Shown: positions 1 through 40,249 of the stretch, one piece after another
How positions within the stretch are numbered: the first letter of the stretch is position 1
How the letters are laid out: each line of letters starts with the position of its first letter
Virus record (IMG/VR): IMGVR_UViG_3300040801_001445
Coordinates: 1 to 40,249 of that record
DNA length: 40,249 nucleotides
Source of the DNA: a virus
Reading direction: 5' to 3' (one strand)
Position numbers and translations under genes: made by a program
The notes under the pieces: model-generated
The model's database searches: none
Told to the model about the DNA's origin: nothing
The model's input: only the letters and a program-made list of their open reading frames with translations

Positions 1-117
1 CGCTGCGCGAGCGCGATACACGCAGTCCATGTCGCGCTCGTATCGGCGCATCATGTCGGGGTACTGCTCGCGGTCGGGGTACTCCTGATCGACTCGCTCG
101 GCCAGATCGTCCGCGCA
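1..117. repeat. Left copy of a 117-bp direct terminal duplication, identical to 40133..40249
   Basis: Base-by-base comparison of the first and last 117 nt shows identity. The repeat lies inside a minus-strand reading frame that continues across the junction. Confidence 0.95.
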
Positions 118-246
118 CTCTTTCAGCAGCGCCTCTAGCCGCTTGATGTGGGCGGCGGCTTCGCGAAACTTGGCGGCATCCTCCACGTAGCCGCCGTGAT
201 AAATCCGGTCGCTGCACCCCAGTAAATAATCCGCGTGCTTGCTCAT
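1..246 (-). CDS. Hypothetical protein, 5' part of a 92-aa ORF that crosses the circular junction and continues at 40132..40100
   Basis: The ATG at 246..244 shares a base with the upstream stop. My manual translation reads MSKHADYLLGCSDRIYHGGYVEDAAKFREAAAHIKRLEALLKECADDLAERVDQEYPDREQYPDMMRRYERDMDCVYRARAA. The frame stays open to base 1 and is in frame with 40100..40132. Confidence 0.7.
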   Translation of the reverse strand, partial: MSKHADYLLGCSDRIYHGGYVEDAAKFREAAAHIKRLEALLKECADDLAERVDQEYPDREQYPDMMRRYERDMDCVYRARAA

Positions 247-701
247 CACTCATCCTCCCCGCGCAGGCGGTTATGGAACGCAACCAGTGCGCAATACGCA
301 TCGTCCGCGCTATCAGCAGCCTTGCGGGCGAAATGCGCAGAGGATTCTGCTTTCAGCAACGCTCGGACCAGCTCCTTCCGCGCCACCGCAGCAAGCGGGG
401 CGGGCTCCGGTTGCACCGCTTGCTCTCCGAGATGGAACGCTTCGCGCACGGCGGCGAGCATTAGCTGCCCCTGTGCTGTGTTCGTGGCGGCGACGAGAAC
501 GCGATCTTCTATGTCGCACAGGTGCGCGGAGGCTGCCGTTGCCGCGTCTACTGGTACTGGCGCATCGGGCTCTGCCTGCGGGGCGGGCTTCTCCACTTCA
601 ACCGGCTGGTTGCCCGACCACCGCGGGCAGCCCCCTTCCTCCGCGCAGTGACCGCCCTGACAGCCGCAGTCCTCGGGCTCGGGGCTCTTGGTCCGGCTCA
701 T
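246..701 (-). CDS. Hypothetical protein, 151 aa, with a Cys-rich N-terminus (CGCQGGHCAEEGGC)
   Basis: ORF-track 246..917 trimmed to the MSRTKSPEPE start. The ATG at 701 overlaps the upstream stop (ATGA) and a GGAGGG SD-like sequence lies upstream. Confidence 0.65.
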   Translation of the reverse strand: MSRTKSPEPEDCGCQGGHCAEEGGCPRWSGNQPVEVEKPAPQAEPDAPVPVDAATAASAHLCDIEDRVLVAATNTAQGQLMLAAVREAFHLGEQAVQPEPAPLAAVARKELVRALLKAESSAHFARKAADSADDAYCALVAFHNRLRGEDE

Positions 702-1012
702 GCCGTGTCCCTCCGCTTCAACGCCTTCTCCATGCGCTCGCGCCCCCACCGGGTCAGCGTCCAGCCGGTGCCGTAGCCCATGCGATGCTCGATGCGCCAG
801 CCGGGCAGCTTGGCGTCGGGATCCATGGACCCGCCCACCGCGATGATGGCCGCAGCCGTGCGCTGCTGGAGCACGTTGCCCCGCAGCTCGCCCGGCGCGC
901 GCACCATCCACTGCCACTCGTAGAGCGCCTCGGGGCCGGAGGGGATCCGGTAGAGCAGATCCCCGGCCAGGATGGCCCTGGCGTGCTTCTTCTGCGTCTC
1001 GCTCAGCTTCAT
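698..1012 (-). CDS. Hypothetical protein, 104 aa
   Basis: ORF-track 698..1015. The ATG at 1012 shares a base with the upstream TGA, a GAGGAGGA SD lies just upstream, and the composition is protein-like (MKLSETQKKHARAILAG...). Confidence 0.75.
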   Translation of the reverse strand: MKLSETQKKHARAILAGDLLYRIPSGPEALYEWQWMVRAPGELRGNVLQQRTAAAIIAVGGSMDPDAKLPGWRIEHRMGYGTGWTLTRWGRERMEKALKRRDTA

Positions 1013-1305
1013 CACTCCTCCTCGTCCGTGGGCTCTGCGAGGATGGCGCGGGCCACCTCGACGTTGCTCATCGTGGCGTCAGCGCACTGCTCGTAGCCGG
1101 CGATGATCCGCAGGCCGTTCTCCAGCCGCTCGATCCGGTCCCGCTGAGCGTCTGCTCGCAAGAGCAGCGCTCGTAGCTGCGATGCGTCCACTGTGCACTT
1201 CGGCGAGCCGACAGACATGCCGCCCTGCGTTGGTCGGTACGCATCCTCAACAGCCTGTTTCAACGTCCTAATGGCTTCTCCTCCGCGCGAAGGAAGATTG
1301 GTCAT
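1012..1305 (-). CDS. Hypothetical protein, 97 aa
   Basis: C-terminal part of ORF-track 1012..1635, starting at MTNLPSRGGE. The ATG at 1305 overlaps the upstream stop (ATGA). Confidence 0.7.
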   Translation of the reverse strand: MTNLPSRGGEAIRTLKQAVEDAYRPTQGGMSVGSPKCTVDASQLRALLLRADAQRDRIERLENGLRIIAGYEQCADATMSNVEVARAILAEPTDEEE

Positions 1306-1697
1306 CCGTACATGCTCCTGTGCCGCCGCCAGTTCTCGTTCGTGCTCACCAGCGGCCCCTGGCGCCACGGGCTCCGCTCGTTGGTGCGGTAGGTCAGGCA
1401 GTCCTGCGCCCGCGCCCGGCCGCGCCCGGTCAGCCGCAGCACCCGCACCCGCCCCTCCTGCACGCAGGTCTCCCACACCATGGGCTCCGTGAACGGCGCC
1501 AGGATGTCGGCGAGCGCCCGCTGCGTCTGCCAGTGGATCGCCATGCCGTGCTCGGCCTCCAGCACCGTGAACTGCGTGAGCAGCACCTCGGGCCACCGCC
1601 CTCGCCCAGGGGGCGCACTCACCACCAGGCGCCACCCCTCCACCAGCCGGGCCAGCACCTCCTTCTGCGTGGCGGTCATCTCGCCTCGGGTTCTCAT
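1302..1697 (-). CDS. Hypothetical protein, 131 aa
   Basis: ORF-track 1302..1697, with ATGA overlaps at both ends. Confidence 0.7.
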   Translation of the reverse strand: MRTRGEMTATQKEVLARLVEGWRLVVSAPPGRGRWPEVLLTQFTVLEAEHGMAIHWQTQRALADILAPFTEPMVWETCVQEGRVRVLRLTGRGRARAQDCLTYRTNERSPWRQGPLVSTNENWRRHRSMYG

Positions 1698-1909
1698 GGC
1701 GTCCTCCGCTCCAGGGCCTTGCCGGCCACTTCCTGCATCCAGGCGGATTGCAGCCGGTCGGGCAGCATGGGGTTGCCGTCGCGGATCATCTCCAGCGCGA
1801 TGCGGTGTATGTCCGCCTCCGAGCGCACCAGGTAGCGCATCACCGCGCCCCCGACGCCCAGGCCCGCAGCGAACGCCATCACACCCACCATGGTGAACAG
1901 CTCGCTCAT
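1694..1909 (-). CDS. Small membrane protein, 71 aa
   Basis: Tail of ORF-track 1694..2056 from MSELFTMVGVMAFAAGLGVGGAVM, which has a hydrophobic N-terminus. ATGA overlaps occur at both ends. Confidence 0.65.
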   Translation of the reverse strand: MSELFTMVGVMAFAAGLGVGGAVMRYLVRSEADIHRIALEMIRDGNPMLPDRLQSAWMQEVAGKALERRTP

Positions 1910-2139
1910 GGCTCGTCCTCCCCTCTGGTGTCCTCCCATCCGGTGAACGCCAGCGCCCGCGCGAGCTGATGAATCAGCTCCACCGCCTCCAGCCGGGTCA
2001 TCTCCAGGCTGGTGTGGCTGCTCTGCGCCCCGCCGAAGTGGTGAAGCCACAGGCACACGCGACGCCGCGGGTTCTCCCAGGTCAGCACCTCCGGCAGCAC
2101 GTCGATCCGCGCCCCCTGTACCCCTCGCTGCAGCTTCAC
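1906..2139 (-). CDS. Hypothetical protein, 77 aa, GTG start
   Basis: Tail of ORF-track 1906..2235 from VKLQRGVQGARIDVL. The GTG at 2139 overlaps the upstream TGA (GTGA). Confidence 0.55.
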   Translation of the reverse strand: MKLQRGVQGARIDVLPEVLTWENPRRRVCLWLHHFGGAQSSHTSLEMTRLEAVELIHQLARALAFTGWEDTRGEDEP

Positions 2140-2414
2140 AGCCCCACTCTCTCGCGGATGTCCCGCACCCAACGCAACAGCTCCAGCATCCGGGCAGCCT
2201 CCTCGTCCAGCCGGGCAGCCAGCTCGCACGAGCACTCGGGCTTGGGACTCGGGGGTGCCTCCTCGAACGACACCAAGGCGGGTCTCAGCACCGGCTGCAA
2301 GGCGTCCACAAGCAGCGCCAGCTCGTCGTTCACGCTGGTGATGTGCTCCTCCAGCAGCGTCAGCACGCCCAGGACCGTGCGCGCCTCCTGCTGCCCCATC
2401 TGAGACTTCTCCAT
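2136..2414 (-). CDS. Hypothetical protein, 92 aa, first gene of the leftward operon
   Basis: ORF-track 2136..2414, with a GAGGAGCAGGAGC SD region directly upstream of the ATG. Confidence 0.75.
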   Translation of the reverse strand: MEKSQMGQQEARTVLGVLTLLEEHITSVNDELALLVDALQPVLRPALVSFEEAPPSPKPECSCELAARLDEEAARMLELLRWVRDIRERVGL

Positions 2415-2440
2415 GCTCCTGCTCCTCTGTGGTCTGGCAC

Positions 2441-2512
2441 CTCAGAGCATCTGAGATGCTGAGGGCAGTCTGGGGGAGGGAAATCTGGGGGTCAAGCGGC
2501 TGAGATGCTCAG
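2441..2512. promoter_or_regulatory. Operator-like cluster of CTCAG/CTGAG pentamers, with a 10-mer CTGAGATGCT repeated at 2451..2460 and 2500..2509
   Basis: Seen directly. CTGAG-ATG-CTCAG forms a dyad at 2500..2512 and CTCAG-N5-CTGAG another at 2441..2455. The cluster lies 27-98 bp upstream of the first leftward gene. Confidence 0.4.
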
Positions 2513-2540
2513 GGGGTTGCGGGGGGAGTTGTGGGTGGGG
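2463..2540 (+). other. Two canonical G-quadruplex-type motifs, 2463..2491 and 2512..2540
   Basis: The G-runs read G3-N6-G5-N1-G3-N6-G5 and G5-N4-G6-N6-G3-N1-G4 on the plus strand. They flank the 2500..2512 dyad. Confidence 0.35.
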
Positions 2541-2777
2541 ATGGAAGCTCCGATCGACGACGCGGCTGTTTCCCCGGCCGGGGGTCCGCGCGGTGGGCGG
2601 AGGCGGGCTGCGGGCCGTCGTCGCACCCTCGGGCGTCGGCCAGGATCAATGATCCGCTTTCAGGGGGCGCATTTAACATAATACGGATTGCACGAAGGGC
2701 CGCATCCCTTGCATATCAATGGGTTACTGGTATCTCACATAGCCGATGGGTGCGGTAGTGCGCCGTTCCACGTCCTG

Positions 2778-2829
2778 GTACGTGTAAACGTACAGGGTCA
2801 AAGCCCCTTGCCCTTCAATGGTTTACACG
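2778..2829. repeat. Inverted pair of the genome-wide motif: CGTGTAAAC (2781..2789) and GTTTACACG (2821..2829), separated by 31 nt
   Basis: Both 9-bp arms are perfect. The left arm sits within a local dyad, GTACG-TGTAAA-CGTAC (2778..2793). Confidence 0.85.
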
Positions 2830-2960
2830 GTCCAGGCACGTCCAGGGGCGTGGGCCCGGCCCCGGCGCGGCGCCTTCGCGGCCTACTCGGAACCATCGAC
2901 ATCCCCGAACAACCACCCCCCGATCATCAGTCTTTCCCGATCCAAGCCGCTTCCTACTCG

Positions 2961-2993
2961 CCTCCCTCTTCCCCCGACTTCCTCCCTCTTCCC
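2961..2993 (+). repeat. Direct repeat of the 13-mer CCTCCCTCTTCCC (2961..2973 and 2981..2993) within a polypyrimidine tract
   Basis: Seen directly. The plus strand is pyrimidine-rich from about 2900 to 2995. Confidence 0.8.
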
Positions 2994-3464
2994 AGGCATG
3001 CCGCGGGCTCCCGCTGTGCTGCGCCCTGGGGCGCGTTCCTGCGTCCGCCTGGCCCTGGCCCGTTTCAACAGCATCGACGCTCTGGCGGCGTTCCTGGAGC
3101 GCTCACAGCGTCCGTGCCTGTCGCGCATGCTGGAACATTCCATCGCGCCGTCTCGCGCATGGGTGCGGAGCGGTTTCCTGGGGGCTTCTGGTGAGGTCGA
3201 GCGGGAGTCGAGGCGGGCAATGTCACATTGCAGAGCGGGGGCGCCTGGAGCGGCTTGCGGGGGCCTTCCCTGTAGTGGCTCTGCTGTAGCGGGTGCGAGG
3301 GTACCTACTCACTCCCTCGGCATCCTTCTCACGGTGTACCCTCCCCGTTCCGCCCGTCACGCTACACGTCCCCATCACGCTCCTGGCAGACCGTTGGTCG
3401 GGCCGCTCGTCGGGAGAGCGTTTAAACTCTGGACGGGGAGCGGCTGAGCAGCTACGGTTCAGGG

Positions 3465-3487
3465 GTCAGCGTGAGGCTGACGCTTCC
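3465..3487 (+). terminator. Hairpin GTCAGC-GTGAG-GCTGAC followed by a C/T-rich tail
   Basis: A 6-bp stem is followed by GCTTCC, immediately 5' of leader motif copy 1. Confidence 0.3.
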
Positions 3488-3505
3488 TCTTCACGGACTC
3501 GGAGA
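3488..3505 (+). promoter_or_regulatory. Conserved early-gene leader, copy 1: TCTTCACGGACTCGGAGA
   Basis: Lies 6 nt upstream of the ATG at 3512. UCUUC can pair with GGAGA (the SD), leaving ACGGACUC in the loop. Confidence 0.6.
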
Positions 3506-3511
3506 AACGCC

Positions 3512-3778
3512 ATGACCATCACCGACCGCGACACCCGAACCGCACGGGTCGCCCGCCTCGCCGCCAGCAAGCTGATGCTCGCGGAGCACGACATCCAGGC
3601 CGTCGCCGGAGAGCTTCTGAAGGCCGCGGCCCACGCGCCGGATCTGGCTCTCGTTGAAGCCTACGCGCTCCGCGATGAAGTCACGGCGCTGCGGCGCCGG
3701 CTCGCAATCCTGGCTCGCAGCGTGGAGAACGGCGACGAGTACCTTGGCGAATCCGGCATGGGCCCGGCCGCCGAGTGA
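3512..3778 (+). CDS. Hypothetical early protein, 88 aa
   Basis: Tail of ORF-track 3293..3778 from MTITDRDTRTARVARLAAS, preceded by the conserved leader and SD. Confidence 0.7.
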   Translation: MTITDRDTRTARVARLAASKLMLAEHDIQAVAGELLKAAAHAPDLALVEAYALRDEVTALRRRLAILARSVENGDEYLGESGMGPAAE

Positions 3779-3786
3779 CCGCACCA

Positions 3787-3820
3787 GGGCCCGGCGCCGA
3801 GCCGGGCCCGCCCTTCTTCT
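3787..3820 (+). terminator. Intrinsic-terminator-like hairpin GGGCCCGGC-GCCGA-GCCGGGCCC followed by a CCCTTCTTCT tail
   Basis: A perfect 9-bp GC stem with a 5-nt loop and a T/C-rich tail, directly after the stop at 3776..3778. Confidence 0.5.
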
Positions 3821-3834
3821 TCACGGACCGGAGA
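3818..3834 (+). promoter_or_regulatory. Conserved early-gene leader, copy 2: TCTTCACGGACCGGAGA
   Basis: Lies 8 nt upstream of the ATG at 3843. It has the same stem arms with a 7-nt loop containing GGA. Confidence 0.6.
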
Positions 3835-3842
3835 ACGCCACC

Positions 3843-3929
3843 ATGACCCTCGCCATTCTCGCACTCTGCACCGTCACCGGCTGGACCCTGGGACGCGCCC
3901 TCACGCGCGCCGTCGGCCTGGCCCGCTAA
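3843..3929 (+). CDS. Small hydrophobic peptide, 28 aa (MTLAILALCTVTGWTLGRALTRAVGLAR)
   Basis: The conserved leader and SD lie upstream. Third codon positions are almost all G/C. Confidence 0.55.
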   Translation: MTLAILALCTVTGWTLGRALTRAVGLAR

Positions 3930-3939
3930 ACCGCTTGCA

Positions 3940-3980
3940 GCGGGGCCGCTGAGCAGCTACTCTCGGCCCCGCTTTCATCA
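3940..3980 (+). terminator. Intrinsic-terminator-like hairpin GCGGGGCCG-N15-CGGCCCCGC followed by a TTTCATCA tail
   Basis: A perfect 9-bp stem. The loop carries the 13-mer GCTGAGCAGCTAC, which also occurs at 3443..3455. Confidence 0.5.
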
Positions 3981-3998
3981 TCTTCACGGACTCGGAGA
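3981..3998 (+). promoter_or_regulatory. Conserved early-gene leader, copy 3: TCTTCACGGACTCGGAGA
   Basis: Identical to copy 1, 7 nt upstream of the ATG at 4006. Confidence 0.6.
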
Positions 3999-4005
3999 TT
4001 CAACC

Positions 4006-4662
4006 ATGGCTACCCCTTCCGCCCTGACCACCGACCGCGAAGCCTGGCTCACGGAAGCCGCTTCGCTGCTCCTCGACACCGTCGTTGCTCCCGCTTGCCA
4101 GGCCCTCGGCCACGAGTACACCAGCGCCCTGGCCGACCTGGGCGACTCCTGGCGCGTCGCCTGCGGCTGGCCCATCGGCTCGCGTGCCGGCGCCCGCCGC
4201 GGCATTGCCGGACAGTGCTTCGCGCGCTCCGCCAGCGCTGCCGGCCTGGCCGAAGTCTTCATCTCGCCGCGGCTTTACGAGGGCCCGCAGGTTCTCGCCA
4301 CGCTTCTTCATGAGCTGCTCCACGCTGTGGACGACTGCCGCGACGGACACCGTGGCCGGTTCGCTGCCATGGCTCGCGCCGTGGGCTTCGTGGCGCCCCT
4401 CACGGAACTGCACCTCACGGACGCGCTCACGGCCGAGCTGGCCGAGATGGCCGAGCTGCTGCCGCCCTATCCGCATGCGGCCCTGGACGTGAACGCCGGC
4501 CGCAAGAAGCAGGGCACGCGCATGGTCAAGGTCGAGTGCGGCGCCTGCGGCTTCCTGTTCCGCACTACGGCCAAGCATCTGGCCGCCCTGGACGAGTCGA
4601 GCCCCTGCCCGGCCTGTCACCAGACGGAATCCCTGCTGATCGACGGAAGCGTCGGGGAATGA
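4006..4662 (+). CDS. SprT-like zinc metalloprotease domain protein with a C-terminal zinc ribbon
   Basis: ORF-track 4006..4662. It has an HELLHAVDD (HExxH) motif and C-terminal CGACG...CPACH cysteine pairs. Confidence 0.7.
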   Translation: MATPSALTTDREAWLTEAASLLLDTVVAPACQALGHEYTSALADLGDSWRVACGWPIGSRAGARRGIAGQCFARSASAAGLAEVFISPRLYEGPQVLATLLHELLHAVDDCRDGHRGRFAAMARAVGFVAPLTELHLTDALTAELAEMAELLPPYPHAALDVNAGRKKQGTRMVKVECGACGFLFRTTAKHLAALDESSPCPACHQTESLLIDGSVGE

Positions 4663-4728
4663 CCCCGGCGCCGCCGGGGGCCCTGGTCACAGCGACAGGG
4701 CCGCCGGGGGCGCCGAGCCCCATCCCCA

Positions 4729-4746
4729 TCTTCACGGAATCGGAGA
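4729..4746 (+). promoter_or_regulatory. Conserved early-gene leader, copy 4: TCTTCACGGAATCGGAGA
   Basis: Lies 7 nt upstream of the ATG at 4754 and is preceded by GC hairpins (for example GGCCCTG-N10-CAGGGCC at 4679..4702). Confidence 0.6.
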
Positions 4747-4753
4747 ACCGACC

Positions 4754-6121
4754 ATGACCGCACAAGCATCCATCATCACCAGCGAAGCGCGCGAGCGCCT
4801 CGGCCGGCCCGCGTGCCGCCAGGCCCTGGAGTCGTTCCGCGAGGCCCTTGGTCTCGTCGGCAGCGAAAGCGTGTCCGGCGTGAGCCTGGCTACGCTCGTC
4901 GATCTGAAAAACAATCCGCAGGGGACCAGCGCGAAGCGCGAGGACGCGAAGCGCGCCATGCGCCGGCTGTGCACAGCGGCTGGCTACCGATGGGCGGACG
5001 TGGAATTCGACACCATGGCGCTCGTGCTGCGCGTCGCCGAGGACCTTCACGGAATGCCCGGCGCGGAGCCGGAGCCCCAGGCGGAGCCCGAGCCCGAGCC
5101 CCAAGCCGAGCCGGAGCCGGCCCCCGAGCCGGCCCCCGAGCCGGAGCCGGAGCCGGAGCCGAGCATTGCGTCCCTGGTGGGCCCCGGCGCCGAGCCCGAT
5201 GCGGCCACGGCCCTGGCCGACGCAATCCGCCGCATCGCTGGCAGCGCCTCGGCGCCTGTGGACGAAGGCCGCGTCATCGAGCTGATCCGCCAGCATGCGG
5301 GGCCGCGGCAGACGACCACCACGCACCGGATCGAGATCCCCCAGGCGTCCGGCGATCCGGTCGTCATCGAAGGCGCGCACCCTGCCGTGCCGCGGCTGGT
5401 GCAGGCGCTGGCCGCAGGCCGCGAGCGCGTGCGCCGTGTAAACGTCCTCATGGTGGGCCCCGCCGGATCCGGCAAGACGCACGCGGCCGAGCAGGCGGCG
5501 GAAGCCCTGTCCGTGCCCTTCTACAGCATCGGCGCCGTCGACGATGCGTTCAGCATCCTGGGATTCCGGGACGCACGCGGCGAGTACCAGGCGACCGCGT
5601 TTCGCCAAGCATGGGAAGAGGGCGGCCTGTTCCTCTTCGACGAGATGGATGGCAGCGCGCCCGAGGCGCTGCTTGTGGTGAACCAGGCGCTGGCGAACGG
5701 GTGCATGGCATTCCCGGACGGAATGGTGAAGCGTCACCCGGAGTTCTACTGCATCGCCGCCGCGAACACTTACGGGCACGGCGCGGATCGGCAGTATGTG
5801 GGCCGCTCGCAACTTGATGCGGCCACGCTCGACCGCTTCGCCACCATGGCGTTCGACTATGACGCCACGCTAGAACGGAAGCTTGCTGGCGATACGGAAC
5901 AGGCGTCGCGCTGGTGCGACTACGTGCAAGCGGTCCGCCAGGCTGCGCGCACGAGCGGCGCGCGCATCATCGTCAGCATGCGCGCGAGCATCATGGGCGC
6001 CGATCTGCTCGCCGCCGGCTGGTCCGTCGAAGAAGTCTGCGAGTCCGTCCTCTGGAAAGGCTGCCCGGCCGACACGCGGGCACAGCTTGAATCCTCCGCA
6101 GGCAAGCCCACGGGAGTCTGA
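4754..6121 (+). CDS. AAA+ ATPase (AAA_5, MoxR/CobS-like) with an N-terminal Glu-Pro repeat linker
   Basis: Walker A is MVGPAGSGKTH and Walker B is LFLFDEMD. The downstream AAANTYG...LDAATLDRF region is typical of AAA_5. ORF-track 4754..6121. Confidence 0.8.
   Translation: MTAQASIITSEARERLGRPACRQALESFREALGLVGSESVSGVSLATLVDLKNNPQGTSAKREDAKRAMRRLCTAAGYRWADVEFDTMALVLRVAEDLHGMPGAEPEPQAEPEPEPQAEPEPAPEPAPEPEPEPEPSIASLVGPGAEPDAATALADAIRRIAGSASAPVDEGRVIELIRQHAGPRQTTTTHRIEIPQASGDPVVIEGAHPAVPRLVQALAAGRERVRRVNVLMVGPAGSGKTHAAEQAAEALSVPFYSIGAVDDAFSILGFRDARGEYQATAFRQAWEEGGLFLFDEMDGSAPEALLVVNQALANGCMAFPDGMVKRHPEFYCIAAANTYGHGADRQYVGRSQLDAATLDRFATMAFDYDATLERKLAGDTEQASRWCDYVQAVRQAARTSGARIIVSMRASIMGADLLAAGWSVEEVCESVLWKGCPADTRAQLESSAGKPTGV
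5063..5161 (+). repeat. Imperfect tandem GAGCCN/GCCCCN repeats encoding AEPEPQAEPEPEPQAEPEPAPEPAPEPEPEPEP
   Basis: Seen in both the DNA and the ORF-track peptide. Confidence 0.9.
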
Positions 6122-6123
6122 CC

Positions 6124-7023
6124 ATGGCGTACTTCACCGACAAGCCTGAAGAGGCGCGCGCGGTCCTGGGATTCCCGGCGCAGCGCGCGGCAATCTTCGA
6201 AAGCGTGTCCGACTTCGCCTCGTGGGCGATCCAGGCGGCACCCTCGGCGGGCGCGAGCGTCACGGTTGAGGCTTCAGACGATTGGGACTATGGCGTGGGC
6301 TTCGCTGGCATGCTGGAGCTGGCCCGCGTCGGGGGATGGCAGGAAGGCGCCGACCGCATGGCGTCCCTGTCCCTGACTCTGCCGGAAGCCGAGAGCGTGG
6401 ACACTGTGCCCAAGCGGGCGCGCCGCGTCGCTGGCTCGCGTCCGCACGCGGGAGCGGCAGCGGCCGGCTCGCCGCGCGCCATGATCCGACGCGTCCCCAC
6501 GGACCAGGCGTCCACCAGCGCAGGCGTCCGCGTGCTGCGCGTCGTGCTCCCCTGGGGGAAGTCTGCGCACGTAGAAGGCGACGCGTGCGAGCGCTACGGC
6601 GCCGCCCTGGTGGAATGCATCGACGCCACGGAAGCGGCCGGCATTCGCTGTGAAGTAGTGCTCCAGCAACAAACCGACACCGGGACCGTCGCGCGCGTTA
6701 CGGCCAAGCATGCCGGAGAGCACGTAGACCGGGCCGCCCTGGCGTTCCTGATCGCGCACCCCGCGGCCACGCGCCGGCTGCGCTTCCGCGCGCAGGAAGG
6801 GCCCGAAGGATCCTGGCCGTGCGGAAGCTACGGCGGCCCCACCACCCAGCCGTGGGCTCGCGGCGAGCGCGAGTCCGGCGCCCTGGTTTTGCCCTACATG
6901 AGCCCAGGATTCCCGCGCAAGGTCGAGACCATGGCCGAGGCGCGCGCCTACGTGCGGGCGCTCTTCGAGCAGCACATTGCCCGCCTGGCCGCGGAAGCGG
7001 CGGCGGATCCGGCGGCGGCCTGA
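6124..7023 (+). CDS. Hypothetical protein, 299 aa, partner of the AAA ATPase
   Basis: ORF-track 6124..7023. It starts 3 nt after the ATPase stop and has protein-like composition. I saw no MIDAS DxSxS motif. Confidence 0.7.
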   Translation: MAYFTDKPEEARAVLGFPAQRAAIFESVSDFASWAIQAAPSAGASVTVEASDDWDYGVGFAGMLELARVGGWQEGADRMASLSLTLPEAESVDTVPKRARRVAGSRPHAGAAAAGSPRAMIRRVPTDQASTSAGVRVLRVVLPWGKSAHVEGDACERYGAALVECIDATEAAGIRCEVVLQQQTDTGTVARVTAKHAGEHVDRAALAFLIAHPAATRRLRFRAQEGPEGSWPCGSYGGPTTQPWARGERESGALVLPYMSPGFPRKVETMAEARAYVRALFEQHIARLAAEAAADPAAA

Positions 7024-7074
7024 GCGGGCCGCCGTTCACCATCCACCACCATCCATCATTCGGAGCGTTTAAAC

Positions 7075-7437
7075 GTGACCAGACACCAACATCCCATGGC
7101 CCGCCAGCTACGCCAGCGCCCGACGCCGGCCAGCATCCCTGACCAGGCGGCGGCCCTTGTGAGCGCCTACAGCGGCCGCCAGGGGCGGCCGAGCGTGACC
7201 CTGTACCGGGACGCAGGGATCCAGGCTTGCGCCTGTCTAGCGCGCACCCTGGCCGAATCGGAAGGGAGCAAGGCCGGGACCATCGGCCTGGAGCCGTCCA
7301 GGCTGCTCCGCCGTGCGTCGAAGGGTGAGGCGCTGACCGTCCACCAGCGCGCCGCCGTGCGCGCGGAGGCCGGCAGCATCTTGCGACTCTGCGGCTGGTC
7401 CGTGACGTGGCGGGACCGCGCGGAGCTGGACCAGTGA
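7075..7437 (+). CDS. Hypothetical protein, 120 aa, GTG start
   Basis: ORF-track 7075..7437. A GGAG lies 9 nt upstream, and CGTTTAAAC sits between the SD and the GTG. Confidence 0.55.
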   Translation: MTRHQHPMARQLRQRPTPASIPDQAAALVSAYSGRQGRPSVTLYRDAGIQACACLARTLAESEGSKAGTIGLEPSRLLRRASKGEALTVHQRAAVRAEAGSILRLCGWSVTWRDRAELDQ

Positions 7438-7667
7438 CGGCGCCCGAGCGGACGGACCGGGAGGGCGCCGTGCGCGCCCGCCCTGGCGACGCGTTCACCG
7501 TGGACCAGATACCGCCCGACCGGAACGGCCGCGGAGGCTACGCCATTGTGCGCCTGGCGACGGACACGGACCCGGAGTCCGTCGTCGCCAGGCGCAACAC
7601 GTACTGCGCCGCATGGATGGCGCTTCAGAGTCTCGCCGGCGGCGAGACCATCGCAGCGGAGGAGTGA
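7434..7667 (+). CDS. Hypothetical protein, 77 aa, GTG start
   Basis: ORF-track 7407..7667 trimmed to the GTG at 7434, which overlaps the upstream TGA (GTGA) and has a GGAG 7 nt upstream. A start at 7407 cannot be excluded. Confidence 0.5.
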   Translation: MTAPERTDREGAVRARPGDAFTVDQIPPDRNGRGGYAIVRLATDTDPESVVARRNTYCAAWMALQSLAGGETIAAEE

Positions 7668-7669
7668 CC

Positions 7670-7882
7670 ATGGCCCTTCGATTCACGAGACGAGACGGCG
7701 AGGGATTCTGGATCGGCGACGCGTTCGTGCGCGTGGCCCTCGGCGGGACGCACGGCGGCCGGCAGCAAATCGGAGTCAGCGTGACGGCCGACCGGGCCGT
7801 GCGCGTGCTCCGCGAGGAGCTGGACGACCGACCGGCTCCCGACCGGCGCCCGGAATGCGCGGAGGGCCCTGGCCATGAATGA
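7670..7882 (+). CDS. csrA: CsrA/RsmA-like RNA-binding protein, 70 aa
   Basis: The peptide MALRFTRRDGEGFWIGDAFVRVALGGTHGGRQQIGVSVTADRAVRVLREEL aligns by eye with E. coli CsrA ([47 protein letters not shown]). The blocks TRRxGE, IGD, IGV and REE are shared. A strong GGAGGAG SD lies upstream. Confidence 0.6.
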   Translation: MALRFTRRDGEGFWIGDAFVRVALGGTHGGRQQIGVSVTADRAVRVLREELDDRPAPDRRPECAEGPGHE

Positions 7883-8381
7883 CCCGCTGCTGACCCCGCT
7901 CGCCGGGCGCCTGGCCCGGCGCCGCATGGGCGACACGCTGACGCTGTGGCGCCGGACGCTGGCCCTGCTCGGCGGCCCGGCTCGCTTGGCCCTGCCGACG
8001 CTCGCCCGGCCCTGGCCGGACGAGTCCGTGCCCGTGCCCACGGACCGGGAGTGTCGGGCGCGCCGCTGCCTGGCGCTGCCGGGTCCGGTCCTCTGGATGG
8101 CCGCGCCCGTGGGCACGGACGGCCAGCGCGGAGCCGTGACCCTGGACTACGTGCCCGGCCGCCGGAGCGGGCAATGGCGCGCGACCGTGCATCGGTACGG
8201 CGGGCGCCTCGTGCGCACGGCAGACTCGCCGTTCATCGCGCTGGCCCGCACCGTTTACACGGCCCAGGAATCCTGGCGCCCGGCGCTGCGGCTCGGCGAC
8301 CTGAAGCACGCGGCGGAGCTGGCCGCGCGCACCTGGCACGGCGACGCGGGCGACGCGGACCCGCGCTTCCGTTCTGAATAG
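7875..8381 (+). CDS. Hypothetical protein, 168 aa
   Basis: ORF-track 7875..8381. It overlaps the end of the CsrA-like gene by 8 nt and ends in the repeated TGAATAGACGA element, using the TAG. Confidence 0.6.
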   Translation: MNDPLLTPLAGRLARRRMGDTLTLWRRTLALLGGPARLALPTLARPWPDESVPVPTDRECRARRCLALPGPVLWMAAPVGTDGQRGAVTLDYVPGRRSGQWRATVHRYGGRLVRTADSPFIALARTVYTAQESWRPALRLGDLKHAAELAARTWHGDAGDADPRFRSE

Positions 8382-8394
8382 ACGAACCACCACC
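8374..8394 (+). repeat. Gene-end repeat, copy 1: CTGAATAGACGAACCACCACC
   Basis: Identical to the 21-mer at 8560..8580 and closely similar to 9076..9095. Confidence 0.9.
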
Positions 8395-8410
8395 CAACGG
8401 GAGACCCACC

Positions 8411-8563
8411 ATGGAATCCTTCATCACGCACCTGGCCGCTTTCGTGGTCGGAATCACCACCGGAGTGCTGTACCTGATCGCCGTCGGAGCTGCGACGGCA
8501 GCCATGCTGTGGGCGTGCTCCGCCTGCGCCGCAGCCGTGCGCCGAGCGCGCGACCGTTCCTGA
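8411..8563 (+). CDS. Small membrane protein, 50 aa (MESFITHLAAFVVGITTGVLYLIAVGAATAAMLWACSACAAAVRRARDRS)
   Basis: Manual translation. A GGGAGA SD lies upstream and third-position G/C is high. It is below the ORF-track size cut-off. Confidence 0.55.
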   Translation: MESFITHLAAFVVGITTGVLYLIAVGAATAAMLWACSACAAAVRRARDRS

Positions 8564-8580
8564 ATAGACGAACCACCACC
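8560..8580 (+). repeat. Gene-end repeat, copy 2: CTGAATAGACGAACCACCACC
   Basis: Here the TGA is the in-frame stop of 8411..8563. Confidence 0.9.
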
Positions 8581-8593
8581 AGAGGAAGAAGCC

Positions 8594-9079
8594 ATGAGCC
8601 ACAACTACAGCGACGACGAGCACAATGAAGCGCTGGAACTGTCACGAAAGCTGGTGGCAGACCTGAAAGACTGGTCCGAGCGGGACAGGCTGCACTACTT
8701 CATCGAACACTTCGCGCCGTGCGTCATGCCCGCGGCGCTGGAGCTAGGCGAGCGCCGCGAGGACGCGAAGCGCCAGGGCGATGTGACTGCCGGCGCCATG
8801 ATGCTGGCCGCACTGGCCGGCTTCCTGAAAGGCGCGCTCGAAGCGGAGGGTGCCGTCGGCATGCGCGACGGACTGACTGCCGACGAGCGCGACATACTCC
8901 ATGAGGTTTACACGAACACCGCGGAGGTCACCTACGAGTGCTCGCGCGTGGCCGGCATCGACTTCGCCGTGTTTCAGCGGCACGGCAAGTCGAAGCTGAC
9001 GGATCCCGACGAGATTGCGAAGGCGCTGCGACGCAAGCTGGACGAAGAGGGCGACGAGGGCGATCAGCTCCCGTCCTGA
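8594..9079 (+). CDS. Hypothetical acidic protein, 161 aa, last gene of the rightward operon
   Basis: ORF-track 8594..9079, with an AGAGGAAG SD upstream. Confidence 0.75.
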   Translation: MSHNYSDDEHNEALELSRKLVADLKDWSERDRLHYFIEHFAPCVMPAALELGERREDAKRQGDVTAGAMMLAALAGFLKGALEAEGAVGMRDGLTADERDILHEVYTNTAEVTYECSRVAGIDFAVFQRHGKSKLTDPDEIAKALRRKLDEEGDEGDQLPS

Positions 9080-9687
9080 ATAGACGAGCCACCACTTGTG
9101 ACGGCGGCGATGTCGGCCGCCGTCACAGCTTCGGAGCACGGCGCCTGGCAGCGCTGCGCTTCGATGTCCCCCGGCGACAGCCACAGCCCGCACGTTCCAC
9201 ACGCTCGCCCCGGCGGCACGTTGCGGACTGCTCCCTGCGGCAGCGTCACCACCTCCACGAGCCCGGTCTTCTTCGCCTCCCACATGGCCTGCGAGAGCGC
9301 CCTGGTGTAGCGCGTCTCCAGTGTCGCGAGCGGCGGGTTCCACCAGCCCCTCGGCACATTGCTCATCGCCTTGCGGCGGGGCGGCAGGAACTTCGGCAGG
9401 TGCGTGTAAACGAGCAGACGAGACGCAAGCCCATGGTGATGCATGAGCAGAGCATGGATCCCGCGCATGAGCCGGGCCTGCCGGAACCGATGGCCGTGCA
9501 GCTCTGACGAGAACCACAGCTCGGGCGCGATGGTGCGCATCAGCACGATTTCGCGGCGCATCGCCGCAGCCCGGCGGTCGTCCAGCTTGTCCGCAGGGAA
9601 CGGGCGAGGCTCGCCGGCCCCGCCCTCGTGTGCCGGACGCTCGACGCTCGTCGGGTCCGCGAAGAAATTGGCTCTGGCCGGCCGCAT
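9064..9687 (-). CDS. Hypothetical protein, 207 aa, last gene of the late operon
   Basis: ORF-track 9064..9774 trimmed to MRPARANFFADP. The ATG at 9687 lies 1 nt after the tailspike stop. The gene overlaps the convergent gene 8594..9079 by 16 bp. Confidence 0.55.
   Translation of the reverse strand: MRPARANFFADPTSVERPAHEGGAGEPRPFPADKLDDRRAAAMRREIVLMRTIAPELWFSSELHGHRFRQARLMRGIHALLMHHHGLASRLLVYTHLPKFLPPRRKAMSNVPRGWWNPPLATLETRYTRALSQAMWEAKKTGLVEVVTLPQGAVRNVPPGRACGTCGLWLSPGDIEAQRCQAPCSEAVTAADIAAVTSGGSSIQDGS
9076..9095 (+). repeat. Gene-end repeat, copy 3: CTGAATAGACGAGCCACCAC
   Basis: One mismatch to copies 1 and 2 over 20 nt. The TGA is the in-frame stop of 8594..9079. Confidence 0.85.
9097..9127. 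terminator. Hairpin at the convergence of the two transcription units: TGTGACGGCGGC-N7-GCCGCCGTCACA
   Basis: A perfect 12-bp stem at the point where the plus and minus operons meet. There is no clear U-tract. It lies inside the 3' end of the 9064..9687 reading frame. Confidence 0.5.
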
Positions 9688-9688
9688 C

Positions 9689-11218
9689 TCAGCGCGTGAT
9701 CCCGATGGCGGCCAGGTCCGCGAGCAGCGTGCCCACCACGTCGGCAAGCTCGGCGACCGTGGTCGAGTCCGCATCGAACGCCCGGTCCGTCGTGACGTTC
9801 GTGGCCGTGTAGTCCTGCGCGATCTGCTGGTTGATCTTGTTCGTGATCGCCCCCGATCCCACCTCCACCTCGCGGTTGCGGTAGGCGACCAGCGTGCCGA
9901 CCGTGCCGCCGCTGGTGTCGAGCACGTCGGTGATGTCGCAGCCGGTGCTGCCGGTGCCGGCGATGAGCACGTTGTCTGCGATGGCGCCGTCGATGGTGCC
10001 GCTGACCAGTTGAAACACGTCGGTGATGCTCCAGTCGCTGGCGCTCTCCTCGTCGCCGATGCAGTTCGCGTGTGCCTGGAGGTTCACGAACCGGCCGGAG
10101 CCGGGGTCCATCTCCAGCACATGGTCGATGGTGCCCGAAGGCCGGACGTGGTTGCCCCGGAAGGACAGCGCCGTGGCTGGCACCGTGGACGTGGAGCCGA
10201 TGGACACTAGGTCGTAGTTCGCGGAGCCGGACGCCGGGCAGGTGAAGAAGTTGCCGTCGATCCGCACGCCGTAGCAGCGGCGCGCGAACACCATGAAGTC
10301 GCCGTCGTTTGCCTTGTCGCGCGGCGCGAACGTGCAGCCCAGGATGTTGAGGATCGCGCCGTCGATGGCCGAGATGCCACCGATGCTCTGCGTGAAGCCG
10401 CAGCCCTGCACTTCTACCTGCTGTTCGTCGAAGTCCTCGAAGATGATCCCGCCGTAGGGCACGTTCGACACGGCGTTGACGGTCTCGGAGAACGTGGTGC
10501 CGGTGACGCCGCAGGCGGTGAACGCGCAATCGCGCACGCGGGTCTGACCGCCCACCTCGAAGTCCATGCCCCATGCGTAGGTGGTGTCCACGCGGCAGCG
10601 CGTCACGGTCAGGTCGCCGCACGAACGACCCACCATGCCCTGGTGGTTGTCCGTGAACACGCACTCGTCCACCGAAACGTGCGTGCCCGGCCCCAGGTAC
10701 AGGCCGCACCCGCCGCCGCGCGTTGTCTGCGAGTTGATCGTGGTCGATCCCTGGCGCTTGAAGTGCTCGAAGCGGCAGTTCCGGATGTGCGTGCTGCGGG
10801 GGAAGCCGGGCACGGCGTCGCGCGTCAGCGCCAGGCCGGCAGCCTCGGCCGTGCCTGTGGCGCTGTCGGTGCCCTCGAAGCCGAGCCCTTCGATTTCCAG
10901 TTCGTCGGCGTCGATGATCGTGATGCCCACGGCGCCGTCGCCGGTGCAGTTGAACACGACGTGGCCACTCGCCCCGAGGATGCGCTTCGGTCCCGTCGCC
11001 GTAGACCAGTCGATGCTGACGGGCGTCGTGAGCAGCGGCGTGCCGGGCGGGAAGTACAGCTCGCCCACGTCGTCGTTGTCCCGCAGCGCGGTCAGCGCGG
11101 CGAGCACGGCGGCGCCGTCGTCGGTCGTGCCGTCGCCGGTGACGCCGTAGTCGGCGGCCGAGATGGAACCGTAGCGCCGCGCGTCGAAGCTGGAGCCGCG
11201 TGCCTTCGTCATGACCAT
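9689..11218 (-). CDS. Tailspike or tail-fibre protein with a right-handed beta-helix (pectate-lyase-like) fold, a probable polysaccharide depolymerase
   Basis: ORF-track 9689..11218. It has periodic beta-helix-type repeats (NCRFEHF, CVFTDNHQG, VTRCRVD, VRDCAFTACG, VQGCGFTQS, ILGCTFAP) and lies at the distal end of the virion module. Confidence 0.65.
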   Translation of the reverse strand: MVMTKARGSSFDARRYGSISAADYGVTGDGTTDDGAAVLAALTALRDNDDVGELYFPPGTPLLTTPVSIDWSTATGPKRILGASGHVVFNCTGDGAVGITIIDADELEIEGLGFEGTDSATGTAEAAGLALTRDAVPGFPRSTHIRNCRFEHFKRQGSTTINSQTTRGGGCGLYLGPGTHVSVDECVFTDNHQGMVGRSCGDLTVTRCRVDTTYAWGMDFEVGGQTRVRDCAFTACGVTGTTFSETVNAVSNVPYGGIIFEDFDEQQVEVQGCGFTQSIGGISAIDGAILNILGCTFAPRDKANDGDFMVFARRCYGVRIDGNFFTCPASGSANYDLVSIGSTSTVPATALSFRGNHVRPSGTIDHVLEMDPGSGRFVNLQAHANCIGDEESASDWSITDVFQLVSGTIDGAIADNVLIAGTGSTGCDITDVLDTSGGTVGTLVAYRNREVEVGSGAITNKINQQIAQDYTATNVTTDRAFDADSTTVAELADVVGTLLADLAAIGITR

Positions 11219-11231
11219 GATTAAACGCTCC

Positions 11232-12938
11232 TCACAGAAACACGGGCACGGGCACCTGTGCCTTGTTGCCCTTCGTTACGTCCCACAGGTCTCTCACCTG
11301 CCGCGCGCTCAGCGGCGTGCCGGTCTTAATCCAGAAGTCGTAGATCGGCGTAGTCAGGAAGTTGCTCGAAACAGCGTTCGGGTTCGTGCCAATGGTCCAC
11401 CTCCAACGGTTTGTAAGCCGAAGCGTGTGGAACCATTCTGCTCCCGTAGCAGTGCCGTTGAGTGTCGCGCCAATGTCACCTCCGTCACGGAGGACGCCAT
11501 TCACGAACACCTGATATCCGGTGCCGATCTGGTTTACGACCAGCATGATAGTGTCGCCAATAGCGATCCCACTGGTAGGAATATCCAGATTGATCTGGTT
11601 CTCGTTGCCCGAGCTTGCGCGAGTAATGATCGCTAGGCTGCCTGTTACGTGCTGAATGCGTAGGAGCCCGGTGCCGCTGACTGTCTGCGCGCCGAACACA
11701 AACTGGAGGCCACTAGTGACGTTAGGCACCTCGTACACTACGCAGATAGTCCCGGTGTCGAAGTCGTTCGCTGCCGTAACGTTGTCAGTCCAGTTCCCGT
11801 TGTTGTCATCGGTCTGAATATACGTCCCGTTACCTCCCGGCAAAGCGTTGATGCTGTACGCCATCCCAGGAAGCGTCGTCGCGTCCCAATCGGTTTTGTT
11901 CAGGTCCGCGCGGAACCACCGCTCATGCATCAGTTCCGCAGAAGCGCCGGCGGCGAACGCGGCAACGTTGTACTCGTTGTGCAGCCACCACGAGTCATCG
12001 AAAGATGCCGAGCTAGTCACGCCTCCGTGAGTGAGCGGTTTCCAGAAGAACGGTTTGCACGCAGCCACGTACTCGCAGTAATCGGTAATCTGCCCATCCG
12101 TATTCGCTGATGCATAGATACTCTGAAGCTCTGCTGTCGAAGGCGGAGTCCCCTCAATGACAAACACACCAGAAAGTCTGGATGCACTACCCGATTGGCG
12201 AAGTCGAATGCGTAGGCTTCCGCTGGAGTTCAATGCATTGGTGTCGTCCCACCACGTATCGCTAGTCGCCACGCCCGACAGGTTCTCTACGTCGGGGGCC
12301 AGCTCTGCGCCCCCGTTAATCATAAGCTTCGGGCCGGTGCCGTCTCCTCGTTGCACCACGATAATGTGGGGAAACTCAGTGCCAGAGATTCGTGTGTCGC
12401 CGTCGTTGGCCTTCCATGCGTTACGGACCGCAGCAGAAGTCCAGCGCCAGTCAGCAACCAAGGTGGTCGCCCCACCAATCTGATCGACCAGCACGCGCAC
12501 CTGACCTTCGTCGTTTATCCAAACTCGGAATCGCCCGTAGACGAAAGACGAACCCCATTCGTGATTGATGAGCCAATGGGCGTCAGCCGAGCTGTCAGCA
12601 GACGCCATGCCAAGGAACCCACCAACGACTCCGGTGGCCGAGGACAGCCGTGTCGCAATGTCCGCAGGGTCTGTCAGCGTAACGTCGAATGCGTTGGTAG
12701 AAGCCACTCCGCAAGCAACGCTGAACGTGCGCGGCTCTCCTCGCGTGCCACCAATGATCCTGCGGTGCACTCGCTGCCCGTAAACGTTTACGTTCCAGTT
12801 ACCAATGCTGTCGTTCGCCGTCGCACCTGAAGTTTCATCGAATAGCCACAGATGGTTTGCGCCCAGCGCCGTAACGGTTTCTTCGTATGCGTTGACCGAA
12901 GGCGCAAGGCGCGAAGCGATGGCAGTAACGAAAGGCAT
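11232..12938 (-). CDS. Receptor-binding or tail-fibre protein with LamG/concanavalin-like domains
   Basis: ORF-track 11232..12938. The N-terminal HLWLFDETSGATANDSIGNWN pattern is typical of Laminin_G_3-type domains. G+C is markedly lower, about 53 percent in two 60-nt lines I counted. Confidence 0.55.
   Translation of the reverse strand: MPFVTAIASRLAPSVNAYEETVTALGANHLWLFDETSGATANDSIGNWNVNVYGQRVHRRIIGGTRGEPRTFSVACGVASTNAFDVTLTDPADIATRLSSATGVVGGFLGMASADSSADAHWLINHEWGSSFVYGRFRVWINDEGQVRVLVDQIGGATTLVADWRWTSAAVRNAWKANDGDTRISGTEFPHIIVVQRGDGTGPKLMINGGAELAPDVENLSGVATSDTWWDDTNALNSSGSLRIRLRQSGSASRLSGVFVIEGTPPSTAELQSIYASANTDGQITDYCEYVAACKPFFWKPLTHGGVTSSASFDDSWWLHNEYNVAAFAAGASAELMHERWFRADLNKTDWDATTLPGMAYSINALPGGNGTYIQTDDNNGNWTDNVTAANDFDTGTICVVYEVPNVTSGLQFVFGAQTVSGTGLLRIQHVTGSLAIITRASSGNENQINLDIPTSGIAIGDTIMLVVNQIGTGYQVFVNGVLRDGGDIGATLNGTATGAEWFHTLRLTNRWRWTIGTNPNAVSSNFLTTPIYDFWIKTGTPLSARQVRDLWDVTKGNKAQVPVPVFL
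12779..12792. repeat. Perfect 14-bp palindrome CGTAAACGTTTACG, two head-to-head half-sites of the genome-wide motif
   Basis: Seen directly, inside the 5' end of gene 11232..12938. Confidence 0.9.
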
Positions 12939-14068
12939 CAGTCTATCCTCAGGGCAAGGGTCACGCCGACGCTTGAAAGCGTGTCGTCCGCAGGGTCGGG
13001 CGCTTGCAGCGAAAGCCTGTCGCCTCGAGAAAACGAAACGTCGCTCGCAATGGCGAAAGTTCCGGTAGTGCCGGAAGCGGCAAACGTGACCGTGCCTACT
13101 TGTGTGCCGTTGCGCTGGACCGAGAACACGGTCGAAGCAGTGGCTGCGACTTCTGCCGTGGCAACGCTGAGTCCGCCTCCGGCAATCAGCGTGCAGGCTC
13201 GCGGCAACGGCAACGCGACTTCGGCCTCGGCGCCGGGGGCTCCCTCGAACGCAAGGCCGATGTCGTACACCTCGGTGGCGACCGCGGTCAGCTCCTGCAC
13301 GCCCAGCAGCAGAGCGTTTACACGATCACCGGAGAGCAGCGCCTCGTCGAACGTCACCGTGCCGTCAGGGTTTTCCGTGTAGTTCCCCACCTGAAGCACG
13401 CCGTTCACGAACAGCAGAAGCTGGTTGTCGCCCGGCGTGAAGCCGAGCGCCGACAGGTCTACGTCGGTGGTGCCAGTCGTGGTGATCGTGGTGGTGTTGC
13501 GCGTGAAGCCGTTGAACGCTAGGTCGCCCTGAGCGGTAAGCGCGGCGAGCTGCCGGAGGGGAACAGCGTCGCTGTCCGCAGACGCAAGCGGCAGCCCGGT
13601 CACGCGCGCGTTCTCGTTGAACACCATGTCGGTGCTGTGCAGCAGCGTGGCCTGATCCTGAAGATTCGCGCGCGCCAGCTTCTCGGCGAGGTTCTGGATG
13701 ATGTGCACCAGCTTGTCGAGCTGGAACTCCACGGAGTCGGGGTTGAATCCGCCCCCGGTCACAAGGTCAAGCGTCTGCTCGATGTCGCTGTCCCGCGTCA
13801 GGCCGAGCAGCCAGTCCGCCGGCGGCGCCGTGTTGAACGTCACGGTGGCGCCGCTGGTGTAGCGGTTGTTGAGCCCGTCGAGCGTGCCCGTGACCGTGTA
13901 GTCGTAGGTGCCCGAGCCATCCTTCTGCGTGGTCTGCAGCACGCCGCCGTCGTCGCGAAGCACCACGACCACCTCGTCCAGATCGAAGAGCTGGAACGGG
14001 AACGAGAAGGCCACCGACGATCCGTCGCCGGTGTAGCGGACCAGGGGCGTCTGTTCGTTGACCGTCAT
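12938..14068 (-). CDS. Tail-fibre or adaptor protein, 376 aa
   Basis: ORF-track 12938..14068. The N-terminus (TPLVRYTGDGSSVAFSFPFQLF) resembles the conserved N-terminal anchor of podovirus tail fibres. Position supports the call. Confidence 0.55.
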   Translation of the reverse strand: MTVNEQTPLVRYTGDGSSVAFSFPFQLFDLDEVVVVLRDDGGVLQTTQKDGSGTYDYTVTGTLDGLNNRYTSGATVTFNTAPPADWLLGLTRDSDIEQTLDLVTGGGFNPDSVEFQLDKLVHIIQNLAEKLARANLQDQATLLHSTDMVFNENARVTGLPLASADSDAVPLRQLAALTAQGDLAFNGFTRNTTTITTTGTTDVDLSALGFTPGDNQLLLFVNGVLQVGNYTENPDGTVTFDEALLSGDRVNALLLGVQELTAVATEVYDIGLAFEGAPGAEAEVALPLPRACTLIAGGGLSVATAEVAATASTVFSVQRNGTQVGTVTFAASGTTGTFAIASDVSFSRGDRLSLQAPDPADDTLSSVGVTLALRID

Positions 14069-14071
14069 GCG

Positions 14072-16603
14072 TCAGTCCCTCAGTGGGTTGATGCCGGAGT
14101 GCTGGCCGGGCGCGTACCAGAAGGGCGTGCCGAAGTCGCGCTGCGCACGGTTCGCCTTCTGGCGGAACGAGTCCTGCGCCTCCGGGTCGAGCGTCTCCTG
14201 CAGCCAGTCGAACACTTCGCGCTCCAGCACCAGCCGTGCGTACCAGATGTTCGAGCCGGGCGTGTAGTTGGACACGATGCGCGACAGCTCGCGGCCGACG
14301 TTGCTGCCGTCTCCGGTGGCCCCGGTCACGGCGGCATTCTGCGCCAGCCTCACCACGTCATCCAGCGCGCTGTAGGCCGGGCCGATGACACTCTGTGTAA
14401 ACGTCTTGCCGAACCGGGAGTGATCCGAGAACAGGAAGTCGCCGAACAGGCCGAGCCCTCCGCCCTGCACCATGGCGGCGAGCCAGAACTTCGTGGCCTG
14501 CGTCGCGTCCTCGGGGTTGAACGGGTCGATGGGTTCCTTGCCCGCGAGCCACGCCTTGGAGTTGAGCGACATGGCGCCCAGGACCGTGGTCATGAAGATC
14601 ATGGGCGCCAGGTAGCCGGCCTTCACCTTCACCAGATCCTGGCCGATCAGCGTCCGCGGCGTGACGCCAGCGCGCGCCATGTGCGTGTACATGAGCGTCA
14701 CCGGGAAGCTCTTGTACATGCCGGTGTTGCGCATCATCTCGCCCCAGAACGTGCCGGAGCGGGTGATTTCGCTGCCGAAGATCCCGCCCTTCAGAGCCGA
14801 GCGCGTGCGCACCGACGACGACGGGATCGCGAACTCCATCTCCTCCAGCACCGTGGCCTGGATCTTCGCCGCGACGTTGAAGTCCACCTCGGCGATGGAG
14901 TCGAAGTCCATGAACTTCACGCCGTTCCGCTCGCGCGGCGCCGCCTTGCGGGCGATGTCCCAGTCCGTAGCGTTTACACCACGCATGGCGAGCGACCGGC
15001 GCAGCGGTTCGTCGAGCTGATCGAACGCCTTGCCCGACTGATCCGCGAGATGGCCGAGCATCTCCAGGCCGAAGCTGTGCCGGCCTACCTGCGTCCACGA
15101 GGACAGCAGCGTGGAGCGCATCACGAAGTCGGCCATGCGTCGGGTGACGCCTGCCCCGGTGAACTCTCCCACCACGCGGCCTGCGGAGATGGCGCTGCCG
15201 GCAGCCTCCTCTGCCACCAGGCCCATGCGCACGGCGAACAGCCGGTCCTCCTTGTCGAAGGCCCCGCGGATGTAGCGCGACACTTGGCGGCCGAACACCT
15301 TTCCGGCGTTCATGCCGTTGAAGTGCGCGGTCATGGAGACGAACGCGGTGTCGGAGAGCGCAGAGATGAACGCGCCCCCGAGCTGCGAGGCGACCAGCAC
15401 GTTGCGGACAGCTCGGCTGAAGCCTGCGAAGCGCGGGCCCCACGGAGATTCGGCTCGGCCCATCAGCTCCTTGTAGTCGTTCATCATCGCCACCGGGTCG
15501 CGCCCGTTGTCGATGGCGCGAGCACGCTGGTACATGAGGTCGAGCGTCAGGTCGGGGTTCGGCCCGAGCGTTTGCACGGCGGCAATCTCGGTGGCGCGCC
15601 GGTCGATGTGGCCGACCATCAGGGAGAAGTAGTCGCCGCCGGATCCGAACTGCTCGTCGTAGGAGATCTGCGAGTCTGCGTCCTTGAACACCAGCACACG
15701 CTCCTCGCTGTGCCGGTCGGCGAGCCGAGCGGGCCGCCGCTTGCCGGACCCGACACGCAGGTTCCCGATGGCGTTGAGCCCGTTGGTCGAGATGTTCTCG
15801 AACACTTCGTCGAGCAGCTCGTCCAGCTCGGTGTCCGTCACCGCCTGGCCGGTGCGCCGGCTGATGATCTTCGACTGGTCGAGCTTGCCCCGGATCGCGT
15901 CCTTCCACGCTTCGCGATGACGGGGGTCTCCGGGCGGCACGTTCTTGCCGGCGGCGTAGCGGATGGCGATGGTGTCGTGCGTCTGCGGCACGCGCCAGTC
16001 GCGGCGCTCCTTGATGTCGAAGCCCGCGGCCTTGGCGCGGCGCACGAGGTAGTTGTCCACGCGCTGCCACTGCTTCGCGATGTCCTTCGCCACCTGGGAC
16101 ACCGGGGCGTTTTCATCGTAGAGCGCGCGGAGCACGTCCTGGGCGAGCACGCGCTCCTGCTTCAAGCCGAGGTACTTCGACCGAAGGTTCTCCAGTCCGC
16201 TCGCGAACAGCGCGTGCGCTCGACCGCGGATGACGTTGCGCAGCGTCTCGATGTTCGGCAGGTCCGAGCTGGCGAACTCTGCCCTCGGGTCGCGGGTGAT
16301 GATCGACCGCATGATTTCCTGGCCGCGGTCGGCGCGGCGCGACGTGGCGCGCTGCTCCATGTCGGCCTGGTACTTCGTGATCCGGTTGTAGGCGGCGAAC
16401 TGCAGGGAGGTCTGAATCTCCCTGGTCTGCAGCCGGTCCTCCAGATTCCGAATCAGGCGGTCGGCCTCGATCAGCGCATCGGTGGCCGCGCCGCCGACGC
16501 GCATCTGCTCGGCCATGTCGAGCAGCTCGTCCACCAGGGCCTGGTTGACCGTGCCCTTCCGGGCCTTGATGGCGATGCATTCAAGAGGCGTTGGCATTCG
16601 CAA
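14072..16603 (-). CDS. Internal virion / DNA-ejection protein, 843 aa (T7 gp16-like by position)
   Basis: ORF-track 14072..16603. Called from size and position after the gp15-like gene. Confidence 0.5.
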   Translation of the reverse strand: MRMPTPLECIAIKARKGTVNQALVDELLDMAEQMRVGGAATDALIEADRLIRNLEDRLQTREIQTSLQFAAYNRITKYQADMEQRATSRRADRGQEIMRSIITRDPRAEFASSDLPNIETLRNVIRGRAHALFASGLENLRSKYLGLKQERVLAQDVLRALYDENAPVSQVAKDIAKQWQRVDNYLVRRAKAAGFDIKERRDWRVPQTHDTIAIRYAAGKNVPPGDPRHREAWKDAIRGKLDQSKIISRRTGQAVTDTELDELLDEVFENISTNGLNAIGNLRVGSGKRRPARLADRHSEERVLVFKDADSQISYDEQFGSGGDYFSLMVGHIDRRATEIAAVQTLGPNPDLTLDLMYQRARAIDNGRDPVAMMNDYKELMGRAESPWGPRFAGFSRAVRNVLVASQLGGAFISALSDTAFVSMTAHFNGMNAGKVFGRQVSRYIRGAFDKEDRLFAVRMGLVAEEAAGSAISAGRVVGEFTGAGVTRRMADFVMRSTLLSSWTQVGRHSFGLEMLGHLADQSGKAFDQLDEPLRRSLAMRGVNATDWDIARKAAPRERNGVKFMDFDSIAEVDFNVAAKIQATVLEEMEFAIPSSSVRTRSALKGGIFGSEITRSGTFWGEMMRNTGMYKSFPVTLMYTHMARAGVTPRTLIGQDLVKVKAGYLAPMIFMTTVLGAMSLNSKAWLAGKEPIDPFNPEDATQATKFWLAAMVQGGGLGLFGDFLFSDHSRFGKTFTQSVIGPAYSALDDVVRLAQNAAVTGATGDGSNVGRELSRIVSNYTPGSNIWYARLVLEREVFDWLQETLDPEAQDSFRQKANRAQRDFGTPFWYAPGQHSGINPLRD

Positions 16604-18602
16604 AGCACCGTTTGAACTCGTCGATGAAGGCGCGCTCCTCGTCCAGCTCGCGCACCGCCTGTTCCGGCGTGATGGCCCGGCCGTCGTCCGTCTCGATCCG
16701 GGCGCCCTCGGGCAGCGCGGCCACGGCCTCGTCGCTCAGCTCCTGCTGCCGGGCCTCGCTGATGCGCGGCTGCGCCTCGCCCTGCTGCTCCTCGATGAGC
16801 CGCGCGTAGTCCTCCTCGGCTTCCTGCGCGCGGCGCACCTGTCCGTCCGGCGGGTCGCCGTGGATCTTGCCCTCGACCAGATGCTCGGTGTTCAGGCGCC
16901 GCAGCTCGGCGTCCGACAGAGCGGCTCCGATCCGCTCGTTGAACAGGCCCGCAGCCTGCTCCCGCCGGCGACGTGCCGCCAGAAGCTCCTCTCCGGCCGC
17001 CTCGCGGGCGCCCATGGCGGAGACGCGCTCTGCCTCCAGTGCGTCCTCTTCGGCCTGCAGGCGGCGAATCTCGGCCTCTCGCGCGGCGTTGGCCTCGGCC
17101 ATGCGCTGCCGCTGCCGCTCCACGCGCTTGCGCCCCTTGTCGAGCAGGCGCCCGCGCGCCGCCCGCGCCTGGCGGGAGACGGCTTCGTTGCCCGCCGTCT
17201 CGATCTGCCGCCCGAGCTGCGCCACCTGGGCGCGGTCGGCCGCGTCGAGCGCGCCGATGGCTTCGTCCTGGCCGATGAGGCCCTGCGGGACCGGCTGCTC
17301 CTCCGCCATGAGCGCGCGGATCTGGGCCGTCTGGTTCGCCTGCTGCCGCTCCAGCACGTCGGCCAGGCGGGTCTCGGCCTCGCGCACCCTCTCCAGCAGC
17401 GGGCGCTCCTCCACTACCGCGGACCGCAGCTCGCGCACCACGCCGTCCACGCGCGAGCGCGCGATCACCGCTTCGAGCCCGTTGTTCGTGCTCTCCAGCA
17501 CCCGGCCGAGGTTCGGGAGCATCTCGTCCAGGTCGAGCCCGACGGTCTCCAGCGAACGCAGCCGCTTCGCCAGGCCGTTTAAACTAATCGTCTCCATGCC
17601 GAGGTCGAGGGTCTGGTCGTCGGCGCGCGCGCGCACCGCGCGGCCCTGCACCAGCGCGAGCCGCGCCTCCTCGATGCGGCGCAGGTGGGCCGCCTCGTCC
17701 TCCGGCGTCGGATTCCCGATCGGCTGCGAGGTCTCGATGGCCGCCGCCTTCTCGACTTCCAGCGCGGCGGCGCGCTGCTCGTCGGTCATGTCCGAGATGT
17801 CGAGGTTCCCGCGGGTGGCGTTGTCCGTGTTCCGGTCCCCGCGGATCAGCTTCGCCAGCTCGGCCGCACCCATGCCGGCGACCCGGAACGCGCCGTAGAG
17901 TCCGGCGCCCGCGGTGGCCGCGGTCAGCACGTTCTCGACGCCCTTGCCGAAGCCGGCCTCCAGGCCGGCCTCGCCGCGGAAGCTCTGGACGATGGGCTGA
18001 ACCAGAGCCTCGGAGCCGCCGGCGATGCCGGCCTCGATCAGCATGCCGCCCATGATGGACGACCCGAGCGGGGCGGCGAGCAGCATGGACAAAGCAATCG
18101 GCGGGTCCGTGACCACGGCGGAGATTTCCCCGGCGACGCCGCCGAGCGCGGCCAGGCCAGAGGCTCGGGCCCCCACGTCTTCGCGCTGCGCTTCCAGTCG
18201 CTGCGCCTCGGCGTAGACGCGCTGCATGATGTCGTTGTGCGAGCGCGCGCCCAGGGCCTCGGCCAGCTCGGGGCTGCGGTTCATCTCCTCGGCCATGCGA
18301 TCCCAGAACGAGGCGATGCTTTCCTCGCCGTGGGGGATCACGTCGATCACGTCGGTGCGCCCGCCTCGCCCGCCGGGGCGGCGGCCGTGGTACTGGAACG
18401 ACCGGCCGGTCACGTTGCGGTAGGCGTCCAGCACCTGCCGGTACTCCCGCGCCATGTTCAGCGGGCGCGAGATGGAGCGATCGTTGTATAGGAACGCCTC
18501 GGCGGAGACGCCGGCGTACTCCATGAAGTCGGCCGGAATCACAGCCTTGCCCTGCTGCCGGACGAAGCTGTGGTTGCTGCTATCGGGCGGGATGAACGGC
18601 AT
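16581..18602 (-). CDS. Internal virion protein, 673 aa, rich in coiled coil
   Basis: ORF-track 16581..18602. Long Ala/Glu/Arg-rich helical segments. Called by position. Confidence 0.5.
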   Translation of the reverse strand: MPFIPPDSSNHSFVRQQGKAVIPADFMEYAGVSAEAFLYNDRSISRPLNMAREYRQVLDAYRNVTGRSFQYHGRRPGGRGGRTDVIDVIPHGEESIASFWDRMAEEMNRSPELAEALGARSHNDIMQRVYAEAQRLEAQREDVGARASGLAALGGVAGEISAVVTDPPIALSMLLAAPLGSSIMGGMLIEAGIAGGSEALVQPIVQSFRGEAGLEAGFGKGVENVLTAATAGAGLYGAFRVAGMGAAELAKLIRGDRNTDNATRGNLDISDMTDEQRAAALEVEKAAAIETSQPIGNPTPEDEAAHLRRIEEARLALVQGRAVRARADDQTLDLGMETISLNGLAKRLRSLETVGLDLDEMLPNLGRVLESTNNGLEAVIARSRVDGVVRELRSAVVEERPLLERVREAETRLADVLERQQANQTAQIRALMAEEQPVPQGLIGQDEAIGALDAADRAQVAQLGRQIETAGNEAVSRQARAARGRLLDKGRKRVERQRQRMAEANAAREAEIRRLQAEEDALEAERVSAMGAREAAGEELLAARRRREQAAGLFNERIGAALSDAELRRLNTEHLVEGKIHGDPPDGQVRRAQEAEEDYARLIEEQQGEAQPRISEARQQELSDEAVAALPEGARIETDDGRAITPEQAVRELDEERAFIDEFKRCFANANAS

Positions 18603-18604
18603 GG

Positions 18605-20842
18605 TCAGAGGTCCGCAGACGTTTCAACGCGACCGCCGGGGCGGGCACGCTCGCCGCCGATGTCGCGACCAGATGGCCGGCGAGGTTCCGCAATCGGAGT
18701 CGGAGGAGGCGAGCTGGGACGCGCCGCCACTTCCAGCGTGCGCGTCGATCCATAGTCGTCGAACATCGCGCCGACGTTGAGCAGGAACGGCTGGCTGTTG
18801 GCGCCGAGGACCGGACGGCCGCCCAGCATGATGTAGTACACGCCGTCGCTGTGCGGGCGCAGCGTTGCGTGGTCGAGGAACTTCTGCGACGTGAGCACGC
18901 CGCCGACACCAGCCGGCAGGCCGGCATCCCCCATCATGGACAGAGAGCCGTCTGCCAGCGCGACGTGCCCGTATCGGTTGAACGTGAATCCGTCCGCGGA
19001 GAACTGCTGCCCCACGTAGTTGGTGAGCAGCGCATCGAAGTCGCCCTGCGTCATGCCGCGCCGCGGGACGATGGTGTCCTCTCCGTTCATGCGCACCAGA
19101 CCGCCGGAGATGGCGTCGAGCGCGTCGCGGAAGTCCTGGCTGTTGATGGCCGCGCCGCTCTGCAGGTTCGCCGCGTCGGTGTTCGCCGCGTAGTAGGCGG
19201 TCGCTGCCGGCACGAGCGCCTCGTACAGCGCCGGGTGGTTCGTGAACAGATTGTAGTAGGCGTCCGGGATCGCGGCCCGGATCTGGTTGTCCGTCAGCGC
19301 GTACTGCTCGCTGTCCATGATGCGGCGCCCGCGGATGATCTGCTCGGACACGCGCGGCGACTCCGGCGCCAGGGCCACGGCCGTCGCCATGGTCTCCTCG
19401 TTCTCGGCCCACAGTTGCGCGGCCACACCCTTCACCATGTTGTCGGGCAGGTTCTCGGCCATCACGGCGAGCTGCGCCGCGGCCTGGTCCGGGGCGGCAG
19501 AGCGCAGTGCCCGAGCCATCTGCGCTGCCTGCGCCGGAGCGAGCACGCCGATGTCGGCCCGGTTGTAGTAGTCCTCGGCCTGGTAGCCGGCGCGCGCCAG
19601 CGCGGTCCACTGCTCCGCGGTCGGACCAATGGGGTTCTCGGGATCGCTCACGTCGAACGTGATGTCCGGCCGCTGGCGGATGAGCCCCGCGGAGACCAGT
19701 CCGCCGATGGGGTCGCGCCGCCCCATCTCCTCGGTCTCGGTGATGATGGCGTCCATGCCTTGCAGCACGCGGCGCTGCATCTCGGTGGTGTTCGGCGACT
19801 GGTTGACCGACGCGAGCATGGCGTCGCGCTTCTCGTACATGCCCGGCAGCCCAAGGGTGCGGAAGCCGGACACAATCTCCTGCACCTGCAGGAACTCGTT
19901 TACATCGCTGCTCACCACAGGGTCGTCGAGCGCCTCAGCCGCCGCGATCAGCGACTGGTCGTCGGGCAGGAACGCGTCGGCGCGATCGACCAGGCCGGCG
20001 GTGATGCGGTCCTGGATCTTGTCGCGGAGCAGCTTCTTGTTCGCCTTGTCCTCGGAGTCGGCGGCGCGCGCGCGCGCTGCAATCTCCGACTGCGCTGCGT
20101 TGATGAGCGAACGCTTCTCGTCGTCGCTCAGCTTGTTGTCCCATCGGTCGGTCTGCGTCAGCTCGAACAGCGCGCGCTCCGGGCCGGAGACGAACGCGCC
20201 GCCCTCGTCCTGCATCGACGGCTGCAGGATGCGCCCGGACAGCGTGCCGTAGGCCAGCTTGCGCAGGGACTGGTAGGCAAGCTCCCGCTTGAAGTTCTCC
20301 GGCTGGTCGAGGGCGCCGATGTCCTCGCCCATGTCTCCGGCCACTTCGTCGAACAGCTCGGGGTTCGTGAGCAGCCGGTTCGCCTGCAGGTCCGATGCTT
20401 CCGCGAAGCTCTGGTTCAGGTACTCGACGGCGGCAGCCGCTTCGATGCGCAGGGCCTGCGACTGGATGCGCGTCGATAGCCGGCGCATGCGGTCGGCGAG
20501 CTGCCCGCGCGCCAGCTCGGGTGCCGCGTCCAGCTCGGTCTGGTACTTCGCCGCCATCTCCTCGGAGACGGTGGCTGTAAACGCTCCCGGATCCTTGCCG
20601 TCGATGCCGAGGCGCAGCTCCTCCAGGCGCCGCTCCATCTCCAGCGCGATGCGCGGCTCCTCGCGCGCCACGTAGGCGTTCGAGACGTTCTGCTGGATCC
20701 GGGAGCTGGCCTCCGCGGCGCTGCGCGCGCCCTGGGCGAAGGACTGCAGCCCCGAGGCAATCACCTCGGGCGAGCGGTCTGCGCTCTGGCGGCCGGCAGT
20801 GGCCTGCTGGAGACGGCCGGGCTTCGTGATGCGGATGCTCAT
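18605..20842 (-). CDS. Internal virion protein, 745 aa (T7 gp15-like by size and position)
   Basis: ORF-track 18605..20842. Confidence 0.5.
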   Translation of the reverse strand: MSIRITKPGRLQQATAGRQSADRSPEVIASGLQSFAQGARSAAEASSRIQQNVSNAYVAREEPRIALEMERRLEELRLGIDGKDPGAFTATVSEEMAAKYQTELDAAPELARGQLADRMRRLSTRIQSQALRIEAAAAVEYLNQSFAEASDLQANRLLTNPELFDEVAGDMGEDIGALDQPENFKRELAYQSLRKLAYGTLSGRILQPSMQDEGGAFVSGPERALFELTQTDRWDNKLSDDEKRSLINAAQSEIAARARAADSEDKANKKLLRDKIQDRITAGLVDRADAFLPDDQSLIAAAEALDDPVVSSDVNEFLQVQEIVSGFRTLGLPGMYEKRDAMLASVNQSPNTTEMQRRVLQGMDAIITETEEMGRRDPIGGLVSAGLIRQRPDITFDVSDPENPIGPTAEQWTALARAGYQAEDYYNRADIGVLAPAQAAQMARALRSAAPDQAAAQLAVMAENLPDNMVKGVAAQLWAENEETMATAVALAPESPRVSEQIIRGRRIMDSEQYALTDNQIRAAIPDAYYNLFTNHPALYEALVPAATAYYAANTDAANLQSGAAINSQDFRDALDAISGGLVRMNGEDTIVPRRGMTQGDFDALLTNYVGQQFSADGFTFNRYGHVALADGSLSMMGDAGLPAGVGGVLTSQKFLDHATLRPHSDGVYYIMLGGRPVLGANSQPFLLNVGAMFDDYGSTRTLEVAARPSSPPPTPIAEPRRPSGRDIGGERARPGGRVETSADL

Positions 20843-20846
20843 GGGG

Positions 20847-21335
20847 TCACTCCACCGTGGCTCGGCCGGTCGTCATCATCAGCGTCTGCTGCCGCGCGAG
20901 CTGGAGCTGCTGCCCGCCGCTGGCGATGTCCCCGCCGGCGCCGAGCACCGTGGAGATGAGCTGCGCGCGCCCGGTGCGTCGGATCTGCCGCGCCTGGGTG
21001 CGGTCTGCGGCGGCCTGCGTGGCGCCCGCGTAGAGCGCCTGCCGGGCTTCCAGCTCGGCCTGGGCGGCGTTCTGTGCGGCGAGCGCCAAGGGCGTGCCGG
21101 TGAACTGGACGCCGGCGCCGGCGGCACGCGCCTTCTCGCGAGAGAAGTCGATCACCGCCTGCCGGCGGATTGCCATGGCGTCTTCGTTCGCCTGCAGCAG
21201 CCGCAGCCGCGCGTTGTCCTCGGCCACCTGGGCGTCGAACTCGCTGCGTTGCCGCGCCTGCAGACCGCCATAGACCCGGCCCGCCACATTGGCGCCGGTC
21301 GAGAGCACCAGCCAGGTTACGGGGTCGATCGCCAT
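20847..21335 (-). CDS. Internal virion protein, 162 aa (gp14-like by position)
   Basis: ORF-track 20847..21335. CGTTTACACGAGG lies 12 nt upstream of the ATG. Confidence 0.5.
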   Translation of the reverse strand: MAIDPVTWLVLSTGANVAGRVYGGLQARQRSEFDAQVAEDNARLRLLQANEDAMAIRRQAVIDFSREKARAAGAGVQFTGTPLALAAQNAAQAELEARQALYAGATQAAADRTQARQIRRTGRAQLISTVLGAGGDIASGGQQLQLARQQTLMMTTGRATVE

Positions 21336-21384
21336 GTCCGTCGTGCCTCGTGTAAACGGCCCGCCACACGGACGGGCCGAGGGG

Positions 21385-21567
21385 TTACAGCCGGTTCACC
21401 GCATCCTGAGCGTCGGCCATCACTTCGGCCAGCTCCTCGTCGGTCAGGTCGCGGCCCTCTTCGTCGGCTGCGCGCAGGATGTCGAGCAGCTTCTGAACGT
21501 TGCCGCCCACCTCCCGGTAGAGGCCGATGGCGCTGAGCACCAGGTTGATGATCTTCGTCGGGTCCAT
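21385..21567 (-). CDS. Hypothetical protein, 60 aa
   Basis: ORF-track 21385..21567, with protein-like composition. Confidence 0.55.
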   Translation of the reverse strand: MDPTKIINLVLSAIGLYREVGGNVQKLLDILRAADEEGRDLTDEELAEVMADAQDAVNRL

Positions 21568-21569
21568 GG

Positions 21570-21926
21570 TCAGGTTGCCTCCGCGAGCGTGCCGCGCACC
21601 GTGCGGAGCACGGACTCGACGCGGCCCAGGGTGTCTTCGGCCTCGGACGTGCGCCCGGCACGGACGGCCGCCTCGGCGTCGCGCAGGCCGTCGAGTACCT
21701 CCTGCAGCTTCACCTTGATGTCGGCGCGCTGTGCGTCCGAGATGAGCCCCTGCTCGTGCAGGGCGATGGTGGATTCCGCCACGCTCTCCACGGCCACGGC
21801 GGTCGCGGCGATGGCGCGGAACGGGGTCTCGCTCATGCTCGGCTGCTCGAAGAACTGGCAGCCGGCGATGGCGATGGCGAGCATGGTCAGGGCCAGCAGG
21901 TGCGCCCAGGCTCGAAGCGGGTTCAT
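21570..21926 (-). CDS. Lipoprotein, 118 aa, a possible outer-membrane spanin component
   Basis: Tail of ORF-track 21570..22385 from MNPLRAWAHLLALTMLAIAIAGC, which is a signal peptide plus lipobox. The ATG at 21926 overlaps the upstream stop. It is adjacent to the holin and endolysin. Confidence 0.5.
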   Translation of the reverse strand: MNPLRAWAHLLALTMLAIAIAGCQFFEQPSMSETPFRAIAATAVAVESVAESTIALHEQGLISDAQRADIKVKLQEVLDGLRDAEAAVRAGRTSEAEDTLGRVESVLRTVRGTLAEAT

Positions 21927-22135
21927 GCGTAGGTCTCCTTCGTGAACAGCGCCGCGGCGGACGCGATGAGGGTCGTGAACGCTGCCTCGATCCCGGTCGG
22001 CGCGGTCTCCATCAGACCGGGCGCGAAGTAGGACAGCAGCCAGATGACCACGGTGGCCGCAGCCCCCGCGGCAGCGGTGGCCGTGGCCTTCCGCTGCGAC
22101 GGCTTGTGCGGTACCGGAGGGGTCGGTTCGCTCAT
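21923..22135 (-). CDS. Holin-like small membrane protein, 70 aa
   Basis: ORF-track 21923..22135. It has two hydrophobic segments and lies immediately downstream of the endolysin with an ATGA overlap. Confidence 0.5.
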   Translation of the reverse strand: MSEPTPPVPHKPSQRKATATAAAGAAATVVIWLLSYFAPGLMETAPTGIEAAFTTLIASAAALFTKETYA

Positions 22136-22611
22136 GCAGGTGCCTCCGTGAAGGCGGCCAGCGCAGCTTCGGCGGAGACGAGCTGCTGCGGCTGGTCGCG
22201 GTCAGGTCGGATGCCGCCCCACAGTGCAGGGGCGCCAGGGGCGTTGCTCCGCCGAACGTCGAGATGAAGGCCGGGCGTCGGGCGCCAGTGCGGGTACACG
22301 CCGACGCCGGTGAAGCCGGCGCCGATCGCGACCTTCTGCGCGCGCTCCAAGTCCCACTGCGTCTTGATGCCGCCGGGCAGCACATCGACCGCGCGCACCA
22401 TCTTCCAGCGCGAGAAATTGTGCTGGCTGCCGCTGTCGTCCTCGCGCCCGATGGCGCCGTCCACCGGCGAGATGGTCACGGGCTTGCCCCAGGCGCCACG
22501 GAACGCGTCCAGCCGCACGAGCAGCACCGGGTCGAGCAGGCGCGCCCAGCCGCGGAACTCTTCCTCGTGGAAGTACGATGGCGTGTAAACGTCCCAGGGG
22601 TTCGGGCTCAT
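22132..22611 (-). CDS. Endolysin, peptidase M15 (zinc D-Ala-D-Ala carboxypeptidase-like) family
   Basis: ORF-track 22132..22620 trimmed to the ATG at 22611 (MSPNPWDVYTP), which overlaps the upstream stop. The segment GSQHNFSRWKMVRAVDV has an H...D metal-site-like motif. Confidence 0.55.
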   Translation of the reverse strand: MSPNPWDVYTPSYFHEEEFRGWARLLDPVLLVRLDAFRGAWGKPVTISPVDGAIGREDDSGSQHNFSRWKMVRAVDVLPGGIKTQWDLERAQKVAIGAGFTGVGVYPHWRPTPGLHLDVRRSNAPGAPALWGGIRPDRDQPQQLVSAEAALAAFTEAPA

Positions 22612-23006
22612 TGCGGGCACTCCGGCAACGAATCGCAGAGCCGGTCCAGCTTCTCGGTCAGCTCCGTGACGTGATCGGTGTTCTTCTCGATCTTCAGCAC
22701 GAGTCGAGCCATGCGCGACTCCAGCGCCTGGTGTGCGTTGTCGGCTTCCTGTCGGCTGTACTCGGCCAGGGAGATGGCGCGCTGCGCAGCTTCGACGACA
22801 CTGACGCGCTCGCGCATTTCGCCCTCGAACCGCTCGAACGCCGTGGCGAGCTTCGCGCTGGAGATGGCGAGCTGCTTGATCGACTCGGACTCCTGCTGCT
22901 GCCAGTTCAGTATGAAGGTCAGCAGCACGGGCGCGGTCAGCACGCCGAGCATGACCACTCCGCGATAGAGGGTCAGCTTGGAAGGAAGATGTACCTCATT
23001 GCTCAT
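22608..23006 (-). CDS. Membrane-anchored coiled-coil protein, 132 aa, a possible inner-membrane spanin
   Basis: ORF-track 22608..23006. It has an N-terminal TM segment (VVMLGVLTAPVLLTFIL) followed by helical periplasmic-type sequence. Confidence 0.4.
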   Translation of the reverse strand: MSNEVHLPSKLTLYRGVVMLGVLTAPVLLTFILNWQQQESESIKQLAISSAKLATAFERFEGEMRERVSVVEAAQRAISLAEYSRQEADNAHQALESRMARLVLKIEKNTDHVTELTEKLDRLCDSLPECPQ

Positions 23007-25234
23007 CGGTCGCTAATCACCATGTCGAATACGATGCCGCGCAACGCAAACGGCAGGGGCTCTTCGCTGCGGACTTCCACCAGCGTCTCCTGTGCCCATT
23101 TGGATTCTGGAAGCGTCTTCTCGAACACGCGCGTGCGTGGCTCGATCTGCGCTCCCATCGGGTCGTCCGGCTTCCGCAGTTCCAGAAGGTCGAACGTGGA
23201 GCCGCCTTTCATGCCGACACGGCAGGCGATCGTGTTGTAGAGCAGCAGGTGTGCGCGCACCGCGCGCTGCCGGTGGCCTTGCGATGCGCCGGTGTTGGAG
23301 CCGGGGTCTGGCGTGACCGGCACCACGCGCGCCGTGTAGGGCAGGCCGACGACGACCACGTCCGGTTCGCCGTCCACGGTGATCTGCCCGCCGCTCACGA
23401 CGGCGGTGCCCTTGAACAGGCCGTCGGCGACGACCTGCACGGTCTCTCCTTCGAGGTGGTTCAAGCCCGTCACCGTAGTGATCGGGGAACCAGGCTCGAA
23501 GATCACAGCGCCGTCCACGAACGGCCAGCGCGCCTGGTCGTCGCCCTCGGTGAACGCGCGCTGCACGTACTCGACGGTGCGTTCGCCGGCGCCGTCCACG
23601 AGGCGGTACACGTTCATGTACAGGTCGTCCGACAGACCATCCGGCGCAGGGATCGACACGACCGATTCGACGAACGAGTCCGTGCCGCCGAGCGTCCACG
23701 ACGCCCAGGCGTAGACTTCTTCCAGCGGCTCGTAGGTCATGACCGCGGGCTTGCCCGTAGCCGGCAGAGCGACGTAGAGCGAATCGGGCGTCTGCGCGTA
23801 GGCGGCCTCGAACGCCCCGGACTCCAGAAGGTGGTCCGAGAAGATGGCGCGGTCCGGCGCGATGACCTGGCGCTGCAGGATGTCCTCGCTCATCTCGTAG
23901 ACGCGAGAGCCCGACCGACCCACGGTGAGCAGCGAGTTGTTTACACGCACTGGCAGGATGAAGTCTCGGCTGCCATGGAAGCCCGCGCTGTCCACTTTGA
24001 TGTTGCCAGGACCGAACGGGTCGAGCTGGTTCTGCTCGCCGAGCAGCTTCTCGCCGATGGCCGTGCCGATGATGAGGCGCACGAACGGCACCAGCCACTT
24101 GATCGGGTCCGTGCGGTCGTCGTCGATGGTGACGGTGATCGCCGTGGAGAAGTCGATCAGTCCGTCTTCGTTGTAGGGGTTGAAGTCGGTGAAGTCGCCG
24201 AGCACGGACGAGTAGAGCGTCTGCCCCTTCGAGAACCACACGCGCTGCTGGTAGAACGCCACGGCGTCGGGCCAGCCCTGCACCGTGCTCCACGCGCCCT
24301 CCGCCCAGAACTCCGTTGCGTCGTTGCTCTTGGCGCTGTCCGGGATGTCGCTGTCGCTAACTACGGTCGCGGTAGCGCTGGTGGCGCTGGCGACCGCGGT
24401 GATTTCCAGGATGGCGTACAGGCTGGAGCGGTACGTCCAGTTGACCGCGCCGTCGGACTGGCTGCCACGCGTGTGCTGCGGCGCGTTGGCGCCGGTGGTG
24501 CCGCTGCCGTCGGCCGAGTAGATTTTCCCGTCGCTGAGCACGCGGTCGCCAGCGCTCACGGCGGTGTTCCCCGTCCAGCTCCCGAGCCCGGACAGGTCGT
24601 CGGCAAGCACCAGGAAGAACGCGCCGACGTGCCCCGCCTCGAACACGGCGGTCGATGCCGTCACCGTGATGCCGCTTCCGGTCAGCGCGCTGAAGCTCAG
24701 CTCGGTGCCGTTGTCGTTGAGCGGAAGGAACGGTCCGTTCTTGAACGGGAACGCGTCGCGGTCGAAGGCAGTCGGACCGGTCTCGTTCAAACGCCGAATT
24801 CGCTGCGGAGCGAACGTCGGCTCGGTGATGTACATGGTGTCGCCGGACTGCGCCCACTTGAAGTTGTCCAGCTTCTTCGGAGTGACCCACGGGGCGCCGG
24901 CGCCGTAGACCGTGGGGCTTGCGCCGGTGCGCAGGAAATCTCGATCGTTCTGGTTGTAGATCGCGCGGAAGCTGCCGAACGTGCTGAAGTCGAGCACATA
25001 CGCCTGATCCTGGGACACCACGAACGGCACCAGCCGGTTCTCGCCGTTCTGCTTGCGCAGGGTGTCGATGAACACGGTGCCGCTGCGGCGGACGACGCCG
25101 CCCTGGCGCCGGACGATCATGTTCTCCAGGGTGTCGCAGGCGTTGACGTACCGCGCCAGGTCAGACCGGCGCCGCAGCCGGGGGCTCCACTCGCCTCCGG
25201 TGAAGTTGGTCTGATACAGGGAGCGGTACGCCAT
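23003..25234 (-). CDS. Tail tubular protein B (T7 gp12-like)
   Basis: ORF-track 23003..25234. At 743 aa it lies directly after the gp11-like gene region. Confidence 0.65.
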   Translation of the reverse strand: MAYRSLYQTNFTGGEWSPRLRRRSDLARYVNACDTLENMIVRRQGGVVRRSGTVFIDTLRKQNGENRLVPFVVSQDQAYVLDFSTFGSFRAIYNQNDRDFLRTGASPTVYGAGAPWVTPKKLDNFKWAQSGDTMYITEPTFAPQRIRRLNETGPTAFDRDAFPFKNGPFLPLNDNGTELSFSALTGSGITVTASTAVFEAGHVGAFFLVLADDLSGLGSWTGNTAVSAGDRVLSDGKIYSADGSGTTGANAPQHTRGSQSDGAVNWTYRSSLYAILEITAVASATSATATVVSDSDIPDSAKSNDATEFWAEGAWSTVQGWPDAVAFYQQRVWFSKGQTLYSSVLGDFTDFNPYNEDGLIDFSTAITVTIDDDRTDPIKWLVPFVRLIIGTAIGEKLLGEQNQLDPFGPGNIKVDSAGFHGSRDFILPVRVNNSLLTVGRSGSRVYEMSEDILQRQVIAPDRAIFSDHLLESGAFEAAYAQTPDSLYVALPATGKPAVMTYEPLEEVYAWASWTLGGTDSFVESVVSIPAPDGLSDDLYMNVYRLVDGAGERTVEYVQRAFTEGDDQARWPFVDGAVIFEPGSPITTVTGLNHLEGETVQVVADGLFKGTAVVSGGQITVDGEPDVVVVGLPYTARVVPVTPDPGSNTGASQGHRQRAVRAHLLLYNTIACRVGMKGGSTFDLLELRKPDDPMGAQIEPRTRVFEKTLPESKWAQETLVEVRSEEPLPFALRGIVFDMVISDR

Positions 25235-25291
25235 CGCTACTTCCTCAGTCCAGCCAGCCGAACAGCCATCGCAGCAGTCGCCCCCACCAGC

Positions 25292-25663
25292 TCACTCGAC
25301 GCGGAGGTTCGTCGGTGCCGGTAGGGGCACGCTGAAAGACACGCTGTTGCTCAGCACGGACTCGAACTCACCGTCCACGGTGGACAGAGCGCACGTCCAG
25401 TCGCCGGCGCCGAACGTGCCGCGAGTCGCCATCCACGAGCTGGTGCCGTCGCCGTTCGGTGCCCAGGCCGTTTCCACGATCTGGTTGCCGGAGACCGGCG
25501 TGACCGGCGCGCTCTGCGTGCAGTAGAGGCGGTAGGTGTACTGCTCGGGCGCATCGGTGTCCGGCATGCCCCAGGTGAAACGGGGCTCCCACGGCAGGTC
25601 GGCCAGCGCCACGGGCGCAAGGCCCGAGAGCAGGGCGAGCAGGATCAGGGCGGGTAGGTGCAT
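25292..25663 (-). CDS. Secreted beta-sandwich (FN3/Ig-like) protein with a cleavable signal peptide, 123 aa
   Basis: Tail of ORF-track 25292..26089 from MHLPALILLALLSGLAPVALA-DLPWEP. A GGAGG SD lies upstream. Confidence 0.6.
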   Translation of the reverse strand: MHLPALILLALLSGLAPVALADLPWEPRFTWGMPDTDAPEQYTYRLYCTQSAPVTPVSGNQIVETAWAPNGDGTSSWMATRGTFGAGDWTCALSTVDGEFESVLSNSVSFSVPLPAPTNLRVE

Positions 25664-25676
25664 GGTGCCTCCAGGG

Positions 25677-26264
25677 TCAGTAGGGGATGCCGTAGTCGCG
25701 AGAGCGTTGAAACACGTCGATGTCCAGTTCGCGGGTGCTCTCGCCTTCCATCGCGTCCTGGTGCCGCGCTTCGCGCAGGTAGTTCTTGTAGACGCGCCAC
25801 AGCTCCTCGCGGAGCGAACGGTCGCCGGTGACGCGGTAGGCGCAGGTGTGCGCGAGCTTGGCGGCGAACGCATCCACGGCCAGCGAGTCCCACACCCCCA
25901 GGTTCGTGATGTCCGCCACGTAGATGATCTGGATGGGCGCGCCGTAGTCGGAGAGCAGGTAGTCGCCCTCCTTCGCCCACGCCACTTCGCGTGGGTAGAA
26001 CGCGCGCAGGTTGATGTAGTCGCCCGGCAGCCGGTAGCGCACGGCCCAATCAAACTTCGGCGGCGTCGGGTCGGCGGCCAGCTCGGCACGCTGGATGGCG
26101 AAGTTCCAGTAGTGCGCTCGCAGCACGGCGCGGCGCTGCAAGTCCCACACTGCGTTCAGTGCGCGCGCCGCCTCGTCGTCGTCGGTGAGCGACGTGAGCG
26201 ACGCCCCCTGCCCCATGAGCGTGATCGCGGTGTTCGCGACTTCGATGTCGCTGGTTCCGGCCAT
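25677..26264 (-). CDS. Tail tubular protein A (T7 gp11-like)
   Basis: ORF-track 25677..26264. Its 195 aa compare with 196 aa for T7 gp11, and it lies between the capsid genes and gp12-like. A GGAGG SD lies upstream. Confidence 0.65.
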   Translation of the reverse strand: MAGTSDIEVANTAITLMGQGASLTSLTDDDEAARALNAVWDLQRRAVLRAHYWNFAIQRAELAADPTPPKFDWAVRYRLPGDYINLRAFYPREVAWAKEGDYLLSDYGAPIQIIYVADITNLGVWDSLAVDAFAAKLAHTCAYRVTGDRSLREELWRVYKNYLREARHQDAMEGESTRELDIDVFQRSRDYGIPY

Positions 26265-26282
26265 GGCAGCGGCGGCCTCCTA

Positions 26283-26321
26283 TGCGAAAGCGCCCCGGCC
26301 CGCTTGCGCGAGACGGGGCGC
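26283..26321 (-). terminator. Intrinsic terminator after the capsid/decoration genes
   Basis: On the minus strand: GCGCCCCG-N16-CGGGGCGC followed by TTTCGCA. It lies between the stop at 26351 and the start at 26264. Confidence 0.55.
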
Positions 26322-26350
26322 CAATGGTGGCGTGTAAACGCCCCGGCCGA

Positions 26351-26842
26351 TCAGTCGATCATGTACTGGAGCTGCCATCCCACGACCGCATCGTCCGTGG
26401 GGTTGGCGTCGAGCAGCGAGGCGTACACCTCGATTTCCGGCATGATCGCCGGCTCGGCGGACAGGTCGGTGTACTCCCACAGCTTCTTGTCGAAGTCGGT
26501 GGGGGCGTTGACCACCCGCGCCTGCCCCGCGGACGACACGTCGATGCCGGCCTGGATGGCGTCGGGATCGGTCGCGAAGGCCGAGCCCGTCACCGGGCGG
26601 ACACCGATGTCCATGGTCACGGACGCGCCGAGCGCTTCCCAGCGCACGAGGCTGTCGGCGCCCAGCACTGCGTCGCCCGGCAGCCGGGCGAGCAGGATGG
26701 TGTCGTTCTCCGCCCACGCGAAGGTGTCGGGCGTGCGGTCCTGGATGGCGCGGATGCGCGCGCCGTTGAACGACACGTCTGCGAGGCTCTGGACCGCTGC
26801 GTCGAGCAGGCCGGTCGTCTTGCTTCCGGTAGCTTCCGGCAT
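26351..26842 (-). CDS. Hypothetical virion protein, 163 aa, a possible capsid decoration or cement protein
   Basis: ORF-track 26351..26842. It lies immediately downstream of the capsid gene, with an AGGAGA SD. Confidence 0.45.
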   Translation of the reverse strand: MPEATGSKTTGLLDAAVQSLADVSFNGARIRAIQDRTPDTFAWAENDTILLARLPGDAVLGADSLVRWEALGASVTMDIGVRPVTGSAFATDPDAIQAGIDVSSAGQARVVNAPTDFDKKLWEYTDLSAEPAIMPEIEVYASLLDANPTDDAVVGWQLQYMID

Positions 26843-26874
26843 GGCTTCGTTCTCCTACTCAGTGAGTCAGCGGA

Positions 26875-27768
26875 TCAGGGCTCGTCGCAGACGATCTCGA
26901 CGACCTTGTCCTCCTGCATGCGGGTCGCCCCGATGCTCATGGCGAAGTACGCGTACTGCGAGAACCGCTTGTCCGGGCGCGGGGCGATCTGCGCGCGGAT
27001 GTCCTGGCCGATGCCGAGCTTGATGCCGCTCTTCGCCCAGGCGATGACCCGGCGGTGGCTGGAGCCGTTCACGAGCAGGCGTTCCAGGCGCTTGAACCGG
27101 AAGCCCATGAAGGTGTCGATGCGGCCTTCGACCAGCGCCTTCACGCTGTTGAAGTCCTGGCTCGTGGCTTCCGTGGTCTGGAGCAGGTCGCCGAGCTGCT
27201 GTGCAGTCACGGCGATGTAGCGCTCCTCGTCCGGGTCCACGTCCGCGGAGTCGAGCAGCACCTTCGCCTCGATCAGCTTGGAGATGGTGAGGCCGGAGTC
27301 GCCGGTGCCCGTGCCGAACGCCCACGAGTTGACGGCGACCTGCTGGCCGGCCGGGAAGCTGATCTGCGTCGATCCATCCTCGCCGGCGTAGGCGGTGCCG
27401 AAGGCGGCGTTGATGATCTCGTCGTCGATCCCGCGACCCATGGCCCAGGCGTGCGCCTGCGCGTAGGACGAGGTGGGGTCGATCAGCGTCTTCAGGCGAT
27501 CGAGGTCGTCGATCAGGTCGCCGGTCTCGTAGTCGTGCATGGCGACGCGGCGACGCGCGTGGGGCGTGCTGTTCAGCGGCGAGTCGCCGTGCCGCTGCGT
27601 GACCTTGCGAGCGGCGACGGCGCCGATCTGGTCGAAGTAGGCGGTCTTGCCGCGGATGCCGGTCTCCAGCGCCACGCAATCGCGAAGGCGAGAGCCCTTC
27701 TGCTGGACGAGGAACTCGACGTTGGAGCCGTACTGCTCGACGAACGCCGTGGTGATTTCGAAGCTCAT
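26875..27768 (-). CDS. Major capsid protein
   Basis: ORF-track 26875..27768. At 297 aa it lies directly after the scaffold and portal genes and has a long 5' untranslated leader of 157 nt. Confidence 0.75.
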   Translation of the reverse strand: MSFEITTAFVEQYGSNVEFLVQQKGSRLRDCVALETGIRGKTAYFDQIGAVAARKVTQRHGDSPLNSTPHARRRVAMHDYETGDLIDDLDRLKTLIDPTSSYAQAHAWAMGRGIDDEIINAAFGTAYAGEDGSTQISFPAGQQVAVNSWAFGTGTGDSGLTISKLIEAKVLLDSADVDPDEERYIAVTAQQLGDLLQTTEATSQDFNSVKALVEGRIDTFMGFRFKRLERLLVNGSSHRRVIAWAKSGIKLGIGQDIRAQIAPRPDKRFSQYAYFAMSIGATRMQEDKVVEIVCDEP

Positions 27769-27925
27769 GGAGGGGTACTCCCTATGCAGCTCAGACGGTT
27801 AAACCCAAGCGGCACGGGCTACCCACTCGCATGGACCCAGCCTTCGCTCTCTCGGTGCGCACCGGGCGGTCTTCCCCGCCTGCCACCGGACCGTTTACAC
27901 GGCTGCCCGGATTTCTGCGCGGAAA

Positions 27926-28111
27926 TTACCCCCCTTCGATGAACTCTGCAACTGCCTGCACGGCGACCTGCCAGTCCCGGTAGCCGTGGTTCGCGCACCA
28001 CGCGGGGTGATCCATGACCAGGCGCATTGCCTCCAGCCGGATCTGCTGGCGCTGCGTCAGGGACACCGGGGGCCGGCCGGCCCCCGTGCCTCGTGCGTTC
28101 GACTGGCTCAT
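27926..28111 (-). CDS. Hypothetical protein, 61 aa
   Basis: ORF-track 27926..28111, with an ATGA overlap to the scaffold gene. Confidence 0.5.
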   Translation of the reverse strand: MSQSNARGTGAGRPPVSLTQRQQIRLEAMRLVMDHPAWCANHGYRDWQVAVQAVAEFIEGG

Positions 28112-29106
28112 CGCGCGCCCTCCTTGGCGGGATAGGCGGCCTGGAACAGGCGGCTCATCTCGTCCACGGCAGCCTGGTGGCCGGGGTCATGCTCGTTCGT
28201 CCAGCGCTTCACGAACGTGGCGTCGCCCTTCAGCTCCGCGATGCGCTCGCGCGCAGCCTCCGGCGTCAGACGGCCCGTGCCGCCGGGGCGCCCGCCCGAC
28301 GGAAGGCCGGGCTCCTGAAGCGTCCCGCCCAGCTCGGCGAGCATGCGGATCAGCATGGGGTCGTTCTCCAGGCCGTTCCGCTCCATCCATTCCTTGAACT
28401 CGTCGCCCTTCTTGTCGGCCACCTGCTGCGCGAGTTGTAGCTTCTCGTCGAACGCCTGGCCCCAATCCTGTTTCAACGCCTGCTCGGCGGCGTCGAACTT
28501 CTGCTGGTGCGCTTCGGAGACGCCTTTCCACGCCTGCACTTCCAGGTCGTTCAGCGTCGAGATGATCGATTCGGCCTGGCGCTTCGTGAACCCTTCCCGG
28601 TGGAAGATGTCGCGGAAGTGCTGGATCCGCTCCTCGCTCATGGGCGGCATGTCCTCGGGCCGCTCCAGACCCGCGGGAAGTCCGTACTCCTCGGGCTTCT
28701 CGGGCGCACCGATTTCCCGGAAGAACGCCTGGCGCTCGGCGTCGGTCGCGTTCTCGCCGAGGCGGCGGATGAAATTCTTGGGGTTGCCGACCATCTGCTG
28801 CGCCGACCGCAGCATGCGCGCCATGCTGTCGATGTCGGTGATGTTGCCGATGGTGGGGTCGGCCTTCAGGTCGTCGTCGGACAGCAGCTCCACGGGCTTC
28901 GTGGAGCGGAGCTGCTCCAGCGTGTAGGTGGTGGGCGCACCCCCCGCGGGCGCGCCGCCTTCACCACCGTCACCCTTACCGGGCTCGCCCCCTGCCGGGG
29001 CGCCAGCGCCTGCGCCAGGGTCGCCCCCGTCGCCGCCGGCCTCACTACTGAACAGGCCACTCCAGGCTGGATTCTCCATCGTCCCTGCTCCTGCGATCCT
29101 GGGCAT
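28108..29106 (-). CDS. Scaffolding protein
   Basis: ORF-track 28108..29106. It is acidic and helical with a Gly/Asp/Pro-rich N-terminus and lies between the portal and capsid genes. An alternative ATG at 29079 (MENPAW) has an AGGAG SD. Confidence 0.65.
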   Translation of the reverse strand: MPRIAGAGTMENPAWSGLFSSEAGGDGGDPGAGAGAPAGGEPGKGDGGEGGAPAGGAPTTYTLEQLRSTKPVELLSDDDLKADPTIGNITDIDSMARMLRSAQQMVGNPKNFIRRLGENATDAERQAFFREIGAPEKPEEYGLPAGLERPEDMPPMSEERIQHFRDIFHREGFTKRQAESIISTLNDLEVQAWKGVSEAHQQKFDAAEQALKQDWGQAFDEKLQLAQQVADKKGDEFKEWMERNGLENDPMLIRMLAELGGTLQEPGLPSGGRPGGTGRLTPEAARERIAELKGDATFVKRWTNEHDPGHQAAVDEMSRLFQAAYPAKEGAR

Positions 29107-29386
29107 GTCGGATCATCTCCTCCATCTGAATGAACACCTCGTCCACGGGCGTCTCCCGCCGGGCGAGGATGTGGAGCACCAGCGAACGCCGGCCCTCCTT
29201 CTGTGCGGCGCGAAGCGCCACGGCCATGCCGTCGTTCAGGTGGGTCGGTTCTGCGAACGACGGCGAGATGAAGCCGGCCTCACGCATCAGGTCGCGCAAG
29301 ACCAGCTCCCCCTGTTCCCCGCTGAACACGTCGCGGTACGCCTGCAGCAGCTTGGCGCGCTGCCGTTGGTGCTCCAGCTCATCCAC
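29045..29386 (-). CDS. Hypothetical protein, 113 aa
   Basis: ORF-track 29045..29386. It overlaps the end of the portal gene by 8 nt. Confidence 0.6.
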   Translation of the reverse strand: MDELEHQRQRAKLLQAYRDVFSGEQGELVLRDLMREAGFISPSFAEPTHLNDGMAVALRAAQKEGRRSLVLHILARRETPVDEVFIQMEEMIRHAQDRRSRDDGESSLEWPVQ

Positions 29387-31010
29387 CTTGGAGCACTGCC
29401 TGCGCCTGCGCCGCGTCCTTCACGGCTCGCGCGGTGCCCTGGCTGGCCTCGATTCCCGCGGCCTGGGCCTGTGCCTGCGCGCGCTCCTGCCGGCGGCGGG
29501 CCACCTCGGAAGGCGCACGCATGATGACCGGGGGCACGTTGACCAGCTCGTTGCCGAGAAGCTGCGCCAGCTCATCCGTGTCGATGTTCTCCAGCACGGT
29601 GGGGTCCGACTCCGCGAACGGCGCGATCGTGTTCACGAAGCGCACGATGTCCTCCACCTCGCCGCTGCGCTGCGCACGCGAGATGGCGGACTGGTAGCCG
29701 ATTTCGATGGTGGTGCCGTCGAGCGCGTCGGGCGGCTCGGGCAGCAGGCCGCGGCGCATGGCGCTCTGGAACGTGCGCTGGATGACCGGATCCAGCAGCT
29801 CGGGCTCCAGGCGCGAGAACAGCGGTGCCACGCGCATCAGCTTGTCCTGGCGGCGCTCCATGGTGAACGTGGCCTTCACGTTTACACCCGTGGAGTCCGC
29901 CGTGATGTCGAACACGTCGTTGTAGAACGCCTTGCGAATCAGCTCGCGCTCGGCTTCGAGCACGCTGTCCGAGATGTCCGGGCGCGCGCCGGTCTGGATG
30001 GGCTCGATGCGGCCCTCGTCGCCGGCGCGGTAGTAGTTGATGCCGCCGGGGAACGTGCGCACCGGCCCGAGAAACGAGTCGTCCGGCATTTGCAGCGGAG
30101 GGTCGATGGCCTTTTGCGCGGCGCGGATGTACACCTCCCACATGCGCTGCATCATGCGGATGGTCGGCAGCATGCGGATCCCGATTCCGACGCCGTAGGT
30201 CTCGCCCGTGCGCACGGACAGCCGCGGGGTGGCGTAGGGGAACTCGTTGTAGCCCTCCTCGCGCAGCACATGGCCGCCGTCGCAGTCGATCACCCACACC
30301 GAAGCGAACGGCCGGTTCGATGCGTCGAGCATGCCATGTAAACGCTCGCGCCGCGGGAACACCGCATGCACGACGGTGTACTCTTTCTTGCCCTCCTCGG
30401 CGCCGTCGCGCACGTAGCGCTGCTGGATCGAAGCGGGCAGCGACGCAAAGCCGAACTCCTCGATGAGAAAGCTGCACTTCCACTTCGACTCGCGCATCAC
30501 CGTGTCGATGACGCCGGCCGCGTTCTCCATGGCGACGATTTCGCCGAGGAAGCGGGACTGGAACGCCATGCCGCCAGGACGCTCGCCCATGTAGAGGCAC
30601 GCGGTCCCGAGCCCGCCCAGGTCCGCGTAGGTCATGTGCAGCGCCGGGTGGAAGTTGCTCTGCGGCTCGTTGAGCATCCGGTACAGCTCGTTGTGCACCT
30701 CGTAGAGCCAGAGCTTCACCTGCCGGTTCTCGCGCAGGTCGCGGTCGCGAGGCGCCATGTGGAACCACCGCGACTGGCGCGGCGTCAGGTTCGCGTGGAC
30801 GCCGCCGGCGAACACGTCGTTGGCTTCTTCGGCCGTGCTGTCGTAGATGCGGCGCCGGCGAAGCGAGCCCTTCTGCCACGTCGTCGTGAAGGTGGCGCGG
30901 TTCGGCATCACCAGCTCGGAGACTTCCTGCCAGGTGTCCGCCCACAGGGATCGCTCCTCCTGACCTGCCTTGAACTGCTGGAGCACCCTGGCTCCGACCG
31001 TCATGTCCAT
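29379..31010 (-). CDS. Portal (head-to-tail connector) protein
   Basis: ORF-track 29379..31010. Its 543 aa compare with 536 aa for T7 gp8, and it lies between TerL and the scaffold gene. Confidence 0.8.
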   Translation of the reverse strand: MDMTVGARVLQQFKAGQEERSLWADTWQEVSELVMPNRATFTTTWQKGSLRRRRIYDSTAEEANDVFAGGVHANLTPRQSRWFHMAPRDRDLRENRQVKLWLYEVHNELYRMLNEPQSNFHPALHMTYADLGGLGTACLYMGERPGGMAFQSRFLGEIVAMENAAGVIDTVMRESKWKCSFLIEEFGFASLPASIQQRYVRDGAEEGKKEYTVVHAVFPRRERLHGMLDASNRPFASVWVIDCDGGHVLREEGYNEFPYATPRLSVRTGETYGVGIGIRMLPTIRMMQRMWEVYIRAAQKAIDPPLQMPDDSFLGPVRTFPGGINYYRAGDEGRIEPIQTGARPDISDSVLEAERELIRKAFYNDVFDITADSTGVNVKATFTMERRQDKLMRVAPLFSRLEPELLDPVIQRTFQSAMRRGLLPEPPDALDGTTIEIGYQSAISRAQRSGEVEDIVRFVNTIAPFAESDPTVLENIDTDELAQLLGNELVNVPPVIMRAPSEVARRRQERAQAQAQAAGIEASQGTARAVKDAAQAQAVLQGG

Positions 31011-31013
31011 GGC

Positions 31014-31316
31014 TCAGCCCCCGCTGCCGATAGTCGTGCCGCCGCGGGGACGCATGCCCGTGTTGCCGGCGTTCCTGCGCTCCGTGAGGATGAGCGACCG
31101 GCGACCTTGGCGGCCGGCCTGGCGGCGCAGCAGGTCGCGCCTTCGTTGAACGCCCGAGATGCCCGGCGTGGGCACCGGATCCGGCTGCGGAATCGTCGGC
31201 GCGTCCGGGAACAGAAGGTCGCCGGCGGCGCGGATCGGAGTCGTGGCGAAGTCGAACAGCGCCGTGGTCGTGTCCTGCACGAAGTCCCACGCGTCGCTCA
31301 GGAATCCAATTGCCAT
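31014..31316 (-). CDS. Hypothetical protein, 100 aa
   Basis: ORF-track 31014..31316, between TerL and the portal gene. Confidence 0.55.
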   Translation of the reverse strand: MAIGFLSDAWDFVQDTTTALFDFATTPIRAAGDLLFPDAPTIPQPDPVPTPGISGVQRRRDLLRRQAGRQGRRSLILTERRNAGNTGMRPRGGTTIGSGG

Positions 31317-31317
31317 G

Positions 31318-32763
31318 TCAGTACCCTCCGAAAGGGTCGTACTCAGAGATGGCCCGGTCCATCTGCGGAGACCGGAACGTGCCGCGGTCGGGGATTCCCT
31401 CCAGCGGGTTGTAGTCGCTCTCCGCTACAGGCGGGCGGACGACACTGCGAGGGTCCACGTCGGGCTCCTTCATGACGCCCTGACGGAAGGCGTCCGCGGG
31501 GTGGCTCGCCCAATCGTGGACGGGCTTCTCCTCGAACGTCTGCTTGTCCTCGTTCCACTCCCGGTGGTACTCCAGGAGCGCGTCGATCAGGCGCTCGCAC
31601 TTCACGGTGTCGAACACGCAATGGTACTTGCGCAGGTAGCGTCGCACCTGCGAGATGCCGTCGTCTACGAAGTGTCGTTTACACACGTCGAAGCGGATGC
31701 CCAGGCGCAGCGCCTCGTCGATGCGGCGCTTCTTCGTCACGTAGTCGCGCACCTTCAGATCCCACGGGCCGATGTGGTTCGAGTAGATGTACGGCTTCTC
31801 GTTGACCTTCTTGATCCAGTAGTCCAGCGACCCGTTCGGCTCCATCATGAAGTCGATGAACCGGCGCTCGTTCATGTGCTTCTGCACGAAGATGATGGCC
31901 GTGGCGTCGAACCCGATGTCCCACCACGTTTCAACGGGCAGGTCGGGGTCGTAGGGCACCCGTTCCATGCGCCCGTCCTTGCGTAGATCGCGGATGATGT
32001 CGCCGTAGTAGGCGCCGTGCAGCGGCGCGTCGAAGCTGTTGTAGAACTCCTGCTGGATGTGCTCCTCGCTGACGCCGCGCTCGCGCTCCTCGTCGATCAT
32101 GGCGGGCGTGACCACGGGCACCATGACGCCGTTCGGGTCGCGCTTCTTGGTCACGTCGATGGTGAGGTTCTCGGCCATCCACCGGCCAGGGTGCTCGGCC
32201 ATCATGCGCTGCGCCGTCTGGTAGAGCTGGTAGCCGTGGTTGCGCCCCCGCGCCGTGTAGATGAACACGGCCCATCCGTCGTTTTCCGCGAGGATCGGCG
32301 CGAGGTAGTCCCACGCTGCGGGGTTCTGGATCGAATACTCCGAGAAGACGATGCCGCGAGGGTTCGGGCCCACGAGCGCGGACGGGTCGTCGGTGCCGAG
32401 CACCTGCCAGATGGAGCCGTTCACCAGCTCGATCAGCATGTCGTCGTCGCGCTCGCGACGGATCAGGTCGCGCGGGAACATATCCCGGTAGCGGTGCGAC
32501 TTGCTCGGGTTGAACGTGTCCACGGTCATGCCGTTCCACACGAACTTCCGGGCTTGCTTCAGCATCGGGCCGATGTGCCAGTAGATGCCTGGATTCTTCA
32601 CCGCCTCCTTCGCGGTCCACGCCAGGGCGGACAGGTCTTTCCCCGCGCGTCGATGCCACAGGCCGACGTACCGTTTCCCGCCGTTCTCCATGAACGACTG
32701 GAACGGGATCTGATACTCACGCGGCGTGTAAACGCGCGGGTCTGGAACCTGAATCACCGCCAC
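31318..32763 (-). CDS. terL: Terminase large subunit
   Basis: ORF-track 31318..32763. A Walker A-like motif (LWHRRAGKD) and a Walker B-like motif (GIVFSEY) are present, and the C-terminal half is nuclease-type. Confidence 0.85.
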   Translation of the reverse strand: MAVIQVPDPRVYTPREYQIPFQSFMENGGKRYVGLWHRRAGKDLSALAWTAKEAVKNPGIYWHIGPMLKQARKFVWNGMTVDTFNPSKSHRYRDMFPRDLIRRERDDDMLIELVNGSIWQVLGTDDPSALVGPNPRGIVFSEYSIQNPAAWDYLAPILAENDGWAVFIYTARGRNHGYQLYQTAQRMMAEHPGRWMAENLTIDVTKKRDPNGVMVPVVTPAMIDEERERGVSEEHIQQEFYNSFDAPLHGAYYGDIIRDLRKDGRMERVPYDPDLPVETWWDIGFDATAIIFVQKHMNERRFIDFMMEPNGSLDYWIKKVNEKPYIYSNHIGPWDLKVRDYVTKKRRIDEALRLGIRFDVCKRHFVDDGISQVRRYLRKYHCVFDTVKCERLIDALLEYHREWNEDKQTFEEKPVHDWASHPADAFRQGVMKEPDVDPRSVVRPPVAESDYNPLEGIPDRGTFRSPQMDRAISEYDPFGGY

Positions 32764-32773
32764 GGCGAGGCGC

Positions 32774-33094
32774 TCACTTCCGGCGGATTTCGATGCTCGC
32801 GCCAGCGGCTTCCGTCGGCACCGGCGGATCCACGGTCAGCGCCCCGGCGGCCACGGCCGTGACGACGTACTCGCCGTCGAAGCTCGCGGAGCCCCGGACC
32901 TCGATGATGCTGTTGGCCTCGAAGACGCCGAGCCCATTGCCGCTGTCGGTGATCGTTCCGTTCGCGTCGCCGGCGATGGTGGTCGCGACGATGCGCTGCG
33001 AGACGCCCTTGTCGCGCGTGATGTCGCGGGACAGGTAGCGTTCCGATGCGGAATTGACGGTGCGGGTGTTCGAGATGCGGGTTGCCTCACGCAT
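32774..33094 (-). CDS. Hypothetical protein, 106 aa
   Basis: Tail of ORF-track 32774..33232 from MREATRISNTR, with the ATG at 33094. Confidence 0.55.
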   Translation of the reverse strand: MREATRISNTRTVNSASERYLSRDITRDKGVSQRIVATTIAGDANGTITDSGNGLGVFEANSIIEVRGSASFDGEYVVTAVAAGALTVDPPVPTEAAGASIEIRRK

Positions 33095-33096
33095 GG

Positions 33097-33315
33097 TCAG
33101 AACCTCTTGCCGTAGTCGATGGGGTATCTGCCGGTGGGGAACTCGCGCCGAATCGTGGGGGTCGGCAGCGGAGCCCCCACCACGCCTTCGATTTCCGTGT
33201 CCGTGAGCGTGCGGAAGTCCACCGACGCCCACAGGGACATCAGCTCGTCTTCGGTCTCACGCGTCAGGATCCGTCCCGCCGGGAGCTGGGAGCGCGGATC
33301 GTTGCCCTTCGCCAT
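33097..33315 (-). CDS. Hypothetical protein, 72 aa
   Basis: ORF-track 33097..33315. Confidence 0.5.
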   Translation of the reverse strand: MAKGNDPRSQLPAGRILTRETEDELMSLWASVDFRTLTDTEIEGVVGAPLPTPTIRREFPTGRYPIDYGKRF

Positions 33316-33634
33316 GGGGGATCGCCTCTCGCTGCTCGACGGCCACAGACTTCGGCTCGCCGTAGTTGATGATCTGGATGGTCGGCACGGCGTAGCCGTC
33401 GCCCTTCACCTCGACGGCCTTCTTCTTCGGGAACAGGAACTGCGCCACCTTGTCGTTCAGGTTCGAGCGCTGCAGCGTGGTCAGGTCAGGATCCTGCGCG
33501 TCCACCGCCATGTTCAGGACGGGGTGGTAGGCGTCGGCAACGCGCTCAGGTCCGAACTTCTCCTTCGCCACGGCATTCGCCAGCGCCAGGAACGATTCGG
33601 GGTCGTCGATCTTCGGGGCCTTCGGCTTCGCCAC
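33257..33634 (-). CDS. Hypothetical protein, 125 aa, GTG start, first gene of the late operon (possibly the small terminase, by position only)
   Basis: ORF-track 33257..33634. The upstream context is CGTTTACACGGAGCCCGCTC-GTG, with a GGAG SD. Confidence 0.5.
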   Translation of the reverse strand: MAKPKAPKIDDPESFLALANAVAKEKFGPERVADAYHPVLNMAVDAQDPDLTTLQRSNLNDKVAQFLFPKKKAVEVKGDGYAVPTIQIINYGEPKSVAVEQREAIPHGEGQRSALPAPGGTDPDA

Positions 33635-33689
33635 GAGCGGGCTCCGTGTAAACGGTTCGCGGCGATACTACATCACGCGGGGGAGCGCA

Positions 33690-33723
33690 AGGAAGAAAGC
33701 CCGGTGACGGTGCGCGGCCGGGC
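33690..33723 (-). terminator. Intrinsic terminator after the recombination module
   Basis: On the minus strand: GCCCGG-N13-CCGGGC followed by TTTCTTCCTT, downstream of the RecT stop at 33810. Confidence 0.45.
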
Positions 33724-33809
33724 GCCGCGGGCCCTGGTCTCCCATCCGACTGGAGAGGTAGCCGCCGCGCGCGTGCCGCGCGGCGCCTGGGCCGGTCCCT
33801 CGGCAGGGA

Positions 33810-34838
33810 TCAGTACGGGATGCTGTTGTCCATCCTCTCCTGTGCAATCCGCGCGAGCAAGTCGCGCTCGCTGGCGGTGAGGCGGTCGTCGCGCTGGAAC
33901 GCGTCGATCACTTCCTGGATGGCGTCTGCCTTCTCCAGGATGCCGAGCTGGTCGCGGTAGCGCTTGAACGCCGCGTCGGCCGGCTCCTTCGGACCGGCTT
34001 CCGGCGGCGCCTGCGTGGCCTGGTTCTTGATCCGCTCCTTGGCCTCGTTCATGGCCTGCGTCAGCGTGTGGCGCTCGGGATCCGTCCAGGCGTCGTTCTG
34101 GATGGCGTTGCGCATGTCGCGCCACTGCTCGCGGGTCTCCAGCTTCTCGATCTGCTCCAGCGTCTTGTCGAACGCGTCGTTCGCCACCAGCTCGGCCTCG
34201 GCCTCTTCCGGCTCGATGGTCTGCGGCTGCTGAGACGCGAGTCGCTGTTTCAACGCCGCGCTCCCGCCCTGGGTCTGCGGCGGCGGCGTCACGTCGCGGG
34301 GCTCCGGCGAGATGTCGCGCGCCTCCTCGGCGACAGCCACACCGCGGAGCACGTCAGGGAACGCGTCGCGAATGGCGAAGGCGCGCGCCCGCATCTTCAG
34401 CATGCGCTCGGGGTACTGCGTCCAGGGGCCCTGCTTCCCCCACAGGCTGGCGCGCTTGGCGTCCTCCTGCGAGAACTCGGCCTCGACGGGGCTCTGGCCG
34501 CGGCGCTTCACCACGCACTTCGCCGTCATGGTCGCGCGGTCGAACGTCTCCTGGATGTCCTCGCAGTCTGCGCGTCCGCGCACCAGACCGATCAGCGCAT
34601 CGCCCCACACGGACGGGCGGCCGTTGATGACGGCGATGTTCTGCAGCGACTGGACCGGGGGCAGGCCAAGCTCGGCGCCCATGGCCGCGGCGACCATCAC
34701 GTTGCCCGGCTTCCCCTTGTAGTCCTTCGGCACCATGTCCGACTGCGCCAGCATCTCGGCCAGGCGCCAGGCTTCCGTGGCGTTGGTCGGGACGAGATTG
34801 AACCCGCCCGGCATTGCGATCTGCGTTTTCTCGCTCAT
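33810..34838 (-). CDS. recT: RecT-family single-strand annealing protein
   Basis: ORF-track 33810..34994 trimmed to MSEKTQIAMPGG. The conserved RecT-like core is MVAAAMGAELGLPPVQSLQNIAVINGRPSVWGDAL. It lies next to a YqaJ-like exonuclease. Confidence 0.75.
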   Translation of the reverse strand: MSEKTQIAMPGGFNLVPTNATEAWRLAEMLAQSDMVPKDYKGKPGNVMVAAAMGAELGLPPVQSLQNIAVINGRPSVWGDALIGLVRGRADCEDIQETFDRATMTAKCVVKRRGQSPVEAEFSQEDAKRASLWGKQGPWTQYPERMLKMRARAFAIRDAFPDVLRGVAVAEEARDISPEPRDVTPPPQTQGGSAALKQRLASQQPQTIEPEEAEAELVANDAFDKTLEQIEKLETREQWRDMRNAIQNDAWTDPERHTLTQAMNEAKERIKNQATQAPPEAGPKEPADAAFKRYRDQLGILEKADAIQEVIDAFQRDDRLTASERDLLARIAQERMDNSIPY

Positions 34839-34840
34839 GG

Positions 34841-35794
34841 TCAGTCTTCCTTCGGTCGGTTTTTCTGAGGCGAGAACCGCATGGTGACGAACTCCGTGGG
34901 CTCCACGGTGTACGCCTTGCGCTTCTCCTTCTTGCGGATGTAGGCCCCCTTCGTTTCGCCGGGGATGTACCCGACGGCGTGCTCGCCCATCCACTCCTGC
35001 ACTTGCTCCTTCAGCGCATCCCGCGCCTTCGTCAGGTCACCGATCCGCCGCTGGATATCCTGAAGCGTCCGGTGGTAGTGCACCGCCTCCTGCGGCAGCT
35101 CGACGTGCTCTCCGTTGGTGCCGGGGTACAGCTCGCGAAGAATCTGCTGCGTGCGACGGTGCCCGAACACCAGCTCCGGCGGCTCGCGCTCCTCGACGTT
35201 CCGCGTCCAGAAGTCGAGACAGGTCTCCTCGATCATGGCCGCGATGTCCGGGTCGAACTGCACCACGTACAGACGGAAGTCGGTGCGTCCGAACCAGGCG
35301 AACAGGTCGCACACCTGCGTGCGGGTCACCAGCATGTGGTGGTGGCACTGGAGCAGATAGTGGGGCGGAATCTGGTCCGTCATCTCCTCGCCCCACTCGC
35401 TACGGTCCGCGAAGAAACACAGCTTCATCTCACCGCAGCGCGAGCCCTGGCCACTGATGGCCACCATGATGTCCGGCGTGCTGCTCACGAAGCACAGGTC
35501 ACGATGGATCATCGGAGCGTCAGGCACGCGAACCACGAACTGCTCCGGGTTTACCTGTAGCTCCGTGGCCAAGCGCTTCAGGTAGCGCTGCCGCAGCACG
35601 TCCTCGAACTCCGACCCGAGCGCGCGCGGGTCGTCGTCGTCGTACTCCTCGTTCGCCACGGCCGGCTTCTCGCCAATCAGGCGCAGGTACACGTCCATCG
35701 GCTGCGCGAACGGAGACTCGTTGAACAGCGCTGCGATGTCGCTGCTCCCGATGGTCTCGTTCTTGATCCGCGCGTGCTCCTCGCTCAGCGCCAC
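34841..35794 (-). CDS. YqaJ-like (lambda Exo-type, PD-(D/E)XK) recombination exonuclease
   Basis: ORF-track 34841..35794. The N-terminal motif IGSSDIAALFNESPFAQPMDVYL is typical of YqaJ. GTG start. Confidence 0.75.
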   Translation of the reverse strand: MALSEEHARIKNETIGSSDIAALFNESPFAQPMDVYLRLIGEKPAVANEEYDDDDPRALGSEFEDVLRQRYLKRLATELQVNPEQFVVRVPDAPMIHRDLCFVSSTPDIMVAISGQGSRCGEMKLCFFADRSEWGEEMTDQIPPHYLLQCHHHMLVTRTQVCDLFAWFGRTDFRLYVVQFDPDIAAMIEETCLDFWTRNVEEREPPELVFGHRRTQQILRELYPGTNGEHVELPQEAVHYHRTLQDIQRRIGDLTKARDALKEQVQEWMGEHAVGYIPGETKGAYIRKKEKRKAYTVEPTEFVTMRFSPQKNRPKED

Positions 35795-36213
35795 GGCAGA
35801 TCATCCTTGATCGTGAACGGGCACGATGCGCGCTGGCACTCGTTCACGCTTTCGCCGACGCGGTTGCAGTCCTCGACGCTGCACTCCACCAGCGGCATCT
35901 CGGGCTCGGGCGCCGACGGCGCCAGGGATGCGGTGGGCTCGGGCGGCTGCCGACGCTTGAAGCTGTCGAACAGGTCCGCCGTCAGCCGATCCTCGATGGC
36001 CTTGGTGAACTCCTCGCTGTTCGCCACGCGGCGCGCCGTGTCCGCGATGTGCGGCTCCATGGCCTGCTGGAGCAGCGCACGGTTGATGAACGTCGGGTCG
36101 TTGCGGATGGCGTCGGCGACGGCGCCGCGGATGGCATCCAGCACGGCCTCGCCAAGCTCACGCACCATGTCACGGCGCTGGCGGGTCGGCTTCTCTGCTT
36201 CGTTTTCGGTCAT
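35785..36213 (-). CDS. Hypothetical protein, 142 aa, with a C-terminal Cys cluster
   Basis: Tail of ORF-track 35785..36426 from MTENEAEKPTRQ. The ATG at 36213 overlaps the upstream stop (ATGA). Confidence 0.6.
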   Translation of the reverse strand: MTENEAEKPTRQRRDMVRELGEAVLDAIRGAVADAIRNDPTFINRALLQQAMEPHIADTARRVANSEEFTKAIEDRLTADLFDSFKRRQPPEPTASLAPSAPEPEMPLVECSVEDCNRVGESVNECQRASCPFTIKDDLPWR

Positions 36214-36569
36214 TTCCCATGCTCCTCGTGTAGAGTGACCAGTCGCGTGTAAACGGTTTCGAGCGTGGTCAGTGCTCGCCCGCTGTGGATCATGTCGCGG
36301 TGGCAGCGGTACACGGTCCAGCCGAGCAGCAGCGCCGCCTCGTACTTGTCCATGTCCTGCCGCGCACCGCCGATGCTCTGGTGTCCTCCCTTCGATGCGC
36401 TGCGCACCAGCCCCTCGACTTCGCACGCCAGCTTCACGTCGGGCCAGGCGAAGTCGAAGCGCCAGCGTCGCGTCGGGTGGAAGCGCAGCTCCCGCTCAGG
36501 GGTCGGCAAAACGGCGCTCGCCCGGATGTGCAGCGCCAGCGTCTCCTCCAGTTGGCTCAGCCGGGCCAT
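36210..36569 (-). CDS. PD-(D/E)XK-type endonuclease-like protein (DUF559/Vsr-like pattern)
   Basis: ORF-track 36210..36569. The pattern is FDFAWPDVKLACEVEG...H...D..K...LLLGWTVYR. A GAGGAG SD lies upstream. Confidence 0.45.
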   Translation of the reverse strand: MARLSQLEETLALHIRASAVLPTPERELRFHPTRRWRFDFAWPDVKLACEVEGLVRSASKGGHQSIGGARQDMDKYEAALLLGWTVYRCHRDMIHSGRALTTLETVYTRLVTLHEEHGK

Positions 36570-36858
36570 CCCACTCCTCGTGTGCGATCTTGCGCAGGCG
36601 AGTGTAGATGGCGCGATGCACCTTCAACAGCTCGGCGTAGGCCACGTTGTCCGGCGGATCCCGCAGCACCGCGGCGTCCACGAGCTGCAGCACCACCGGC
36701 GGAAACTCGCGCCCTTCGTAGCCGATCAGCCGCGGGGCGCCGGTCAGCTTCACCATCATCGCCGCCTTGCAGTCCTGCCAGAAGGCGAACCAGTCGGCGT
36801 AGCCCTCAACGGCCATGCCCGCCCCCGAATAGCTGATGGACACGAGCCGGGCCGTCAC
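36496..36858 (-). CDS. Hypothetical protein, up to 120 aa
   Basis: ORF-track 36496..36858. An alternative start is MAVEGY at 36816. The 3' end overlaps the next gene by 74 nt. Confidence 0.5.
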   Translation of the reverse strand: MTARLVSISYSGAGMAVEGYADWFAFWQDCKAAMMVKLTGAPRLIGYEGREFPPVVLQLVDAAVLRDPPDNVAYAELLKVHRAIYTRLRKIAHEEWDGPAEPTGGDAGAAHPGERRFADP

Positions 36859-37231
36859 TCTCGCGCCGCGGCCCGCTCTGCATCTCGCCCTTCTTGCGCG
36901 CCTCGTACTGCTCCATGGTCTCGCCGGGGCGCGCGTCGCTGTAGTCCTGGCGCACCTGCACGCGCACGTCAGGCAATCGCTGGCTCCCCTCGCGGGGGTA
37001 CACGTCCTGCCAGCCGTTGATGATCGCCTCGTCGAGCAGCGCGTGAATGTCCTGGCGATCGGCCCGTAGGCGCTCCAGCTTCTTCAGCATTCGCTTCACG
37101 GCCACCGGCGTCATGGGCTTGCCGATGTCGATGCGGCTCTGGAAGAAGTCGGACCATCGCTCCTGGTCCAGCCATGGTGGCAGAGCGTTTAAATCCAGCT
37201 CCGCCTGAACCATCTTGCGCCGCCCCGCCAT
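36806..37231 (-). CDS. Hypothetical protein, 141 aa
   Basis: ORF-track 36806..37231, with protein-like composition. Confidence 0.6.
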   Translation of the reverse strand: MAGRRKMVQAELDLNALPPWLDQERWSDFFQSRIDIGKPMTPVAVKRMLKKLERLRADRQDIHALLDEAIINGWQDVYPREGSQRLPDVRVQVRQDYSDARPGETMEQYEARKKGEMQSGPRRESDGPARVHQLFGGGHGR

Positions 37232-37234
37232 CCG

Positions 37235-37534
37235 CTACGCCCCCCGCCGCATGTTGAAGTGGTTGCGCGGCGGGGTCTGGTAGTTCCAGCTCAGGCCGAT
37301 CTTCTCCGGCAGGAACGGCAGCATGCCGGGAATGGAAATGAGGTGCGGGTTCGGTGTCAGCGCCACGCTGACGTGCCAGTACCGCTCCTTCGACTTCGAC
37401 CAGCGGCGGCGCTCTTCAGCTTCCCTCCTCTGCCGCTTCCTCGTCGCCTGGTCCATCCTCGCCTTGATCCGGCTCCGAATCTCCGGGTCGGTCACGCAAC
37501 ACGGAAGGGTGGACTGTTTCTCGTATCGCTTCAT
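37235..37534 (-). CDS. Hypothetical basic protein, 99 aa
   Basis: ORF-track 37235..37534. A strong AGGAGG SD lies 7 nt upstream of the ATG. Confidence 0.6.
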   Translation of the reverse strand: MKRYEKQSTLPCCVTDPEIRSRIKARMDQATRKRQRREAEERRRWSKSKERYWHVSVALTPNPHLISIPGMLPFLPEKIGLSWNYQTPPRNHFNMRRGA

Positions 37535-37598
37535 GCACAGCCTCCTGGATGATCTTCGCCGCCAGCTCTGCCAGCTCGTTCCATTCTGCCTCGGTCAC
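37416..37598 (-). CDS. Hypothetical protein, 60 aa
   Basis: ORF-track 37416..37598, with an ATGA overlap to the upstream gene. The 3' 119 nt overlap 37235..37534 out of frame. Confidence 0.45.
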   Translation of the reverse strand: MTEAEWNELAELAAKIIQEAVHEAIRETVHPSVLRDRPGDSEPDQGEDGPGDEEAAEEGS

Positions 37599-37939
37599 CG
37601 CGCCGCTCCCATTGCTCTCTGGCGATCAGCACACAGGCGGTCGAGCCATTCCATCGCGTACCGTGGATGGATTGACGGCCAGCCGGGGCCAATGTCCTGG
37701 ACCGCCCGCCGCAGCAACCTCTTGATCGGTTCATAGGACGCCCAAAGCTCGTCAGCGCGAATGAACGTTGGGAAGTCTCCGTGATCCTCCATGCTTTCTT
37801 CCATAGCCGAGTCGGGCGTGCCGTCCTCGTTGCGCCACACCATCAATGTGAGCAGAACCGTTCTGGGGGGCAATCCTTTGCCTGGCGTGATGGAATACGT
37901 CTCGGTGTAACTCTTCACTTCGACCACCTCGTGAGTCAT
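37595..37939 (-). CDS. Hypothetical protein, 114 aa
   Basis: ORF-track 37595..37939. Confidence 0.65.
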   Translation of the reverse strand: MTHEVVEVKSYTETYSITPGKGLPPRTVLLTLMVWRNEDGTPDSAMEESMEDHGDFPTFIRADELWASYEPIKRLLRRAVQDIGPGWPSIHPRYAMEWLDRLCADRQRAMGAAR

Positions 37940-38013
37940 GTCGCTTCGCCCATTGCTCGCAGCATGGCGCGCTCGCGACGCGCCTGATACTCACTATGCA
38001 ACCGCTTCTCCAT
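37936..38013 (-). CDS. Possible small ORF, 25 aa (MEKRLHSEYQARRERAMLRAMGEAT)
   Basis: Manual translation. A GAGGAG SD lies upstream and there is an ATGA overlap with 37939. Third-position G/C is only moderate. Confidence 0.3.
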   Translation of the reverse strand: MEKRLHSEYQARRERAMLRAMGEAT

Positions 38014-38032
38014 GCTCGCTTCTCCTCTGGTG

Positions 38033-38272
38033 TCATGCGCCGAAGTGCTCCACCACTTCGCGCTCTATCTGCCGCTCCTCTGGCGACAGTGCCTTGCCTG
38101 TGCCGATCTTCGTGATGATGGCGAACGCCTCTGGCTCCGTGTACATGCCCGCGTTCACCAGCTCCACGAAGCGCGCGTGCCGCTTGTTCCACTGCGGCCG
38201 GCGTTCTCGCATCTGCCTGCGTTGCGCCTTCCTGGCCTTCGACCGCTTCCTTCGCTGTGCTCCTGAGGCCAT
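38033..38272 (-). CDS. Hypothetical basic protein, 79 aa
   Basis: ORF-track 38033..38272, with a GGAGA SD upstream. Confidence 0.65.
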   Translation of the reverse strand: MASGAQRRKRSKARKAQRRQMRERRPQWNKRHARFVELVNAGMYTEPEAFAIITKIGTGKALSPEERQIEREVVEHFGA

Positions 38273-38546
38273 GGGCTCTCCAGATCAGAGGGGGTTCCGA
38301 AGGGCGAGCGCAAGCTGTCCCATCGAAGAGACAACCTGCGCTCGTCTGCGTCGGGCTCACCGAGTCGTCGGAGGCACCGTCGGGCGGCCGGGCTCATTGC
38401 CTGCGGTCCCGGCTACCAGCCGTGGCTGGCTCGCGTCGCGTTGCGGCTGTCGGCAGTCCCACAGTAGCCGCGGCGTGTCACGGCCGGCTCCGGCTGCCGT
38501 CTGGACGCACACGCGTCTGTCCCGACCCGGAGTGACCGGACCAGAG

Positions 38547-38672
38547 GCTTGGCGGCGGGGGTTGCGAGGGAGGGGATTTCTGAGGAGAATTTCCCTCGAC
38601 CAGGCGCCGCCAAGCTAACTGGTCGTGAAGGCCCCGACTGGATCCTCTGCCGGTCGGGGCCTTCGTCTTTCT
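38547..38672 (+). ncRNA. Candidate structured RNA: a three-tier hairpin (38547..38615) followed by a terminator hairpin
   Basis: The outer stem is 11 bp (GCTTGGCGGCG/CGCCGCCAAGC), enclosing a 7-bp stem (CGAGGGA/TCCCTCG) and a 4-bp stem (TTCT/AGAA). A terminator follows 12 nt later. The strand and the 5' end are not determined. Confidence 0.3.
38627..38672 (+). terminator. Plus-strand intrinsic terminator: GAAGGCCCCGAC-N14-GTCGGGGCCTTC followed by GTCTTTCT
   Basis: A perfect 12-bp stem. The T-rich tail occurs only in the plus orientation, although both flanking genes are on the minus strand. Confidence 0.5.
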
Positions 38673-38804
38673 GGATTCCGAGATTGCTCTCCTGTCGCCG
38701 GGTCGTCAAGATCGAGATGCCGTTCGGGGCTGGTCGGTCCCTGACGGCAGCGCCGGCGGCGGGCCTCCCGCCCATGCTCCCCCGCCGTCGGCGCTCCTAC
38801 TCGC

Positions 38805-38963
38805 TCACAGCAGCAGCCGAAGCGCCTCCGCCACGCCGGCGCCGAGCAGGAAGGCCACCACCTGCTGGTGGACTCCTGCCTCGCGGTAGCGCTGGCGCCA
38901 GATGCGCTCGGCCTTCCGGCGGTCAGCCTTCCGCTGCCTGCGGTCCTCGTACACCAGCTTCAC
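38805..38963 (-). CDS. Possible small basic protein with a hydrophobic C-terminus, 52 aa, GTG start
   Basis: Manual translation gives VKLVYEDRRQRKADRRKAERIWRQRYREAGVHQQVVAFLLGAGVAEALRLLL. About 90 percent of third positions are G/C, and an AGGAGG lies 9 nt upstream. Confidence 0.45.
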   Translation of the reverse strand: MKLVYEDRRQRKADRRKAERIWRQRYREAGVHQQVVAFLLGAGVAEALRLLL

Positions 38964-39177
38964 GGCCCTGGCCCTCCTGCTCCTGACGAACCTTCCACTC
39001 GTAGTAGATCGCCGGCGGCTCGCCGGCCGCGGCCAGGAACTGCTCGATGGCTTCCGTCGCCAGCTCCGCCGTGGTGGTGTTGCGCTTCACGGCGAACGCC
39101 CGGAGCCGCAGCTCCGTGTCCGGCGTCAGGCGCACGGTGATCCTGCGGTTCCTGTTGTGAACCTGGCCCTGGCTCAT
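38923..39177 (-). CDS. Ribbon-helix-helix (Arc/CopG-like) DNA-binding protein
   Basis: ORF-track 38923..39177. RRITVRLTPDTELRLRAFAVKRNTTTAELATEAIEQFL fits a beta-strand, helix, helix pattern. An AGGAGGAG SD lies upstream. Confidence 0.6.
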   Translation of the reverse strand: MSQGQVHNRNRRITVRLTPDTELRLRAFAVKRNTTTAELATEAIEQFLAAAGEPPAIYYEWKVRQEQEGQGREAGVRGPQAAEG

Positions 39178-39755
39178 CCACGCTCCTCCTGTTTAAACGC
39201 CCATACAGCCATGGGTCGGCCATGGCCCTGCTTGCGCTTGCTCTGTGTCCAGCCGATGCGCTGCAGCGGCCAGTCCTTCCTACGCGAGTCGAACACGGCG
39301 CCCATGATCCGGGGGTCGGCGCCCTCGGGGTAGCCGCCCATCTGCACGATCACGTCGTCGCTGGTCACCTGTCCACGCACCGTCGCGAGCTGCAGCGCGA
39401 TGCGCCGCGCGCGCTCGATCCAGGCCACGCGGATGTCGCTCTGCTGAACCGTCACCAGCGCCTCGTCGCGCCGGCGCCGGGCCTCTGGCAGATCCATCTG
39501 CTCCTCGGGGGTCTCTGGAGGACGCGGGCGCGCGCCGCTGTAGTGTGCACACCAGCGAGCCTTCCAGACCGGATCGAACAGCGCGGGGTACATGAACCAT
39601 CCCTCGCGGATGCCGTGCTCGTCGCCCACCATGGCGGGGTCCGGGTTAGCGCAGCGGATGTGATGCGTGCCAGGCACGAAGCGCTTGTGGCGACAGCTCC
39701 AGCACTCATCGTTCATGGTGCGGACGGTTTGATCGGTCACGTTTACATCTCCCAT
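39174..39755 (-). CDS. Hypothetical protein, 193 aa, with an N-terminal Cys/His cluster (CWSC...HHIRC)
   Basis: ORF-track 39174..39755. Confidence 0.65.
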   Translation of the reverse strand: MGDVNVTDQTVRTMNDECWSCRHKRFVPGTHHIRCANPDPAMVGDEHGIREGWFMYPALFDPVWKARWCAHYSGARPRPPETPEEQMDLPEARRRRDEALVTVQQSDIRVAWIERARRIALQLATVRGQVTSDDVIVQMGGYPEGADPRIMGAVFDSRRKDWPLQRIGWTQSKRKQGHGRPMAVWAFKQEERG

Positions 39756-39756
39756 C

Positions 39757-39825
39757 TCAGCTCCAGAATCTCAGGCCGGCGATGAACACCGCGGCCAGCA
39801 CGAACACGAACTCCACCAGGCTCAT
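39757..39825 (-). CDS. Small hydrophobic peptide, 22 aa (MSLVEFVFVLAAVFIAGLRFWS)
   Basis: Manual translation. The ATG shares a base with the upstream TGA, and third-position G/C is high. Confidence 0.45.
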   Translation of the reverse strand: MSLVEFVFVLAAVFIAGLRFWS

Positions 39826-40103
39826 CAGTGCAGCTCCCCGCTCTCGGCGAGCGACTGCGCCTGGACGCTCCAGAACACGTCGCGCATCTCGGCCGTGATG
39901 GACATGACCTGGTTCACGGTGAACGGCAGCGAGGCCGGCGTCAGGCACACGAAGCGCTCGATGAAGTCGGGCGCGTCGCGATGGCTGACCATGACCACGA
40001 GATGCTGGTGCCCGTCGATGGCCTGCGGCACGAACGCCCACTGGCCCTGCCAGCCGTCCTCGGTCAGATCCTCCAGCACATCGGATGCCGTGAGTCCGGT
40101 CAT
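39825..40103 (-). CDS. Hypothetical protein, 92 aa
   Basis: ORF-track 39825..40103. The ATG overlaps the stop of the junction-spanning gene (ATGA). Confidence 0.65.
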   Translation of the reverse strand: MTGLTASDVLEDLTEDGWQGQWAFVPQAIDGHQHLVVMVSHRDAPDFIERFVCLTPASLPFTVNQVMSITAEMRDVFWSVQAQSLAESGELH

Positions 40104-40249
40104 GCCTCATCCTCCCCGCTATCCGTGCCGATCGCTGCGCGAGCGCGATACACGCAGTCCATGTCGCGCTCGTATCGGCGCATCATGTCGGGGTACTGCT
40201 CGCGGTCGGGGTACTCCTGATCGACTCGCTCGGCCAGATCGTCCGCGCA
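40100..40249 (-). CDS. 3' part of the junction-spanning 92-aa ORF (the same gene as 1..246)
   Basis: The stop lies at 40100..40102. The frame is open to the window end and in phase with 1..246 once the 117-bp duplicate is collapsed. Confidence 0.7.
   Translation of the reverse strand, partial: CADDLAERVDQEYPDREQYPDMMRRYERDMDCVYRARAAIGTDSGEDEA
40133..40249. repeat. Right copy of the 117-bp direct terminal duplication
   Basis: Identical to 1..117. Confidence 0.95.

Follow-up and report, generated by a model that had tools for sequence, protein, structure and literature searches.

The word and its sites in the window

The window (the whole stretch of DNA analysed, 40,249 nucleotides) is a complete podovirus genome of about 40,132 bp (40.1 kb) with a 117-bp end overlap and a G+C content of 67.7%. 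A non-coding divergent region of about 1.1 kb lies between leftward early genes and a rightward module that contains a plus-strand gene for a SprT-like zinc metalloprotease (4006-4662; PHROG 6361, E 3e-29). This gene is followed directly by plus-strand genes for an AAA_5 (MoxR/CobS-like) ATPase (4754-6121) and a DUF7192 protein (6124-7023), which may be partners of the SprT-like protein. The 4006-4662 product has an HELLH motif, a third histidine after it and a C-terminal CxxC...CxxC zinc ribbon, and is 41-47% identical to the products of actinophage genes annotated 'SprT-like protease'. Its AF2 model has a pLDDT of 90.6. Because Foldseek found no PDB match to it below E 1e-3, the protease assignment rests on the HExxH...H pattern, a weak, sub-threshold match to the Pfam SprT-like family (E 0.0044) and the annotations of others.

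The 8-mer GTTTACAC occurs 19 times in this genome, nine times on the plus strand and ten on the minus strand, or about once per 2 kb. Dinucleotide shuffles gave an expectation of 0.13 for the 8-mer and 0.01 for the 10-mer CGTTTACACG, and Markov models of orders 0-3 gave 0.08-1.16 for the 8-mer. All 19 positions and strands given in the sequence-only reading were exact on recount, as was its number of sites with the full 10-mer (12), and with 0.1-1.2 copies expected from these models its observation is confirmed. The shorter string TTTACAC also occurs 19 times genome-wide and is preceded by G in 19/19 cases. The 8-mer is preceded by C at 16 of the 19 sites and followed by G at 15, and no wider consensus beyond these flanks was found around the 19 sites. 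GTTTACAC differs by one base from the palindrome GTTTAAAC, a relation that the sequence-only reading had missed. The full form of this 8-10 base word is a 10-bp quasi-palindrome, C-GTTTAMAC-G (M = A or C). The palindromic form itself was found at 3420-3427, 7067-7074, 17577-17584 and 39191-39198, four copies compared with fewer than 0.1 expected from dinucleotides and about 0.7 from an order-3 Markov model. The small-gene arm had been described as lacking the exact motif. It does, but the gap is not significant (P = 0.60 for a largest gap of at least 6667 among 19 random sites on a circle), and two family variants do occur in that arm: at 39191 GTTTAAAC, and at 39741 ATGTAAAC, which has one mismatch.

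Six copies are non-coding, as first reported. Two of them form an inverted pair in the divergent region, CGTGTAAACG at 2781-2790 and GTTTACACG at 2821-2829, separated by 30 bp (31 bp if measured from 8-mer to 8-mer), the sites themselves being 39 bp apart. The other four are intergenic. Two of these, both on the minus strand, precede the start of a gene: 21350-21357 by 14 nt (gene 20847-21335) and 33646-33653 by 11 nt (gene 33257-33634). A third (26332-26339, minus) falls in the space that separates gene 26351-26842 from the tail tubular A gene, and the fourth (27893-27900, plus) is 124 nt upstream of the major capsid gene. Six of the coding copies are in sense orientation and read VYT, namely those at 8253-8260 (plus; gene 7875-8381), 8906-8913 (plus; gene 8594-9079), 9404-9411 (minus; ORF 9064-9774), 22583-22590 (minus; gene 22132-22620), 32726-32733 (minus; terminase-like gene 31318-32763) and 36247-36254 (minus; near the 3' end of the small gene 36210-36569). 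The last gene has PHROG support, and by sequence motif only its product looks like a PD-(D/E)XK-type nuclease. Five are antisense and read RVN at 5436-5443 (minus; AAA_5 gene), 13316-13323 (plus; tail-fibre gene 12938-14068) and 23939-23946 (plus; tail tubular B gene), or GVN at 14972-14979 (plus; virion protein gene 14072-16603) and 29880-29887 (plus; portal gene). The six VYT genes of the sequence-only reading are thus recovered once the site at 36247 is read in gene 36210-36569, as are its five (R/G)VN genes. Two more coding sites use other frames, TFT at 14395-14402 (minus, sense, also in gene 14072-16603) and VCK, with TGT AAA, at 31677-31684 (plus, antisense, also in gene 31318-32763). 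Orientation in the window is mixed, with 12 sense and 7 antisense copies.

Conservation of the DNA word

Selection acts on the DNA word itself and not on the peptide, as had been proposed. In 1000 codon-preserving shuffles the coding copies averaged 0.6 with a maximum of 5, compared with 13 observed. The valine codons used, GTT and GTA, are as rare as had been suspected (5.6% and 4.1% of Val codons), and together with TGT and AAA they spell the word at residues for which relatives use common codons. For example, one relative (L024) keeps the GVNVKA peptide at site 29880 and spells it GGG GTG AAC, and another (L002) spells the Cys-Lys at site 31677 TGC AAG. A third (L022) has CGC GTC GGC at site 23939.

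In close relatives of the window phage (75-89% nucleotide identity) the sites occupy homologous positions, apart from some that were gained or lost; both the position and the frequency of the motif are conserved in related phages. All ten of the window sites covered by such relatives are kept in at least one of them; two of the ten are each altered in one relative, and three sites were gained in relatives. The sites at 21350, 23939 and 26332 are conserved in L003/L004, the site at 29880 in L001, L002, L003 and L022, the site at 31677 in L001, the site at 32726 in L001 and L005, and the sites at 33646 and 36247 in L005. Around the copy at 27893, L002 and L003 match the window at every base over at least 28 bp, the length examined, and L003 has a one-mismatch version of the site at 22583. 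In L110, about 70% identical in nucleotides, the site at 5436 is conserved and the site at 9404 probably is, since a copy with similar flanks occurs at the expected offset just outside the BLAST-aligned stretch.

Co-occurrence of the word with the SprT-like gene

The word is not host-specific. In unrelated actinophages, too, no 8-mer ranks above it: Barnstormer carries 23 copies, 4A 13, Crosby 15 in 20 kb and Elezi 11 in 20 kb. L114 has four, and overall the word or its palindromic form is similarly abundant in dozens of unrelated phages with the SprT-like gene. The carriers infect Streptomyces, Arthrobacter and Microbacterium and include marine metagenomic phages, with 32-72% G+C. The copies in unrelated phages sit in non-homologous structural genes and therefore accumulated independently in each lineage, which shows convergent accumulation of the word. 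In most phages with the SprT-like gene the dominant form is GTTTAAAC. In 80 IMG/VR loci selected solely for a SprT-like homologue (891 kb, 32-72% G+C), GTTTAAAC occurs 434 times compared with 12 expected and GTTTACAC 178 times compared with 18, and the doubly substituted form GTGTACAC was not enriched. In 1.2 Mb of phage DNA without the gene, the corresponding counts are 10 compared with 27 expected and 54 compared with 37.

Word and gene co-occur tightly. The SprT-like gene is the only window gene common to 4A, Barnstormer, L114 and L105 (tblastn, E < 1e-4), 4A and Barnstormer having been compared as whole genomes. A test by locus, limited to loci of at least 4 kb, found enrichment of the word in 69 of the 86 that have the gene and in 6 of the 93 that do not (Fisher P = 4e-27). 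Of the six exceptions, two are the left arms of Crosby and Elezi, in which the gene lies elsewhere in the genome, and four are fragments of window-clade phages that may or may not carry the gene; with these six set aside, the enriched gene-less loci number 0/93. The gene-carrying loci that were not enriched number 17 of 86. The Curtobacterium phage Halsey, syntenic with Barnstormer and without the gene, has no copies in 40 kb, and none occur in 20 kb of Dismas, which has a homologue of 35% identity. In gene-carrying actinobacterial loci the sites surround the gene and none was found more than about 4 kb beyond it, in what is presumably host DNA. The AAA_5 ATPase, which is found near the SprT-like gene in 43 of 85 loci, has no match in 4A, Barnstormer or L114, all word carriers, and it and the DUF7192 protein are not required for the word.

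The sites are also placed in relation to the gene. In 37 of 81 loci a site falls within the 300 bp that precede the gene, compared with 15.7 expected, and the distances peak at 39-45 bp. The otherwise unrelated L105 has sites only upstream of its SprT-like homologue, as an inverted pair 38 bp apart and about 350 bp from the gene. The sites are co-oriented with the gene (31/35) in Arthrobacter-type phages and gene-carrying actinobacterial loci, and 10 of 11 sites in Elezi are on one strand. The word variant follows the protein clade, also at equal G+C, and in clades preferring GGTTAAAC or ATTTAAAC the helix after the zinc ribbon has RVSALQ in place of RTTAKW; this correlation rests on few independent events.

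Candidate readers of the word

The best-supported explanation, to which we assign a probability of roughly 0.55, is that the word is a quasi-palindromic site for the SprT-like protein or a partner, kept genome-wide, at which the protease would be loaded or tethered. The word would be a cis-acting recognition site on double-stranded DNA, which the phage maintains across its own chromosome at a density of roughly one per 1-2 kb, and it would be read by a factor that the phage encodes and that accompanies the SprT-like HExxH/Zn-ribbon gene. Judging from co-occurrence, the reader is most probably the SprT-like protein itself (4006-4662), which may bind, possibly as a dimer, through the region of the C-terminal zinc ribbon and the following short helix. 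Autoregulation, or an ancestral operator, is suggested by the single site or inverted pair that lies shortly before the gene. Through the dispersed copies, a DNA-dependent metalloprotease would be loaded onto or tethered along the phage DNA, and we infer that once bound it could act on proteins there, for example silencers of host origin, a repressor, or translocating restriction or defence enzymes. The symmetry of the C...G flanks is consistent with a site in duplex DNA; the near-uniform co-orientation with the gene noted above is not what a purely symmetric one predicts. The sequence-only reading had listed a site for a phage DNA-binding protein among its possibilities, and that class of explanation stands, but its two proposed readers, an RHH protein (38923-39177) and a Cys/His protein (39174-39755), are not supported: neither has a detectable homologue in the whole genomes of 4A and Barnstormer or in the available stretches of other gene-carrying loci.

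It is also conceivable, though rather unlikely, that the reader is another factor, either a small partner gene missed by BLAST or a conserved host protein, and that the SprT-like protease is linked to it functionally, for example by cleaving a protein bound to the word or trapped there. Such a system would resemble DNA-protein crosslink proteases and the ImmA/IrrE/CapP protease-repressor pairs (ImmA/ImmR, IrrE/DdrO, CapP/CapH), in which a protease is paired with a DNA binder by an established design. Some gene-carrying phages without the dispersed word would suit it, and in Cluster AZ and EB actinophages a sigma-like DNA-binding protein adjoins the SprT-like gene (preprint 10.1101/2025.05.26.655371). 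However, that protein was not detected in the window or in 4A, its tblastn matches exclude Streptomyces phages such as Crosby, and the window, 4A and Crosby all carry the word while Halsey has the sigma-like protein and lacks it. No second gene is shared by the window with 4A, Barnstormer, L114 or L105, and a universal host reader fails to explain phages of similar G+C that have neither gene nor word. A signal in RNA, serving as a processing, decay or translation-control site on which the zincin-fold protein acts, is improbable. The word, being quasi-palindromic, gives GUUUAMAC or GUKUAAAC in the transcript in either orientation, and in several phages it lies just upstream of ribosome-binding sites or start codons (GTTTAAACgcaacaAGGAG near gene starts in L142, L149 and L151; copies between the Shine-Dalgarno sequence and ATG in Elezi and Crosby). 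The co-orientation in Arthrobacter-type phages, presumably with transcription, also suits RNA. However, the 13 coding copies in the window are far from starts, the inverted pair lies in a divergent non-coding region, the symmetric flanks suit a duplex, and relaxed intergenic constraint would also yield start-adjacent sites.

Site-specific nicking or base modification of virion DNA, with the SprT-like protein as enzyme or accessory, is quite improbable as well. Localized nicks such as those of T5, phiKMV-like and tf/LUZ24-like phages are characterised by short consensus words whose positions in the phage DNA are conserved; these interruptions affect one strand, at 4-14 sites per genome, with consensus sequences other than the word (PMC3517423), and the nuclease-like product of gene 36210-36569 would fit. 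However, the word occupies both strands (9 + 10), no nuclease or methyltransferase is common to its carriers, and nicking both members of the inverted pair, 39 bp apart, would give a staggered break. Mimicry of a host-specific signal, another earlier suggestion, is very improbable and largely refuted; such a signal, for example a Chi-like site or a DNA uptake sequence, would be frequent in the host's own chromosome. The density (about one 8-12-mer per 1-2 kb), both orientations, preferred reading frames and the inverted intergenic pair do recall the DUS of Neisseria, the USS of Pasteurellaceae and Chi. Those signals are a property of the host chromosome read by host machinery, whereas this word is found in phage DNA only and tracks a phage gene from host to host: the same word recurs in marine phages of 32-72% G+C as well as in those that infect three actinobacterial genera, Halsey (Curtobacterium) and Dismas (Microbacterium foliorum) lack it while other actinophages have it, and it is absent from the presumed host DNA of the actinobacterial loci.

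A phage-encoded reader such as the SprT-like protein would recall the stoperators of Cluster A mycobacteriophages, which are 13-bp asymmetric sites, cluster-specific and in one orientation relative to transcription, read by the HTH immunity repressor of a temperate phage (gp71 in L5). Both systems have a short site that is repeated dozens of times, once every 1.5-2 kb or so, on both genome strands and both inside and between genes, with a phage-encoded reader (here a candidate) and an operator at the regulator's own promoter region, and the co-oriented sites of the Arthrobacter-type phages add to the likeness. Unlike stoperators, the word is an 8-10 bp quasi-palindrome of mixed orientation in the window, recurs across unrelated phages and host phyla, and has a candidate reader of metalloprotease fold; no integrase was seen and no repressor identified in the window. 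The candidate shares with SprT/Spartan proteins (SPRTN, Wss1) and ArdC-type plasmid proteins an HExxH zinc site followed by a zinc-binding DNA-contact module, a likeness by motif and actinophage annotation and not by Foldseek structure match. Those enzymes, however, recognise DNA structure and not sequence; to our knowledge no SPRTN-type protease reads sequence, and we know of no SprT/Spartan or ArdC-type protein with a cognate genome-spread word. The activity of SprT/Spartan-type metalloproteases needs DNA binding (PMC7534798, PMC5127644). No published description of such a word and gene was found in the literature. Together, the word and the shared gene point to an undescribed system in which a phage protein would read a mark spread over the phage's own chromosome.

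Enrichment and conservation of the word in the window

The 8-mer GTTTACAC occurs 19 times in the window, 9 times on the plus strand and 10 times on the minus strand, and the sequence-only reading had placed every copy exactly. The 10-mer CGTTTACACG accounts for 12 copies. The over-representation which that reading described is borne out by each background used: dinucleotide shuffles expect 0.13 copies of GTTTACAC and 0.01 of CGTTTACACG, and Markov models of orders 0-3 expect 0.08-1.16. In 1000 synonymous-codon shuffles, in which the protein sequence and codon usage were fixed, the 13 coding copies compare with a mean of 0.6 and a maximum of 5. The palindromic form GTTTAAAC occurs at 4 sites, with <0.1 expected by the dinucleotide model and ~0.7 by the order-3 Markov model. 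A G precedes every TTTACAC in the window genome, C precedes the 8-mer in 16 of 19 copies and G follows it in 15 of 19; beyond 10 bp, no conservation was found around the window copies. The phasing proposed within genes was right, with six copies read as VYT and five as (R/G)VN, and two further coding sites use other frames. The Val codons involved were also correctly called rare, since GTT and GTA represent 5.6% and 4.1% of the Val codons in the window. The motif-free small-gene arm, which had been pointed out as a feature, is statistically unremarkable: a gap of that size has P = 0.60.

Collinearity with the window, at 70-89% nucleotide identity, is seen in six metagenomic fragments (L001-L005, which come from three IMG/VR samples, and L110), whose word density is 0.35-0.85 copies per kb. 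Conservation in related phages, suggested earlier as a check, was observed: L001-L005 cover 10 window sites, and each of these is retained by one or more of the five fragments. Site 22583 is altered in L003 and site 31677 in L002, one relative each, and three sites were gained by relatives. L110 retains site 5436, and a further copy lies where 9404 would be expected from the offset. For the same residues, more distant relatives use common codons, for example GGG GTG AAC for GVNVKA in L024 and TGC AAG for Cys-Lys in L002, where the window clade spells the word with GTA or TGT AAA. L022 (78% capsid identity, similar G+C) has one word copy in 15.6 kb, L023 and L024 (69% capsid identity) have zero, and a metagenome scan returned only distant relatives, all without the word. 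Around the intergenic copy upstream of the capsid gene (window 27883-27910, CCACCGGACCGTTTACACGGCTGCCCGG), the 28 bp examined are identical in relatives that are only 75-85% identical overall, and the identity may reach beyond them. Such conservation suggests that this particular site is part of a larger regulatory element.

The window has a G+C content of 67.7%. Its ends are identical over 117 bp (1-117 and 40133-40249), and thus the contig is a complete genome of ~40,132 bp, circularly assembled or terminally redundant; a gene from 40100 to ~249 spans the junction. The minus strand carries a podovirus-like structural module (T7-type portal, tubular tail proteins A and B, internal virion proteins and a Bbp19-like gene) together with RecE/RecT and the arm of small early genes, and a separate plus-strand module occupies ~3500-9079. 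In NCBI, the contig is listed under a Halieaceae MAG. In a megablast comparison with GenBank phages, bases 1-25000 matched nothing, and 25001-40249 matched only over short stretches (~3%) of ~71% identity within the RecT region; GTDB genomes searched with the portal gave nothing useful. The divergent transcription units are separated by ~1.1 kb without a convincing gene (2415-3511), which contains an AT-richer patch (~2670-2750), an inverted pair of word copies (2781-2829) and one GTTTAAAC. This region could contain the origin, the genome ends or non-canonical promoters. A second over-represented word, GTTTCAAC(G), has 8 window copies (1257, 3062, 10009, 18621, 25706, 28470, 31928 and 34247) with ~0.6 expected; it is enriched in L001-L005 (9 vs 0.4 expected) but not in other phages with the SprT-like gene.

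Association of the word with an SprT-like gene

The inverted pair of window 2781-2829, used as a search pattern, led to L105, an unrelated phage contig of 66% G+C, in which the same pair, 38 bp apart, lies ~350 bp upstream of a homologue of the SprT-like gene at window 4006-4662 (+). The two proteins are 39% identical, and L105 has no other gene in common with the window. Other phages were retrieved for having a homologue, and GTTTACAC is the top over-represented 8-mer in them. It occurs 13 times in Bacteriophage 4A (48 kb), 23 times in the Microbacterium phage Barnstormer (47 kb; G after 21 copies, C before 19), 15 times in the first 20 kb of the Streptomyces phage Crosby, 11 times in the first 20 kb of the Arthrobacter phage Elezi, and 4 times in contig L114 (13.8 kb). 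When all window ORFs were compared by tblastn with 4A, Barnstormer, L114 and L105, the SprT-like gene was the only match. These gene-carrying phages are siphoviruses whose structural genes are non-homologous to those of the window, which indicates that the word accumulated independently in each lineage.

The association was then measured in 80 IMG/VR loci (891 kb, 32-72% G+C) selected by peptide patterns of the SprT-like alignment alone. These loci contain 434 copies of GTTTAAAC (12.2 expected) and 178 of GTTTACAC (18.2 expected), and GTGTACAC, the doubly substituted form, shows no enrichment (5 vs 8.2 expected). The general word is therefore the quasi-palindrome C-GTTTAMAC-G (M = A or C). Loci of 42% G+C use both forms; GTTTACAC is near-exclusive in high-G+C actinophage-type loci and predominant in the window. 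Phage loci without the gene (1.2 Mb) show no enrichment, with GTTTAAAC at 10 vs 27 expected and GTTTACAC at 54 vs 37. Per locus of at least 4 kb, enrichment was found in 69/86 with the gene and 6/93 without it (Fisher P = 4e-27). Two of the six gene-less exceptions are the left arms of Crosby and Elezi, both of which carry the gene elsewhere in their genomes, and the other four are window-clade fragments not covering the gene's region. The Curtobacterium phage Halsey (L118, PQ868994.1) is syntenic with Barnstormer, including a neighbouring sigma-like DNA-binding gene and a serine integrase; it is without the SprT-like gene and has zero word copies in 40 kb. Halsey has a dispersed 8-mer of its own, GAAGCTCG (18 vs ~1.3 expected, both strands, mostly coding).

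Searches recovered the SprT-like protease gene from 160 phage records in GenBank and from 484 stretches in IMG/VR. Sites surround the gene in nine actinobacterial genome loci (L202-L210, presumably prophages), with zero sites farther than ~4 kb beyond it. Enrichment is missing in 17 of the 86 gene loci, and two of the loci, L173 and L187, have zero copies. The Microbacterium phage Dismas, whose more distant homologue is 35% identical, has zero GTTTAMAC in 20 kb (NC_042099.1 1-20000, L119). The same stretch of Dismas contains AACGGCAA 7 times (0.34 expected), which may represent a different specificity.

Candidate readers of the word and comparison with known systems

The window 4006-4662 protein contains HExxH...H and a C-terminal CxxC...CxxC ribbon, falls in PHROG 6361 and is 41-47% identical to the products of actinophage genes annotated 'SprT-like protease'. 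SprT-like/Spartan enzymes are zincin-fold metalloproteases with HExxH and a third zinc ligand; in the window protein, H102, E103, H106 and H115 are invariant among 43 homologues. Its Pfam SprT-like match is weak (E 0.0044, under the curated cutoff). The AF2 model is confident (pLDDT 90.6); Foldseek of this model against the PDB gave nothing below E 1e-3, and the best protease match was a weak one to abylysin (4JIU, E 0.29). Where Spartan-type proteases have a zinc-binding DNA-contact domain, C-terminal to the protease core, the window protein has the CxxC...CxxC ribbon, of which C178, C201 and C204 are conserved, and its C-terminus has a weak likeness to the MCM N-terminal zinc finger and rubredoxin (E 0.08-0.6). 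In Cluster AZ phages the SprT-like gene is conserved upstream of the integrase, and its product was modelled as a Spartan-like protease bearing a small DNA-binding domain; the preprint gives the protein no function and mentions no motif (10.1101/2025.05.26.655371). Downstream of the window gene (span 4006-7023) are an AAA_5 (MoxR/CobS-like) ATPase and then a DUF7192 protein. This ATPase occurs together with the SprT-like gene in 43/85 loci, chiefly of marine phages; among the actinophage genomes and loci compared (4A, Barnstormer, L114), nothing matched it.

At equal G+C, SprT-like clades differ in the variant they prefer: some favour GTTTAAAC, others favour GGTTAAAC or ATTTAAAC, and a single clade favours ATTTAAAT. 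In the clades with shifted preference, RVSALQ replaces RTTAKW in a short helix after the ribbon hairpin (RTTAKH in the window). In addition, 37/81 loci have a site within 300 bp upstream of the gene, where 15.7 would be expected from the site density of each locus, and the distances peak at 39-45 bp. The clade-variant correlation and the upstream sites are hints that the SprT-like protein itself may be the reader; they represent few independent events and are not proof.

The main alternative, within the same class of duplex-DNA site, is genome-wide repression of the kind mediated by stoperators. Cluster A stoperators have a single orientation relative to transcription, a pattern approximately met only in Elezi (L121) and the gene-carrying actinobacterial loci, where 10/11 and 31/35 sites, respectively, are co-oriented with the SprT-like gene. 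However, orientation is mixed in the window (12 sense, 7 antisense), in Crosby, and in Barnstormer (8 on the plus strand and 15 on the minus strand of a genome transcribed one way). The Cluster A reader is also an HTH immunity repressor of a temperate phage with an integrase, whereas PHROG and Pfam scans of the window ORFs, all but a few small ones, gave neither an integrase nor an HTH repressor, the nearest match of this kind being a sub-threshold RHH. Mimicry of a host signal, proposed from the sequence alone, is effectively excluded. A DNA uptake sequence or Chi is abundant throughout the chromosome of one host lineage, whereas this word occurs in phages of several phyla, is absent from the actinobacterial loci beyond ~4 kb from the gene, and is missing in phages of similar G+C without the gene. 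Nicking or modification of DNA at the word is possible, but less well supported: localized-nick phages (T5, phiKMV, tf) have single-strand breaks in virion DNA at a consensus on one strand, and the word, seen as sequence only, is on both. An RNA-level role is likewise possible and less well supported. In several phages many sites directly precede ribosome-binding sites or fall between the Shine-Dalgarno and the start codon, which could reflect free intergenic space or such a role, and the quasi-palindrome gives the transcript a nearly identical word from either orientation. Four word copies in the Barnstormer (L117) right arm (44091, 44352, 45059 and 45357) have repeated flanks. By our own reading of the sequence, the copy at 44091 lies in the spacer of a promoter-like TTGCGC-gcgacGTGTAAACgcga-TATGCT arrangement whose end is 6 nt before an ATG, and would be an operator inside a leaderless-type promoter.

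Several other readings were rejected. A restriction-modification target (PmeI-type GTTTAAAC) would be expected to have a cognate methyltransferase or to be avoided in phage DNA; the word is 10- to 36-fold enriched, and a methyltransferase was not found in the window. Several true 6-bp palindromes are absent from the window, namely CCCGGG (25.9 expected), GACGTC (22.9), GAGCTC (22.4), CACGTG (18.2), CAGCTG (17.8), AGGCCT (9.1) and CGTACG (8.1), and CTCGAG (1 vs 23.5) and CTAG (10 vs 51) are depleted. Such depletion is a strong sign of restriction avoidance and contrasts with the enrichment of the quasi-palindrome. ParB/parS or KorB-type sites are 13-16 bp perfect palindromes with a ParB-fold reader; the parS half-site GTTTCACG has 0 copies in the window and family scans of its ORFs gave no ParB-like match. 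The word partly resembles the DnaA box, the LacI/GalR half-site, the TyrR box, Ter and the parS half-site. Its strictly conserved end bases do not fit the DnaA box, it has no second half-sites, and GTTTCACG does not occur. As a promoter, TTTACA is like a -35 hexamer, but a conserved -10 is absent at 16-18 bp, no sigma-70-like site was found in window 2350-3600, and word copies are also antisense within genes. A mobile element or longer repeat is rejected because conservation stops at 10 bp. The RHH (38923-39177) and Cys/His (39174-39755) proteins, earlier put forward as readers, have no PDB or PHROG relatives, and homologues were not found in other word carriers, so neither is retained. The sigma-like DNA-binding protein of AZ/EB actinophages is rejected because Halsey has the protein without the word and the window and 4A have the word without the protein; in addition, no Streptomyces phage record, including that of Crosby, gave a match to it. 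A small protein at 36210-36569 (-), adjoining RecE/RecT and the O-like replication protein, has an FDFAW...EVEG motif (PHROG 503) by which it looks like a PD-(D/E)XK or Vsr/DUF559-type nuclease. It has no Pfam or PDB sequence match, is absent from other word carriers and was rejected as the reader.

Proposed role and significance

The best-supported interpretation is that a phage-encoded factor, inherited together with the SprT-like gene, recognizes the word in duplex DNA, and this factor is most probably the SprT-like protein itself. Rare codons are tolerated for the word in essential structural genes, which indicates strong selection on it. By analogy with DNA-dependent Spartan-type proteases and ArdC, the dense sites would hold the protease all along the phage chromosome, within reach of host or phage proteins bound to the DNA, on which it could act. 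The full proposal, to which we assign about two chances in five, is that a widespread family of small phage SprT-like zinc-ribbon metalloproteases reads C-GTTTAMAC-G and that phages acquiring the gene seed ~1 copy per kb over the entire chromosome, giving a sequence-addressed, DNA-tethered protease that marks their own DNA and acts on the proteins it carries. The seeding would have occurred independently in actinobacterial siphoviruses, low-G+C marine phages and this high-G+C podovirus.

No published account of the word or its link to the gene was found in open-access papers and bioRxiv. With the word accumulating convergently with it, the SprT-like protease gene, conserved in many phages, gains a testable cis partner. 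The word also predicts gene presence from raw sequence and offers a handle for work in tractable SEA-PHAGES hosts. If the protein is not the reader, some other reader would be common to very different phages. If the proposal is true, a DNA-tethered protease would be a previously undescribed kind of device for counter-defence, takeover or genome-wide control, and a protein that reads the word would be the first sequence-addressed Spartan-type protease and a new viral way to mark its own chromosome.

Follow-up and report, generated by a model that had tools for sequence, protein, structure and literature searches.

According to the CsrA/Rsm literature, the RNA site of these regulators consists of a GGA motif placed in the loop of a hairpin that overlaps the ribosome-binding site. 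Genes of this family are also carried by phages such as Pseudomonas F116, Burkholderia DC1/CSP3, PTXU04 (gp28) and Vibrio J26; their products are 'highly similar' to bacterial CsrA (Campa et al.), and an action on the host (e.g. on CRISPR-Cas) has been proposed for them. A functional-genomics paper of 2025 stated that the role of phage CsrA had previously been untested, and its one finding on this role was that knock-down shrinks plaques. The literature on these homologues reports no target set within the phage itself. More generally, many phages, plasmids and ICEs are known to carry a CsrA homologue, and manipulation of the host is the usual proposal.

Two other phage systems are related to this subject. 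T4 RegA is a phage RNA-binding protein that acts at the ribosome-binding sites of several early mRNAs and represses their translation. Cluster K mycobacteriophages carry the SAS repeat, a 13-bp sequence (GGGATAGGAGCCC) present in 11-19 copies per genome, whose function is unknown and for which a host or phage factor is suspected.

The contig IMGVR_UViG_3300040801_001445 is the complete podovirus-like genome of an uncultured phage, and its whole length (40,249 bp) is the window analysed here. The first four rightward genes (early genes 1-4) are each preceded by the same short leader, and the same operon contains a gene for a divergent CsrA-family protein (gene 8). These leaders resemble those of CsrA/RsmA-RsmE targets such as glgC and hcnA in the invariant GGA of a short hairpin loop, in the GGA over the SD sequence and in the CANGGA core. 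They differ in that the targets would be early genes of the phage itself, in the repetition of a near-identical operator four to five times per operon at a fixed distance of about 20 nt before the start, in the short spacing of the two GGA motifs (6-7 nt) and in that the candidate regulator is a divergent paralogue from the same operon. Gene 8 shares with the phage homologues mentioned above the fact of being a phage-carried CsrA-family gene, but it is divergent and has a candidate cis-target set in its own operon. The genome offers a testable alternative to host manipulation, namely a viral CsrA with candidate targets among its own early genes.

The resemblance to RegA is one of logic only, that of a phage-encoded repressor of early translation: the protein families are unrelated, no rightward gene matched the RegA family in Pfam or PHROGs, and RegA binds AU-rich sites with little conservation, in contrast to the near-identical GGA hairpins described here. 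SAS is, like the leaders, an asymmetric repeat that contains the SD, stands shortly before the starts (3-7 bp) of non-structural genes and keeps one orientation. However, it differs in sequence (the leader does not match the SAS motif), in host phylum and in copy number, and no candidate factor is known for it while one is available here; the comparison is an analogy only.

The repeated leader in the phage genome

The leader follows the pattern TCTTCACGGA(C/A)(T)CGGAGA, in which an upstream part (UCUUCACGGA) is followed by the SD sequence GGAGA. Four exact copies are present in the window, all of them on the + strand, against none expected, and 100 shuffles gave no match. Their coordinates are exactly those that the earlier note had given, and the distances measured to the ATGs at 3512, 3843, 4006 and 4754 (Table 1) fall within the 6-8 nt proposed there. 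A covariance model of the leader revealed no fifth copy anywhere in the contig; the matches of this model with E <0.01 were 12, all of them leaders, and the next one had an E value of about 0.9. The leader hairpin was not found at three other rightward genes with their own initiation (7075, 8413 and 8594), which counts against the circuit proposed below, and the downstream genes of the rightward operon have plain SDs.

Table 1. Position of the leaders, genes and neighbouring elements in the window
Feature	Position	Strand	Remarks
Promoter-like element P1 (TGGACG, 17 nt, TACGGT)	3430..3458	+	Sequence reading; repeat family D9
Hairpin GUCAGC-GUGAG-GCUGAC	3465..3481	+	Predicted 5' end of P1 transcript
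Leader copy 1, UCUUC [ACGGACUC] GGAGA	3488..3505	+	6 nt before gene 1 ATG
Gene 1, 88 aa, no known family	3512..3778	+	L191 ortholog at 159-416
9-bp GC hairpin	3787..3809	+	3' of gene 1
Leader copy 2, UCUUC [ACGGACC] GGAGA	3818..3834	+	7-nt loop; 8 nt before gene 2 ATG
Gene 2, 28-aa hydrophobic peptide (MTLAILALCTVTGWTLGRALTRAVGLAR)	3843..3929	+	Kept in L191 and L194
Promoter-like element P2 (TTGCAG, 17 nt, TACTCT)	3935..3963	+	Repeat family D9
GC-rich hairpin ahead of leader copy 3	3939-3973	+	Folding
Leader copy 3	3981..3998	+	7 nt before gene 3 ATG
Gene 3, SprT-like zinc protease with C-terminal zinc ribbon	4006..4662	+	Homology
Long GC-rich hairpin	4666..4715	+	3' of gene 3; kept in L191 and L194
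Leader copy 4, UCUUC [ACGGAAUC] GGAGA	4729..4746	+	7 nt before gene 4 ATG
Gene 4, CobS/MoxR-like AAA+ ATPase	4754..6121	+	Homology
Gene 8, divergent CsrA-family RNA-binding protein, 70 aa	7670..7882	+	Candidate trans-acting factor for the leaders

Searches with the exact motif gave 65 matches in IMG/VR and 82 in GTDB genomes, all single, and no locus with more than one copy was found in either set. Inspection of 15 of the GTDB matches placed 14 of them inside coding sequence, as in FFTESEKR of Lysobacteraceae and VFTDPEIAM of Arthrobacter. As single-copy matches that are mostly coding among the GTDB ones inspected, they were attributed to chance and rejected as real leaders. Rfam gave no family at the gathering threshold, and none up to E 1 within 2300-9300.

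Conservation and folding of the leader

Among metagenomic relatives the leader is found five times in L191, three times in L194 and three times in the distant L189. Conservation in related phages, on which the earlier note had made its proposal depend, was therefore observed in the three relatives compared (3/3). An extra gene of L191 (476-787) has its own copy. Leader copy 3 is identical at 18/18 positions in L191 and L194, whereas the 7-nt spacer between SD and ATG beside it has diverged (2/7 identical in L191). No alignment of the flanks is possible in L189 (about 60% amino acid identity), but CTTCACGGATTGGAG still stands ahead of its AAA ortholog. The counterparts of copy 4 contain AAGGA in L191 and L194 and read CUUC[ACGGAUU]GGAG in L189. 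The ACGGA loops of L189 are closed by three different stems (GCCC/GGGC, CUGC/GCAG and CUUC/GGAG), and in its extra leaders B3 and B6 the ACGGA hairpin is the minimum-energy fold. The motif is absent from the more distant relatives L089 and L190, and there is no CsrA gene in their available DNA.

Outside this group, megablast of 25 kb against the GenBank phage collection found no close relative, and blastn against GenBank phages gave only short stretches of actinophage SprT-like genes (66-82% identity). When the SprT-like and AAA proteins guided the choice of loci, IMG/VR and JGI metagenomes yielded only relatives with 35-49% identity, none of them with the motif.

For copies 1-3, folding predicts as the minimum-energy structure a stem of UCUUC with GGAGA that closes an ACGGAnnC loop, with energies between -3.8 and -4.5 kcal/mol. 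The earlier note had proposed this fold for every copy; in copy 4, however, folding prefers a rival UCGG-AGAA-CCGA hairpin, in which the SD is paired too. The stem had been called weak, in agreement with these energies and with a stability equal to that of shuffled sequence (z ~0). Its 3' arm is the SD itself, and is thus constrained regardless of pairing. This arm holds a second GGA, and the loop GGA lies 6-7 nt upstream of it; one CsrA dimer reportedly bridges sites at least about 10 nt apart (Mercante et al. 2009), and the present spacing falls short of that distance.

The 15 leaders of the four genomes (nine distinct sequences) have in common an A-N-G-G-A at the 5' edge of the loop, which is invariant (15/15), while the remaining loop positions and the loop length (5-8 nt) vary. 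The loops are closed by weak stems of 4-6 bp, and the distance from the loop A to the start codon is 18-20 nt in 14 of the 15 (15 nt in B6 of L189). Within the rightward modules, ANGGA occupies the 5' edge of a hairpin loop in 15/19 leader occurrences but in only 5/76 elsewhere (Fisher 4e-10), and in 9/13 against 5/76 when each distinct sequence is counted once (2e-6). In the 12 closest leaders pairing is kept in 98.2% of the cells, compared with 40-73% in slid controls. The inner four pairs of the stem stay intact through all changes; the covariation is based on one compensatory change (U-A to C-G) and one one-sided change (U.G to C-G) between closely related genomes. A fixed A-N-GGA, a free loop and kept pairing are, as judged from sequence comparison, the pattern of an RNA hairpin that binds a protein.

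Related to this, CACGGAC(U/C) agrees with the Rsm consensus CANGGAYG at 7/8 positions. When the extended consensus (CANGGAYG or RUACARGGAUGU) is used, CACGGACU and CACGGACC reach 7/8 and CACGGAAU reaches 6/8. CA-N-GGA is kept in every leader compared, and the G at +3 of the consensus is never present. The leaders show features expected of CsrA/Rsm targets: a GGA in the loop of a short hairpin, overlap with the SD, and a CsrA-family protein encoded by the phage itself.

Gene 8 and a possible phage Csr circuit

Profile and model comparisons suggest that the gene 8 product belongs to the CsrA family, as a highly divergent member. Against Pfam PF02599 it reaches E 1.1e-5 and 25.7 bits, just under the cut-off of 27, and its L189 ortholog scores above it (27.8 bits). 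Searches against PDB gave CsrA/RsmA matches, and hhalign of the four-member gene-8 clade with E. coli CsrA gave 95.5% probability and 43% identity over 51 columns. The AF2 monomer is all-beta (pLDDT 71.8), and the top six PDB matches found with it by Foldseek are all CsrA/RsmA (E 0.06-0.45, TM 0.39-0.48). The JGI annotation is 'sRNA-binding carbon storage regulator CsrA'. It has been reported in the CsrA literature that an arginine of the R44 type is important for RNA binding. In the alignment VLREEL stands opposite VHREEI and FTRR opposite LTRR (R44 and the beta-1 TRR of E. coli CsrA), so that gene 8 keeps the R44-aligned arginine and the TRR, GE, IGD and REE motifs; R7, R8, R48, E49 and E50 are invariant across its clade. 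The scores against the NCBIfam equivalogs are 13-28 bits, far under the cut-offs of 70-73, which argues that the protein is no ortholog of bacterial CsrA. Gene 8 is syntenic in L189, L191, L192 and L193, and tblastn with its protein found no match in the GenBank phage collection. Pfam and PHROGs revealed no regulator candidates among the neighbouring small genes and the leftward early genes.

Since the leaders and the gene for a CsrA-like protein share one operon, translation of the early genes is probably under the control of the phage itself, by means of a viral version of a global regulator of bacteria. We give a probability of about 0.55 to the reading in which the leaders form part of a phage-internal Csr circuit that would repress early-gene translation, the binder being most likely the gene 8 protein. 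The weak 5-bp hairpin would pair the SD GGAGA with UCUUC and present A-N-GGA at the 5' edge of the loop; a CsrA-family protein would then bind both GGA sites, stabilise or cover the hairpin, and block 30S binding. The likeliest binder is the gene 8 paralogue, and host CsrA may bind too. Gene 8 is about 4 kb downstream of the putative promoters and has no operator, so its product is expected later than those of genes 1-4; it would build up after these genes have been expressed and would then stop their translation. We infer the binding of the protein to the leaders, repression as the direction of the effect, and this timing. The shared post-transcriptional operator suspected in the earlier note gains support from the conserved motif, the variation typical of an RNA hairpin and the CsrA-family gene in the operon.

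Host CsrA might instead be the sole binder, the leaders tying early phage translation to the Csr/Rsm state of the host (growth phase, density) and the phage CsrA-like protein acting on host mRNAs or Csr sponge RNAs, which we consider rather unlikely. CsrA is common in Gammaproteobacteria, and binning placed the contig with a MAG of this class; however, the assignment to Halieaceae comes from this binning only and is weak. The leader site largely fits the bacterial consensus sequences, and host manipulation is the role proposed in the literature for phage CsrA homologues. The gene 8 protein, however, lies at a great distance from bacterial CsrA, in contrast to the 'highly similar' homologues of Campa et al., and this divergence suggests a specificity of its own. 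Moreover, operator and gene occur together in the 4/4 relatives with the relevant DNA, and neither is found in L089 or L190. An effect in cis is unlikely: the weak SD-sequestering hairpin would tune translation rate or mRNA stability by itself, the loop GGA being incidental and no trans factor being involved. In its favour, pairing is kept in all copies, and in the AAA leader a further hairpin that pairs the SD shows compensatory change (UCGG/CCGA in the window, UUGGA/UCCAA in L189). Nevertheless, a purely structural element leaves unexplained why the loop A-N-GGA is invariant in nine distinct sequences that use four different stems, and the stem is too weak to matter much alone.

The leaders could also be copied ribosome-binding cassettes, spread by duplication or recombination at gene acquisition and amounting only to a good SD. 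This is quite improbable, since the motif is held while neighbouring spacers diverge, L189 has rebuilt the same ACGGA-in-loop design with unrelated stems and the later genes of the operon have plain SDs, even though the extra gene of L191 came with a copy or gained one and copies 2 and 3 of L191 are near-identical. Very little weight is given to recognition of the leader by another trans factor, whether a phage small RNA that would pair with the UCUUC arm, an RNase or some unrelated RNA-binding protein. A GGA-rich or CU-rich tract at 2895-3045 would be a candidate source of such an RNA, and the contigs of the relatives do not cover the region. On the - strand, no tract of the genome is denser in GGA than one in the 1.1-kb non-coding region, and on the + strand of this region CCTCCCTCTTCCC occurs twice, resembling the CCUCUUC arm of leader 1; however, the tract folds worse than shuffles and has no Rfam match. 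Least credible of all is an element acting at the DNA level, as a repressor operator or promoter element, possibly for leaderless transcripts. Although TCTTC-N8-GGAGA is, in its outer bases, an imperfect inverted repeat and the genome uses other dispersed DNA motifs, every copy has the sense orientation and keeps a fixed distance of 6-8 nt to an ATG, the repeat pairs at 4/5 positions as DNA and at 5/5 as RNA through a G-U pair, and the compensatory change preserves RNA pairing. Besides, there is no -10-like hexamer at the distance of a leaderless start, the sigma-70 scan found no promoter, and separate, conserved promoter-like elements lie upstream.

As regards the phage-internal Csr circuit, its fullest form is put forward tentatively: a self-contained viral system in which a divergent, phage-specific CsrA paralogue would have co-evolved with the A-N-GGA operator as an off-switch of early translation, and each early gene with its own translation start would carry this operator some 20 nt ahead of the start codon. 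If this is true, it would provide the first cis-target set and the first defined role in the life cycle for a virus-encoded CsrA, which would then be a RegA-like timing device, beyond a tool for host manipulation. The T4 RegA strategy would thereby have been invented independently a second time, with a borrowed bacterial regulator. A hairpin with ANGGA some 20 nt ahead of the start codon would become a search signature for CsrA-encoding mobile elements, and the finding might offer a way of looking at start-associated repeats that lack an explanation, the mycobacteriophage SAS among them. Binding and reporter experiments are straightforward because the operator is short (18 nt), repeated and naturally varied among relatives.

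Internal motifs, upstream hairpins and promoter-like elements

The sequence TCACGGA occurs 20 times in the window versus 6.6 expected, and eight of these occurrences are on the + strand within 3491-5053. The enrichment described in the earlier note is thus real, but the first three of its internal coordinates were 8 nt off, the positions being 4049, 4400, 4415 and 5047. Three of these four are CTC-ACG-GAx codons (Leu-Thr-Glu/Asp) of the SprT-like gene; the internal motifs are therefore largely a coding by-product, and their role as extra operator sites was largely rejected.

A GC-rich hairpin before each leader had also been reported, and this holds for all four copies of the window but not for some copies of the relatives. 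For example, the L191 leader at 785-807, which begins 1 nt past the stop codon of the upstream gene, has no hairpin directly upstream. Since some leaders of the relatives lack them, the upstream hairpins are taken as a separate feature and not as a part of the operator. A single 'terminator plus leader' unit was rejected for the same reason, and also because only one of the four upstream hairpins passed a terminator scan.

The leader motif was rejected as a promoter in its own right: no TANNNT is present at -12 to -7 from the ATG, and conserved promoter-like elements are found upstream. A strict sigma-70 scan found no promoter, P1 included. P1 and P2 share a 37-nt repeat (family D9), and we infer from the sequence that both may be promoters, with predicted transcription starts near 3465 and 3970. 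The counterpart of P1 in L191 is TGGACA-17-TACGGT, and those of P2 are TTGCAC-17-TACTAT in L191 and TTGCGC-17-TAGCAT in L194. At the place of the 3465-3481 hairpin, L191 has GUCGGC/GCCGAC, where an A-U pair has changed to G-C in a compensatory way.

The rightward module and its repeated leader

An exact direct repeat of 117 bp is found at the ends of the contig (1-117 and 40133-40249), which therefore is complete and assembled as a circle, the genome measuring about 40.1 kb with a G+C content of 58-74% per 1-kb window (mostly 65-71%). The genes of the minus strand encode a podovirus-type portal, tail-tube proteins, a large virion protein and tail spikes, as well as RecE/RecT-like proteins and an O-like replication protein; the portal shares only about 33% identity with the portals of HTVC010P-type pelagiphages. 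The deposited record places the contig in a MAG of Halieaceae (Gammaproteobacteria), which is weak evidence for a host of this family. A non-coding region of 1.1 kb (2414-3511) lies between the long leftward arm and a short rightward module of eleven genes, g1-g11 (3512-9079). Within the AAA gene (g4), a Pfam match of positions 5052-5171 (plus strand) to a PARP repeat is spurious: this 12/18-nt periodic repeat encodes a low-complexity linker rich in Pro, Glu and Ala (EPEPQAEPEPEP...), which joins the N-terminal domain to the AAA+ domain.

The earlier note described a leader repeated before the ATGs of g1 to g4, and the four copies were found with the distances to the ATGs that it had reported. 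The pattern TCTTCACGGA-N(1-3)-CGGAGA has four matches in the window, all on the plus strand, and none in 100 dinucleotide-preserving shuffles of it. A covariance model derived from the leaders and run on the whole window returned these four only (runner-up 11 bits, E about 0.9). The heptamer TCACGGA, which had also been noticed as enriched in the early mRNA, is indeed over-represented (20 observed vs 6.6 expected, 8 of them on the plus strand between 3491 and 5053), but three of its four internal copies are located 8 nt from where they had been placed, at 4049, 4400 and 4415, and reflect coding, since they are CTC-ACG-GAx codons of gene 3. On the minus strand, ACGGA is also found 6-9 nt upstream of a GGAGG-type Shine-Dalgarno sequence (SD) at 1010-1029 and 40101-40126, before two leftward genes adjoining the control region (starts 1015 and 40110/40103); these sites have neither the UCUUC arm nor a predicted hairpin, and were not called by the covariance model.

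Features of the rightward module and its control region, and leader hairpins of the related contig L189
Feature	Position	Strand	Description
P1, promoter-like, upstream of g1	3430-3458	+	TGGACG-17-TACGGT
Leader copy 1	3488-3505	+	ends 6 nt before ATG 3512
g1	3512-3778	+	88 aa, without known family
Leader copy 2	3818-3834	+	ends 8 nt before ATG 3843
g2	3843-3929	+	hydrophobic peptide, 28 aa
P2, promoter-like, upstream of g3	3935-3963	+	TTGCAG-17-TACTCT
Leader copy 3	3981-3998	+	ends 7 nt before ATG 4006
g3	4006-4662	+	SprT-like protease
Leader copy 4	4729-4746	+	ends 7 nt before ATG 4754
g4	4754-6121	+	AAA+ ATPase, CobS/MoxR-like
g5	6124-7023	+	DUF7192
g6	7075-7437	+	no product assigned
g7	from 7434	+	no product assigned
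g8	7670-7882	+	CsrA-like
g9	from 7875	+	no product assigned
g10	from about 8413	+	no product assigned
g11	from 8594	+	no product assigned
CTGAATAGACGA(A/G)CCACCAC, copy 1	8374-8393	+	overlaps stop codon of g9
CTGAATAGACGA(A/G)CCACCAC, copy 2	8560-8579	+	overlaps stop codon of g10
CTGAATAGACGA(A/G)CCACCAC, copy 3	9076-9095	+	overlaps stop codon of g11
L189 leader hairpin before SprT-like gene			GCCC[ACGGA]GGGC
L189 leader hairpin before g6			CUGC[ACGGAGUA]GCAG

Conservation and predicted structure of the leaders

No close relatives were found in the GenBank phage collection, in IMG/VR or in the GTDB and JGI contig sets searched. Through protein searches, metagenomic contigs belonging to the clade of the window were reached (L191, L194, L189, L193 and L192), of which L193 (1.6 kb) and L192 (0.9 kb) cover the region of the CsrA-like gene only. 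L191 (8.8 kb; gene nucleotide identity 74-90%, mostly 83-90%) carries five leader copies, of which four are orthologous, before g1, g2, g3 and g4, and the fifth precedes a 103-aa gene absent from the window; L194 (2.3 kb) carries three. Copy 3 is identical at 18/18 positions in both contigs, and the adjoining 7-nt spacer at 2/7 in L191. In L189 (5.3 kb; about 60% amino-acid identity) CTTC[ACGGATT]GGAG is kept before the AAA gene, between flanks that are otherwise unalignable, and ACGGA is found in two more leader hairpins whose stems are unrelated. The motif from which the earlier note proposed a shared post-transcriptional operator is thus conserved in related phages, namely in L191, L194 and L189.

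The occurrences of ANGGA were counted in the rightward modules of four genomes, taking as leader the ≤32 nt before a start codon and requiring a loop of 5-8 nt, on a stem of at least 4 bp, with ANGGA at the 5' edge of the loop. This arrangement is found in 15/19 cases in leaders vs 5/76 elsewhere (Fisher 4e-10), or 9/13 vs 5/76 when distinct leader sequences are counted once (2e-6). In 14 of the 15 hairpin leaders, the distance from the A of ANGGA to the start codon is 18-20 nt. Among the 12 closest leaders, which are few and mutually related sequences, 98.2% of cells are paired vs 40-73% with slid partners, and none of the inner four pairs is broken; in two leaders of L191 the outermost pair is C-G instead of U-A, and one U.G pair of the stem becomes C-G in L194. 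Loop positions A1, G3, G4 and A5 are invariant, with C or A at position 2; variation is seen at positions 6-8 and in the length of the loop.

With -3.8 to -4.5 kcal/mol, the helix is weak, and not better than shuffles. For the AAA leader, the predicted minimum-energy fold is an alternative hairpin, UCGG-AGAA-CCGA (4739-4750, plus strand), in which the SD is paired with the SD-ATG spacer; it shows a compensatory change between the window (UCGG/CCGA) and L189 (UUGGA-GCAU-UCCAA, about 776-789), and it and the GGA-loop hairpin are mutually exclusive. The GC-rich hairpins that had been noticed upstream of the leaders are present before all four in the window, but they are not obligatory partners, because copy 3 of L191 starts 1 nt after the upstream stop codon without any such hairpin.

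A CsrA-like gene and the proposed control of translation

Comparison of its sequence indicates that gene 8 (70 aa) encodes a CsrA-family protein. It matches Pfam PF02599 with E 1.1e-5 and 25.7 bits (cut-off 27), a value that rises to 27.8 bits in its L189 orthologue; phmmer gives matches to solved CsrA/RsmA structures, hhalign a probability of 95.5% against E. coli CsrA, and Foldseek, with the AF2 model, a top six that are all CsrA/RsmA, with weak scores. The JGI annotation is also CsrA. In the alignment with CsrA the TRR, GE, IGD and V-x-R-E-E segments line up, including the equivalent of arginine R44, reported in the literature as essential for RNA binding. Only four proteins of this type were found in a collection of 5.8 billion proteins, all at the same position in syntenic contigs. 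As the scores of gene 8 are far under the equivalog cut-offs, it is a divergent, phage-specific paralogue and not a recently captured host csrA.

CsrA/Rsm sites have been described as a GGA (core CANGGAYG or RUACARGGAUGU) in a hairpin loop, often overlapping the ribosome-binding site. The leaders keep CANGGA and agree with CANGGAYG at 6 or 7 of 8 positions, always without the G at +3; they have a second GGA within the SD and lie inside the ribosome footprint, and because of this fit it is proposed that a CsrA-family protein would bind each leader and block initiation. For this role the gene-8 product is the main candidate, with host CsrA as a possible additional binder. Since gene 8 occupies a distal position in the operon, without the leader operator, the early proteins would be made first and their translation then shut off, a logic like that of T4 RegA. 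Leader binding, the sign of its effect and the timing are what we infer here, and the sign may be the opposite, with activation through stem melting.

That host CsrA is the sole binder of the leaders seems unlikely, and it is less probable again that the leader is a structural tuner acting only in cis. There is little chance that the leaders are copied ribosome-binding cassettes without regulation, and less that another trans factor is involved, for example an RNA made from the GGA/CU-rich tract (2895-3045). Least probable is a reading at the DNA level, as an operator or promoter; it is disfavoured because strand and ATG distance are strictly kept, the helix is complete only in RNA, through the G-U pair, RNA pairing survives the compensatory change and a promoter hexamer was not found at a suitable distance.

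CsrA homologues carried by phages were already known, and the host is their proposed target; a 2025 paper called their role in the phage cycle untested, and in the open-access papers searched no CsrA-type operators were found to be reported for genes of the phage itself. Among the repeated motifs described at gene starts, the closest is the SAS of Cluster K mycobacteriophages, for which there is no known factor. Both the protein family and the type of RNA site are already known; what is new is their arrangement in one viral operon, with a repeated, dedicated putative operator and a divergent CsrA of its own.

Promoter-like elements and other repeats

P1 and P2 are homologous, lie inside a 37-nt repeat (family D9) and are kept in the relatives; since a strict sigma-70 scan of the window called neither, they are considered here as putative promoters. 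A 31-nt repeat is found twice on the plus strand (2446-2476 and 2495-2525), adjoining the first leftward gene (start 2414), upstream of it on the minus strand. It holds the short palindromes AGCATC-TGA-GATGCT and CTGAG-ATG-CTCAG, and its CTGAGC is also present in the P1/P2 repeat (GCTGAGCAGCTAC). A possible role of these repeats (2446-2525) is as operators, or as 5'-UTR hairpins, in the divergent control region. Nowhere in the genome is GGA as dense as in the non-coding region at 2895-3045 of the minus strand (12 per 150 nt vs a mean of 3.3, sd 1.85). This tract is rich in purines, has no predicted structure (z +1.5) and contains GGGAAGAGGGAGG twice. On its plus strand CCTCCCTCTTCCC is read twice, an anti-SD-like sequence similar to the CCUCUUC arm of leader 1. 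If transcribed, this tract, over which none of the related contigs extends, could be a candidate CsrA sponge or pairing RNA.

The distant relative L022 (AAA protein 37% identical) has a four-copy intergenic cassette of its own at 9306-10433, with a hairpin (GGCCAGCG...GCTGGCC) in 3/4 copies and TAAYCGYATCAGCG, GGAGG and a start codon in 4/4. For this reason, repeated cassettes of conserved leader plus SD may be common in the wider phage group, with differing sequences and without the GGA-loop design.

The 9-mer CGTTTAMAC (mostly CGTTTACAC, in many cases with a G after it) occurs 21 times in the window vs 0.07 expected, on both strands, genome-wide, in coding and intergenic positions (e.g. 3419, 7066/7067, 9404, 21350, 33646 and 39191), and several sites are directly upstream of an SD or of P1. 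There are five copies in L191 and five in L189, and none in the more distant L089, L190 and L022. It has the look of a dispersed site that a protein, such as a methylase, would use at the DNA level. The rightward module has a second repeat family, CTGAATAGACGA(A/G)CCACCAC, with three copies vs 0 expected; copies 1 and 2 precede the SDs of g10 and g11, copy 3 precedes the convergent terminator hairpin at 9098-9131, and all three are kept in L191 (5570-5589, 5776-5795 and 6298-6317).

Follow-up and report, generated by a model that had tools for sequence, protein, structure and literature searches.

A divergent CsrA-like phage protein and repeated GGA leaders that may be its targets in the same operon

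The locus at 7670-7882 of a viral genome raises the question of whether a small phage-encoded protein resembling CsrA could act on the repeated GGA leaders at the front of its own operon, as the original prediction proposed. The window, by which we mean the whole stretch of 40,249 bases that was analysed, is a phage genome. Its ends carry a 117-bp exact direct terminal repeat (1-117 = 40133-40249), and the 40,249 bases are therefore a complete genome, either terminally redundant or circularly assembled. Its products include a capsid protein that matches Phage_capsid_2 (E=2e-90), a portal/head-tail adaptor, tail tube-like proteins, an internal virion protein and a tail spike, as well as RecT-like, RecE-like and O-like replication proteins. 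The portal shares ~33% identity with its counterparts in HTVC010P-like pelagiphages and in other podoviruses that infect Proteobacteria, and a search of INPHARED gave no close DNA or protein relative of the window; the lineage is one of podovirus-like phages of ~40 kb. The contig was deposited at NCBI within a MAG labelled "Halieaceae bacterium" (a gammaproteobacterium), a host label that comes from binning only.

The majority of the genes lie on the - strand, and a module of 11 genes (3512-9079) occupies the + strand. The two groups diverge across ~1.1 kb (2415-3511) that holds no convincing ORF. The genes of the + strand module that matter here are the following.

3512-3778, + strand: cistron 1, 88 aa, no family match, downstream of leader 1
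3843-3929, + strand: cistron 2, a 28-aa hydrophobic peptide conserved in the related contig L001, downstream of leader 2
4006-4662, + strand: cistron 3, a SprT-like/zinc-ribbon protein of 218 aa, downstream of leader 3
4754-6121, + strand: cistron 4, an AAA_5/MoxR-CobS-like ATPase of 455 aa, downstream of leader 4
6124-7023, + strand: DUF7192 gene, 2 nt past the stop of cistron 4
7670-7882, + strand: csrA-like gene, 70 aa, the eighth cistron of the operon

A sigma-70 promoter scan of 2000-9300 called no promoter. By eye, promoter-like pairs can be picked out at ~3430-3458 (TGGACG-N17-TACGGT) and ~3935-3962 (TTGCAG-N17-TACTCT), with matches at ~7 of 12 positions. A repeated element, CG(T/C)TAAAC...GGGG(A/C)(G/C)CGCTGAGCAGCTAC, is found on the + strand at 3419-3455 and 3924-3960, upstream of leaders 1 and 3. 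It encloses these weak sigma-70-like hexamers and is kept in L001 at 61-100 and ~897-957. The accessory operon on the + strand is probably early, a timing suggested by the weak promoter-like sequences seen by eye.

The csrA-like ORF runs from ATG 7670 to TGA 7880-7882, starts 2 nt past the upstream stop (7665-7667), overlaps the next gene by 8 nt and encodes a protein that begins MALRFTRRDGEGFWIGDAFVRV. An in-frame ATG at 7613 was considered as the start and set aside; position 7670 was preferred because it adjoins the preceding stop, has GGAGGAG 7-13 nt upstream and agrees with the homologues, all of which begin MAL(R/I/L)(F/L/I).

That the 70-aa product is CsrA-like was borne out by several profile searches. 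The comparison with the Pfam CsrA model (PF02599) that had been suggested came out significant by E value (1.1e-5; residues 3-53, model positions 2-49 of 53), but the score of 25.7 bits falls narrowly below the gathering threshold of 27 bits. PHROG 9500, annotated as "CsrA-like regulator", matches at E=9e-5. A single-sequence phmmer search of the PDB returned only CsrA, RsmA and RsmE chains (E=3e-3 to 6e-3, with a truncated CsrA at E=0.13), and a profile built from 14 subfamily sequences matched 2BTI, 1Y00, 1VPZ, 5Z38, 7YR6 and 2JPP at E=9e-18 to 5e-16. By sequence, we assign the product to the CsrA family of small dimeric RNA-binding proteins as a divergent member. The NCBIfam equivalog models NF002469 and TIGR00202 were missed by a wide margin (20.8 vs 73 bits and 13.4 vs 70.1 bits; five phage relatives also score far below), which argues for a divergent paralogue and against a recently captured host csrA.

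The subfamily is small. An exhaustive HMMER search of 1.84 billion protein representatives recovered just 20 proteins at E<=1e-3, most of them CsrA-like proteins of 59-87 aa that share the signature "GEGFWIGD ... VLREEL-DDRP-PD", and the subfamily was not found in INPHARED, IMG/VR or GTDB genomes. The proteins P0004, P0006, P0008, P0010 and P0012 are 613-7041 aa long, and each aligns with the 70-aa query at 5-15 places along its length, which may mean that they are built from tandem repeats of CsrA-like or similar beta-hairpins.

We aligned the residues of the phage protein with E. coli CsrA, two Pseudomonas-type sequences and B. subtilis CsrA. Sequence identity is 32-35% to the three gammaproteobacterial CsrA-type sequences and 20% to B. 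subtilis CsrA. The sole invariant columns are L3, R7, A40, R48 and E50, which correspond to L2, R6, A36, R44 and E46 of CsrA. The contacts of strand beta1 (L2, L4, R6 and R7 in CsrA) become L3, F5, R7 and R8, and those of beta5 (V40, V42, R44 and I47) become V44, V46, R48 and L51. L4 and R44 are the CsrA residues most critical for RNA binding (PMC7652899); the replacement of L4 by F is a conservative change. The TRRxGE, IGD, IGV and REE blocks are kept. The protein departs from canonical CsrA in a four-residue insertion between strands 3 and 4, in AD for AP, and in its C-terminus, where a proline-rich acidic tail replaces the helix of CsrA.

An AF2 monomer model (pLDDT 75.4) places strands at 2-8, 12-15, 18-21, 33-39 and 46-48, together with a 3-residue helix. 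The suggested structure prediction gave five strands and a short helix in CsrA order, and the fold search did not reach significance: the best Foldseek matches in the PDB are RsmF/RsmN, at E=1.3-1.5 and TM 0.5 for a monomer query, and the CsrA-family folds have E>1. A BFVD structure search with the same monomer returned nothing significant. These weak results are unsurprising, since a monomer model makes a poor query for a strand-swapped dimer fold.

Syntenic homologues of the gene occur on contigs from at least seven independent metagenomic samples (L001, L002, L003, L133, L134 and L142-L144). The shared order is the DUF7192 gene, a gene of 117-120 aa, one of 64-86 aa, the csrA-like gene, a gene of 140-173 aa and a convergent tail-spike gene. 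Precomputed PF02599 matches in these relatives are unmarked in L133 and L142 (E<=1e-5) and flagged as "weak" in L001 and L134. Pairwise dN/dS of the csrA-like gene is 0.33-0.59 with dS up to ~1.1, and the first 21 residues are near-invariant among the relatives. This phage lineage maintains the gene.

We also searched more widely for relatives. Neither of the two proteins used as queries against IMG/VR, CsrA-like and DUF7192, yielded any, and the leader pattern gave only 120+ single-copy chance matches there. In the metagenome collection, an alignment of SprT found no match and a 19-mer of the leader gave nine single-copy chance matches; GTDB genomes searched with the subfamily alignment yielded nothing. 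Contigs L138-L141, which carry more distant SprT-like homologues, were considered as controls that lack csrA and were rejected as unrelated phages. No csrA-less relative of this lineage was found in the IMG/VR, metagenome or GTDB searches.

The second half of the question concerns the leaders, whose elements in the window are as follows.

3486-3511, + strand: leader 1; UCUUC 3488-3492, loop ACGGACUC 3493-3500 (GGA 3495-3497), GGAGA 3501-3505, ATG 3512
3816-3842, + strand: leader 2; UCUUC 3818-3822, loop ACGGACC 3823-3829, GGAGA 3830-3834, ATG 3843
3979-4005, + strand: leader 3; UCUUC 3981-3985, loop ACGGACUC 3986-3993, GGAGA 3994-3998, ATG 4006
4727-4753, + strand: leader 4; UCUUC 4729-4733, loop ACGGAAUC 4734-4741, GGAGA 4742-4746, ATG 4754

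The four leaders named in the original prediction were recovered as a genuine repeat family. A repeat search found four copies (3486-3515, 3816-3845, 3979-4008 and 4727-4756), each intergenic and ending at an ATG, and an HMM built from 10 leader copies matched exactly these four in the 40-kb genome (E<=1.3e-4; next match E=0.17). The core reads YCUUC-ACGGAMUC-GGAGA, followed by 6-8 nt and then the ATG, and CU-rich tracts precede all copies. The string TTCACGGANNCGGAGA has three exact copies and, with up to three mismatches, 21 matches vs 4.4 expected. The shorter CUUCANGGA occurs seven times in the window against ~0.7 expected, as estimated from base composition, and five of the seven occurrences lie directly before start codons. 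Only one start-proximal CUUCANGGA exists in the genome besides the four leaders, within a variant that has a single GGA.

22136-22157, - strand: single-GGA variant CCUUCACGGAGG, forming the SD of a 70-aa gene at 22135-21923 (-)

The csrA-like gene does not carry the leader motif at its own ribosome-binding site.

Comparison with relatives indicates which parts of the leaders are kept. L001, whose SprT is 89% identical, has five leader copies. One of them has CAAGGA for CACGGA, which keeps the GGA, and two have CCUUC...GGAGG for UCUUC...GGAGA, which turns a U-A into a C-G at the closing pair. In L134 (SprT 63% identical), CUUCACGGAUUGGAG is all that still aligns with the window in the intergenic stretch ahead of the ATPase gene, and the survival of this block reads as a clear phylogenetic footprint. 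Leaders and a csrA-like gene are found together in all three genomes compared (the window, L001 and L134). L001 also carries a 103-aa gene (476-787) that the window lacks; it lies between cistrons 1 and 2 and has one of two identical leader copies, CCCTTCACGGATCGGAGGAC, on either side, which suggests that the leaders are joints for the gain and loss of gene cassettes.

RNAfold predicts a 5-bp hairpin, (U)CUUC/GGAG(A), in which the first GGA lies in a loop of 7-8 nt and the Shine-Dalgarno sequence forms the 3' arm. As had been proposed, CACGGA is placed in a loop next to GGAGA: this hairpin is the predicted MFE fold in three of the four window leaders and in seven of nine leaders overall, the MFE of leader 4 being an alternative structure. 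The 5-bp stem is intact in 9 of 10 leader copies (base pairs counted with a script, since MAFFT misplaced the 1-nt indel of the loop). The predicted energies of -3.8 to -5.2 kcal/mol are no more stable than those of shuffled sequences (z -0.2 to +1.0), and covariation is seen at one pair, in two L001 copies that are near-identical paralogues, and probably reflects a single event. GGAGA stands 6-8 nt before every ATG and is the 3' arm, so the predicted site overlaps the Shine-Dalgarno sequence.

A further hairpin adjoins the first leader.

3465-3481, + strand: GC-rich hairpin directly 5' of leader 1

Its stem changes from GUCAGC/GCUGAC to GUCGGC/GCCGAC in L001, a compensatory replacement, and it could be either a 5' stabiliser or a weak terminator.

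The leaders resemble a known ligand of the family. The hcnA SD RNA, with its native part GGGCUUCACGGAUGAAGCCC, is a high-affinity RsmE ligand for which an RsmE-RNA structure exists (PDB 2JPP; PMC13287468, PMC11882435). The stretch CUUCACGGA of the phage leaders is identical to the first 9 nt of that native part, from the 5' arm of the stem to the fifth nucleotide of the loop. The E. coli SELEX consensus RUACARGGAUGU (PMC7652899) is matched only in part (~6 of 12 positions), with UCA for the invariant ACA and C for R. In the high-affinity SELEX ligands of E. coli CsrA, GGA lies in the loops of hairpins with at most four contiguous pairs (PMC7652899), so the weak stem of the leaders is no objection. 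Overall, the four leaders resemble a CsrA/RsmE site in sequence and in predicted shape.

One caveat raised at the outset concerned the close spacing of the two GGA elements. They start 6 nt apart in the leaders (5 nt in leader 2), and the bridging of two sites by one CsrA dimer needs 10-63 nt (PMC7652899); the caveat holds in that 5-6 nt is below the bridging minimum of 10 nt, but not in treating the second GGA as a second site, because this GGA is base-paired in the hairpin model. Each leader would then be a single-site target that hides its own SD, and single-site targets of CsrA are known (PMC7652899).

With the RNA-contact residues of beta1 and beta5 kept, recognition of GGA in short hairpin loops, as by CsrA and RsmE, would be the most likely activity of the phage protein. 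The best candidate targets would be the four leaders of the first four cistrons in its own operon. By seating one face of its dimer on the loop GGA, the protein would hold the hairpin shut and keep ribosomes off their binding site, and translation of cistrons 1-4 would fall with growing amounts of the protein, so that the first genes of the operon come under negative feedback. GGA targets of the host would be open to it as well. The sequences show the family relationship, the conservation of the gene, the repeated and conserved leaders and their likeness to a known high-affinity site; we infer the RNA binding, the identity of the targets, the sign of the regulation and its timing. The reading we favour tentatively, with a confidence somewhat short of even, is repression of cistrons 1-4 by the CsrA-like protein, which would bind the GGA of the loop, stabilise the hairpin and deny ribosomes access.

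A broader proposal is that a phage-specific CsrA paralogue and four or five dedicated hairpin operators at the first cistrons of its operon form a self-contained viral Csr circuit for translational feedback or timing, independent of the host Csr system and able perhaps to work in a host that has no csrA, with the GGA-rich - strand at 2880-3050 as a possible source of an antagonist RNA. We consider this whole assembly rather doubtful.

The stretch at 2880-3050 (-), inside the divergent region 2415-3511, has the highest GGA density in the genome, with 12 per 150 nt (2900-3049) against a mean of 3.3 (sd 1.8). It holds the tandem GGGAAGAGGGAGG twice and is overlapped by an 86-aa Arg-rich ORF (3143-2883, -). 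The GGA content may belong to a GGA-rich RNA or reflect a CU-rich tract on the opposite strand. A sponge RNA of the CsrB/RsmY/RsmZ kind in this region found no support in folding, which is no better than for shuffles (z=+1.1). Rfam gave no family match, and no relative covers 2880-3050.

In an alternative that needs no CsrA at the leaders, these combine a pyrimidine-rich tract with a strong SD as a translation-initiation cassette that was duplicated and doubles as a recombination joint, with the CsrA-like protein acting on host targets only. A plain SD, however, has no need of an invariant CUUCA-GGA 5' of it, and this block persists in L134 despite completely diverged flanks. The gain of the 103-aa gene in L001 between identical leader copies is what cassette insertion predicts, and the CU-rich tracts before all copies, together with the thermodynamic insignificance of the hairpin, also suit a cassette. 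The lone substitution (C to A, in L001) nonetheless keeps the A(N)GGA/CANGGA pattern, and the 9-nt identity to a known CsrA-family ligand would have to be a coincidence. Two further observations speak for the cassette: the Vibrio phage VvAW1 has csrA without such leaders, and a second, unrelated repeated leader family (8365, 8551 and 9067) stands in the same operon, which makes repeated leaders a habit of this genome. We hold this alternative to be possible but somewhat unlikely.

The second leader family, GCTYCCGTYCTGAATAGACGARCCACCAC, has no GGA loop motif and is found at the following positions.

8365-8393, + strand: copy of GCTYCCGTYCTGAATAGACGARCCACCAC, matching L001 position 5570
8551-8579, + strand: copy of GCTYCCGTYCTGAATAGACGARCCACCAC, matching L001 position 5774
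9067-9095, + strand: copy of GCTYCCGTYCTGAATAGACGARCCACCAC, matching L001 position 6297

These copies precede the SD and ATG of the genes at 8411 and 8594 and a GTG ORF at 9098-9310 (GC3 0.89), which overlaps a - strand ORF at 9064-9774.

The leaders might also be read by the CsrA/RsmA of the host, tying the first phage genes to host physiology; the main targets of the phage homologue would then be host mRNAs or sponge RNAs, or it would compete or mix with the host protein at the leaders. Any canonical CsrA should bind the leaders, given that 9 nt of their core are identical to a cellular RsmE site (PMC13287468), and host CsrA would be there at infection ahead of any phage protein. The contig is filed under a Halieaceae MAG, and CsrA is typical of the gammaproteobacteria (PMC7652899), but that assignment is one of metagenomic binning only. 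The presence of a divergent csrA in the same operon of every relative seen is left unexplained. Reading by host CsrA is compatible with action of the phage protein and does not exclude it; as the main explanation we judge it unlikely. Very improbable is that the ORF is no longer an RNA-binding CsrA and is instead a decayed copy or one re-used, for example, for protein binding: scores under the curated cut-offs, the altered strand 3-4 region, the missing C-terminal helix and a dN/dS that is just moderately low would fit, but the 21 N-terminal residues hardly vary among relatives, the equivalents of R44 and R6 do not vary at all, and the position of the gene is kept across contigs diverged up to dS ~1.

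We compared the favoured reading, repression of cistrons 1-4 by the phage protein, with known systems. The protein is like CsrA, RsmA and RsmE (PF02599; PDB 1Y00, 2BTI, 1VPZ and 2JPP) in size, strand order, motif blocks and the equivalents of R44, R6, L2 and E46, and the leaders are predicted to be like the RsmE-hcnA site, where GGA lies in a short hairpin loop at the ribosome-binding site. Unlike bacterial csrA, the phage gene shares an operon with its putative targets. A csrA-family gene is likewise present in other tailed phages, including the F116/H66/LKA5 group, Vibrio phages, VvAW1 and PTXU04 with its gp28 (PHROG 9500; PMC7366521, PMC11879866). Thirty phage csrA genes were listed in 2020 (PMC7366521), and a tblastn search with E. 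coli CsrA gave 88 records at E<=1e-3 (one of them a Salmonella genome record), mostly Pseudomonas and Vibrio phages. The 88 records are 45-100% identical to E. coli CsrA and look like recent captures, whereas the protein of the window belongs to the distinct "GEGFWIGD" subfamily.

Knockdown of PTXU04 gp28 gives smaller plaques, and according to that 2025 study the role of phage csrA in the life cycle had not been tested before (PMC11879866). We found no report in the literature of RNA targets of a phage CsrA or of operators in the phage's own genome, and the one csrA-bearing Vibrio phage genome checked, VvAW1, has no repeated GGA leaders. The earlier remark of not being aware of a described phage CsrA paired with operators in its own genome agrees with this. 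Phage csrA itself is known from the 30 genes listed (PMC7366521) and the 88 records; what appears undescribed is only a phage csrA together with cis targets in the same genome.

T4 RegA is a small protein of an early transcript that represses several early mRNAs by binding where their translation is initiated. The logic of the proposed circuit is the same, while the fold and the recognition sequence are unrelated and RegA is proven by experiment. CsrA paralogues are also found on other mobile elements, namely RsmQ on a plasmid (PMC9928087) and CsrT on a Legionella ICE (as cited in PMC7366521). In these cases, as proposed here, a mobile element has its own CsrA-family regulator, which is proposed or shown to control genes of the host and/or the element; they are carried by a plasmid and an ICE, not a virus, and an array of identical operators in their own operon is undescribed for them.

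Phage csrA genes are common, and this genome offers a hypothesis, not a proof, of what one of them may do, and one that is cheap to test. A defined protein can be combined with four near-identical candidate operators of 20 nt and with their natural variants (C-to-A in the loop, U-A to C-G in the stem). If the reading is true, a global bacterial regulator would have been re-used as a dedicated viral translational repressor, and the protein and its operators would form a compact orthogonal pair for synthetic biology. If it is refuted, the leaders would be repeated translation-initiation cassettes that mark mosaic joints.

Several other repeats were seen in the genome. The near-palindrome CGT(T/G)TA(A/C)ACG is strongly over-represented (CGTTTAAAC with at most one mismatch has 54 strand-matches vs 1.2 expected). 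Its ~30 sites are spread window-wide over coding and intergenic DNA, for example at 2781, 3419, 5435, 7066, 8252, 9403, 13315, 17576, 21349, 22582, 26331, 27892, 32725, 33645, 36246 and 39190, and it is present in the relatives L001 (61-70) and L134 (759, 3019, 4470 and 5215). Some copies adjoin gene starts, such as GGAGCGTTTAAAC-GTG at 7075 and GGAGCGTTTAATC-ATG at 11218 (-). Candidate roles for it are a DNA-binding site, a promoter element and a packaging signal.

At 2700-2830 (+), an AT-richer patch of the divergent region holds the direct repeats CCCTTGCATATCAATGGGTTAC and CCCTTGCCCTTCAATGGTTTAC and two CGTGTAAACG sites, and may be an operator, an origin or an attP-like region. Within the AAA ATPase gene, a degenerate tandem repeat of 12/18 nt at 5052-5171 (+) encodes a low-complexity linker, (P-E/A-P-E-P-Q-A-E), in the N-terminal part of the protein.
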